Source of the DNA: Torpedo marmorata
Lineage: Eukaryota
DNA length: 64,000 nucleotides
NCBI GenBank assembly: GCA_977017645.1
Contig: OZ360219.1
Span: forward strand, 233,058,001-233,122,000
Reading direction: 5' to 3'
In this document: one piece after another, positions 1 to 64,000 of the stretch
Position numbering within the stretch: the first letter of the stretch is position 1
Layout: every line of letters starts with the position of its first letter
Made by a program: the position numbers and the translations under genes
The notes under the pieces: model-generated
Told to the model about the DNA's origin: nothing
Databases searched by the model: none
Seen by the model: only the letters and a program-made list of their open reading frames with translations

Positions 1-3000
1 TATTTAAAAGGTTTGATAATAAGCTATTCGGTAAAAATTAAGAAAGATTATTTGAAAGAAGCAGAAAAATTAGAGAAGGAGATTGAGCTTATGGAAAAAG
101 ATTTACAGAGAAATAAATCAATTCGTAAGAGAAATCTTTTAATAAGGAGGAAATTACATTATAATTTATTACAAACTTATAAAACGGAAAAATTAATTGA
201 AAGAATGAAGCAAAGATACTATGAATTAGGGGAAAAAGCTCATAAGGTTTTAGCATGGCAGTTAAAAAAAGAGCAAATTTCTAAAACTATAAATGCTATA
301 AAGAAAAATAATACTGGTGAAATAACTTATAAACCCCAAGAAATAAATGAATCTTTTAAAGATTATTATCAGAATTTATATAGATCTCAGGTTGATCATG
401 ATGATTTGAAGATTAATAGATTTCTATCTAAAATTACTTTACCTAAATTGAATATTCAGAATAAAAATTCTTTGGATTTACCTTTTACGATGAGAGAAGT
501 TAGTGAGGTTCTTTCGACGTTGAAAAGTGGTAAATCCCCTGGTGATGATGGATTTCCAGTAGAATTTTATAAGGAATTTAAAGATTTATTAATACCTCCA
601 TATATGGAAGTATTGAATCAAATTACGGAAACCCATTTATTACCGAAAACATTTTTGAATGCTATTATCACAGTTATACCAAAGAAAGATAGAGATGTAT
701 TAAAAACTGAGTCATATAGACCTATTTCTTTGTTAAATGTAGACTATAAAATAATGGCAAAAATTTTGGCTAATAGAATAGCTAAATATTTACCAAATTT
801 GATACATCCTGATCAAGCTGGCTTTATTAAATATAGATATTCAAAAGATAATATAGCTAGATTAATAAGTTTAATTAATTTATATAAAAAGAAACAGGAT
901 TTACCATTGGTTGTAACGTTAGATGCAGAAAAGGCTTTTGATAGATTAGAATGGAATTTTTTATTTAAGGTGTTAGAGAAATTTGGTTTTGTGAATACTT
1001 TTATAAATTGGATTAAAACTATATATAGAGAACCTACAGCTAAAGTAATTACAAATGGACAAATATCGCCAAAATTTCCTTTAACGCGTTCTACGAGGCA
1101 GGGATGTCCCCTGTCACCAGCCCTATTTGTTTTGGCAATAGAAACCTTGGCTGAATTGATTAGAATAGACCCTAATATAGTAGGGATTAAAGTAGGTATG
1201 GAAGAACATAAGATTAGTTTGTTTGCAGATGATGTATTAATATATATGATGAAATCTATTACATCACTTCAACAACTAGCTATTATATTAACAGAATATG
1301 GTGAAATATCTGGTTATAAAATTAATTCAGATAAAAGTGAGATAATGGCTTTATCTCAAGGTGATTATACTAGATGTAGAGAGGTTACGGAATTTAAGTG
1401 GGCAAAAGAAGGAATTAAATATTTGGGAGTTAAAGTGGATACAAAATTAGAAAATTTGTATAAATTAAATTATGTACCTTTATTTACGAAAATAAAGAAA
1501 GATTTGGAAAATTGGAAAGATTTGCCTATAACTTTAATGGGAAGAGTAAATTGTATTAAGATGAATATTTTTCCAAGAATTCAATATCTTTTTCAATCAA
1601 TTCCTTTCGGAATTCCAAATTTTTTAAAAAAAGATTTAAAGTTTATTATCAGGAAATTTTTATGGAAAGGGAAGTTAGCAAGAGTAAGTATGGATAAATT
1701 AACATGGAATTATGAGATGGGAGGATTGCAACTTCCTAATTTTCAATATTATTATAAAGCAGCTCAATTAAAATTTGTTAATGAATTCTTTGATTTAGCT
1801 AAATCTTCTGCTTGGATTAATATAGAATTAAATAATATAGGAGAAAATTATAAAGAGGATATTATTTATAAGTGGAATTCTAAATTATTATCAGTAAAAA
1901 AAAAATTCTCCGATTATTAAACATTTGTTGGAAATATGGACACAGGTAGATAAAGAAATAGGTGGAAAGGGGTTAATTTCTTTAAATATGCCATTATATC
2001 AAAATCCACTTTTACCATTTACTATTAATAATCAGTTATTGAAATTATGGTTTCAAAAAGGAATTAAGAATTTTAAGGATTGTTTTGAGGCTGGAAGATT
2101 TGTTACGTTTCAAAGATTGAAGGAAAAATTTAATGTATTAGATAATACATGGTTAGCTTATTATCGTTAAAGCTTTTTTGATTGAGAAATTAGGGGATGA
2201 TTTGATTGCACCAATACAAAATGAGTTAGAATTATTAATAACTAAAGCAAATGTCAATAAGTTTATTTCTCAGATGTATAAATTATTTCAGAGAAAAATG
2301 CCTAAAGTAGGATTACATAAATCAAGATTAAAATGGGAATTAGATTTAAATGTTAATATAGCTGAAAATCATTGGAAAGATTTATGTAAATTAAGTATGA
2401 CTAAAGTTATTAATGTTAGATATAGATTAGTACAATATAATTTTTTCCATCAATTATATTTAACACCAAAAAAATTAAAGAAATTTAATCCGACATTATC
2501 AGATTTGTGTTTTAGATGTAAGAGTGAAGTAGGTTCTTTTGTTCACTCTACATAGTTATGTCCAAAAATTCAAGATTTTTGGTTGAAAGTTAAGAATTTT
2601 TTAGATAGAGTTTTTAATGTTATGTTTCCAATGGACCCTATGTTATTTTTATTTGGAGATATTAGAAAATTTAGTATTAGGAATAGATTGAATATGTATC
2701 AGGTAGAATTTTTACGAATTGCTTTAGCTGTTTCAAAAAAATGTATTGCTATTACTTGGAAATCAGATTTAGATTTAAGTTTAGATAGGTGGCATGCAGA
2801 ACTCCGTTCGTGTATTCCACTGGAAAAGATTACTTATAATTTACGTAATAAGTATCATTCTTTTTTGAAAATTTGGAGCCCATATAGGAGAGTTATGGGT
2901 TTAATGATTTGAACTCTCTAGATATCAGGTCTATGGCGAGTTTAACCTCCATGATAAAATTAGTTTGTAGATGGTTGTCCCCTTACTATTAATCTATATT

Positions 3001-3183
3001 TTTCTTCTTTCTTTTTTACTATACTTTTTTTTTTATTATTATTTTTTAGAATAGTGGGGATGGTGGGGTTTGGGAAGGGAGGGTGGGTATGGGGGGAGGA
3101 AATATATATCACATGTATTTTGAAAGTTATATATTTTGATTTATGTATTTTGAGATTTAAAAATTTAAATAAAATAATTAATA
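1..3183 (+). mobile_element. L1-clade LINE (lineage A), 3' part of ORF2 plus 3'UTR; 5' part lies outside the window
   Basis: ORF 13..1920 has L1 RT motifs (KSPGDDGF, YRPISLLNVD, LDAEKAFD, RQGCPLSP, LFADD). The broken continuation to 2912 has the C-terminal CFRC...H motif. The 3'UTR has a T-rich tract, a G-rich tract and an AATAAA/A-rich end at about 3167-3183. Confidence 0.95.
13..2912 (+). pseudogene. L1 ORF2 (RT plus C-terminal domain), disrupted
   Basis: 635-aa open stretch, a frameshift in the A-run near 1905, then stops at 2170 and 2555; fragments are collinear with L1 ORF2. Confidence 0.92.
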
Positions 3184-4606
3184 AATGGGCTTCTACTCAG
3201 ACAGAGCAGAATTATCATTCCTCAATCACTGCGACAAGAGATGCTGAAAAGGGTGCATGAGGGGCACCTTGGAATGGAAAAATGCAAGAGGAGGGCCAGA
3301 ACTGCTGTCTATTGGCCAGGGATAAATGCTGACATTGACAGGATGGTTTACATCTGTGAGACCTGTTTGAAACATCACGCAAAGGAGACAAAGGAACCCA
3401 CGATAATAACTAACTTACCAGCAGAACCATGGCAGAAAGTTGGGACTGATCTGTTCCACATGGATGGAAATAATTACTTGCTGGTTATTGATTATCTATC
3501 GAACTATCCGGAGATTGCGCTGCTTCCTAATATGTCTGCTGCTTGTGTGATCAAATATATGAAATCGATCTTTGCAAGACATGGAATTCCTCAAATTCTC
3601 TGCAGTGACAATGGACCATGCTACAGCTGCAGAGAATTCCAGAACTTTGCAGAAGTATGATTTTCGACATGTGACTTCAAGTTCTCTGCATCCACAGTCA
3701 AACGGTAAAGCAGAGAAAGGAGTTCCCATAGTTAAATAGTTGCTCAAGAAAGCACAAGACAGTGGCTCAGATCCGTATCTAGCTCTATTGAGTTACAGAG
3801 CTTCGCCATTTGAACATGGCATGTCACCCGCTGAGCTTCTGATGGGACGTAGACTACACACCACACTTCCCTACTCTGCAGACCCAAACAAGAACAGAGA
3901 TGTCGAAGATGTCGAATGGAAACAAAAGCGTCTGCAATGGAGACAAAAAGCAAACTATGACAAGTATGCAAGAAGTTTAGGGCCACTGGCACAACATGAC
4001 ACAGTGAGACTCAGAGATTCCAACACTTGGGACAAAAAGGCTACTGTTCTGGAGGAAGTAAATCCAAGATCCTACACTGTCAGAACAGAGGATGGTCAAA
4101 TACTGAGGAGGAATCAAAAGAGCCTGCTGAAAATGCAAGAGACACTGCAAGAACAGACAAATGCAGAGGATCCAGCCTGCACAGCAACAGAGGAAACACC
4201 ACCAGTGCTAGACAGTAGCGGACCAGCAGAGCCGACACAAGCACCTGTGTTAAGAAGATCCACACGTGTTATCAAGGCACCTGACAGACTGAATCTCTAA
4301 AAGAAAAGGAACTTCACAATTAAAAGTTTGTGCTGCTGTGTTTACATTTGTGTTGAACTGTAAATTGAAATGAATACTGTATTAGTGTGTCATGTTGTTA
4401 GATTAAACAACTCAAGGAAAGGGGATGTATTGATAGAGTGCTAGTGATCCTCCTGACCACTAGAGGGAGCCATAGACTAGTTTGTTGCAGCTCCGGGTAT
4501 TCAAGATTGATGCCTCCACACGGTCATGAGTGAGTTCTTTAGCTAATAAAGTATAGTTATTTTCAAAGAACCCAAGTTTCTTTATTACAATAAAAGAAAC
4601 CCCACA
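3184..4606 (+). mobile_element. Gypsy LTR retrotransposon (Mag-like), integrase region plus 3' LTR; interrupted upstream by the L1
   Basis: Integrase motifs HEGHLG...C..C, PWQKVGTDLF, SDNGP; polypurine tract AAGGAAAGGGGA at 4414-4425. About 95% identical by eye to 41837-43086. Confidence 0.93.
4426..4606 (+). repeat. 3' LTR (181 bp, TG...CA)
   Basis: Starts TGTATTGATAGAG directly after the PPT, ends ACCCCACA, contains AATAAA; homologous to the LTRs at 38770 and 43087. Confidence 0.9.
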
Positions 4607-4773
4607 GGCACGTTTGACAAATCTGTTAGCTTTTTTGAGGTGTAATGAGCAGAATAGAGAAGGAGATATCAATGAATATGATGCACAGAACATAGAAAAT
4701 TACAAAACAGTACAGGCTTCACCCCATGATGTTGTGCCAACCTATGTTCCCTGACAAATTATGGGTTTTGACT

Positions 4774-6070
4774 TCTTTTTTTTTCTTTTTAAAATATTTT
4801 TATTGTTTAACATATATCATACATACATAATCTGTAATAAACAGATAACAAATCATATCGTATACATGTAAATATAAAATATTGGAACTACATTAAAATA
4901 TTTTTCATATAAACAAAGGGTAAATTCTGTATGATTTCAAAAATCAACTGTAACAGTCATAGTTAAACCCATTTAACCAATTAATCAAAAAAAAGGATAA
5001 AAAGAGAGTAAAAAAGAAATCAAAAAGAAAAAAATCCAATAATGGCTGGCATTAAGAATGATTGGGAACATCAGAATCAGAATCAGAATCAGAATTTATT
5101 GTCGTGAACAAGTCATGAAATTCGATGTTTTGCGGCAGCATCATAGTGCAATTAACATTCATATTATAACCATCTTACGACATTACTATAAAAAATATAT
5201 AAATAATAGTGCACGAAAAGTAAGGCAGTGTCTTTGGTTCATTGATTATGCAGGAATCTGATGGCAGCGGAGAAGAAGTTTTCCTTGTGCCGTTGAGTGC
5301 TCGTCTTTAGGCTCCTGTACCTTTTTCCTGATGGTAGCAGAGTGAAGAGGGCATGGCCTGGGTGGTGGGGGTCTTTGAGGATAGAGGCTGCTTTTTTAAG
5401 ACACCGTCTCATGTAGATGTCCTCGATGGAGTGAAGTTTGGTGCCTGTGATGTCACAAGCCGAGTTAACAACCCTCTGGAGTTTATTCTTATCCTAAGAG
5501 TTGGCACCTCCATTCCAGGCAGTAATGCAACCAGCCAGAATGCTCTCCATGGTACACCTGTAGAAGTTTACGAGAGTCTTCAGTGGCAATTTAGGAAGAT
5601 TCTGGGAAAATATTTTTCAAATTTTATCAATGATTTTTAAGATCAAATTACATTCATGTCCATTAATTGCTTTGTTTGGTTGTTCTCGAGCACTGGATAT
5701 ACTTCTATCTGCATCTCAGGAGAAAGTTTTAGCTTTTACCATGTTGCTAGCCAGACGAGCAATTTTATTGAAATGGAAAGAAGATTCTTCACCTATTCAT
5801 ACACAGTGGTTACACGATGTAATGACTTATTTAAGCTTAGAGAAAATTAGATACAATATTAAAGACAGTAACTTTCAATTTGATAAGATCTGGGGCCCAT
5901 TCATTGAATTTTATCACAATTGGAAGATTTAAGATGTTTGGATGCTCCAAGAATTCTCTGTCTAGTGTCTGGAGGTCGCTATTTGATCCATATTTTTACT
6001 TTTTTTTAATGGTAACCTTGATTAGAGGAAGGGGTTAGAATAGAATTAGGTTAGTTTTTTTTTGTTTTGT
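4774..6070. mobile_element. 5'-truncated, 5'-inverted L1 insertion (tail on minus strand 4774-5068; inverted segment on plus strand about 5586-6070)
   Basis: Poly(T) plus TTTATT at 4774-4804. The plus segment encodes the L1 ORF2 C-terminus (ARRAILLKWK...LEKIRY) and proximal 3'UTR. TSD TGGGTTTTGACTT at about 4762-4774 and 6071-6083. Confidence 0.85.
5069..5585 (-). mobile_element. Rex1/Babar-type LINE 3' fragment
   Basis: (GATTCT)n tail after GACAATAAA on the minus strand; close paralog of 11177-11685, which encodes the Rex1-type C-terminus (KDPHHPGHALF). Confidence 0.88.
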
Positions 6071-6083
6071 TGGGTTTTGACTT

Positions 6084-7580
6084 TTTAAAGGCCTTTTATA
6101 AGGTGCCACATTAGAGGTTAATCAACAAAATTAGAGCACAGGGAAATGGGAGAAATGCACTGACATTTGAGAATCAGTTACGAGAAAGAAAATAAAAACT
6201 CAAGTAAACAGACAATTTTAGGTTAGGATGCTGTAATTGGTTCAATGCCACCGGGATTGGAGCTGGCGTCTCAGCTGTTCACAATCTGTCTGTAATTTGG
6301 AAGAGGGGATCAGGTGCAGCATGTCAAAGTTTGAAGCTGCTGCAGAAACAGATGGCAGTGTGGGTAGTGAAGAGGGTAGAGAGGCCTCAGATGGATTGCT
6401 TCAGTGACTGATCAATGATATGGCAGATGATCTCGTTAAATGTGAGGTCATTCCCTTTGATAGAAGGATCAGAAAAGTGGAGTAGTGTTTAAATTATGAG
6501 TTTGAAAAGTGTTGGTGTACAGAGGGACCCAGTGTCATTGAACATAATTCACTCAGAGTTATCATGAAGGTACAGCAGAGTACAGTAAAACTCCTGGTAT
6601 CCGGAATTGAAGGAAACGGCAGTCTCAAGCAACCGGCAGCCTCAAGCAACCGGTGAAAAAAATCGAGGAAAATAAATTTTTAAAAATTTAAATAAATAAG
6701 AATAAAATAATAGGTAAAAATACATGTTTAAAATTGTAAAAATAAATGTTCCTTGTAAAAATAAGTGTGCCTTTTTGTGATTTGCTCATAGCACCTGTTT
6801 GAATAAAATTGTGTGAAATACAGTAGCAATTGCGTCGTCCAGGATGAAGAGCTGGTTGATGCTGCTCGACGTTAGGGTGACTCTCTTAAAGTGTCTCCTT
6901 ATCCCTGCTTAGTAAAAGTTGCTCCAGTCAGAGGCTTTATCTGTAAACTTGGGGGAGGGGTGGTTAATTATCTATAATGTTATTGCTTGTCTTTCGGGCA
7001 TCTCCGTGGAGTGGGAGTAACCTGCAGATGCAGCGACGGTTAAATGTTTTCAAAGAATGTGACTGAAAATAAAGTAAAATGCCTTAAGGTTTATATATTC
7101 ATGCAAGTGAAGTTTGTTCAGTGTAAGTACAGCATAGTATTTTTGTCTTTTAAACTGTTTATTCTTAATGCAGGTATATTAGTTAGGAATTGTAAGAGTA
7201 AGTCTTAAGCAACCTGAAAATACACTTATTTGACATCTATCAATCCCCATAGGTGCCGGATACCAGGGGTTTTACTGTATTAGGTTGATCTTCACTGCAA
7301 AGATATTTAAGCACAAGAACAAAGATGTCTACGGAAATTACATTGGACCGGATGAGAATATTGTTTAGAGGTCTGACTATCCAATCTAAGGAAGAATATA
7401 CTTGTGAAAAAGGGAGAGAATAAAGTTTCATTATATTGATTCCTGGGATGGTGGGTTTGTTGTGTGCAGAGTGATTAAGTAGTCAGGACTAATGATTTTG
7501 AGTTCAGAAAAATGAGAAGTGATTTAATTGAAGCAGACACAATTCTTTTGCGGAATGACAAAATAGACAGAGAAATGATG
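6084..7580 (+). mobile_element. Old degenerate CR1 LINE fragment, interrupted by a MITE
   Basis: Decayed DF.KAF.KVPH-like codons at 6080-6110; collinear with the CR1 at 9110-9950. Confidence 0.7.
6583..7277. mobile_element. Tc1/mariner-pogo non-autonomous DNA transposon (MITE)
   Basis: TIRs CAGTAAAACTCCTGGTATCCGG / CCGGATACCAGGGGTTTTACTG, flanked by TA on both sides. Confidence 0.9.
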
Positions 7581-8562
7581 TTAGATTCTTCAGTTTTGAT
7601 GGCGATAAGGAATAAGAAGAGTCAGGAACCATTTAATGTCAATTGATTCTCTAAACTGACTTTTACCCCTCAGTTAGCAACTATTTTGACGTTTTCATAT
7701 CCTTCACTGTCAAGGAAGATAGAAAATCATTGGTTTTAATCTATAATTACCTAATTGTAGAATGTGCATTTATTGGGAATTATTATATCAGCATTTTAAG
7801 CTACTGCTACCTTTTGTAATTGGTTTCACAGATACACCTTAGCCAATTTATCCCTCATATGTAATCGCCGTTATTTACTCTAGTTTCAGAATTACATTTA
7901 CAATGCTCAAATAAAATATAAAATTCTGTCTTATAGAATCATAAAAATTTACAGCACAATAGAGGCTCATTCAGCCCATTCAGTTACATTCATGCTAAAA
8001 GTTGTGATCATATATTTCCTGAGGATCATTTACTGCAAAATTGCTCATTAATTCGATCTCAGTACACATGACCAGATCTAGAATTACCTTGGTGTGGTCT
8101 ACCTGATATCCTGGAAGTTATCTCAGCTGCTTTCCATGAATTTTTCATTATTATTAATTCTGTTTTTTTGCATTACCTGGCTGATTTACGTTTAAAGTCA
8201 CCATATTTATTAAACCACCTTTATTTCTCATTTGATGTTGCATCCAAAAGTATAGTCAACCTTCAGAGGATCTATTGACAATAAATGTTTTCTGACCCTT
8301 GCATTCCTTATCTTCATCCAAACTGATTCTGCCACCTAATAGAAGATAGAGAAGACCCAAGATGCTTTATCCTAAAACAGTAATCTCATACTTTCCTGGT
8401 AAAGACATTCCCACCTTCTTCTTTTCTGCCTTTCTATATGAATTGCCAAGTACCTTGGTATATTTAGTTCCTAGCCTTGGTCATCTTACAACATTTTATC
8501 TGGTAATTCTGGAAATGCTCAGCAGGTCAGTCAGCATCTAGAGAGAGAAAACAGTTAACACT

Positions 8563-10352
8563 TCAAATTTTAAATTTTACATTTTTAAATTTTAAATTTA
8601 GACATACAGCATGGTAGCAGGCCCTTCTGGCCCATGAGCCCGTGCCACCCAAATATCCCAATTAACCTATAACCGCCGTACGTTTAGAAAGGTGGGGAGA
8701 AACTAATGGGACTAAAGCCGGACAAATCCCCTGTCCTGATGAAATGCATCCCAGGATTCTGAGGGAAATGGCAGAAGTTATAGTCAATGCATTGGTGGTC
8801 ATATATCAAAATTCTCTGGATTCTGGGCAGGTCCCGGCAGATTGAAAGACAGCAAATGTCACGCCACTTTTTAAGAAGGGATGTAGGCAGAAGACTGGGA
8901 ACTATCGGCCAATTAGCTTAACGTTTGTAGTTGGGAAAATGCTTGAAGCTGTCATTAAGGATGAAATAGTGAGACATTTAGAACAAGGGGTTCAATTAGG
9001 CAGACGCAGCATGGGTTTAGGAAGGGCAGATCTTGTTTGACAAACTTGTTAGAGTTCTTTGAGGACATAATGGGTGTGGTAGATAGAGGGGAACAGGTTG
9101 ATGTTGTATATTTGGATTTCCAGAAAGCGTTTGATAAGGTGCCGCACAAGAGACTTATCAGTAAGTTGCAGGTGAATGGAGTCCAGGGAAGTATATTGGC
9201 ATGGATTGAGGATTGGTTGTCTGACAGGAGGCAGAGAGTCAGGATAAATGGGTGTTTTACTGATTGGTAGACAGAGGTAAGTGGGGTGCCGCAGGGGTTG
9301 GTACTGGGCCCACAACTGTTCATCATTTACATTGATGATTTGGAGGAGGGGACAAAATGTGGTATAGCCAAGTTTGCGGATGATACTAAATTGAGTGAAA
9401 GAGTAAATTGTACTGAGGATGTGGAGAGGCTGCAGAGGGAAATAGTTAAGTTAGGTGAATGGGCAAAGGTCTGGCAGATGGAGTACAATGTTAGTAAGTG
9501 CGAGGTTATCCACTTTGGCAAGAAAAATAAAAGAGCAGAGTATTATTTAAATGGTGAAAAACTGCAGCATGCTGTTGTGCAGAAGGACTTGGGAGTGCTT
9601 GTGCACGAATCGCAAAAAGTTGGGTTGCAGGTGCAGCAGGTTATTAAGAAGGCAAATGGAATGTTGGCCTTCATCGCAAAAGGAATTGAATTCAGGAGCA
9701 AGGAGGTAATGTTGCAGCTGTACAAGGTACTGGTGAGACCGTACCTGGAGTACTGTGTGCAGTTCTGGTCTCCATATTTGAGGAAGGATATACTGGCCTT
9801 GGAGGCAGTCCAGAGGAGGTTTACTAGGTTGATCCCTGAGATGAAGGGGTTGACTTATGATGAAAGATTAAATCGTCTGGGATTATACTTGCTCAAGTTC
9901 AGAAGATTGAGAGGAGATATTATAGAAACATATAGAATTATGAAGGGGATGGATAGGAAGGTTTTTTTCACTGGCGGGTGAGACCAAAACTAGGGGACAC
10001 AGCCTGAAGATTTGGGGGAGTAGATTTAGGACAGAGATGAGGAAAAACAGTTTTTCCCAAAGAGTGGTGAATTTGTGGAATTATCTACCCAGGGAAGCGG
10101 TTGAGGCTGCTTCATTGAACATATTTAAGGTTCAGTTGGATAGATTTTTACATAAAAAAGGAATTGGGGGATATGGGGAAAGGGCAGGTAGGTGGAGCTA
10201 GGTCATTGATCAGATCAGCCATGATCTTATTGAATGGCGGAGCAGGCTCAATGGGCTGGTTGGCCTACTCCTGTTCCTACTTTCTTATGTTCTTATGAAA
10301 CCAGAGCACCCGGAGGAAACTCACGCAGGCACGGGGAGAACGTACAAACTCA
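8563..10352 (-). mobile_element. HE1-like V-SINE (8563-8704 plus 10298-10352) split by a CR1 insertion
   Basis: Both pieces are reverse complements of the SINE at 34944-35232; AT-rich tail at 8563-8600; GAAAC is duplicated at the break. Confidence 0.8.
8705..10297 (+). mobile_element. CR1 LINE, 5'-truncated (RT domain plus 3'UTR)
   Basis: TNLLEFFE, YLDFQKAFDKVPH, PQG.VLGP, KFADDTKL, LEYCVQFWSP; tail TTCTTATGTTCTTATG. Confidence 0.95.
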
Positions 10353-11176
10353 GAACTGTATCTCCAAAATGATTGTCAGATCAAACCCAGTTAATTATTA
10401 TTGTGCTATTGAACCATCCGCTTGTCAAGAAAGTTTTGTGCATTCAGATAAAGTTCTTTAATTTTGTGCCTGTACAGTTTTCCTCTATTTTGATTTAACT
10501 TGCTGCTGCATCATTAATGTTATATGTTGTTTCTTAAACTTTGTTTATTATTACTCACTTTGTTGTACTGCAATATTACTTATCATTTCTCCTTAAATTT
10601 CGCAATGTTCCCTTGTCTTATTCATTGTATTTGGCAATTTTAAAGTATAAATATTGGTAGAAAGGAATTTAATTTAATCAGAATTTTTCAATAGTTCACT
10701 CTATGTGCTTGCCACAAAAAATATTCATTTATCTGTTGATATAAGTTCTTTGTGTGGCTCAATAGACTCACGATTTATTTTTCCAGCTGTAGAAATATAA
10801 TGAATTTCAAGGGGATTGCTTTGAAACTTCCACTTGTCCTTTCCTGATGTTTAATTTGATTTGCAGGTATATTCAAAGCAGAGCCCAATTAAGGGAATCG
10901 AGAGACACTGAAGTAAAAGTTCAGCAATGAACTCATTGAATAACAGAGCAGGTGGAAGTGTCCAAATATTGTACTTCTGCTTCTAGAGCTTGTGTTCTTC
11001 AATTCTAGTTGTGAAAATGCTATTTTTCTTGATTGATGAGACTTTGGCAGAGAAATATCCCAAAACAGCCCAACTGAGCAAATTGGAACCAGTAGAAAGC
11101 TACTAAGACCAATGCAAAGCTGGAGTTAAGAAGGTAAGAAGGGCTGTTGATCATAAGGCTCCAAGCCATATATTTC

Positions 11177-12158
11177 AGAATCAGAATCAGAATCAGGATT
11201 TATTGTCATGAACAAATCACAAAATTTGGTGTTTTGCGGCAGCATTATAGTGCAAACATTCATATTATAACCATCATACGACATTACGATAAAAAAATAA
11301 ATAAATAATAGTGCATGAAAAGTAAGGCAGAGTCTTTGGTTCATTGATTATTCAGGAATCTAATGGCAGCGGGGAAGAAGCTGTCCTTGTGCCATTGAGT
11401 GGTCGACTTTCGGCTCCTGTACCTTTTCCCCGATGGAAGCAGAGTAAAGAGGGCATGGCCTGGGTGGTGGGGGTCTTTGGGGACAGAGGCTGCTTTTTTA
11501 AGACACCTTGGGTAGATGTCCTCGATGGAGTGAAGTCTGGTGCCTGTGATGTTACCGGCCGAGTTAACAACCCTCTGGAGTTTATTCTTGTCCTGAGAGT
11601 TGGCGCCTCCATACCAGGCAGTGATGCAACCAGTCAGAATGCTCTCAATGGTACACCTGTAGAGGTTTACGAGAGTCTTTGGTGACATACCGAATCTCCT
11701 CAGACACCTCACAAAGTATAGCCGCTGGCGAGCCTTCTTTGTGATTGCATCAACGTGGAGGCTCCAGGACAGATCCTCGGAGATGTTGACACCCAGGAAT
11801 TTGAAGTTCTTGACCCTCTCCACTACTGAGCCCTCGATGAGGACTGGGTCGTGTTCCCCTGACTTCCTCCTGATGTCCAAAATCATTTCCTTGGTTTTGC
11901 TGACGTTGAGCGCAAGGTTGTTGTTGTTACACCATTCAACGAGCTGATCTATCTTCCTCCTGTACGCTTCTTCAGTGCCGTTTATGATTCTGCCAAGAAC
12001 TGTGGTGTCATCGGCAAACTTGTATATGGCATTGGAATTGTGCCTGGCCACACAGTCATGGGTGTATAATGAGTAGAGCAGTGGGCTAAATACGCATCCT
12101 TGGGGTGTGCCTGTGTTGATAATCAATTAGGAGGAGACGTTGTTACCAATTCATACTG
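11177..12158 (-). mobile_element. Rex1/Babar-type LINE, 5'-truncated
   Basis: ORF 11341..12126: GTPQGCVFSPLLYSLYTHDC, KFADDTTV, LALNVSKTKE, QRLYF, YRCTIESIL; (GATTCT)n tail. Confidence 0.93.
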
Positions 12159-12210
12159 ACATTCATATTATAAACCATCTTACAACAATACTATAAAAAA
12201 TAAAATAGTA

Positions 12211-12270
12211 CAGGTACATAATCTTTTATCCGAAACCCTTGGGACCAGACACTTTTCGGAATTCGGAATT
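12211..12270. mobile_element. Left end of a Tigger4/MER46-like pogo element; probable continuation 26054-26375 after the L1
   Basis: TA followed by CAGGTACATAATCTTTTATCCGAAACCCTTGGGACCAG resembles Tigger4/MER46 termini (from memory); right TIR not found. Confidence 0.55.
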
Positions 12271-12408
12271 GGGTGACTACATGGATTAAGCCGTGTTAAT
12301 CATCGGCTCTGCCAACATTTAACACTTTCCACCTCCAGACCTAACTGTTTTTGTGATATTCACTAACTGAACTGTGGTGGGAGTGTTTTTCAACAACATT
12401 ATTGATAA

Positions 12409-13308
12409 TGTTATGGAACATGACTGACCATATGGACTGCGGACGGTTAGCAGGAAGGATGAAGTCTTTTGGAGTATACACTGGGGCCAGGTACTGAAAG
12501 AGTTAACTTCCCCAGCTACTTGGTGTACCCAGACAAGATACATTGTTGCACTCTTGGTGTACCCAGACAGAGAGAGACCAGAGAGAGAGACAGAGACAGA
12601 CTGGACAAGATACATTTGTTTCACTTTTGCAAAAAGCAGGGCAGATCTCTGCAAAGCAGACACAGTTGTGAGTTGCAAGGCTACAAGACACAGCCAAATC
12701 CAGGTGTGTGCAAAGTCAGAGAAAGACTGACAGAATAGCACATGGCCTCCTGTCTCAGAGAAATTCTGAGAAAAAGCAACTTCTGTGGAGAACAGGCGTG
12801 AGATCAGCGAGACTAGCTGTGAGATTCAAGCATATGCCTAAATCAGTTCTATACTGATCTGGAACTTGCAATCCTTATGAACCTACAAGAAGGGGACGTC
12901 ATCAGAGAAGAAAACAAGTATTTGTAAGCATAAACAGTCATTGTCTCTCTCCAACGTTCATTCAGAAGTACTTCTACCAGACACAGAGCTGAATTGAAGC
13001 CTGAACTTACAGAGTGGATTTTGTGGACTGTATTATCCTTTTTTTTGACTGACATGTTTTTTTATGACTGACCTGGGGTTTTTGGGGAAAGTTTTTCAAT
13101 TTTTACATAAGGGTTGGGCACAAACTGTAATGGTCTGGGCTTTACACACACACACATACACCTTTTAGATAAGAATAGAGTTTATAGACGTTTATAGTGG
13201 GGTTAATTGTTGTGAAATTATATGTTTACTTGTGTTTAATAAATAATAATTTCAATTTTACCCCTTTTGCATTGCGTCTTCTGTCATTGCTGGTTTGAAT
13301 TTGTAACA
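12409..13308 (+). repeat. 5' LTR (900 bp)
   Basis: Direct repeat of 17407-18293; about 17 substitutions plus a 14-bp and a 1-bp indel by eye (about 98% identity). Confidence 0.97.
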
Positions 13309-13311
13309 AAT

Positions 13312-13329
13312 TGGGGGCTCGTCCAGGAT
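13312..13329 (+). promoter_or_regulatory. Primer-binding site, tRNA-Pro
   Basis: TGGGGGCTCGTCCAGGAT is 17/18 to the canonical tRNA-Pro PBS TGGGGGCTCGTCCGGGAT, 3 bp after the LTR. Confidence 0.93.
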
Positions 13330-13414
13330 TTTAATCAAAATCCATCTTGGTATTTGAAGGAATCCCAGTTTGGTTTAAGGCATTCATTTTGTAAAGCTAA
13401 TTAAAAGCTAGTGT

Positions 13415-14686
13415 GTGTGTAACAAAAAACCAGCAACAATGGATGTAGAACATTTTTTGGAATCACATGAACCTGATACTTTAAAAAAGGCGAAAAAGGA
13501 ACAGTTAGTGGCTATAGCAACAGAGTTGGGCATTGCTTCTGTAAAACCATCTATGAAAAAGGCAGAGATTGGGAGAAAAATAGTCAAATACTATATAAAA
13601 GAAAAAAAGTTTGAGGAGAGCATGTTAGAGCAGTTTCCCAAGGGTAAACCTTCTGAAAACATACAGTTGGAATTAAATAAATTGGAATTGGAGGCAGCCG
13701 GAGAACAAAAGAAATTAGAATTGGAGGCAGACAGGGAACAAAAGAAATTAGAATTAGAATTGGAATTGGAACGAAAGAGATTAGACTTAGAGAACGATGA
13801 GAGAAATAGGAAATATGAGTGGGAAAATATGAAGTTGGAAAATGAGAGGAGACAAGAAGAGCGCCAAGATCAAATTCGTCATCCTGCTGATGGGTTTTTG
13901 GCTAGTAGGGAAGTTAAGTTGGTTCCTCCATTTGAGGAGGAAGAAATAGATAAGTACTTCCAACATTTTGAGAAAGTGGCTGTGAAATTAAAATGGCCAC
14001 AAGACCAATGGTCTCTTATGTTACAAAGTGTAATAAAAGGAAAAGCTCAGCAAGCTTATTCTACTCTTACCACAGAGCAAGCTGCTGATTATGAAACGGT
14101 GAAAAAGGCTATACTCCAGGCTTATGAGTTAGTTCCAGAGGCTTATGGACAGAAGTTTAGAAATTTAAAAAGATCAGCAACCCAATCTTATACAGAGTTT
14201 GCCTTTGAAAAAGTTGTGTGTTTTGACAGGTGGTGCACATCTAAGGAAGTAAACAATGATTACAATCAATTGAGAGAATTGATAATAATCGAGGAGATAA
14301 AAAGGTGTGTTCCTGAGGATATTAAGGCATACTTAGATGAAAAGGAGGTGAAAACTTGGCAAAATTCAGCTAAGTTAGCAGATGAATATGCTTTAACCCA
14401 CAAGCCTAAGTGGACGTCAGGTAGAATTTTCCAAAAGGTCACGGTGGATAATCAGAAGCAAGTGGAAAGTAAATTTGGAAGTGGTGTTAAGGAAAGGGAT
14501 GAAGGAAAGTGGAAAAGGGAAAACAATTCAGGTCCTATTTGCCACTACTGTAGGAAGGCTGGTCATATGCTAGCAAGCTGTCCAGTGTTGAAAAAGAAGA
14601 GAGAAAAGGATGCAACACCTAATGCTTGTAGTCAGAGTGAGAAGATGTATAACACCCAGGAAGGAGATAAATTTACTGACAGTTAA
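13415..14686 (+). CDS. Gmr1-like Gag (coiled coil, SCAN-like capsid domain, CCHC zinc knuckle); likely ATG at 13439
   Basis: VPPFEEEEIDKYFQHFE, YETVKKAILQAYELVPEAY..KFR, CHYCRKAGHMLASC. Confidence 0.85.
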   Translation: MCNKKPATMDVEHFLESHEPDTLKKAKKEQLVAIATELGIASVKPSMKKAEIGRKIVKYYIKEKKFEESMLEQFPKGKPSENIQLELNKLELEAAGEQKKLELEADREQKKLELELELERKRLDLENDERNRKYEWENMKLENERRQEERQDQIRHPADGFLASREVKLVPPFEEEEIDKYFQHFEKVAVKLKWPQDQWSLMLQSVIKGKAQQAYSTLTTEQAADYETVKKAILQAYELVPEAYGQKFRNLKRSATQSYTEFAFEKVVCFDRWCTSKEVNNDYNQLRELIIIEEIKRCVPEDIKAYLDEKEVKTWQNSAKLADEYALTHKPKWTSGRIFQKVTVDNQKQVESKFGSGVKERDEGKWKRENNSGPICHYCRKAGHMLASCPVLKKKREKDATPNACSQSEKMYNTQEGDKFTDS

Positions 14687-17275
14687 AGATGTATTTAAAC
14701 CTTTTGTGACTGATGGTTTTGTTTCAGTTAAGGCAGGATCAAAACAAGTTCCAGTGAAAATCTTGCGAGATACTGGAGCTGCTCAGTCACTTGTGTTAGA
14801 TAGTGTCTTGGAATTTTGTGAAGCGACTGACACCGGTGACATAAATTTAATTAAAGGAATTGGTGGTGAGGTTGAGTCCATTCCTTTGCACAAAATAGTA
14901 TTGGACTCAGACTTGGTGGAAGGACCAGTTATAATAGGAGTGAGATCAGAGTTGCCCGTAGAAGGAGTCTCACTGTTGTTAGGCAATGACTTGGCCAAGG
15001 GTAAAGTAGTTCCTGCAGTGCGAATGACCACTAAGCCAGTCATTCATAAGTCAGAGAAAGACTCTGATATTTATCCGGCATGTGCCATAACCAGGGCCAT
15101 GTCTAAGAAAAATGTCACTGTAGAGAAGGCAGTGGAAAATAACTTGGTAAAAGAAAAAGACACTGATAATCAAGAAAACCTGGAAAAGGTTGAGCTATCT
15201 CCTATGTTACACCCATCCACTGATAAGACACCTAAAGGCACAGATTTGTCACTATCCCGACAGGAGTTAATAGCAAGGCAAAAGGACGATCCTGATCTTG
15301 TTGACGTGAGGGATAAGGTTCTCTCTGAAGAGGAGATTAAAAAGATGCCAGTAGGTTATTATGAAAAAGATGGGGTGTTGATGAGAAAGTGGAGACCACG
15401 TGATGTTCCTGCCAATGAAGAATGGGCAGTAGTGCAGCAGGTTGTGATCCCTAAAGTATATAGGGATGCAATAATAACTTTGGCTCATAGTACACCCTTA
15501 GGTGGTCATCTTGGGGTGAAGAAAACTATAAGGAAGATAATGAAACAATTTTATTGGCCCAGTTTAAGAAGGAAGGTTGTAAGCTTTTGCCGGGCCTGTC
15601 ACACTTGTCAGGTGGTGGGTAAACCTAATCAGGGTCCCCCGGTGGCACCCTTGCAACCTATCCCTGCTTTCAGTGAGCCTTTCTCGAGAGTAATTGTGGA
15701 CTGTGTTGGCCCATTGCCCAAAACCAAAGCGGGGAATGAGTATTTGTGAACAATTATGTGTGCAGCCACCAGATTTCCAGAGGCCATTCCTCTGAGAAAC
15801 ATAAAAGCAAAGTCAATTGTAAAGTTTTTCACCTTGGTAGGTTTGCCAAGGGAAATTCAATCAGATCAGGGCAGTAATTTCATGTCAGGCGTTTTCCAAC
15901 AAGTGGTTGATGGACTAGGAGTTAAACAGATTGTATCCTCTGCGTACCATCCAGAAAGTCAAGGGGCCTTGGAGAGGTTCCATTCGACTTTGAAAACCAT
16001 TATTAGAACCTATTGTTGTGAGAAGGAAAAGGATTGGGATGAGGGGGTTCATTTGTTGTTATTTGCAGCGAGGGAGTCTGTCCAAGACTCGCTTGGTTTT
16101 AGTCCATTTGAGTTAGTTTTCGGACATGAGGTGAGAGGTCCTTTAAGATTATTAAAAGAACAGTGGATTAATCGTGATATGCATTTAAATCTGTTAGATT
16201 ATGTTTCAAAATTTAAGGATCGATTGCATAGGGCTTGTGAGATGGCAAAGGAGAATTTAAAGGCCAATCAACAGAGAATGAAGGTTTGGTATGATCGAAA
16301 GGCAAAGATGAGAACTTTTAAACCTGGTGAGAACGTATTAGTTCTGTTTCCCATCCATTCAAATCCTCTTAGGGCTAGATTTTCAGGACCCTATAGAGTT
16401 AAGTCAAAAATTAATGATGTCACCTATGTCATAGAAACACCTAATCGCAGACGAGACACACAGGTCTGTCATGTGAATATGATTAAGCCATATTTTGAAC
16501 AGGTGGCACATAAAGAGACTGAAAATGTACCACAGGTACTGGTTATTGACAGGGGTAAGGAGGAGACAGATAAAAGCAGATTCAGAGAGGGTCATGGGAC
16601 TGTTAATTCTCGGAGTTATGTAGTAGGACAGGGGCAGTTGGCGCCAGTAGAGGCAAAGGTTGTCGCTATTTCCGAGTTCCCTGTTCCAACTGGTAAGAAA
16701 ACTCTGAGGAGGTTCCTGGGAATGATTGGCTACTACCGCAAGTTCTGTAAAAACTTTGCTGATCTTGCGCTCCCTCTCACAAATTTGCTTAGAAAGAAAG
16801 AGAAATTTGTATGGTCAACAGGTTGTCAGGAAGCATTTGTCAAATTGAAAGCCATGTTATGCCACCAACCTGTGCTTAAGTCACCTAATTTAGAACAGTC
16901 GTTTTCTTTAGCCGTGGATGCGAGCGATGAGGCTGTGGGTGCGGTGCTGTTACAGAAGAAGAATGAAGAGGACATTGACCATCCGGTATCTTACTTCTCG
17001 AAGAAGTTCAATGATCATCAAAGGAATTATTCAACTATAGAGAAAGTTGTTGGCTCTTGTGTTGGCTCTACAACATTTTGATGTGTATATCTGTACAGCT
17101 CAAAAACCACTCATAGTGTATACTGACCATAATCCATTGGTTTTTCTTTGTAAAATGAAAAATAAGAATCGACGGTAGTTGAATTGGAGTCTAATTTTAC
17201 AAGAATATAATTTGGTAATCACTCATATAAAAGGGAGAGATAATGTAATTGCTGATTGTCTTTTTAGATGTTAAA
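14610..17275 (+). pseudogene. Gmr1 pol: protease, integrase, RT remnant/RNase H
   Basis: LRDTGA; H..GGHLG..C..C; DCVGPLP; SDQG; GPY; FLGMIGYYRKF; VDASD; YSTIEK; YTDHNPL; NVIADCL. In-frame TGA at 15747-15749, frameshift near 17045, no YxDD. Confidence 0.9.
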
Positions 17276-17406
17276 CTTTATCAATGAAAATAGTTCATAT
17301 TTTGTATTTGTGGATGAACATTGTAGATTTAGTTTATATTCTGACACCTCAATTACTTTCCTAAATTTTGTTCTTGCAGACCAAAATTTCCTTTGTGGGT
17401 GGGAGG

Positions 17407-18293
17407 TGTTATGGACCATGACTGACCATTTGGACTGCGGACGGTCAGCAGGAAGGATGAATTCTTTTGGAGTATACACTGGGGCCAGGTACTGAAAGAG
17501 TTAACTTCCCCAGCTACTTGGTGTACCCAGGCAAGATACATTGTTGCACTCTTGGTGTACCCAGACAGAGAGAGACCAGAGAGAGAGACAGAGATACATT
17601 TGTTTCACTTTTGCAAAAAGCAGGGGCAGATCTCTGCAAAGCAGACACAGTTGTGAGTTGCAAGGCTACAAGACACAGCCAAATCCAGGTGTGTTAAAAG
17701 TCAGAGAAAGACTGACAGAATAGCACATGGCCTCCTGTCTCAGAGAAATTCTGAGAAAAAGCAACTTCTGTGGAGAACAGGCGTGAGATCAGCGAGACTA
17801 GCTGTGAGATTCAAGCATACGCCTAAATCAGTGGTATACTGATCTGGAACTTGCAATCCTTATGAACCTACAAGAAGGGGACGTCATCAGAGAAGAAAAC
17901 AAGTATTTGTAAGCATAAACAGTCATTGTCTCTCTCCAACGTTCATTCAGAAGTACTTCTACCAGACTCAGAGCTGTATTGAAGCCTGAACTTAGAGAGT
18001 GGATTTTGTGGACTGTATTATCCTTTTTTTTGACTGACTTGTTTTTTTATGACTGACCTGGGGTTTTTGGGGAAAGTTTTTCCATTTTTACATAAGGGTT
18101 GGGCACAGACTGTAATGGTCTGGGCTTTACACACACACACATACACCTTTTAGATAAGAATAGAGTTTATAGACGTTTATAGTGGGGTTAATTGTTGTGA
18201 AATTATATGTTTACTTATGTTTAATAAATAATAATTTCAATTTTACCCCTTTTGCATTGCGTCTTCTGTCATTGCTGGTTTGAATTTGTAACA
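17407..18293 (+). repeat. 3' LTR (887 bp)
   Basis: Follows the PPT; matches the 5' LTR. Confidence 0.97.
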
Positions 18294-18309
18294 ATAAATA
18301 ATCAGAAAA

Positions 18310-19155
18310 ATGTCTCAGAAAGCAGCAAAGAAGACAAAAGTGGCTACTGAAACAGCAACTGCCTCTGAATCTGAAGAGGAGATTACCTGTTCTCTGGTAA
18401 CGGTTACTAATCTGATTAAATCAGAGAATAAGGAGTTATACGAGAAATTAATGACAGCCGTGTTCAAGTTGGAGGGAAAGTTGGATCAATCAATAGAGGC
18501 AACAACACAGATGCAAAAATGTGTACAAGAAGTTGAACAACTAGTACATCTTACGACAGACTCGCTGGAAAAAAAGATGAATAATCTCGACTTAAAATAC
18601 AACAATCTGTCATCTCGTTTGGTCAACCTGGAGGGCCGTAGCAGGCGGCAGAATATTCGAATCTTGGGAGTTAAAGAAGGCATCGAGAAGGGGCTCTCTC
18701 CTGTAACAGTCTTTGCTCAGCTACTTACCGATTTAGTTGGGAAAGAAGCAATAACTGGAGAGCTCCTAGTGGATCGGTCATATCGGATTCCTTCTTTCAG
18801 AGGGATATCGGAGGCACGTCCAAGAGTAGTGATTGTTTGCTGTCATTATTATCATAAAAAGGAACAAATCATTCAAGTGGCTCGTCGAAAGAAGGACTTG
18901 AATTTTCAAGGCCAACCTATTAGATTGGTAGAAGATTTATGTCCAGAAGTATTGGCGATGAGAAGAAAGTTTCATGATGTTATGCAGATTTTCTATATTG
19001 AAGGTCTGAGGCCAGTTATGCAGTATCCAGCGCATCTTCGAATTGTTTTGAAAAATGGGCAGAAGATATTTTTTAATTCCGAGGAGCAAGCAAGAAATGC
19101 ACTTGTTAAGATTTTGCCTGGTTCCTCTGACCAGTTGGTACTTGGAATGGGTTAA
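18310..19155 (+). CDS. L1 ORF1p (Transposase_22-type RNA-binding protein), intact 281 aa
   Basis: Coiled coil followed by LEGRSRRQNIRILGVKEG, DRSYR, PRVVIV, EDL, YPAHLRI. Confidence 0.88.
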   Translation: MSQKAAKKTKVATETATASESEEEITCSLVTVTNLIKSENKELYEKLMTAVFKLEGKLDQSIEATTQMQKCVQEVEQLVHLTTDSLEKKMNNLDLKYNNLSSRLVNLEGRSRRQNIRILGVKEGIEKGLSPVTVFAQLLTDLVGKEAITGELLVDRSYRIPSFRGISEARPRVVIVCCHYYHKKEQIIQVARRKKDLNFQGQPIRLVEDLCPEVLAMRRKFHDVMQIFYIEGLRPVMQYPAHLRIVLKNGQKIFFNSEEQARNALVKILPGSSDQLVLGMG

Positions 19156-21054
19156 CTTTTTAGCTTCTAAGGGAGTGATACCATTCTGTAACAGGGGGAT
19201 GTCTAAGGGATTTCTTTCTGTTTGAATTATGATCTTACTATTGGGATGTACCACTGTAGGACTAAGGGTAACTAATTGAATTTTGATTTTTATAATCATA
19301 ATTTTAAGGGAGAAGGGATGTTGATTTTCATTTTCTTTTAGTGTTGATTTCCTTGGGTTTATTTCTTTTTTAAGTTTTGTTTTGGTTTATTTTAGATTTT
19401 AGACACAACAATGTAAATTGGTGCTTGGATATTGATATAGATCTCTTTGTTCTCAAGGGAATAGAAAATGGTGGTTGGGGAGTTATTTTAATTATTATGA
19501 TTGCTTAAATTCTTATGAGAGAATAATGGTGGTGTTATGGTTGTTCTAAAAACGGAGCAGACTATAAAGAATGGGAGGGAAGATGGCGTCGCTGGTTTTT
19601 GCCTGGGAGACTATTTTCCCTCCCCCATCTCTGTTTTCCTTTTTTTCTGTGTGCTGGTCTGTGGGCTGATATTTGGAAAGAGTTTTGTGTGAATTTGGAT
19701 TGGTTTGTAGTTTTTTTTTAATATATAAGGTTATAACTTCTGGAATATTGAAGCGACCTATTACCAATGTGTGATAGACTCCACAGGGAATGTTACTGAG
19801 CAGTTTATCAAGCTGCCTGGACAGATCTCCAGCCTGTGCTGAAATGTCTCTCCTCCATCAGAGGTGTTGGTTTCCTAGGCATCACTCCCACTGAATTTTT
19901 GCTTTGGATGTGATGACTCTTGTTATTCTGGGGTCAGCTTCTTGTCCTGCCAGCATGAGCTTTAAGGGAGTCGATAACTGCAGGGGGAAAGCTGCAGGGG
20001 GAAAGCTGCAGGCACAGTACAGTACGTTTCCCTATATCCGACTACTGCTATTTTGGTGTTTGCTTTTAGCTTTTATTTTTAAACAGGGTTTTTTTTTTTC
20101 CTTCTGTATGTTTAGGTGGATTGGGGGTTGGGGATTCTTTTTTTCTTTTAACAAGTTTTGAACTAAATATTGTGCAGTTTAAATGATATATTAATCTGCA
20201 CATATCAATTGTTGTTATTGATCTGTGATAATAACAGAGAATTGGGGAATTTTAAGTTTGGTTTACTCCTGTCTTTTGCCGATCTGTGTTATTATCAAGT
20301 GTTTTTTCTTGGGGAGGGGTTCCCCTTAATTTTATTTTATTTTATATGCATATATATATAATGTTTTATAAATCCTTTACTATATATGTATTGGACTTTT
20401 ATGTGTGGGGATATAATAGTAAGTTAGTTTGACATTAACAAATACTATAATGAATTAATGATTGGTTACTGGATTGTAGGGAATGATTATCTCTTTAAGT
20501 TCATAAATAAACTTTAGAAAGGAATTATTACTCCTATACATGTATCGCATTGATTGGCTGTTATGGGGTTATTTTTACAAGTTTTGGTATGGAGTTGGAA
20601 CCCCTGCTTTTTTTTTCTCTTTTCTCTTATTTTTTTTCTTTTCTCTTTTTATCTTTTCTCTTTTTTTTTTCTTTTCTCTATTTTTTTTCTTTTTTTTTCC
20701 TTTTTTTTATTCCCTCCCCCTTTTTTTTCTTTCTTCTCTCCGGGGAGGGAAAGTGTTAAATAACACTTGATTTTTACAATTCACTAGGATTTATTTAAAC
20801 TATTTTAAGTTTGTTGGCTTGAGCTTATCCATCACAATCAAGTATTATGGGGTTTCTATTAGTTAGTGAGTAGATCTCCCTCATGTTGGGAGATCTTCAG
20901 TTTGGGGTGGGCCGGGAGTGGGGGTGTATTAGTATAGTGGGTAGGACAAGGTTACCAAAAGGTTTTGATGTATGTCTTTATGGATCCAAAATGGTGGTCT
21001 ACGGGGTTGGCGGAGCTCTCAGGTTAGTAAGTGTGGAATAATTATTTAGTTGGT

Positions 21055-24000
21055 ATGGTTCCAATCAATATAGTATCATGGAATATTAAAGGTTTGAATC
21101 ACCCTATTAAACGGCGTAGAGTTTTGGCACATTTAAGACAATTAAAGGCAGATGTGGCCGTTTTTCAAGAAACCCACATTAAAAATTCCGATAAAGATAG
21201 ATTAATGTTTAGATGGAAGGGTCAATTTTTCCATTCCTGTTCTGAAGCAAAAATCAGAGGAGTTTCGATATTAATTAATCAAAATATTCCATTTGTATTA
21301 CATAATAGTATATTGGACAAACAAAGTTGTTATATTATTTTATTAGGTAAATTATATAATAAACTGGTGGTATTAGCGAACGTTTATGCTCCAAACATTG
21401 ATGATCCAGCTTTTTTTGAAAAGTGTTTTTCATTTTACCTGATTTAAATCAGCATTCATTGATTTTGGGAGGTGATTTTAATTGCTGTTTGAATATGGTT
21501 TCAGACCGTTCTTCATTAAAATTAGCAACTCTCTCGAAATCTACAGTATTATTACATTCCTTTATGTCGATTTATGGTATTACAGATGTTTGCCGTTTTT
21601 TAAATCCCACTAGTAGAAAATATTCTTTTTTGTCCAATGTGCATCGTTCTTATACGAGGATAGGTTACTTTTTAATTGATATTCAATTAATTTCTATGAC
21701 GAAATCATGCGAATATCAAGGAATAGTGATTTCTGATCATGCTCCAGTTATTTTATCTATGAACTTCTATGATATCTCATTTACAAAAAGACATTGGAGA
21801 TTTAATACGACTCTCCTTGAAAATCAAGATTTTTAAAACTTTATGGAGAAGCAAATACAGTTCTTTTTTGCTACTAACTCTTCTCCGATGATGTCTAATT
21901 TGATAGTTTGGGACACTATGAAAGCTTATTTGAGAGGACAAATTATTTCATATACTGCTTATATTAAGAAGAAATCTAATAAGGAAAGATCTGATTTAAT
22001 TAACCAGATTAAACAAATTGACATTCAATTATCTCAAAATAAAAATCCGGATTTTTATCAGAGAAGAGTAGAGCTTAAAGCAAAATTTGATCTTCTATCT
22101 ACTTATCCAATTGAACAACAATTGTTAAGAAGTAGAAGTTTATTTTATATTCATGGAGAAAAAACTGGTAAGTTACTAGCTGGACAATTGAAAGGAATTT
22201 CTGCTAAAAAACAAATAAACAAGATTAGGATGAAGGATGGAAAAATGACAACAGATTATCTTAAAATAAATGAGACTTTTAAGGAATTTTATTCTAACAT
22301 TTATAAATCAGAATTTGGTAATAATCATGATTTGATGTCAGAATTTTTGGATCGATTGAATCTTTCGGTGCTACCTCGGGATGAACGTCCAATCTTGGAG
22401 AAACCTATTTCTCAAGAGGATATAGCCCTTGCTATTTCCTCCCTGCAGTCTGGTAAATCTCCAGGGCCAGACGGATTTCCTGTGTAATTTTATAAATATT
22501 TGTCCAAACAGCTTGTACCTCATCTGTGTGGTATTGGGTGATTCATTTAATAAGGGTAAGCTTCCCGTATCTTTTAATGAGGCCAGTATTTACTTAATTC
22601 TTTAAAAGGGTAAAGAATCGACTGAATGTATATCTTATAGACGCATTTCTTAACTTAATGCAGATATGAAGATTTTGTTTAAAGTATTAACATTCAAGAT
22701 TCAAGATTCAAGATTCAATTTATTGTCACAGCAATAAGACAGTGTCATAAACCACAAAATTTCTTTTTGCCTGCTGCAAGGCAGACAGATTCGCCATCGG
22801 CAGAAATTGCCTAAGCGCCTCTAACATTCCTTACAGTCAGAGAAAGAGAAGCAAAAGAGAGTCCCCCCAGAGTCACCGAGTGTCCATAGATTCGCCTCCA
22901 GCGCTTCCGCAGCCACACAGAGTCCAGTCGAAACGATCAGCATCCCGAGCTTCAGATCTGAACCTCCAACACGGTCAGGTCGCCCTCGGCACCCCCTCAC
23001 ATCCCGGTTCTGATACCTGGTACTCCTCCAGCCAGTTCGAGCCAACCTCCAGCAGTCCGCAGCCCGGCGTGAGTCCCCCGACAGCAGTCTCCAGCAGCCC
23101 ACAGCCTCCGCGGGTTCCTCGCCTCGAGTCGCCAGCAGCCCGCCGCATGCACTGGTCCTTCAGCCTCAGAGCCCCTCACCGGTCCGCCGCCCTGGTCACC
23201 ATCCCATGGGTTGTCTCCTCTGCTTCTCCTTCTCAGACGGGGGTGATCTTCCCGTCCACTGGTGCCCTGCTCCAGTCCCCTGCTTCCCCGGAGTCTGCAG
23301 CCCCTCGTGGCTGCTGCCGATTAATAGGCGCTGCCATCTTGGGCGCAGACCCCGCGATCGCAGGATCTTAAATAAAACCACCGTCGGCTCCTTTAACAGG
23401 CTGTTCAAAGCCCGTGCGGAACCGACGGCAGTCGACTGGGCGGCTGGACCCCGCGGGAGCGCTGTATCTCTGCTGTATCTCCGCTCCCACGCTCCTCGCG
23501 GGTCCGCACCAGCGGCAGCGCTGCCGCTACAGCGGCTCCGGCAGCGCGGCCATCTTTTTATTAGCACATAGATTAGAAAATATTTTACCTTTAATTATCG
23601 ATTTAGATCAGACTGGATTTATTAAAAATCGTTATTCATATTATAACATTAATAGATTGTTGAATATTTTATATTTACCTTCTACTCCGGAGACGGAATG
23701 TATCCTTTCACTAGATGCTGAAAAAGGATTTGATCGGGTGGAGTGGGAATATTTATTTGCTATTTTATATAAATTTAATTTTGGTTCTGATTTTATTAAA
23801 TGGATTAAGTTACTATATTCTTGTCCTATGGCCTCAGTTTGATCTAATTTACAACAATCAGATATGTTTCGGCTTAATAGAGGAACCCGGCAAGGTTGCT
23901 CGTTAAGTCCTTTGCTTTTTGATATGGTTTTAGAACCTTTAGCTGTTGCTCTTCGACATTGTAGAGAATTTAAAGGTATAACTGGAAACAGAATTGAACA

Positions 24001-25705
24001 CAAAGTATATCTCCATGTGGACGATTTATTGTTATTTATTTCAAACCCTGAAGTTTCTATACCAAATATATTAACCCTATTTACTCAATTTAGTCAATTT
24101 TCAGGGTATAAATTAAACTTACAAAAGAGTGAACTATTGCCCTTAAAAGGACCTTTTATTGGTTATTCTAATTTTCCGTTTAAAATAGTGAACAATCAAT
24201 TCCAACACTTAGGAATAACAATTACAAAAAAACCATAAAAATTTACTGAAAGAAAATTTTTGGGTATTAGTTAATAAGGTTAAATTACAATTAACGGGTT
24301 GGTCACCCTTATCAATTACAATGATGGGCCGTATTAATTCGATTAAAATAAATATTTTGCCTAAATATTTATATATTTTCCAATCTTTACCAATTTTTAT
24401 TCCTAAAACTTTTTTTATTTCATTGGATTCGATTCTTTCTTCATATATATGGCAGGGAAAACATACACGTATAAATAAATCACATCTTCAAAAAATTAAA
24501 AGGAATGGAGGATTATCATTTCCATATTTTAGATTTTATTATTGGGTGATTAATATTCGTAATTTGCTTTTGTTATTGCATTTTGATAAGTTACAGAATC
24601 GCCCATCCTGGGTGGAAATGGAATTGAAGTTTTCAAAAAAAACATCTATGTTAGCAATTTTAGGATCCTTTTTACCATTTTCATTTGTTAAAATAACTCA
24701 TAATCCGGTATTGAGATATAGGTTGAGAATATGGGCTCAGTTTAGAATTTTTTTTTAATTTAATATTTTCTCTCTGGCTGGTCCTATTATAGATAATCAC
24801 CTTTTCCAGCCGTCTGTGATGGATGTAGGATTTAAGGAATGGTATAGATTGGGAATTCATAGTTTTAATGATCTTTTTATTCGAGATAGTTTTGCCACTT
24901 TTGAACAATTGGTCAATAAATTTAATCTTACTAACAGATATTTTTTTAGATACTTACAAATTAGACATTTTGTTCAGTTTAAGAGATCAGATTTTCCTCG
25001 AATTTTAAGTTCAAATTTTCTCAATTTACTTTTTAATATATGGTTCTTATCCCAACGTGGATTAACATCATGTATATATAATAATTTATTGGAAATCAGA
25101 GTAGATTCTATGACGGGGATCAAGAATGAATGGGAACGAGATTTTAATGTTCCATTTTCAGATCAAGATTGGTACAATGCTCTTGATCTAATTAACGCCT
25201 CATCTTTTTGTGCTGGACACTGTTTATTTCATTTAAAGTGGTGCATAGAATTCATATGCCTAAACTTAAACTATCACGTTTTTACTCTGACATACATCCA
25301 TTGTGTGAGAGATGTAAAAGTTTTGAAGCTTCACTGATACATATGTTTTGAGAATGCCCCAATTTGGAGAGATTTTGGAAGGATATTTTTAAATCTTTAT
25401 CATTGATTTTTAAGATTAATATTGAACCATGTCCTATAATTGCTCTGTTTGGTTTTTTACGTGAACTTAACATACCTTTTTCTGCATCACGGGAAAAAGT
25501 TTTAGCTTTTTCCACGTTGATTACCAGACGGGCAATTTTATTGAAATGGAAAGATGAGTTATCACCGACACAGAGACAGTGATTACTAGATGTAATGTCA
25601 TTTCTGAGTTTGGAGAAAATTAGATATAATATTAAAGATAGAAAGGTTCAATTTTTAAAGATCTGGGGGCCATTCATTGAATACTATCATGATTGGAAGA
25701 ATTAA
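21055..25705 (+). pseudogene. L1 ORF2 (APE endonuclease plus RT), heavily disrupted and split by an insertion at 22693-23558
   Basis: Collinear fragments 21031-22487 and 23559-25705 with multiple stops and frameshifts. Confidence 0.92.
22693..23558 (-). mobile_element. CpG-rich non-autonomous retroposon with Rex1-type 3' tail
   Basis: TSD TATTAACA/TATTAGCA (22685-22692, 23559-23566; empty site seen in the paralog at 46001-46025). Minus-strand tail GACAATAAAT(TGAATCT)n; head AAAAGATGGCCGC. Confidence 0.82.
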
Positions 25706-26375
25706 CAAAACTGACTGTCCTGGGGACTCTTTGTCCAATGCTTGGAGGTCGGTACAGGATCCATTTCCTTTTTTACAATATCAAGGTAACCTTGCTTAGA
25801 GGGAGGGGTTAGAATAGATTAGTTATTAGTGTTTTTTTTTGTCTTTCTTTTTATTTTATTTTCAAGTGATTTTTTTTAAGGTAATTATAAGGAACGAGAG
25901 TTTTAACCTATATTAAGAATTTAGTTACGACAATTTACTTAGTTTTTTTTTACATACATTTATGAATACCAGCTGATTTTTTGAATGTTTTTCTTAATTT
26001 TGTTACTCTGTTTTCATGTTTATTATTGAAACTCAATAAAAATATTTTAAAAAGGATAATAGAATAATAGTAACGGCGGTACGTTAAGTAATTGCGCTGA
26101 TTTCAGATTCGCACAAAACAAAGACACACTCCAACTGGAAGGGTCTCTGGACAGGGGGTGGTGTCTGGACGGGGGCGGGGGGCTTTAACAACTTCCCGCA
26201 GCTCGGCCAATCTGCCCCGGCTTGAAACTGTGGCCAGAGCCGGACCGGTGGCTCCTTTCACGCCGTGTTTACCACAGCTCCACATGCTGCGCATGAAAAG
26301 GTTTGAACGGATGCTCGCCGCTTCGGGGGGGCTAACATTTGTGCGAACACTGATCTTTCTGACTGGAAGGCACTT

Positions 26376-26541
26376 TCCACTACTGAGCCCTCGAGGACTG
26401 GGTCGTGTTCCCCTGACTCCCTCCTGAAGTCCACAATCCACAATCATCTCCTTGGTTTTGCTAACGTTGAGCGCAAGGTTGTTGTTGTGACACAACTCAA
26501 AGAGCTGCTCTATCTCCCTCCTGTACGCTTCATCATTGCCA
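26376..26541 (-). mobile_element. Rex1-type LINE internal fragment
   Basis: Paralog of 11819-11980 (EAYRREI..NNNLALNVSKTKEMIVD). Confidence 0.85.
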
Positions 26542-26825
26542 TAGGCTAATGCACGTTGGTTAGATTCATCCTTCAAATTGTGCATTTTAACAACAGTTAA
26601 TTTTTTAAAAAATATTCGCAAAGCATTTTCAGAGCAACTGATTCAATTTAGCTTTAAGGAAGCATAGTAAGTTCAAGTTCAAGTTTATTATCATCCAATT
26701 GTAACAGTGCAACCCGACAAAACAGTGTTTTCTGGCCAATGGTGCAAAAACAGTGTAAACACACATGCAGACAAATTATACATATACTGTACACAGAAGC
26801 TATATACATATCTTATATACATATA

Positions 26826-27564
26826 CAGCCATGCATCAACTTGTGTCCGGGTTACGTTCTATAATTTCTACAAATCGATTTGGGCGTAAGTCGATTATTA
26901 TAGGTGAAATATACTGTACCACATAAGATACAACATAAGTGGTTACTGTTGAGTGAGACCATCCCAAGTCACGCGCTATAACATTTACAGTTTTACCACT
27001 TTCATATTGCTTTATTACCTTTAGCTTCTCTTCCAAATTGATGGCACGCCTTTTCTTCTTTGATTCTGCCAGAGGCTTGCTTTGTGGGCGTTTAGGGGCC
27101 ATGATAAAATTCAGATAATATTTAGCCAACGAGATAACACGCAAAAAAGAGACCGCACGGTACGTGATTTGATGCCGGATGTTGGTGTCTCGTATGCTAT
27201 CGAGACTAGAAAAATGTTATACAGTACAGTGTGCTTTTTTCGTAGTAAATAGAGAGAGTACACATTATGCAATAACACAATAACAATAAAAAGTACATAC
27301 GTATATTATAGATTTCTATTACATATATGTACTGTACTATAAGTTAGATATATACTGTGTACCATTATATGGCTGGCAGCGCAAGCGCTTTGTTTTGGCT
27401 TTTGAGCCACATGTCGAATGCGTGATGCATGACTTAACGTCCGCTAACGCCCGCCAACGTCGGTCCCGGCGTAAATTTTAAAATTTTTATTAAGGCCTTA
27501 TGGTGACCTCGGAAGTATCTACGATCGGATGTTACTCGATTGGGTGTAAGCGGAGGTATGGCTG
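26826..27564 (-). mobile_element. Tigger/pogo deletion derivative retaining the CENP-B-type HTH start of the transposase
   Basis: TIRs CAGCCATGCATCAACTT / AAGCGGAGGTATGGCTG with TA TSD; minus-strand MAPKRP...KKKRRAINLEEKLKVIKQYESG...IARDLGWSHSTVTT. Confidence 0.88.
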
Positions 27565-27670
27565 TATTAAAAATAAATATTATTAATAAATAGTAGAGTC
27601 ACACGGAGTTGTTTTAGCAGTTCAGCAGTCATTCACCAGTCCTACTGCCCATGATAAGAAGCTGTTCCTC

Positions 27671-29724
27671 CACCAGCATTATTTATTTTGGTGATAGAAC
27701 CTTTGGCAGAATTAGTTAGAAAAGATCCTAAAATAGTTGGTATTAAAGTTGGAATGGAAGAACATAAAATTAGTTTATTTGCAGATGATGTATTGATATA
27801 TATGACAAAATCTACTACATCCTTAGTACAATTGTCTGTGTTATTGAGAGAATATGGGGAAATATCTGGATATAAAATTAATTCAGATAAAAGTGAAATT
27901 ATGGCATTATCACAAGGGGATTATAGTAGATGTAAAGAAATTACACAATTTAAATGGGCAAAGGAAGGAATTAAATATTTGGGAATAAGGGTTGACACAA
28001 AATTGGCTAATTTATACAAATTAAATTATTTACCATTATTTGTGAAAATAAAGAAAGATTTAGAAAATTGGAAAGATTTACCTATAACTTTAATGGGAAG
28101 AGTAAATTGTATTAAAATGAATATTTTTCCAAGAATTCAATATCTTTTTCAATCAATTCCTTATGAAATTCCTCAAATTTTTTTTAAAGATTTAAATTCA
28201 ATTATTAGAAATTTTTTATGGAAAGGAAAGTTAGCAAGAGTAGGTATGGAAAAATTAACTTGGAATTATGAAATGGGTGGTTTACAACTTCCTAATTTCC
28301 ACAATTATTATAAAGCAACTCAACTAAAATTTGTTAATGAATTTTTTGATTCAACTAAATCTTCTGCTTGGATTAAAATAGAATTAAATAATATAGGAGA
28401 AGATTCCAAAGAAGAAGTTATTTATAAATGGGATTCTAAATTAAAATCAACAAGAAAGAAAAATTCGCCTATTTTTAAACATTTGTTAGAAATATGGAAT
28501 AAGACGGATAAGGAAATAGGAGGAAAAGGATTGATTTCTTCAAGGATGCCTTTATATCAAAATGGACTTATTCCATTTACTATTAATAATCAATTATTTA
28601 AAATTTGGTTTCAAAAAGGAATTAAGAAGATTAATGATTGTTTTGAAGCTGGGAAATTTATTACTTTTCAAAGAATGAAAGATAAATTTAATATATTAGA
28701 TAATACACTTTTTGCTTATTATCAAATTAGAGCTTTTCTGATTGAGAAATTAGGTTATGCTTTGATTTTACCAAGACAAAATGAATTAGAATTATTAGTT
28801 ACTAAAGGAGATGTCAATAAATTTATTTCTCAAATGTATAAATTGTTTCAGAGGAAAATACTTGAAGTAGGAATTCATAAATCAAGATTAAAATGGGAAT
28901 TAGGTTTGAATGTAAGAATAGATGAAAATCATTGCAAAGAATTATGTAAATTAAGTATGACGAAGATTATTAATGTTAGATATAGATTAGTACAATACAA
29001 TTTTTTTCATCAATTATATTTAACACCTAAAAAACTAAAGAAATTTAATCCGACATTATCAGGTTTATGTTTTAGATGTAATAAAGAGGAAGGGTCTTTT
29101 GTACATTCTACATGGTTTTGTCCAAAAGTTTATGATTTTTGGTTGAAAGTTAAAAAAAATTTAGATAAAGTATTTAAGATTACATTTTGTTTGGAGATAT
29201 CAGAAAATTTAGTATTAAGATGAAATTAAATATGTATCAAATAGAATTTTTGTGAATTGCTTTAGCTGTTTCAAAGAAATGTATTGCTATTACTTGGAAA
29301 TCTGATTTAGATTTAGGATTAGAAAGATGGCATGTAGAACTTCGTTCGTGTATACCACTTGAAAAAATTACTTATAATTTACGTAACAAATATCATTTTT
29401 TCTTAAAATTTGGAGCCCATATATGAAAGTTGTTGGTTTAAGGATTTGAAGATCTCTGGATATCGGATCTACTGGCATACTTGACCTCCATAATAGAATT
29501 AGTTTATAGATTGGCATTCTCCTTACTCTATCTTTTTCTTTCTTTTTTCTTCTTCTTTTTCTATTTTTATTTTATATTTTTATTTTTATTAGATTAGTGG
29601 GGTTGGGAGGGTTGGGGAGGGGAGGGGGGGTGAAAATGTATCACAAATACTTTGATAATTTTATATTTTATTTTATGTATTTTGTGATTTAAAAATTTTA
29701 AATAAAATATTTAAAAAAAAAAAA
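27671..29724 (+). mobile_element. 5'-truncated L1 (lineage A)
   Basis: ORF 27688..29223 is closely similar to 13..2555; poly(A) tail; TSD AAGCTGTTCCTC (27659-27670, 29725-29736). Confidence 0.96.
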
Positions 29725-30115
29725 AAGCTGTTCCTCAGCCTGGTGCATCTGGCTCTAATACTTCTGTATCTCTTTCCCAACGGGAGTAGCTGGAAGAAGC
29801 TGTGTGCAGGGTGGTAGGGATCCTTGCCATCTTACTTACACCAGTGACATATTCCCATGACATTATTATCAGAGGGACAAATGACTTTTGTTGGTTGTGG
29901 AATATCAAATGTTAAAGTTTTTTCTGGTAGTGTTTGGGCCTTAGCTGAATGCAGTACAGTTAGTGGGACAGAAAAGTATACCCTCCAGCCAGACTAAGCC
30001 AGTCTCTGTCACCATTAAACCTGATCATCAGCATCAGAACAACATGCCAGCAGGAAGGGCATTTTCAGGATTTTCCCATTCTGGGCCTAGGTCATTTTAA
30101 TGTAATGGTTACATT

Positions 30116-30316
30116 TAGGGTGGCCATTTCCAAATTTCCAAAAAGGAGGACATGGTCATAGGTTACCATATATATACAGTGTGTTTCAAAGAAAATTATA
30201 TTTTTTTAAATAAAATTTAAACCGTATTGCAAAAACAACAATTGAAAACACACTATATATATATATATATATATGGTAACCTAAGACCATGTCCTCCTTT
30301 TGGAATGACCACCCTA
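30116..30316. mobile_element. Palindromic MITE with hAT-like termini
   Basis: TAGGGTGGCCA...TGACCACCCTA ends and long internal inverted arms (CCAAAAAGGAGGACATGGTCATAGGTTACCATATATA / TATATATGGTAACCTAAGACCATGTCCTCCTTTTGG); no 8-bp TSD seen. Confidence 0.7.
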
Positions 30317-30743
30317 CTGAACTAACAATTAAGAAGACCAAAATAAAAGCCTAGAGTATGTAAATAGGTGGTTTGAGGAAATTTGATTACAGTTAAAAAT
30401 GAATGAACAAGCTGGTCACAGTAAAAGTGAGCATGGTACCTGATATGATTGATGCACTGTAGGAAAGCAAAGCTCTCACCACTAGTCAATCTGGCCTACT
30501 TGTGAATTCATTTCCACATTTACTTGCTGAACTGACTGAAAATAATACAAAGGGTCATGCAGCTGGAGAAGAACGTGCAGTTTCACCTTCACCAGTCAAT
30601 GAAGGATAGGCAATAAATGCCTTGACAACAGAGTTGGAAATCAGCTGGGATATTTTGTTCAGGTTCAGAATCATGACACCAATCCCTTACTTTATCTATT
30701 TCTATTGAAAGACTCTTAAAAGATGATCGAGTACTTACTTAAT

Positions 30744-30917
30744 ACACAAAAGTGCTGGAGAAACTCAGCAGGTCCTGCAGTGCCCACAGTAGGCAAAGAT
30801 ATATAACCAATGTTTTGGGCCTCAGCCCTTCATCCAGGTATGAAACCCTGCTGAGTTTCTCCAGCATGTTTGTGCATTAAATACAATCACAGCATCTGCA
30901 GACTTTCTTGCTTCACT
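30744..30917. mobile_element. Short Penelope-derived hairpin insertion
   Basis: Inverted arms TGCTGGAGAAACTCAGCAGG / CCTGCTGAGTTTCTCCAGCA matching Penelope termini; imperfect 15-bp TSD (30729-30743, 30918-30932). Confidence 0.78.
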
Positions 30918-31229
30918 GAGTATTTAATTAATTTCATTTTAGTTCGTTTTCATGGACTTATTTAGTATCAATATAGCAAAGTCACACTCCTGCACATGCT
31001 ATGTGCTCTAAGGGTGACTGCGGTTTTATGCAACTGAGAGTGGTGCCAGTGTGGTGTGGTGAAAAGGATCGTGAAGATACACAAGCTGACATTAGAATGA
31101 GATTTCTGGCCTATGACTCCATAAAAAATATGCACAATAGGAATATTTTGCTCTCTTAGAATGTAGCTTGTATACAATTGTTTATTGTCATGTGTACTGA
31201 GACACAGTCACAAACTCGAACAAGTACCT

Positions 31230-32076
31230 GGATTATAATTTGTCACCTGGATGAAGAAATAGAGGGATGGGTTAGTAAGTTTGCAGATGATACGAAGGTT
31301 GGTGTTGGTGTTGAAGGCTGTCATAGGTAACAACAGGATATAGACAGGATGCAGAGTTGGGCAGAAACGTGGAAGGTGGAGTTCAATCCAGATAATTGTG
31401 AGGTGAAGCATTTTGGTAGGTCAAACTTGAAGGCAGAGTATATGGTTAATGATAGAATACTTAACAGTGTGGAAGAACAGAGGGACCTTGGGGTCCAAAT
31501 CCATAGATCGCTTAAGGTTGCCGCGCTCATTGATAGGACAGTTAAGAAGGCCTAGGTTATGCTGGGCATCATTAATCGGGGGATTAAGTTCAGGAGTTGA
31601 GAGGTAATATTGCAGCTCTATAAATCTCTGGTGAGACCGCAGAATATTGTGTTCAGTTCTGGTCACCTCATTTCAGGAAAGATGTGGAAGCTATGGAGAG
31701 GGTGCAGAGGAGATTTACCATGATGTTGCCTGGATTGGAAAATATGTCTTATGAGGCAATGTTAGTAGAGCTAGAGCTTTTCTCTTTGGAGCGAAGAAGG
31801 GTGACAGGTTACTTTATAGAGGTCTACAAGATTATGAGAGGCATAGATAGGGTAAACTGTCAGCACCTTTTTCCCAGGGCCAGAGTAGCAAACACAAGAG
31901 GACATCTGTACAAAGTGAAGGGGTGATATCAGGGGTAAGATTTTTACACAGGGAGTTGTGGGTGCCAGGCATGGTGGTGGAGGCTGGAACCATGGGGGCA
32001 TTTAAGAGACTCTTAGACAGGTACATGGATGAAAGAAAAATAGAGGTTTATGAGGTAGGGAGAGTTTAGTTTTTTT

Positions 32077-32109
<33 letters not shown>

Positions 32110-32178
32110 CTGTGTCAGCAAAACATCGTGGGCCAAATGGGTAAAACTGTGCTGTAATGTTATATGTTCTATGTTCTA
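31230..32178 (+). mobile_element. CR1 LINE 3' fragment
   Basis: KFADDTK, WAETWKVEFN, MERVQRRFT; tail ATGTTCTATGTTCT; (TA)n at 32079-32106. Confidence 0.9.
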
Positions 32179-32969
32179 AAAAGAGACAGAAAAATGGAAG
32201 GAGTTATCACATGGTGACTCATCCCTGAGTTCAGTGCAGAACTGAAAGAATCCAACTGTTTCTTTTTCACACTTTGGAATCAAAATATTAAAAATTTATG
32301 AAATCTTAAGGCTGACATTCATGCACAGTGCCAACATATGCAGGGTCAAGGGTGGACACTTGACTTAAGCAGTGTCAAAGATGCTACACCACTGGATTCA
32401 CTGAATGGATGCAAATATACAGTACAAGTTGACCGCTCAGGAGGCTTCAGAGAAACTTATATGGCTCAGAAGATGATGTGAGGAACTCAAAACCATGGCC
32501 ATTGCATTTGGTTTGGATTTTTGTTTTTGTTTATGTTTAATTATTCTAGATCATGGATGAAGTGTTTCACTCAAGTGTATTTTTGCGTATTTATTTGATG
32601 TCATTAGCTACTGTATATAAAACAAAAGTCATCCATTGATTATGCTTTGGGATGTTCCAGGAACATGAAAAGATGCAAATGTAAATTTGTTTTCTCACCT
32701 AGCCTGCTGTGAGCATTTCAATAATTTTCGAGGTTCTTCTAATGTGCTTGAGTCTTGCATAAGACTCACTGTGACCAAGAGTTTCAAGTTAACACAACTG
32801 TTTATTTAGGAAATCAGATCAGAACTTTACATATTATATTATGTAACCATGGCCATATGTGGACAACAGCAGTATTTCACCAATCTTTAAGTTGAAATTC
32901 CATTTGAAATATATACCACAAATATGAATACAGTATGTACATCCTGGTCAATTACTATTAATTGTGGAC

Positions 32970-34190
32970 TAATTGTGGAAAGTATACTGAGTGGTTGTAT
33001 CACAGCCTGGTTTGGAAATTCAAGTGCTAAAGAATGCAGAAAGCTGCAGAAAGTGGGAATCTTAGCCAAGTTCATCATGGGCACTGAAGTCCAACACTTC
33101 TAGGTTTAAGAACAGTACTTTTTTTCCACCAGAAACCCTGGCAAATTTCTACAGATGTGTGGTGGAAAGTATGCTGACCGGCTGCATCATGGTCTGGTAT
33201 GGGGACACCTATACCCCTGAGCTTAAAGCCCTCCAAAAGGTAGTGGACACAGCCCAGGACATTACTGGCAAAACCCTCCCCACTACAGGGAACGCTGCTC
33301 TCGGAGGGCAGCAGCAATTATCAAAGACCCACACCACCCAGCGCACGCTCTGTTCTCGCTGCTGCCATCAGGAGAGAGGTATAGGTGCCACAAGACTCGC
33401 ACCACCAGGTTTAGGAACAGCTGCTACCCCTCTACCATCAGAATCCTCAACGACAAAGTCAAATCAGAGACTCATTTAAGGACTCTTACTCGTGCACTTT
33501 ATTGATTTTTCTTTGCTCTCTCTGTATTGCACAGTCAGTTTCATTTTCAGTTTCCTTCGTTACCTGTTAGTAGTTCTTTTGATTGTTTACATGTTTATGC
33601 TGTGTACAGTTTACTTTTGCACTACCAATTGGTGGTAATTCTGCTGCGCCCGCAGGAAAAAAGAATCTCAGGGTTAAATGTGACGTCATGTATGTACTCT
33701 GACAATAAATCTTAAATCTGAAATCAAAAGACATCTATGTGAAATACTGCCTCAACAAGGCAGCCGACATCACAAAGGACCCCCATCTACCTGGTCACAA
33801 CCTTTTCTCACTGCTACCTTCAGAATAAATATACAGAAGGCTGAAGTCCAACACTTCTAGGTTTAAGAACAGTACTTTTTTTCCAACAGAAGCTCTTGAA
33901 CCTCCCCTTACTATCCTAACCATAAACTACCCTGGGACCACAAAAAGACCTGTCAGCACTAAAGCTTCCATTTACTAAACATTTTTTCTTGCACGAACTG
34001 TAACTGTGAATACTTAGCATCTATCTATCTTTTATATTTATTATTTCTCTCCACACTGGGGTAATTTAATGTATATGATTATCGTTATTTTATTTTATAA
34101 AATGTACCAGTTTGGCTGCAGCAAGCAAGAATTTTGGTGCATATGTACATAGTACTTAAATGTATGACAATAAACTCATCATTATTATAA
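32970..34190 (+). mobile_element. Rex1-type 3' fragment (family A) interrupted by a second Rex1 copy
   Basis: VESILSGCITAWFG-like codons at 32974; resumes about 33723; ends GACAATAAACTCATCATT. Confidence 0.75.
33129..33724 (+). mobile_element. Rex1-type 3' fragment (family B)
   Basis: VESMLTGCIMVWYG, LQKVVDTAQDITG; tail GACAATAAATCTTAAATCTGAAATC. Confidence 0.85.
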
Positions 34191-34943
34191 TTAAGCAACA
34201 AAAGGTATGCTTTAATTTAACCCAATATATTGGACATTTCAATGCCCATATTCCATGCAGAAGAGCTTTGACACCGATATCTCTGGTCAAACATTAACCT
34301 TGCTGATTGCCATCTCTGGTCCTTTACTGTTCTCTCTCAGATTTAGTGGAAAATCCTCCACTTGCTAGTCATTGGCACTGGGCCAGCAAACTGCTTTGAT
34401 GACTGATGACAGATTAGCTCTGGGGAAAAAGTCTTGGAAGTTTTTTTTTGTACAAATGAATTACCCAACAGATGACGCATTTCCTGATCCCATTCCGTCT
34501 CACTATTGACTTTCCTGGTTTTGTAATGTGACAACTCTCAATTTACCTTCAAAACAGCCTTCAACTCACTGAATACTCTTGAAAGCAATGATCAAACATT
34601 GCCTATGGCTGAAGGCATATTCATAGAGTAAATAAGGAGAAGATGTTTCCTCTAGCATAAGACTCATTAGCCAGAGGACACAGATGGAACCTAGTCAGCA
34701 TAAATCTGGAGGGAGATGAGAAATTGCAGCTTGTTATATACTGGAATATACTGATTGGTCATTTTCCAGTGTGTTCTCTGAAATAAAATTCCAGAAAATA
34801 AAGTTAACAATAACTTTTTAAAAGTAATTAGATATATGTTTAGAAAATTTTACAGGTCTATGGACAAAGAGTTGGGGCTAATTTGAATAACTTTTCATGA
34901 AGGCTAAACAATATTGTCCACCAGTTCTATGCCAGGAAACATT

Positions 34944-35232
34944 GGGTCGGCACGGTTGGCATAGTGGTTAGCGTAACGCCTTTACAGCCCCAGCGATCGG
35001 GACCGGACCTGGGTTCCAATCCCGCGCTGTCTGTAAGGAGTTTGTACGTTCTCCCCGTGTCTGCATGGGTTTTCTCCGGGGGCTCCGGTTTCCACCCACC
35101 CTTCAAAAATGTACCAGGGTGTAGGTTAATGGGGTGTAAATTGGGCGGCACAGACTCGTAGGGCCAAATTGGCCTGTTACAGTGCTGGATGTCTAAATTT
35201 TTTTTTAAAATTAAAAATAAAATTTTAAAAAT
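34944..35232 (+). mobile_element. tRNA-derived V-SINE (HE1-like)
   Basis: A box TGGCATAGTGG, B box GGTTCCAATCC, V-domain GAGTTTGTACGTTCTCCCCGTGTCTGCATGGGTTTTCTCCGGG, CR1-like 3' end GGGCCAAATTGGCCTGTTAC, AT-rich tail. Confidence 0.92.
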
Positions 35233-35341
35233 CAACTGATATTCAAGGGGTTTGGAAGGATTCAGGAATTTTTGCATTAATAATGAACCCAGTCTTCTTT
35301 AAGGAGTTCACTCCAGTTCAGAGAATCCTCAAAATAAAGTA

Positions 35342-35578
35342 CAGGTAGTCCTCGACTTCCGACCTACGCGAGTTATGTCCACCCGCACATACAACCGAAT
35401 TTTTTTTTAAAACAAATATGCGTCTGTGCATTAAAGGTTCATTTGTTGAAAATGTTTTTGAAAAATTGCTTTAATACCTCGTTAAGACATGCGCGATAGG
35501 GTGAATCAGACTTACGACCAATCCGAGTTACGACCAATCCTTCGGTCCCAATTACGGTCTTAAGTCGAGGACTACCTG
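35342..35578. mobile_element. Tigger-type MITE (237 bp)
   Basis: TIRs CAGGTAGTCCTCGACTT / AAGTCGAGGACTACCTG with TA TSD. Confidence 0.93.
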
Positions 35579-35941
35579 TATATTTCCTGTGTTGAGGCAC
35601 AGAACATGGCAAAATATTTTTCTGAAACCTTTGTGAGTTTGGAAACCAGTACGCGTACTGACATATTGTCCCAACCTGGTCAGTTGGCCAGTTTTCCCCA
35701 GCATATAGGGTAAATTAGACTAATACTGTTGCTATGAAGGACAAGCCATTCAATGTATTCTTATAATAAAACAAGTAATTGAGGATTGGCCATTTTAGTG
35801 AGCAGAAACATAATCATTATCAGTCTCACCTTTTCTGTATCACATACATCACCATGTACTTGAGTGCACAATGTATCAGTATCTTTGCATTTTATGTTAA
35901 TGAAGATAATTACTCATCAAATAGAAGACCAGAACATGTAA

Positions 35942-38396
35942 GTGACACACAAAAGTCTGCAGATGCTGTGACTGTAGTAAAAACACAGAAATGCTGGAGG
36001 AATTCAGTAGGTGTTGCAGCGTCCATTGGAGGTAAAGACACATAACCGACATTTCGGGCCTGAGTCCTTCTTCAAGGTATAAATAAAAAATAAGCAGGCA
36101 TATGAACTAAAAGACAGGGAAGGGGGAGGAGTACAGACCCAACAGACAAAAGGTGTTAAGTGGATATGGAGAGGAGGCCAGGAGTGAGGAAAGGTGATAA
36201 TTGATTGGGGAGAAGGGGTGGTTTTGGCTCTGTGAATGCAGAGCTGGGGTAAAGGTTTGCGGGTGATCTCAGTCTGGCAGTGTATGAGACCATAGACAGA
36301 CATGTCAGCAAGGGAATGGGGCAGGGAATTGAAATGGGTGGCCACTGGGAGATCCCTTCTATTGCTGCGGACAGAGCCAATGTGCTCAATAAAGTGATCT
36401 CCCAGTCTGCGCCCAGACTCTCTGATGTAGAGGAGACCACAACGGGAGCTACGTTGACCAGTTCCTGAATTCACATGAGAAACAAGTTATGAATGTACTA
36501 TAAAAATCATGTTGAAACCCATATTATGAATTATTCAACTAAAAAGAATGATATAAAAAGAAAAAAAAAAGAACCAAACAAAAAAAACCTAAAAACTAAA
36601 TCTAATCTATCCCCTCCCTCTAATCAAGGTTACCTTTGTAAGAAAAAAGGAAAACAATTGATCAGATAGCGACCTCCAGACAGGAATGGAATTCTCACAA
36701 GGGTCAGAGTGTGAAGAGGTGCAGTTGAGATGGCTGTGAGAGTTGGTGGGTTTGTAGAAAATGTCTGTTGAGAGTTTGTCTCCCGAGATGGAGACAGAAA
36801 ATCGAGAAAGGGGAGAGTGTTGCCAGAGATGGATCAAGTGAATTTGAGGTCAGGGTGGAAGTTGGCAGCAAAGTGGATAAAGTTGATGAGCTCATCATGG
36901 GTGCATGAGACGGCACCAAAGTAGTCGTCAATGTAGCAGAGGAAGAGTTGAGAGGCCTTGACTGTGTCGGTTTGTAGCATGGAGTGCTCCACATAGTCAA
37001 CAAAAAGGCAAGCATAGCTGGGACCAATACGGATACCCAAGGCTACCCCTTTGACCTGGAGAAAGTGATCTGACTCAAAGGAGAAGTTATTGAGGGTGAG
37101 CACAAGTTCTGTCAGCCAGAGGAGGATGGTGGTGGATGGGGTAATGGTTGGGTCTATTGTCCAGAAAGAAACAAAAGGCTTTGAGGCCTTTGATATGGGG
37201 GGCATAACTTCTACAAACCCATCAGCTCCACAGCTACCTCAACTACACCATACCTTGCCCCCTGTAAGAATTCCATTCCTTTCTCTCAATTCCTCTGTCT
37301 CCATCGCATCTGCTCCCAGGACGACCTCTTCCATGCCAGATCATCGGAGATGTCCTCCCTCTCCCATCAACTCGGCCCACACTCCGACCCGCTCATCTGC
37401 CCTGGCCCACTCCCCTCCTCCCATTCGCAACAAGGACAGGATTTTCCTTGTCCTCACCTACCACCCCAACAGCCTTCGTATCCAACACATCATCGTCCAC
37501 CATTTTCACCACCTACTACGTGATCCCACCACCAGACACATCTTCCCTGCTCCTACCCTCTCTGCCCCGGACCGCTGCCTCCATGACTCCCTCGTCCACT
37601 CTTCTATTCCCACCAATTCACCCCTTGGCACCTACCCCTGTGACCGCAGGGGGTTCTCCACTTGTGCCTACACCTCCTCCCTCACTACCATTCGGGACCC
37701 CAAACAGTCTTTCCAAGTGAAGCAACACTTCACTTGTGAATCTGCAGGGGTCATCTATTGCATCCAGGGCTCCCGCTGTGATCTCGTCTACATCAAAGAG
37801 ACTGGACGCTGACTGGGAGATCACTTTGTTGAGCACCTCGGCTCTGTCTGCCGCAATCGTGGGGATCTCCCAGTGGCCACCCATTTCAATTTCCCACCCC
37901 ATTCACTTGCCAACATGTCTGTCCATGGTCTCATGCACTGCCAGACTGAGACCACCTGCAAATTGGAGGATCAACACCTCACATTCCGTCTGGGCATCCT
38001 CCAAGCAATGGCATTAACATCGACTTCTCTGGTTTCTGTTAGTCTCCACCACACTCCATCTATCCCTATGTCTCCTTTCCTCTAGCTCAGTCTCTCTCTC
38101 TCTTCCCTTTTCCCTCTGTCTCCTTTACCCAGTTCTGCATTCACAGCCAACCCCCTCCTCCCACCTCCCAATCAATTCTCACCTTTCCTCTCTCCTGGTC
38201 TTTTCTCCATATCCAATTGACACCTTTTGTCCGTTGGTCTGTACTCCTCCCCCTGCCCTTTCTTTTAGTTCAGACACCTGCCTGCTTTTTACTCATACTT
38301 TGAAGAAGGGCTCAGGTGCGAAACTTTGATTATATATCTTTACAACCTACGGACGCTGCAAGTCCTGCTGAGTTCCTCCAGCATTTCTGTGTTTTT
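35942..38396. mobile_element. Penelope-like element, inverted tail-out structure (minus arm 35942-37205, plus arm 37206-38396)
   Basis: RT (GVALGIRIGPSYACLF, YIDDYFG) and GIY-YIG (FTCESAGVIYCI...YIKETGR). TSD ACCAGAACA(T/A)GTAA at 35928-35941 and 38397-38410. Confidence 0.9.
36464..36680 (-). mobile_element. Tail-less L1 3'UTR fragment embedded in the Penelope minus arm
   Basis: Reverse complement matches 5965-6060 (TGTCTGGAGGTCGCTAT...GGTAACCTTGATTAGAGG). Confidence 0.78.
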
Positions 38397-38769
38397 ACCA
38401 GAACAAGTAAATCTGATAGTAAGTTGAAAAATCCCTTCAGATGTTTGGAAATCCATTCCCAGTTGGTCGCAATATAATGCAATATTTGAAGCGATGGTCC
38501 TAACTGTCATGGGATATCTACTCAATAAACTAAACGTCTTTGTCTGAGATCTCAGTTTTTCTACTAAATGAATTTGCATTTAAGATTGTGGTTAACAACG
38601 CTGTTAAAATATCATGGACAAGATTTAAAGACAAATGCATTGAGAATGACACTATTTCAGGAATAAACTCGTTCCTGTTTTAATTTAACAAAGATAGGGT
38701 TAAGTTTTGACCCATTATATTAATGAAGCAAATCCTCTCTAATTGTCTCTGTCATTCTCCATGGCCCAC

Positions 38770-38947
38770 TGTAATGATAGAGTGCTAGTGATAATCCTGA
38801 ACACTAGAGGGAGTTGGAGACGGGTTGTTGCAGTTAGGAGTAGATTCAAAATGGATGCATGCACGAGGTCATGAGTTCTGTAGCTAATAAAGTATAGTTG
38901 TTATAAAAGAACCCAAGTTCCTTTATTACAATAAAAGAAATATCACA
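38770..38947 (+). repeat. 5' LTR
   Basis: TGTAATG...TATCACA; direct repeat of 43087-43264. Confidence 0.93.
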
Positions 38948-38962
38948 TTGTACCAGGAGTGG
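38948..38962 (+). promoter_or_regulatory. Primer-binding site, tRNA-Leu(TAA)-like
   Basis: TTGTACCAGGAGTGG versus TGGTACCAGGAGTGG, the complement of the vertebrate tRNA-Leu(TAA) 3' end as recalled; directly after the LTR. Confidence 0.75.
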
Positions 38963-41900
38963 AAGAAACATCAGGAGTGTGCAGAGTGAGAATCTGTCGA
39001 TAGCAGCAGAAAACATGGAAGTGGAAAGGCTCCTGACGCTGTAAATTGGACTGGAAATGTCGACCATGAGTGGAGGCTGTTCAAACAACGGTTCACACTG
39101 TATCTGCAAGCCATTGGAATCTATAACAAACCGGATGCACGGAAGATGGCACTGCTACTTACTGTGGCGGGACCTCAAGCACAAGAGGTTTTCAACACAT
39201 TTGTTTTTGACGAGGCAGCTGACAAGGCTAAGATCGACAAGGTTATCGAGATGTTTAATGAACACTGTTCACCAAAGAAAAATGAAATGTTCGAGAGGTG
39301 TGTGTTATGTTCGCGCACGCAGCTGCAGGGAGAGATCTTTGATACTTTTTTAATGAACTTGAAATTAAAAGCAAGAACATGCAATTTTGGACCGCTGCAA
39401 GATTCAATGATCCGTGATCAAATTGTGTTCGGGATTATTGATAAGAAAATGAGAGAGAGGTTGCTGTGAGAGACAGAGCTTACCTTAGCTGGAGCTGTGA
39501 AGATATGCCACGCCAGTGAAATAGCTCTGCAGCACGCGAAAATGTTTGGTGATAGTGCAAAAGCCAGTGTAAATGAAGGCATAGCCATAGCCACAGTGTG
39601 TGTCCACACACATTAACAAAAACGAGATATAGGAAACAACAAAAAGGTGGAGAAACAATCAATTGCAAACGATGTGGCCCTCAACATGCACCAAAACGAT
39701 GCCCACCCTATGGAAAAGTCTGTAATAAGTGCAAAGGACAGAATCATTACGCAAAGCAATGTTTTTCCAAAGGGAAACAAAACAGAAGTGAAAGCGTGCA
39801 CACGATACACACTATAGAAGAAACTGCTCTCAGTGATGCACTCTTCGTTGGCATGGTAGTGCAGAAAGACTATAAACCAACAGACACTGAACAGCCAAGC
39901 GTGAACAGAGTCGAGCAGGATAAGTGGACTGTGTCATTGCATACAAATGGAACAAATATTCCTTTCAAGCTGGACACAGGGGCAAAGATCAATTTGATCT
40001 GTGAGCGCGATATCAGGGCAATGAAGATAAAGCCATACATCCATGCAAATCCTGTACAGCTCAAAGCCTACAATGGACAGAGCATCGACAGGAAAGGTAC
40101 ATGTAAACTCAAGGTGAAAGTTAAAGATAAAAAGCAGCACCTCAGTTTCACAGTAGTTACAGATGGACATGAATCACTGCTTGGTGACAAAGCAGGTGAA
40201 AATTTAAGCCTAGTCAAGAGGGTGTACCACATTAACAGCACCAATGCATGGAACAGCGTAGAGGAAATACTGGATCAATTTCCAGTCATCTTCAAGGGGT
40301 TTGGATTTCTACCATTCACCTAAAAGAAACAGTTAAAAGAGGACGCACAGCCAGTAGTGCATGCCCCAAGGCGGGTTCCAGCGCCACTAAAAGAAAAGCT
40401 CAAGCAAGAACTTGACCGAATGACGGCACTAGGGGTCATAAAGTAAGTGGAGGAGCCCACAGAATGGGTGAATTCAATGGTGTGTGTCAAAAAGAAGAAT
40501 GGTGACCTATGCATGTGCATGGACGCAAAAGACTTGAATCCCAATATAAAGAGAGAACATTATCAGATTCCAACCAGGGATGAAATTACAAATGTGATGG
40601 CCGGTACAAAGTTTTTCACTAAATTGGGCATCCCAGGGCTTCTGGCAAATAAAACTGCAAGAAGATAGCACAAAATACTGTACATTTAATACACCGTTTG
40701 GCCGATACTCCTGTATGAGGATGACTTTTGGAATTTCCTCAGCTCCGGAAGTGTTCCACAGGACAATGGAACACATCATAGAAGGCATAAATGGGGTACG
40801 TGTGTACATGGATGACATGATCCTATGGGGATCCACACAAGAACAACACAACGAGAGGCTCATCAAAGTGCTACAACATATCTAGAAGTATGGATTAAAG
40901 TTAAACAGAGAAAAATGTCAGTTTGGTGTGAAGGAAATCACCTTTCTGGGAGATAAACTGTCAGAGGCAGGTGTGGAGCCAGACAAGAGCAAGGTGAAAG
41001 ACATTTTAGAGATGTCCAGACCCACTGACAAAAAAGGCGCATTGAGAGTGCTGGGAATGATCAATTTCATTGGTAAATTCATACCAAACCTGTCTTCCAA
41101 AACAATGTACCTAAGGAAGTTTTTACAGGACAAATGTGAATTCAGGTGGACAGTCAACCACGAGGAAGAATGGGGACGACTGAAGACCAATCTAACTACA
41201 GAACCAGTGATTTTGACATTCTTTGATGCATCCAGAAGGGCAAAAATATCTACGAAAGCTTCAAAAGATGGAATAGATGCCGTACAACTTCAGGCTGTGG
41301 GAGAAGATTGGAGGCCAGTAGCATACGCATCAAGGACGATGATAATATCTGAATATCGATATGCACAGATCGAGAAAGAGTGTCTAGGTCTGGTCTATGA
41401 ACTCGAGAAATTCCACAGTTATGTGTATGGTCTACCAACATTCATGGCAGAGACTATCCACAAGCCATTAATAGCAATAATCAAGAAAAATCTCAGTGAA
41501 ATGTCGCCGCGAATCCAAAGACTGATGATGAAGCTACAATGTTATGACTTTGAATTGGTGTATCCACCAGGAAAACTTATTGTGTTAGCTGATGCGTTAT
41601 CCAGGGCAACGACGCAGAGTGAAGCACACAATGAGCGGTCCACAGAGACAGATGTGAATCTCCACGTGAACCTGATCACTGAATCTCTTCCTGTATCTGA
41701 CATGAAATCCAAGCAGATCACAGCTGAAACAGAAAAGGACACAGTTCTACAGAAGGTCATCAAGAATCTGAATGAAGGATGGCCGAGAGGTGAATGTCAG
41801 CCATACTACAACATCAGAGCTGTGCTGAGTGTTGTCAATGGGCTTCTACTCAGAAAGAGCAGAATTGTCATTCCCCAATCACTGAGACAAGAGATGCTGA

Positions 41901-43086
41901 AAAGGGTGCATGAGGGGCACCTTGGAATGGAAAAATGCAAGAGGAGGGCCAGAACTGCTGTTTATTGGCCAGGGATAAATGCTGACATTGACAGAATGGT
42001 TCAAGCTGTGAGACCTATTTGAAACATCACGCAAAGCAGACAAAGGAACCCATGATCACAACTGACTTACCAGCGGAACCATGGCAGAATGTTGGGACTG
42101 ATCTGTTCCACATGGATGGAAATAATTTCTTGCTGGTTATTGACTATCTATCGAACTATCCGGAGATTGCGCTGCTTCCTAACATGTCTGCTGTTTGTGT
42201 GATCAAATATATGAAATCGATCTTTGCAAGACATGGAATTCCTCAAATTGCCTCCAGTGACAATGGACCATTCTACATCTGTAGAGAATTCCAGAACTTT
42301 GCAGAAGAGTATGATTTTCAACATGTGACTTCAAGTCCTCTGTATCCACAGTCAAACGGTAAAGCAGAGAAAGGAGTTCACATAGTTAAACAGTTGCTCA
42401 AGAAAACACAGACCATGGCTCAGATCCTTATCTAGCTCTATTGAGTTACAAAGCTTCACCACTTGAACATGGCATGTCACCCGCTGAGCTTCTGATGGGA
42501 CATAGACTACGCACCACACTTCCCTACTCTGCAGACCCAAACAAGAACAGAGATGTCAAAGATGTCGAACGGAAACAAAAGCGTCTGCAATAGAGACAAA
42601 AAGCAAACTATGACAAGTCGGCAAGAAGCTTAGGGCCACTGGCACAACATGACACAGTGAGACTCAGAGATTCCAACACTTGGGACAAAAAGGCTACTGT
42701 TCTGGAGGAAGTAAATCCAAGATCCTACACTGTCAGAACAGAGGATGGTCAAATACTGAGGAGGAATCAAAAGAGCCTGCTGAAAACACAAGAGACACTG
42801 CAGGAACAGACAAATGCAGAGGATCCAGCCTGCACAGCAACAGAGGAAACACCACCAGTACTAGACAGTAGTGGACCAGCAGAGCCGACACAAGCACCTG
42901 TGTTATGAAGTTCCACACGTGTCATCAAAGCACCTGACAGACTGAATCTCTAAAAGAAAAAGAACTGCACACTTAAAAAGTTTGTGCTGCTGATGTTTGT
43001 GTTTACGTTTGTGTTGAACTTTAAATTGAAATGAATAAAGTATTAGTGTGTCATGTTGTTAGATTAAACATCTCAAGGAAAGGGGA

Positions 43087-43264
43087 TGCAATGATAGAGT
43101 GCTAGTGATAATCCTGACCATTACAGGGAGTCGGAGACGAGTTGCTGAAGCTCGGAGTAGATTCAAAATGGATGAATCCACGAGGTCGTGAGTACTGTAG
43201 ATAATAAAATATAGTTGTTATAAATGAACCCAAGTTTCTTTATTACAATAAAAGAAACATCACA
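43087..43264 (+). repeat. 3' LTR
   Basis: After PPT AAGGAAAGGGGA; TGCAATG...CATCACA. Confidence 0.93.
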
Positions 43265-43766
43265 GCCCACCTTACCTTTTATTGTACTTCGGAGTATAAT
43301 TTCCAACTACCACGTTCTGTGAATTCAGGAAGGATCAATTCCCTTCAGACCAGTATGTTGAACGGAACATTTCAGAAAATCAGATGGCTGATGTGCAATC
43401 CTCTTGGCAACAGGTGAACACCCTGGAAAATGCAATTCAGATCACTGATACCATAATTTAACTGTTTTTGTTTCTGTGCATAATGTGTTCATTAATTTTG
43501 CTCATTAATTAAAGAATGCAATTGTTTTATTTAAAACAATGCTTATATAAAACAGACGTATTAAGCAGTCATGATCATGTCGATTTATTAGAAATTAAGC
43601 CCTTAACTCTCTCTCTAATTAACATGTCTTAGAATCTGACTTCTTTTCAACCTTGTTCCTAAATGCTGTCTTGCGGAAATTCAGCTTTGATCTGTGCATG
43701 TTTCGTGTAATGTTACTGAAAAGATGTATCACCTTGCCATTCACAATCAGTATGTATGTTATCTCT

Positions 43767-43944
43767 AGTAAAAACACAAATGCTGGAGAAGCTCAGCAGG
43801 TCAGTGTCCTTTATGTAGCAAAGGTAGAAATACAATATACATAATCTACCTTTGCTACAAAAAGGACACTGTTTGACCTGCTGAGCTTCTCCAGCATTTG
43901 TGTTTTTACTTCAACTACGATGTCTACAGATTTTCATGATTTAC
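43767..43944. mobile_element. Penelope-derived hairpin insertion (178 bp)
   Basis: Inverted arms of about 60 bp around a 16-nt loop; perfect 14-bp TSD TGTATGTTATCTCT (43753-43766, 43945-43958). Confidence 0.88.
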
Positions 43945-44164
43945 TGTATGTTATCTCTGCTCTGTTACAGACTCAAATACTGATGAAAACATGTTTAGAG
44001 TCAGGGATGGTGTCTTGGGTGATGAATGTCTCTTTACTCTGATTCAAAAAAATAATTACCGGTATACATAAAACATACCTAAGGATTATTTCAAATATAT
44101 TCTCATTTATATAGGTTTGTGAGGGAGGATTTGACATAAAGTCAGTAATGAGGAGAGGCTATTT

Positions 44165-44182
44165 GTAAAAACACACAATGCT
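44165..44182 (-). mobile_element. 18-bp Penelope-terminus micro-insertion
   Basis: GTAAAAACACACAATGCT between 13-bp repeats GGAGAGGCTATTT (44152-44164, 44183-44195); matches 43768-43788. Confidence 0.65.
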
Positions 44183-44524
44183 GGAGAGGCTATTTAATGG
44201 ACACAGTTAAAAACAAAGCACATAAGGAATTTTCCTGAGGTCTTCATCATTATGTCAACCATGCCCAACAGTCCAAAGTAACACAAGAAGAAGAACAATT
44301 ACCTCAAGCCATTGGCTGAGTTTGTACTGCTCATAATTTCAACTTAATTCAGATTTACTTTTACTATTTATGAAGTTGAATTTGTAAACAGTCTGTAAAA
44401 ATATTTGGACAGTGCTGCTTTTTCTTTTAGTTCAAGCTGATGTTCAACAGCTTCATAGTTCAAGAATATGCAGAACTTGGAGGATCTCAAAATATTTAAA
44501 TTTCACTTATCCACTTTATTTATA

Positions 44525-46348
44525 GTGAAACTTGGTTGAATTGTGTACTAACAACAACCTCTCACTCAATGTCACCAAAACCAAGGAGTTAATTGTGGAG
44601 TTTAGGAGGGAAAACCTGAGGTGTACGATCCAGTGATCATTGGGGGATCAGAGGTGGAGAGGATGAGCAAATTTAAATTCCTGGGAATCACTCTCTCGGA
44701 GGACCTTTCCTGGACCAAACACACAAATGTCATCGTAAAGGAAGTATGTCAGCGCCTCTACTTTCTCAGGAGTTTGTGAAGATTGGGTATGACATCGGAA
44801 AGCTTACCAAACTTACACAGATGTGTAGTGCAAAGTGCGGTGACTGGCTGCATCACTGTCTGGTATGGGGAACCAATACTTCTGAGTGGAAAGCCCTTCA
44901 AAAGGTAGTGGACACAGCCCAGGACATCAAGGCAAAACTTTCCCCACCATCAAGAAAATCTACATAGAAAGCTGCCATCAGAGAGCAGCAGCAATCATCT
45001 TTTCTTTTAAAATATTTTTATTGAGTTTCAACAAATAAACATGTTTACAGAATAGTGATATCTGATCATGCCCCATTGATTTTATCTATGAATTTTTATG
45101 ATATCCCGTTCATAAAAAGACATTGGAGATTTAATACGACTCTCCTCGAAAATCAAGATTTCTTAAATTTTATGGAGAAGCTTTTTTGCTACTAATTCTT
45201 CTCCATTGATGTCTAATTTGATAGTTTGGGACACTATGAAAGCGTATTTAATAGGACAAATTATTTCATATCCTGCTAACATTAAGAAGAAGTCTAATAA
45301 GGAAAGATCTGATTTAATTGACCAGATCAAACAAATTGACATTCAATTTGCTCAAAATAAAAATCCGGATTTGTATAAGAGAAGAGTAGAGCTGAAAGCA
45401 AAATTTGATCTTCTATCTACCTATCCAATTGAACAACAATTGTTAAGAAGTAGAAGTCGCTTTTAAATTCATGGAGAAAAAACTAGTAAGTTACTAGCTG
45501 GACAATTATAAGGAATTTCTGCTAAAAAACAAATAAATTAAATTAGCATGAAAGATGAAAAAATGACAAAAGATTATCTTAAAATAAATGAGACCTTTAA
45601 GGAATTTTATTCTAACCTTTATAAATCAAAATTTTGTAATAATTATGACTTAATGTCAGAATTTTTGGAGCGATTGGATTTTCCGGTATTATCTCGGGAT
45701 GAATGTGCAAGCTTGGAGAAACCTATTTCTCAAGAGGATATAGCTGTAGCTATTTCCTCATTACAGCCTGGTAAATCTCCAGGGCCAGACGTATTTCCTG
45801 TAGAATTCTATAAATCTTTCTCTAAACAGCTTGTACCTCATCTGAGTGTGGTATTGGGTGAATCATTTAATGAGTGGAAGCTTCTCGCATCATTTAACAA
45901 GGTCAGTATTTCCTTAATTCTTAAAAAGGGTAAAGAATCAACTGAATTTGCATCTTATAGACCCATTTCATTACTCAATGTGGATATGAAGATTTTGTCC
46001 AAAGTATTAGCACACAAATTAGAAAATATTTTACCTTTAATTATCGATTCAGATCAGACTGGTTTTTATTAAAAATCATTAATATAATATTTATAGATTG
46101 TTGAATATTTTATATTTACCCTCTACTCCAGTGACAGAATGTGTTCTTTCATTAGATGCCAAAGTAGCAGCAATCATCAAGGATCAACACCACCCAGGAC
46201 ACGCTCTGTTCTTGCTGCTGCCATCAGGAAAGAGGTATAGGTGCCACAAGACACGCACCACCAGGTTCAGGAAAAGTTGTTACCCCTCCGCCACCAGACT
46301 CCTAAACAAAAACTCAATCAGAGACTCATTTAAGGACACATACTTTGC
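44525..46348 (+). mobile_element. Rex1-type fragment (44525-44999 plus 46163-46348) split by an inverted L1
   Basis: LNVTKTKE, FKFLG, LQKVVDTAQDI; resumes AAIIKDQHHPGHALF. Confidence 0.87.
45000..46162. mobile_element. 5'-inverted L1 (lineage B): about 47-bp tail on minus strand, then 1.1 kb of ORF2 on plus strand
   Basis: 45005-45045 is the reverse complement of 26016-26053; 45050-46162 parallels 21721-23720. TSD AG(C/T)AGCAGCAATCATC at 44984-44999 and 46163-46178. Confidence 0.9.
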
Positions 46349-47915
46349 ACCACTGATGTCAGGCTAACTGGTCTATAATTCCCTGTTTTATCTCTCCCTC
46401 CTTTCTTAAAAAGTGGGATAAAATTAGCTACCCTCCAATCAGCAGGAACTGATCCTGAATCTATAAAACATTGGAAAATGATTACCAATGCGTCAACGAT
46501 TTCTAGAGCCACCTCCTTAAGTACCCTGGGATGCAGACTATCAGGCCCTGGGGATTTATCAGCCTTCAGTCCCATTAGTCTACCCAACATAATTTTCTGC
46601 CTAATGTAAATTTTCTTCAGTTCCTCCGTTACCCGAGGTCCTCTGTCCACTTTTACATCTGGGAGGTTGTTTGTGTCTTTCCTAGTGAAGACAGATCCAA
46701 AGTACCTGTTCAACTCTTCTGCCATTTCCTTGTTCCCCATAATAATTTCATCCGTTTCTGTCTTCAAGGGCCCAACTTTGATCTTAACTATTTTTTTCTT
46801 CTTCACATACCTAAAGAAGCTTTTACAATCCTCCTTTATATTCTTGGCTAGCTTACCTTCGTACCTCATCTTTTCTCCCCATATTGCCTTTTTAGTTATC
46901 TTCTGTTGCTCTTTAAAAGTTTCCTAATCCTCTGGCTTCTTGCTCATCCTTGCTGTGTTATACTTCTCTTTTATTTTTATACTGTCCTTGACTTCCCTTG
47001 TCAGCCACGGTCGCCCCTTACTCCCCTTAGAATCTTTCTTCCTCTTTGGAATGAACTGATCCTGCACCTTCTGTATTATTCCCAGAAATACCTGCCATTT
47101 TTGTTCCACTGTCATCCCTGCTAGGGTATCTTTCCAGTCAACTTTGGCCAGCTCCTCCCTCATGGCTCCATAGTCCCATTTGTTCAACTGTAATATTGGC
47201 ACTTCTGATTTTCCCTTCTCCCTCTCAAATTGTGGATTAAAACTTATCATATTATGGTCACTACCTCCTAATGGCTCCTTTACCTTGAGTTCCCTTATCA
47301 AATCCGGTTCATTACACAACACTAAATCCAGAATTGCCTTCTCCCTGGTAGGCTCTATTACAAGCTGCTCTAAGAATCCATCTCTGAGGCACTCCACAAA
47401 CTCCCTTTCTTGGGGTCCAGTACCAACCTGATTTTTCCAGCCTACTTGCATGTTGAAATCCCCCATAACAACCGTAGCATTACCTTTGTGACATGCCAAT
47501 TTTAACTCTTGATTCAACTTGCACCCTATATCCAGGCTACTGTTTGGGGGCCTGTAGATAACTCCCATTTGGGTCTTTTTGCACTTACAATTTCTCAGTT
47601 CTATCCATACTGACTCTACATTTCCTGATTCTATGTCACCCCTCGCAAGGGACTGAATTTCATTCTTCACCAACAGAGCCACCCCACCCTATCTGCCCAC
47701 CTGTCTGTCCTTTCGATAGGACGTATAACCTTGAATATTCATTTCCCTGCCCTAGTCCTCTTGCAGCCATGTCTCTGTTATTCCTACAACATCATACTTG
47801 CCAATTTCCAACTGAGCCTCAAGCTCATCCACTTTATTTCTTATACTTCGTGCATTCATATATAATACTTTTAATCCATTATTCCCCTCCCCTTTCACAT
47901 CGATTCCTATTGCAA
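46349..47915 (-). mobile_element. CR1 ORF2 5' part (endonuclease to start of RT), 3' end lost
   Basis: GVIYRPP, VMGDFN, LDLVL, GGSDH, KSPGPD..HPRVLKE, GNYRPVSLTSVV. Confidence 0.92.
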
Positions 47916-49599
47916 ACATCTTTAATTAAGAGGTTACATTCCAAGTGGCTGACATGGTGATTGTCACAATGCCACTGATATTGCGAAACACAAGATGCTC
48001 ATGAAATTGGATGCAAGAATGAATACTGACCTAATTTGTACACTCACTGAATCAATTTTTTCTCATTAATTCTGCAAAAATCAATAACATCAAAAACATA
48101 ACAGCTTAAGAAATAGGAAGATGAATGATTTCCCTTTTATAATTCTGTCCAATCATGTAACAATTTTAATATGTCTTGTTGCCATATCTTTCATAAAGGT
48201 TTCTAATAATTTCCTTACTGATTAACTGACCCAATGGCCTTTTCATTCACTGTCTTCTTCCTTTCATTAAAGGCCCAGATTCCAAGTTAAATTAGCAGTC
48301 TCAGTTGTGACATGTGAGTAGATCTTGGTACAGGGAGGATATGGGCAGTTGGAATTATTGGATTAGCTGGAGTTTATGCAATGTGAATCATTTCAGATCA
48401 GTAGAGCAGCATTGGAATCATTTGTGCTGTAGGTAACAAACTCACAGATGAGGGTTTCAGCAGCAGCATTGGTAACCACCATTGTTTTGGAGGTTGAAGT
48501 TTTATGATGAAGAGGATGCACTGTTTGGAGCTTAGTTGAAGGTCTAAAACCTATCCAAGATTGGAAATATGTTGGATTAGCATTCTGAAAACAAGGAAAT
48601 GGGAGAATGTTCAGGAGAGGTGATGCAAACTGATTCATCAATGTGGAAACTATTTCTAACTCTGCAAATAATATTGTCAAAGGTGATATATATTTAAGGA
48701 AAGGTTGACAATATATTTGTGCAGGATTCCAAAAATAAAGGCAAGAAATGCTGTCTGGGGGTGTGTGCATTGTACTATTTATTTCTCTTTCCTGTTTGCC
48801 CTAAGGGCTTCAAGAATCAAGCACTTAATTAGGTGCAGGGGTAAAGTAACTTGTCTCTATTTGATTGGTGTCCATGTGAATGCTGGTTTTAGGATAATGT
48901 GGCAGGTTCCAAGTGACCAAATTTGTTGAACTTATTTTATTACTGTTGGAGATGAGAATGGCAGGGCATAGAATCTGTATCAAGAAGGCAACTGAAGGTC
49001 AGAACAATAATTAAAATGATTCATCTGGCAACATTGTGCTACCCATTAGATTTCTTGTGTTAGATTCTGCTTAAAGGGAAAATAAATCTTGTTTGCTTCC
49101 AATTGGTTTTATTTTTATTCTCTTAGGATCTGCAGAGAGAAGATGACTATTCACTGGTTGATGTATATTAAAGCTTAAAATGAGTGGAGATTACTTTTTC
49201 TGCCATCTATGCCTATCTATTCTCCATTACATTTCATTGATTTTAATTAAAAACAGCTTAAGACCAGAAAAAAAACAGAAGAATTTTATTTCATTATTTA
49301 ATGAAGTAAATACAATGAACAACAATAAAGTACATGATAGAAAGCAAAATGTTTAGCAGGCTGGAGCTTACTGTGGAATTCTAGTTTTGTACAGAACTGC
49401 TGATGTGTCTCAGAATCATTGCCAGGGGTTTGAATTTCCCACACATTTGCAGAAGTCCTGAACTTCCTGGCTGCTCCTCGCAGCTGATTCTCTCTCTGTT
49501 GATTGAGATTAGGTTTGCCATAAGTCCAATGGTGGACACAAAATCACTGCAATTCCCCAACACATGCACTCAAATTGATTCCAAAAGTGAGCGGGTGAG

Positions 49600-50035
49600 C
49601 TTATGAAGAGAGATTGAGCAGTATGGGACCATACTTATTGGAGTTTACAAGAATGAGGGGGGATCTTACAGAAATTCACAAAATTATGAGAGGAACAGAT
49701 AGAAGCAGGGAAGTATTGTTTGCACTGGCAGATAAGGCTAGAACTACAACGTCAAGATTCAGAAGAGTAAATTTAAGTCAAGAGATGAGGAGGAACTGTT
49801 TCCCTCAGAAAGTAATGAATCTGTGGAACTCCCTGCCCAATGAATTAGTACAGGTAGCCTCACTAAATGTATTTAGGACAAAGATAGATGTTTAGATAGT
49901 TGGGGAGTTAAGGGTTATAGGGGATGAGAGGGTAAGCAGTGCTGAGTCCATGGCCAGATTAGTCACTACCTTATTGAATGGTAAAGCAGGCTCAAGAGCC
50001 AGATAGTTTACTCCTACTCCTATTTCTTATGTTAT
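49600..50035 (+). mobile_element. CR1 3' fragment
   Basis: RMRGDL, NLWNSLP; 3'UTR resembles 10150-10297. Confidence 0.85.
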
Positions 50036-50464
50036 TATATCCTGAGCAATCTGTTGTCGAATCTGTACTAGTGTGCAATTACTTCATGGAAAAGAATGGC
50101 TACAAGGGACAGAAGTCAAGTTAATATACATATGTTTGAATTCATTGAGTTTATTCGCATGGTATTAATTGATTAAAACTGCTTTTGAATAATTTTTCCT
50201 TTAAATTTTAACAAGACTTTTATTTACTTTATTGTTAGATTTTTTGAGGGGATGCTAAGAGACATCAGAGGTTTGACAGCCATCAAAATCAAAGAGCATG
50301 GCTTTTGTAACTGTTAAAGTATGTTTCAGCTTGTTTCAATAGCATGGCTTCTTCTGCCCATCCCAAGTGATGGTATTACTCTGTGCAAGGCTCTGCCTTC
50401 ATTTGTTATTCTGAATCAAGATGGCTTCTGGAAGCAAGGTAAACATTTATTTATTTTACAAGTT

Positions 50465-51130
50465 GAGCCCATGATTCAACATTCAATGCCCATTCCTAAT
50501 TCCCTTTGAGAAGGAGATGGTATGTCATTTTCTTGAACAGCTACGGTCCTTTTGGTGAAGGTATTCCCATCATGCTGGAGGGACAATGAAGAAATGACAA
50601 TATATTTACAGATCAATATCATGCTCAACTTGGAGGGCAACAAGCATGTTGTACTGTTTGGCATGCAGCTACTGCCCTTGACCTTCTTAGTGGGAGAGGT
50701 CACAAGCTTGGGACGTGCTGATGGAGTTGTCTGGGCAAGTAACTGCAGTGCATTTCTTGATGATCCACATTGCAGGCAAAGTGTATGGATGGTAGAAGGA
50801 ATGAATCTTTGAAGTAATAGATGGGATACCACCTTGTCCTGGGTGATGTGAAGCTTCATGAGTGATGTAGTTGTACTTATCCAGTCAAATGGAGAGTATT
50901 CCATCAGTCTCCTGAACGTGTATTAGAGATGGTGGAATCACCTGCTTTAGGACCTGCTCTTACAGATATAGCATTTATGTTGATGGCCCATAAAGTCTCT
51001 AGTCATTGGTGACCACAAAGATGTTGAGAGTAGGAGACAGGGTGATGGTAATGCCATTGAATATCAAGGATAGATGGCTGAATTTCCTTTCATTGGAGGT
51101 GGACGATAGCGAACATGAATGTCACTTGAC
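50465..51130 (-). mobile_element. Old CR1/L2-group LINE 3' fragment
   Basis: Decayed MEYSP..W motif; 3' end resembles 52478-52510. Confidence 0.55.
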
Positions 51131-54100
51131 ACTTATTATGCCATGAAAATAATTGTATGTCTAGTCTTGTGGCACCATGGGTGATTTAACTAAATTATTT
51201 TTCTTTCTGATAAACTTGATTAATTTTACTACAAATAACATGATTAACTTTAAAAATGATAGAATATTAAACATGATAATTGATCCCACGTGGAATCCAA
51301 TATTTCCTGATTATCCACGTGCTGATCATTTAACTGCAGATTTAGCATCGAAAAGCATATTTGTTAAATCTTGTGAAATAATGAAAAACGAATGCTCCTA
51401 TTTCATTGAATCAAGTGTGACAGCATTGCTTTTCAATAATTTATTTAATTGTACTCACTACAGTTAAACAGCATCACCATGTAATTTTTGATTGTGGCTT
51501 ATGATGTGCATCATGATCTCAGTTTGATTTTAAAGTAGGAAATTGTCACAATGCCAAAGAAGAGTTTGTACCCTATTACTAATCTATCAAACCTGAGACA
51601 TTGTAACTATTAAATTGCATATTTATACATTTCTGCAGAATGTATTTGTAGCTTGATTATTAATAGCAATAACTGAGTCTATAAATATACTAAATTGAAG
51701 TGATTATGTCAAATTGGTAATTATTTTTCCATCAAAAATAAAATAACCTATAAAGAAGTTGAGTACAAGTGTATCAATGTCAAAGGCTGAGGCATATCCA
51801 TTTTGGGGATATCAAACAAAAGGGTCGATTGCTTGATGTGAGGTAGGATAACACCACCCTTAATAAGCACTGTTTATTTATCTGCATCATTCATAATGAC
51901 ACAGCAATTGCTGACAACTTATTCTATAAAGTGCCACTGGAACATCTCATATTTCTGGCAGTATCTTTCAGCCAGAAAGTGTACACTGACGTAAACATAT
52001 AACACAATTTCAAAGCCAGTCCTCAAATATTGACAATGAACATATCTTGGAGGATAGTTTAAAGGTTCAATCTGCATATGGTGAAACACCAGACATGAGT
52101 GCACTTCCAGCCAGGGCAGAGAAAAGGAGTATTGATGTACACTCTTGTAATCATACCATGGCTAAATTATTATAATCTATAGATCTGGGCTAGCAGTTCT
52201 AAGCTGCAACTTGAAATCACATCATCAGAGCTGTTGAATTTAAATGCAGTTAATCAAATAATTTGGAGCACAGGATTTGATGTAAAAAGTTTCTCGTGTA
52301 CTTTAGGGTAGGCAATCAGCTGACCTTGCCTGGCTTGGTCTGTAATGTATCTCCAGTACAAGAAAAATGCGGTTGACTCTAAACTAAAATGATTAACATT
52401 CTCACATTTTTAAAGCTAATTGTGCTCTTAAATTTATTAAAGTGTTTCAAGATGCCTCAACACCAGCTTCTAAAAGGCAATTGAGGATGAGCAATAAATG
52501 CTGGCCTTGCCACTTACACCAATGTCCTGAAAATAAAGGTAATATGAGACCCAATCCAGGTGCTTCAATGGTGAGACCTGAGATCTCCGTTTAACTACAG
52601 ATCTCATTTTCATGGAGTCCATGGACCCATAGTGTGCCCTGACTGCCAACTAAGTTGATGCTGGCAGTGCTATGTAAGTGAAGAAGTATGCTGATCAGCT
52701 CTCACCAGTTTGTATTTATCTATCTTTAATGTGGCAAAAGATCCCAAAGTGCTTCACAGAAATAAAATCTAACAAATTCTGTCAGGAAGCCAAAAGTAGA
52801 TAGTAAAACCAAACAATCATAAGCTAGATTAAAGAAGTATGTAGAAAGGAACACTTTAAAGGCAGAAAGAGAGGTAGGATTCGAGAGCAAATTGCAAAGC
52901 TTGGAGCTTTCTCAGCTGAAGTCAACAGAGAACAAATATCAGAGATTCATAGGAGTGAAACACGAAGGTCTGCAGATGCTGTGAATGTAGGAAAGACGCA
53001 AAAAGGCTGGAGGAACTCAGCAGGTCATGCACCGTTCATAGGAGCTAAATATATCTAACCAACATTTTGGGCTTGAGCCATTCTTCAAGATATGAGCAAA
53101 AGGCAGGCAGGCGTTTGAATAAAAAGGCTGGGGCAGGAGGGAAGAAGGGGCAAGGGGAGGACCACAAGCCAATAGCAAAAGGTCATAATTGAACATGGAT
53201 AGGAAGACAGAAGATGAAAGGTGAAAATTAATCAGGAGAGGGGGTGGCTCTGTGAATGCAGAACTGGAGGAAAGGAGACAGAGGGAAAGGGAAAGACAGA
53301 GAGAGAGAGAGACCGGGCTAGAGAATAGGAGACATAGGGATGGGAGAAGGGGAGAGATGCAAGGGGAGGGGAGGGGAAGGGGCTAACAGAAATCAGAGAA
53401 GTCAATGTGAATGCCATCTAGTTGGAGGGTGCCCAGACAGAATATGAGGTGTTCCTCCAATTTGCAGGTGGTTTCAGTCTGGCAGTGCATGAGACCATGG
53501 ACAGTCATGTTGTCATGGGAATGGGGCAGGGAATTGAAATGGGTTGCCACTGGGAGATCCCTGCTATTGTAGCAGACAAAGGGAAGGTGCTCAATGAAGC
53601 GATCTCCCAGTCTGCGTCCAGTCTCTCCAATGTAGAGGAGGCCACAACGGGAGCACTGGATGCAGTAGATGACCCTTGCAGATTCACGTGAAGTGTTGCT
53701 TCACTTGGAAGGACGGTTTGGGGCCCCAAATGGTGGTGAGGGAGGACAAGTGGGCACAAGTGTAACAATTCCTGCCATCACAGGGGTAGGTGCCAAGAGG
53801 GGTGATTGGTGGGAAGGGAGGAGTGAACGAGGGAGTCACTGAGTAAGTGGTCCCTGCGGAAGGTGGAGATGGGAGGAGAGGCGAAGATGTGTCTGGTTGT
53901 AGGATCATGTAGTAGGTGGCGAAAAGGGTGGAGGATGATATGTTGGATGTGGAGCCTGGTGGGGTGGCAGGTCAAGGGAAATCTTGTCCTTATTGCATAT
54001 TGGGCCGCCAGGGCAGATGTGCAGGTGATGGAGGATATGCGGGTGAGGGCTGAGTTGATGGTAGTGGAAGGGAAGCCACATTTTTTGAAGAAGGAGGAAT

Positions 54101-54192
54101 CTCAGATGATTTCACATGGAAGACCTTATCCTGGGGGCAGATGCGACGGAGATAGAGGAATTGAGAGAAAGGAATGGAATCCTTACAGGGAA

Positions 54193-55496
54193 CAAGCATT
54201 AGGTATTAATGACGAAGTAGTGAAATGGATTCAACAATGGTTGGATAGGAGATGCCAGAGAGTAGTGGTGGAAAATTGTTTGTCAAATTGGAGGCCGGTG
54301 ACTAATGGAGTGCCTCAGGGTCCATTGTTGTTTGTCATATATATTAATGATCTAGATGATAGGGTGGTAAATTGGATTAGTAAGTATACAGATGATACAA
54401 AGATTGGTGGTGATGTGGACAGTGAAGAGGGATATCAAAGCTTTCAGGGGGATTTAGGACAGTTAGAAGAGTGGGCAGAAACATGGCAGATGGAGTTTAA
54501 TACTGATAAATGTGAGGTGCTACATTTTGGTAAGATTAATCAGCAAAGGTCATACATGTTAAATGGAAGACAATTGAGAAGTGCAGTAGAACAGAGGGAT
54601 TTAGGAACTCTGGTACATAATTCCCTGAAAGTTGAGTCACACGTAGATAGGGTGGTGAAGAAAGCATTTGGTATGTTGGCCTTCATAAATCTGAGTATTG
54701 AATATAGGAGTTGGGATGTCATGTTGAAGTTTGTATAAGGCATTGGTGAGGCTTTTTTTTACTTTTTTCTTTTTTCTTTTTACTTTAGTAGTTTAGTAGG
54801 GATGGGAGGGTTAGGGAGGGGAGGGAGGGCGGGGGGGTGAAAATTTATCACAAGTATTTTGATCATTTCATATTTTACTTTATGTATTTTGTGATTTAAA
54901 ATTTTAAATAAAATATATTTTAAAAAAGGCATTGGTGAGGCCAAATTTGGAATATTGTGCGCAGTTTTGGTCGCCGAATTATAGAAAGGATATAAACAGA
55001 ATAGAGAGAGTGCAGAGGAGATTTACAAGAATGTTGCCTGGGTTTGAGTTACAGGGAAAGGTTGAACAGGCTGGGACGTTATTCCCTGGAGCGTAGAAGA
55101 TTGAGGGGTGATTTGATAGAGGTATTTAAAATTATAAAGGGGACAGATAGAGTAAATGTGGACAGGCTTTTTCCATTGAGAGTGGGGAAGATTCAAACAA
55201 GAGGGCATGGATTGAGATTGAAGGGGGAAAAGTTTAGAGGAAACATGAGGGGAAATTTCTTCACTCAGAGGGTGGTGGGAGGGTGGAATGAGCTTCCAGC
55301 CGAAGTGGTAGATGCAGGTTCAATTTTAATGTTTAAAGAAAAGTTGGATAGGTATATGGACGAGAGAGGTGTGGAGGGTTATGGGCCGGGTGCGGGTTAG
55401 TGGGACTAGATGGGAGAATGTGTTCGGCATGGACTAGAAGGGCCGATCTGGCCTGTTACTGTGCTGTAAGTGTTATATGGTTTATATGGTTTATAT
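54193..55496 (+). mobile_element. CR1 LINE, 5'-truncated, containing a short L1
   Basis: GVPQG, YINDLD, KYTDDTKIG, RRRLRGDL; tail (TTATATGGT)n. Confidence 0.92.
54753..54925 (+). mobile_element. 173-bp L1 3' end
   Basis: Matches 29540-29712; perfect 16-bp TSD AAGGCATTGGTGAGGC (54737-54752, 54926-54941). Confidence 0.93.
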
Positions 55497-56027
55497 AGGA
55501 TGTGAAGAGGTGTAATCAAGATAGCTGTGGAAGTTCGTGGGTTTGTAGAAAATGTCTTTTGAGAGTTTGTCTCCCAAGATGTAGACAGAGAAATCGAGAA
55601 AGGGGAGAGGGTTGCTACAGATAGACCAAGTGAATTTGAAGTCAGGGTGGAAGTTGGCAGCAAAGTGGATAAAGTCAATGAGCTCATCATGGGTGCATGA
55701 GGCAGCACCAATGTAGTCATCAATGAAGCAGAGGAAGTGTTGAGGAGCCTTGCCTGTGTAGGCTTGCAGCATGGATTGCTCCATGTAGCCAACAAAAAGG
55801 AAGGCACAGCTGGGACCCATGCAGATGCCAATTCATAGGATTGGAGGAGAAGAGGGAAATGATTAGTAGCAAAGGTTATGGTGTAATTAGCAAGAATCAC
55901 ACAAATGCCATTTTAACTGCATGCCTCACCCCACTGTCACCCAGCAAAAATGGTTGAAATGAGATTGAGTTAAACCACATTGGAGGTAAAACTTTGTTAT
56001 GGGTGAAATTAGAACTAGGGGCTGATT

Positions 56028-56310
56028 CAGGGGAGTAGATTTAGGACAGAGATGAAGAGAAACTGCTTTTCCCAGAGTGTTGTGAATCTGTGAAGTTCAC
56101 TGCCCAAGGAAGCAGCAGAGACTGCCTCCTTAAATATATTTAGAGAACATGTGGATTTTTGAATGGTAGGGAAATTAAGAGCTATGGGGAAAAGGCAGGC
56201 AAGTGGAGCTGTCCACAGCCAGATCAGCCATGATCTTATTGAATAGTGGAGCAGCCTCGATGGGCCAGATGGCCCACTGCTGCTCTTATTTCTTATGTGC
56301 ATATGTTCTT
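56028..56310 (+). mobile_element. CR1 3' end fragment
   Basis: Paralog of 10015-10297. Confidence 0.85.
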
Positions 56311-56686
56311 ACAGCAAATGTGGTGAAAATTTGGAATTACCGTAGTTCTTTCCAACGTCTGTATATATTGAGTCAATTAAAACTTTCATGATGGAGACTG
56401 ATCTATTTATGCCAGTTTAAGATATTGGGGGTTTGGGAGAAAAAAACCAAGAACGGTTGAGGTCTAAATCAATCATTTTATAATGCTTGCAAAAGAGGTC
56501 CAAAACACTTACCATAATGGTTTCCCCTCTTCCTCAACATTCCATGTTGTTTCATCCCTGGTAGGTGCCTGGGATGGGCTGCCAAGGTAGTGGTGGAAGT
56601 AGATTTTAGAGACTTTTAGATAGTCAAATGAATATGCAGCAAATGAGGGGATATGAATCATGTGCGCAGGCAGAAGAGATTTAGCA

Positions 56687-57652
56687 ATATATCAGTTATT
56701 TAGATTATAGAATGAATGGCTTTGTTGCCAAGTTTGCAGATGATATGAAGGTAGGTGAAGGAGCAGGTAGTGCTGAGGAAACAGGGAGGCTGCAGAAGGA
56801 CTTAGACACATTAGGAGAACGGGCAGAGAAGTTGCAAATAAAATACAATGTCGGAAAGTGTACAGTCATGCACTTTAGTGGAAGAAATAAATGGGCAGAT
56901 TATTATCTAAATGAGGAGAAAATTGAAAATACCCAGATGCAAAGGGACCTGGGAGTCCTCGTGCAGTACAGCCTGAAGGTAAACTTACAGGTTGAGTTGG
57001 TGGTGAAGAAGGCAAATACAATGCTGGCATTCATTTCAAGAGGAATAAAACAGAAGAGCAGAGATGTAATGTTAAGGCTTTACAAGGCACTGGTGAGACC
57101 TCACTTGGAGTATTGTGACCATCTTTGGGCTCCTCATTTAAGAAAGGATGTTCTGACGTTAGAGAGGGTTCAGAGAAGGTTCACAAAGATGATACACGGA
57201 ATGAAAGATTTATCATATGAGGAACGCTTGACAGCTCTTGGACTGTACTCATTGAAATTTAGGAGAATGAGGGGGGATCACATTGAAGCATTTCAAATGA
57301 TGAAAGGAATAGATGTAGATGTAGAATGGTTGTTTCCCATAGTGGGAGAGTCCAGGACAAGAGGGCACAACTTCAGGATTGAAGGTCATCCACTTAGAAC
57401 AGAGATGCCGAGAAATTTATTCAGCCAGAGGGTGGTAAATCTATGGGATTTATTGCCACAGAAGGTTGTCGAGGCCAGGTGATTGGGTATATTTAAGGCA
57501 GAGATTAATAGATTCTTGATTAGCCAGGGCATCAAAGGTAATGGGGAGAAGGCTGAGCAGTGGGACTGAGTGGGAAAATGGATCAGCTCATGATTCAATG
57601 GTGGGACAGATTCGATGGGCTGAATTTCTGCTCCTATGACTTATGGTCTTAT
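56687..57652 (+). mobile_element. CR1 LINE 3' fragment
   Basis: ORF 56712..57482: KFADD, LVRPHLEYC, LERVQRRFT; tail CTTATGGTCTTAT. Confidence 0.92.
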
Positions 57653-57859
57653 AGTTTTAAGTATCACTCAATGGTTACTGTGCTGAACTGTTCTATGTTA
57701 ACACTAATCGGATTCTTAACTGTCAGTATTGTCGATACAAGAATAGGGCACCAGCTGGTTGCAGTTTGATGAGTGGCTGACTTCCTTAATTGTACAGCTT
57801 CTCCATCATTCATCAAGATCAAGTCTGACATCTGATTAACAACGCATCACTAATCTGAA

Positions 57860-60102
57860 TGGATGAAGCTGGAATAATAACCTGCAAACAGTCGTGTCAA
57901 CGTTCCAACAGCATGTCAACTTTCCAAACAGAAGAGAGAACATCTTAGATAGGGTGAACACAAATGTCACTGAAGCATACAAGGCTGTCACCTGCCCCAA
58001 CCTCGGAAACTCAGACCGCATTTCCATTCTGCTGACTCCTGCGTACAGACCACTGGTGAGTCGAATCAAATCAGTTTGCCGGGAGATTAGAACTTGGCCA
58101 GGGGAAGCCACAGCAGAGCTGCAGGACTGCTTTGGAACAAATGACTGTCAGAGATTCAGGGAGGTGGCCACCTACAACGACCAGTTCAACATCAATGAAA
58201 ATACAAGCACAGTGACCAGCTATATAGGTAAGTGTATGGAGCATGTCATGGTGACCAAACATGACACAGCCAGGGCAAACCAGAATCTATAGCTAGATGT
58301 GTAAGTCCGTGCACTACTAATAATTCTTCGAGCAATCAGGAAGACAAATTGGACTTATGCACTGAAGATCCACAGTCAACTGTGTGACACTGGCAACATT
58401 AGGTGCATGTGGCAATGTATTAAAACTATAATGGACCACAAGTAAACCTTGCAGGTCAGTGATAATGACGCCTCCCTTCTTGACAGGCTGAACACCTTCT
58501 ACACACGGTTCAATGCGGAAAACAACACAATGTCAAAGAAAGCCTCATTCCCCCCCTAAGGAACAGGCATCCTGCATAGCCGCAGCTGAGGTGTGGAGGA
58601 TCCTACCCAGGGTGAACCCACACAAAGCAGCAGGACCAGATAACATACCTGATCGGGTGCTGAGGGACTGTGCTGACCAGCTGACTGAGCTCCTAACGGA
58701 CATCTTCAATATCTCACTCCAGCAGTCCATTGTCCCTTCAGGATTCAAGGCAGCCACCATCATTCCAGTGCCCAAGAGAGTGACGGTAGCTGAACTAAAT
58801 GACTACCATCCAGTGGCACTGATCTCCACAATCATGAAGTGCTTTGAGCAACTGGCAATGGAGCGCATCAAAGCACACCTATCAGCAACAACAGACACAT
58901 TCCAGCTTGCCTATCGGCCACATCGATCCACAGACTTTGCTATAGCCATGAGCCTCCACTCTGTCCTGATCCACCGAGAGAATGATGCCTCATACGCCAG
59001 TCTGTTGTTCATTAACTTCAGCTTGGCGGTCAACACAATCATACAGTACCTCAGAGGCTAGTGGATAAACAGACCTCGCTGGGACTCAGTACCCCTCTCT
59101 GCAACTGGATCCTGGAATTCTTGATTGAAAGACCACAGTCTGCCTGGGTAGGCAGCAAATCCTCAAGCCCCATCGCACTAGCTCACCTCAGGGCTGCCTG
59201 CTCAGCCCGCTACTGTTCATGTTGCTAACTCACGACGGACTGCCAGGTTCAGCTCAAACAGAATCAAGTTTGCGGATGACACAACGGTAGTTGGCCTCAT
59301 CGGCAACAATAATGAGTCGGCTTACAGAGAGGAGGTTGAAAGGTGTGTACAGTGTGCATTAGCAACCACCTGAGTCTCAACGTTAACAAGTAAAGGAGAT
59401 GATTGTGGACGTCAGGAGGACGAAGGACCACACCCCACTACATTTCAATAGCTCCATCGTAGAGAGAGTGGGGAGCACAAAATTCCTTGGCATCAATTTA
59501 AAGGACGACCTACAATACCTCCTCATTAGTCAGGAAGTTGCAGCAGCGCCTATACTTCCTAAGGAAGATGAGGAGGGTAAGGCTACCAGTCACCATCCTA
59601 ACAGTGTTCTACAGGAGAGAATGTCCTGGCATCATAGTATGTACAGTGTAGTATGGTAGCTGAAAAGCATCAGATCAGAGGTCAGTATGGAGGGTGATTA
59701 AAGCTGCTGAGAAGATCATTGGGGGCTCCCTTCCTCTATCGATGACATCTACAGGAAGTGGTGCTAAAAGAGGGCTCAGAGAATCATCAAGGACTCTTAC
59801 TATCCAGCCCGCAGTATCTTTGAGACACTGTCTTCTTGGAAGAAAACAGCAGCATAAAAACCAGGACTGCCAGGCTGGGAAATAGCTTCTTCCTGCAGGC
59901 CGTGAGACTGTTGAACAATCCTCGAAATCCAAAAATTATTTTTATATATATTTATTTTGGATCACTATGTATATATATCGTTTGTGTGTAGGGTGTACTG
60001 TGTGTCTGTGTGTGTGCACTCTGGTACAGAAATACGCTATTTTGCCGGGTTGTACATGTATATGTACAATCAGATGACAATAAACATGAACTTGAACTTG
60101 AA
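57860..60102 (+). mobile_element. Rex1/Babar-type LINE, decayed
   Basis: KAAGPDNIP, DIFNISL, LNDYHPVALIS, KFADDTTV; tail GACAATAAACATGAACTTGAACTTG. Confidence 0.9.
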
Positions 60103-61074
60103 TACTTTGATGGAACAATTTTCCAGATTTACACACAAGTGATTTACACTCAATGTTCAACCTCCACATGAGTGGCTACCATACTCATCTACAGAATAAA
60201 ATACAACCAAAGATCAAGCTTACTTCATGAGCACCTCCCATCACATCATTGCTCTCGAGTTCAAGAGCAGTAGGATCATGGGCTGTCAGCTCTAAGTTTT
60301 CCATCGGGTCAAGCAATTTCTTCATCATGAATAGATATAAATCCTGGAATTCTCAACCCAAAATCATAATGGGAATGATCAGCTTAAAGATGACAGTGGT
60401 TCAAGAAGATAACCACCAAACTTGCATTGAAAAAAAAAAAGAACATTTAAAGAAATAAGGTAGCAACTCAGTGAATTATTTAATAGCTGAAGTACAGACA
60501 CTCTATACAGATCTATTTTAAACAAGCTAACGAAATCCTAGCACATCATGTTTTGGAATCATTGTTAAGTATTCAATCTCACAGTTTTGAAATACCGGTA
60601 TATTGTTTTGTAGATGGATAATTCCAGATGTAGAATTAACGATTAAAAAAAACCTTCTATTTCTTTGTTCAACATTTAGTGTGGAATAGCTGTGAAAACA
60701 CAAATGTTGGTTTGCATTTCAGATTGCCAGTCATCAATTTATACCCTATTAGGCAACACCTTCCATTGAATAGTACCCAGTAACCCAAGATTGTTTCATT
60801 GGAATCATTCAAATTAGGCAAAGCTTACTGATCATCCACCTTCAGTTCAGGATCTTTAGTCAATCTGATTGAATGACTTCTTTGGAGTCAGGTACTGTAA
60901 CATTAGAAATCTGGCCCATTAATGAATTATAAACTTCCATGTTGGTTTTTCCACGGAAAAAAACATTTCAATATTCACTTGCTATTCATGCTGAACAATT
61001 CCAATTTTCTCAACAATTAACAGTTGATATTGATTACATTCAGTAATGCAGTAAAAAGAATTATAAAACTTGAA

Positions 61075-61114
61075 CCTCAACCACGGTGTCTACAGATTTT
61101 CGTGTTTTACTTTT
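61075..61114 (+). mobile_element. 40-bp Penelope-terminus micro-insertion
   Basis: TCAACCACGGTGTCTACAGATTTTCGTG matches 43911-43938; perfect 14-bp TSD TTATAAAACTTGAA (61061-61074, 61115-61128). Confidence 0.78.
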
Positions 61115-61153
61115 TTATAAAACTTGAATGCTGTACATTCTTGTACTGTGTAA

Positions 61154-64000
61154 TTTTTTTTTGAATATTTTATTTTAAATTTTAAATTTTCACACAGTAA
61201 TACATACATGAATAATATATATTGTTAATTTCAAAGATATATTTTATAATTATTTTTGTATTACATAGTGTATCTACCCCTTCCCTTAACCCCCCCCAAG
61301 CCCTTACAACATTTTCCAAACATTTCAAATAAAAATTATTACTTAATATTTCTAATCCCACCCTCCACCCATTCCCTCCCCTTAAATTCCCTCCCCTTCC
61401 TAAAAACTAAAAAAGAAAGAAGGAAAAAAGAAAGTAATATAATATTACTTATAAAAGACATCTATATGGATCACCCGGGCATTCACAGTTCGACGCAAGG
61501 TTTTCAACATTATTTTTATTATTTAAATTTGAGAGTCAACAGGGCCTGGGATATGGAATAACACATTTACATACTTATACCTAATGTCTGGATATATGGA
61601 CGCCAAATTTGCAAAAATACCCCATATTTATTTCTCATATTATATGTTATTTTTTTCCAAAGGAATACAACTCTGCATCTCTGCATTCCATCTTTCCATA
61701 CCTAAGTTTGTATCTGATCTCCAAGTGATTGCTATACACTTCCTCGCTACCGCTAAAACGTTTTTAACAAATTTCAATTAATATATTGATAACTTCAATT
61801 TTGGTCTAGTTCCTTCAACATTCCCTAATAAAAATAGATCAGAGTTTTATGGAAGTATAACACCTGTAATTTGTTTTAACAGTTTCCCTAATTCCATCCA
61901 AAAGAATTTTACCTTAGAGCATAACCAAGTTGAATGCAAAAAAGTTCCCTCTTGTGGTGTAAGATATAGTTGATGTAAAAGATTATACTGTACTAATCTA
62001 TATCTTACATTAATAGTGTTGGTCATGCTATCTTGACATAAATCCGACCATCTTTTCTCATCGATTGTTACATTAAGATCTTGTTCCCATCTCTGTCTAG
62101 ATTTATGAAGTCCTTGTTTAAGGGCTTCTCTTTGTAACAAGGAATATATTATAGAAGTAAATTTTCTAGTATTTCCTTTCCTAATAAGAGTTTCCACTTC
62201 ACTATAATTTTGTAACAGCATATCTGAACCTAGTTTTTCCCTTAAATATCCTCTTAATTGAAAATAACAAAAAAGAGTATTATTCGGTATTCCATATTTA
62301 TTTCTTAACTGTACAAACGTCATCAATGTCCACCTTCATAACAATCTTCTATCTTCTTAATTCCTTTCTGTAACCATTTATTTAAAAATTGATTATCTTT
62401 TGTAAAAAGTATAAGATTATTCTGTATCAATGACGTTTTAGGTGATATGGTCCCTTTTGTCCCTATCTCATCATTAATCTTATTCCAGGCATTAATCAAG
62501 TGTTTTAATAATGGTGTTTCTTTAACTCCTACCAATAATTTTGAGTTCCATTTATATATAAATTCTTCTTCTACTTTCTCTCCTATTTTTCCTAACTCTA
62601 TTTCAACCCATGCAGGTTTTTCTTCAGTTTCAAAAAAAGAAGTCATAAATCTCATTTGTGCCGCTCGGTAATAATTTTTAAAGTTAGGAAGTTGTAAACC
62701 TTCAAACTCATATTTCCATTTTAAACGTTCTATCGAGACTCTTGACATTTTACCCGTCCAAAGAAATTTTCTCACTTGTATATTTAATTCTTGAAAAAAA
62801 AACCTGTGGTAATAAAATAGGTATGGTTTGATACAGATATTGTATTCTTGGAAATATATTCATTTTTACACAGGTAACTCTTCCTATCAATGTTATAGGT
62901 AAATCAATCAATTTTTCCAAATCTTCTTTAACCTTTTTAAGTAATGGTAAATAATTCCACATATAATTTTTTTTAATTATTATCCGTTCGAATTCCTAAA
63001 TATTTTATCCCATTATGCGGCCATTTAAACTGAGTATTTATTTTACATATAGTATAATCTCCTTCTGTAAGGGGCATAATTTCACTTTTGTCCCAATTTA
63101 TCTTATAACCTGAAACTTTTCCATATTCTTCCAATCTAAAATGTAACCTTTGTAAAGAGGTCTCAGGCTCTGTCAAATATATTAAAACATCATCCGCAAA
63201 TAGACTAATTTTATGTTGTTCTTGGGCAACTCGAAATCCCTTAATTTCCAAATCACTTCTCATTACCTCTGCAAGTGGTACTATAGCTAATATAAATAAA
63301 GCTGATGACAATGGGCATCCTTGCCTACTAGACCTTGTCAAACAGGACGGAGTCGATATTTGTCCATTAGTCACTACTTTAGGTTATGGAGCATTATATA
63401 ATGCTTTAATCCAGTTTATATAAGTCTATTTAAGAGGTCAAATTATGTTATTCTTCAAAAATTAAAAAGAAATATATGAGAGAAATAGAACAATTAGAAA
63501 CAGAAATAACAATTTTAGAAAAGGACTTACAAAAGAGAAGCTCTGAAGATAAGCGTAGACAACTAACTAATAAAAAACTTCAATATAATGTATTACAGAC
63601 TTATAGAACGGAGAAGACTATTATAAGAACTAAGCAAAGATATTATGAACTAGGTGAACGATCACATAAAGTACTAGCATCGCAATTAAAAACAGAAGAG
63701 GTGTCAAGAACAATTAATGCAATTAAAAGTGAATCTAATGTTATTACTTATAAACCCCAAATAATAAATGATTCTTTCAAAAACTTTTATTCCCAATTAT
63801 ATAAATCGGAGTCTTTGCAAGATGATAGCAAAATTGATGGATATTTATCACAGATAAATTTACCAAGATTAAATATGCAAGAGCAGTTAGAATTGAGTAC
63901 CCAGTTTACACAGAAAGAAGTGAAAGACACAATGAGCTCATTACAAAGTAATAAAGCACCGGGAGAAAATGGTTTTCCACCAGAGTTTTATAAAGAGTTT
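61154..64000. mobile_element. L1 (lineage C) with 5' inversion: minus-strand 3' part 61154-63421, plus-strand upstream ORF2 from 63422 to the window end
   Basis: Poly(T) at 61154; minus ORFs with RQGCPLS, LFADD up to INWIKALY; the plus strand then reads VYLRGQI...QRYYELGE...KAPGENGFPPEFYKEF. Confidence 0.88.

Follow-up and report, generated by a model that had tools for sequence, protein, structure and literature searches.

5'-inverted L1 insertions, probably twin-primed, in the genome of a likely shark or ray

Introduction

Do the L1 elements of sharks and rays, like those of mammals, produce insertions whose front part is inverted, and how often would they do so? The question is raised by a single stretch of DNA, 64,000 nucleotides long (hereafter the window), in which the 3' end of an L1 is joined at three places to L1 sequence of the opposite orientation. 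The twin-priming model for 5'-inverted L1 insertions was reportedly put forward by Ostertag and Kazazian in 2001. Human and chimpanzee insertions of this kind are described in the portions available of PMC2912911, PMC12016303 and bioRxiv 2024.08.27.596794. We conclude with good confidence that two of the copies in the window are L1s with an inverted front inside one TSD pair and that the third is likely another, that all three were likely twin-primed, and that the genome is likely that of a shark or ray.

Three strand-switched L1 copies

Self-comparison of the window, its open reading frames and translated searches on ORF2 references locate a head-to-head join between a reversed L1 3' end and upstream L1 sequence at three loci: E1 (4762-6083), E2 (44987-46178) and E3 (61154-64000), all of them dead LINE-1 copies. 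This geometry is observed directly and bears out, at every one of the three loci, the strand switches described in the initial annotation. At each, a poly(A)-bearing arm (reversed in the window) is joined 5'-to-5' to an inverted arm (forward in the window) that originates upstream of it in the element and has no second tail. One pair of TSDs, in the range of ~10-20 bp, encloses both arms of E1 and both arms of E2. The attributes of an L1-clade LINE were all found, namely an ORF1 with an L1 RBD, an ORF2 with APE endonuclease and RT, and a poly(A) tail. At the resolution offered by the L1 copies inside the window, both arms of each event also belong to one L1 family (E2 both C; E3 both the A/P0001 clade; E1 both F and C).

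The TSDs, also read directly from the sequence, had been given as 13-16 bp at E1 and E2; each is exact over 13 bp and reaches 16 bp if one mismatch is allowed. Of 20,000 random pairs of 30-nt segments separated by 300-1500 nt, three had an identical stretch of 13 nt or more in common. The census of L1 pieces comes to eight (A, E1, C, D, F, E2, G and E3), where the initial annotation had counted about seven, and its three inversions are retained among them. The remaining pieces are as follows.

1-3180, + strand: copy A, L1 ORF2 and 3' UTR, 5' end outside the window, no inversion in view (RVT_1)
18298-26055, + strand: copy C, near full-length L1 (ORF1, 1.9-kb spacer, EN, RT, 3' UTR), uninverted (PF02994, the L1 ORF1 RBD; PF03372; PF00078)
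27659-29736, + strand: copy D, ordinary 5'-truncated L1 used as a control, with a 12-bp TSD
36492-36695, - strand: copy F, 3' UTR fragment that aligns unbroken across the point where the E1 arms meet
54737-54941, + strand: copy G, short 5'-truncated L1 used as a control, with a 16-bp TSD

Since D and G are ordinary truncated insertions, their TSDs indicate that long TSDs are normal here. Empty-site joints for copy G occur in sequencing runs X1 and X2. A search for a TSD around copy C found none. Copy F was considered as a fourth inversion and rejected, its partner arm and tail both being absent nearby. An Rfam search of the window gave no matches.

A canonical insertion, E1

E1 has the canonical, textbook form expected of twin priming. 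It is made up as follows.

4762-4774: left TSD, TGGGTTTTGACTT, exact 13 bp
4775-5039, - strand: poly(A)-primed arm, comprising the tail and the distal 3' UTR (71% identical to copy F and 62% to the 3' UTR of copy C)
5040-6070, + strand: inverted arm, C-terminal part of ORF2 and proximal 3' UTR, matching copy C, with a nested insert
5071-5588, - strand: nested fragment with a (CTGATT)n tail, 90% to 11175-11687
6071-6083: right TSD, exact 13-bp copy

The poly(A)-primed arm carries the 3' motif AATAAAAATATTTTAAAA at 4804. In the inverted arm, 5042-5069 corresponds to copy C 25110-25137, and 5587-6068 to C 25360-25845 at 76% identity. Copy F runs unbroken from the end of the forward arm (78%) into the start of the reversed arm (71%), so the two arms abut within ~20 nt, a contiguity that is directly observed; because the arm ends lie in a T-rich tract, a small gap and an overlap look alike there. 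The 16-bp form of the TSD is followed by AAA, which makes the target TTTTT/AA and fits the L1 endonuclease consensus TTTT/AA as given in the available text of PMC2912911. The first 8 nt of the TSD are identical at 7 of 8 positions to the sense start of the reversed, poly(A)-primed arm (TGGGTTTT versus TGGATTTT), a match of the kind that internal priming would need.

The nested fragment lies ~30 bp from the E1 junction and has replaced 222 bp of L1; no TSD was seen around it. An ORF in its relative at 11175-11687 matches RVT_1 and ALKBH8_N, and from this domain make-up we take the fragment to be L2-like. The initial annotation did not list it.

An atypical insertion, E2

E2 shares the overall geometry and consists of the following parts.

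44987-44999: left TSD, AGCAGCAATCATC, exact 13 bp, within an older LINE
45000-45049, - strand: poly(A)-primed arm, tail and last ~45-55 nt of a family-C L1 (44/50 to copy C 26004-26052)
45050-46165, + strand: inverted arm, from the end of the endonuclease domain to the RT motif LDA, ORF2 ~aa 224-600 (RVT_1)
46166-46178: right TSD, exact 13-bp copy

The TSD is confirmed by a paralogous empty site, which is likewise observed directly: an uninterrupted paralog of the host LINE has the 13 bp only once, at 33310-33322, with 12/13 identical. The target, CATC/AA, is a partial fit to the L1 endonuclease consensus. The inverted arm, over 45050-46159, matches copy C at 88% (21721-22692) and 86% (23559-23718), and ~2.3 kb of L1 is missing between the arms (C 23718 to C 26004). 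The inversion junction has 0-5 nt of microhomology, judged, like the other junction microhomologies, against relatives of just 67-88% identity. A perfect 12-bp palindrome at the junction (45036-45047), which copy C lacks, may be the trace of a small fold-back where the arms were joined.

With a poly(A)-primed arm of ~50 nt and a gap of 2.3 kb, E2 is atypical and far from human norms. Arms of twin-primed insertions typically, not strictly, abut with a short gap or overlap, and those of E2 do not. For human inverted inserts, the available text of PMC12016303 places the arms within 20 bp of each other in 46% of cases (132/287), so longer gaps exist, and that of bioRxiv 2024.08.27.596794 gives a median internal deletion of 14.5 bp, with the poly(dT) arm usually the longer, on average 2.6-fold. 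The main text of PMC12016303, in the part available, yielded no figure for inter-arm gaps as large as that of E2. The short reversed arm and the loss of L1 sequence were absent from the initial annotation.

A probable third insertion, E3

E3 runs to the end of the window, and two parts of it are visible.

61154-63425, - strand: poly(A)-primed arm, with the tail, the 3' UTR and ORF2 aa 623-1259 of P0001 (67% to copy A from position 997)
63427-64000, + strand: inverted arm, ORF2 aa 297-482 of P0001, truncated where the window stops (68% to copy A 1-458)

On P0001, a full-length reference, the spans of the two arms are separate. Because the window ends within the forward arm, a second TSD would lie beyond it; if nothing was deleted, that arm would end ~420 bp past the window, near ORF2 aa 622. 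In separate trees of 17 rows each, with 13 references chosen from 120, either arm groups with A and P0001 (forward 100/99, reversed 83/95). The view that a single event produced each 5'-inverted structure is supported for E1 and E2 and is probable for E3.

L1 lineages and host

The ORF2 of copy A is 35-61% identical to the 120 full-length relatives listed, of which the named ones are mostly teleost and the mammalian ones reach 37-38%. In the trees, the forward arm of E2 is sister to C (100/100), E3 falls in another clade, and the two mammalian references stand apart on a long branch of their own. Between E1 and C identity is 76%, and both have the same best references. The placement of E2/C versus E3, together with the likeness of E1 to C, argues for two deep lineages and probably three subfamilies. 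The earlier claim of more than one L1 lineage therefore holds, with two deep ones distinguished by the trees (E2/C versus E3/A/P0001). Judged by sequence, the L1s here belong to lineages of fish type and stand well apart from the clade of mammalian L1s.

A CR1 frame at 46333-46923 has 38 relatives. The best named ones are from Hypanus sabinus (72%), Pristiophorus (68%) and Chiloscyllium (64%), followed by Callorhinchus (58%), Scyliorhinus (57%) and Mobula (55%); stork and turtle stand at 34-42%. This one CR1 query, closest to ray and shark proteins, agrees with the shark- or ray-type host first suggested and, as a protein comparison, indirectly supports a chondrichthyan, perhaps a ray. The 91 short frames of the window gave no convincing host-gene domain, and no host exon was found in it.

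Alternatives to a single inverted insertion

The same arrangement could in principle have been assembled from two independent L1 copies, or from two RNAs in one event, placed head-to-head at one site. This account is most plausible for E3, whose far end is out of view, and for E2, whose arms lie 2.3 kb apart in L1 coordinates and might stem from different templates. Separate insertions would, however, leave a second tail and a second TSD, and E1 and E2 have neither: their forward arms break off inside the element and carry neither a tail nor a 3' end, and a single TSD pair encloses both arms. The arms at each locus are also of one family and overlap by at most a few bases in L1 coordinates, and the left flank of E3 is not L1. 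We regard an origin from two copies as improbable.

An ordinary 5'-truncated L1 could also have had its front inverted after insertion, through recombination or DNA repair, and would then show an identical geometry. There was later rearrangement near the E1 junction (the 222-bp loss), and the 2.3 kb lost in E2 is what break repair might cause. Yet a later inversion would require a breakpoint exactly at the 5' junction, with the TSD left intact, and would require it twice, in E1 and again in E2; no inverted repeats flank these arms among the 25 of 31 pairs listed. The complementarity between the E1 TSD and the RNA points instead to priming, and later inversion is very unlikely.

Least credible of all is an artefact of assembly through chimeric joins between repeat copies: the L1 families are highly repeated in run X1, and no read-derived contig listed bridges the E2 or E3 junction, but a misjoin would hardly be expected to reproduce, at two separate loci, well-formed TSDs together with an endonuclease site, arm contiguity and a matching empty site. 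The read comparison covered contigs alone from four of 24 runs (X1, X2, X6 and X7) over 44200-64000, a stretch that has E1 outside it; these contigs are swamped by paralogs, and the statement on bridges holds among the 15 joints listed, beside which there are 4990 more. Single-copy contigs of X1 differ from the window by ~2% (19/980, 30/1613, 28/1339), so X1 is not this exact DNA. Summed depth over the two arms of E3 is similar in X1, and likewise in X2; depth is not copy number, so this was not counted.

Proposed mechanism

In the twin-priming reading, ORF2p would nick an AT-rich target, and the poly(A) tail would prime the first cDNA. A second nick 13-16 bp away would free a 3' end that anneals to an internal stretch of the same L1 RNA, where it starts a further cDNA heading upstream, and the two cDNA ends would be joined head-to-head. 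We infer, then, that a single RNA served as template for cDNAs primed at both nicks and that the ends of these cDNAs were joined. In E2, the 2.3-kb gap would reflect a first cDNA that stopped after ~50 nt, or later shortening.

R2 "snap-back" 5' junctions (PMC11371274) resemble the junctions here in that the 5' junction carries element sequence in antisense, and the palindrome of E2 is possibly a small fold-back of this kind. Snap-back, however, copies already-made cDNA according to the available text of PMC11371274, whereas the inverted arms in the window come from upstream sequence that the poly(A) arms lack, so an RNA template is needed. As the main mechanism snap-back is ruled out, since the poly(A) arms are not duplicated in the inverted arms.

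Relation to known systems

Like twin-primed L1s of human and chimpanzee, the copies described here have head-to-head arms from one element, a poly(A) tail and a TSD of 10-20 bp, and E1 adds an endonuclease-type target and abutting arms. They differ in their probable chondrichthyan host, in being fish-type L1s (37-38% protein identity to mammalian ones) and, for E2, in the large gap and the short poly(A) arm. Twin priming is a known mechanism, here in a host group for which no record of it was found in the literature searched.

A second comparison is offered by LINE insertions obtained in cultured chicken DT40 and HeLa cells. The available text of PMC4245944 reports TSDs of 10-20 bp for inverted inserts, with inversions accompanying long TSDs, and ties inversion to both host and LINE species: human L1 gave inversions in human cells and none in chicken DT40, and the one other case was a 5'-inverted insert of zebrafish Nimb-2_DR in DT40. 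As that insert is inverted, the structure is not strictly mammalian. In contrast to these cell assays, the copies in the window are natural L1 insertions of the germline, and their genome is non-mammalian.

The literature search found no report of a chondrichthyan 5'-inverted L1, in a body of work where zebrafish L1 papers were incompletely covered and an earlier non-mammalian count may exist. Among the matches listed for "twin priming", none concerned fish by its title or the start of its abstract. The words "inversion", "inverted" and "twin" have no matches in the available text of PMC5381506, The Evolution of LINE-1 in Vertebrates, and in that of PMC5389967 and PMC6007223 such terms match in the reference lists alone.

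Inversion frequency

Inversions make up three of the eight L1 pieces (95% CI 8.5-75.5%) in a window selected for the trait, and two of the four with both TSDs (95% CI 6.8-93.2%). At least three of eight would be expected with P = 0.47 under the human and chimpanzee rate of 30.9% (639/2068) in the available text of PMC2912911, and the share here is compatible with that figure or with the 18.4% in that of PMC12016303. Under a true rate of 2% the same outcome has P = 0.0004, a value that overstates the case because the window was picked for the trait from a very large scan.

No twin-priming geometry was seen among L1 loci taken from metagenome contigs (0 of 80, from 86 loci), which share no more than 74% identity with the L1s of the window. 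Opposite-strand ORF2 matches occurred in two of the 80, solely downstream of the 3' end, and none of the 12 truncated copies with at least 400 bp upstream was inverted. Many of these loci look like collapsed full-length elements, which makes the comparison weak; as such, the set lends no support to a high inversion rate elsewhere. The 3'-end pattern of family C had no matches in the metagenome contigs.

We put forward only tentatively, and at somewhat less than even chances, that twin priming in elasmobranchs is about as frequent as in mammals, at some fifth to a third of insertions, and that it is so in two or more deep L1 lineages. That the inversion mechanism is ancient or convergent, as first suggested, follows weakly from the window, and the data are explained equally well if LINEs with long TSDs have this capacity in general.

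Implications

In the literature searched, 5' inversion is almost exclusively a matter of mammalian L1. The natural cases described here, from two L1 lineages of fish type in what is probably a shark or ray, indicate that this route works outside mammals. They make possible a comparative test across vertebrates in which the inversion rate is set against host, L1 lineage and TSD length. Repeat annotation is affected as well, because one inverted insertion can be read as two oppositely oriented copies. The mechanism is not new; it is the rate that would make an evolutionary result. If a mammal-like rate is true, twin priming would be ancestral to the vertebrate L1 machinery and would need no mammal-specific host factor, contrary to how chicken-cell assays have been read; its forms would extend to events such as E2, whose poly(A)-primed arm is very short.

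Elements in and around the non-inverted L1 copies

The near full-length, non-inverted L1 (copy C) was searched within the window for a 5′ UTR and a TSD, and neither was found. An LTR-type element stops immediately upstream of its ORF1 start at 18298. This element is presumably Ty3/gypsy-like, judging by its translations. In copy C, ORF1 and ORF2 are separated by ~1.9 kb (19156-21030), which represents either a long spacer or additional inserts. A fragment at 3184-4607 adjoins the 3′ end of copy A, another L1 copy, and is 92% identical to a second LTR-type element. The minus-strand frame at 26839-27216 is probably a remnant of a Tigger/pogo-type transposase.

12409-18294, LTR-type element; repeats of ~900 bp, 96% identical; gag/integrase-like frames
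22693-23558, opposite strand (judged from its tail), GC-rich insert in copy C ORF2, ending in (TTCAAG)n
26839-27216, minus strand, 126-aa frame, CENP-B N-terminal domain
38770-43265, second LTR-type element
43745-43932, inverted repeat; 59-nt arms, 83% complementary, 70 nt between them

Structure of the inverted L1 copies

Among the L1 loci screened from metagenome contigs are two, L024 (6030-6494) and L028 (8873-10201), in which the L1 3′ end is complete and RT matches lie downstream of it on the opposite strand. These matches belong to separate elements and do not have twin-priming geometry.

Nested in the 5′-inverted copy E1 is an insert (5071-5588), which we take to be L2-like, with a (CTGATT)n tail and 222 bp of the L1 target replaced; no TSD was seen for this insert. 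Judging from loose contig ends, a repeat piece related to the inverted repeat at 43745-43932 seems to be located directly left of the inverted copy E3, near 61077. The inversion junction of the third inverted copy, E2, contains a perfect 12-bp palindrome (45036-45047), and the corresponding copy C sequence is non-palindromic. The palindrome may have arisen by fold-back while the cDNA ends were joined.
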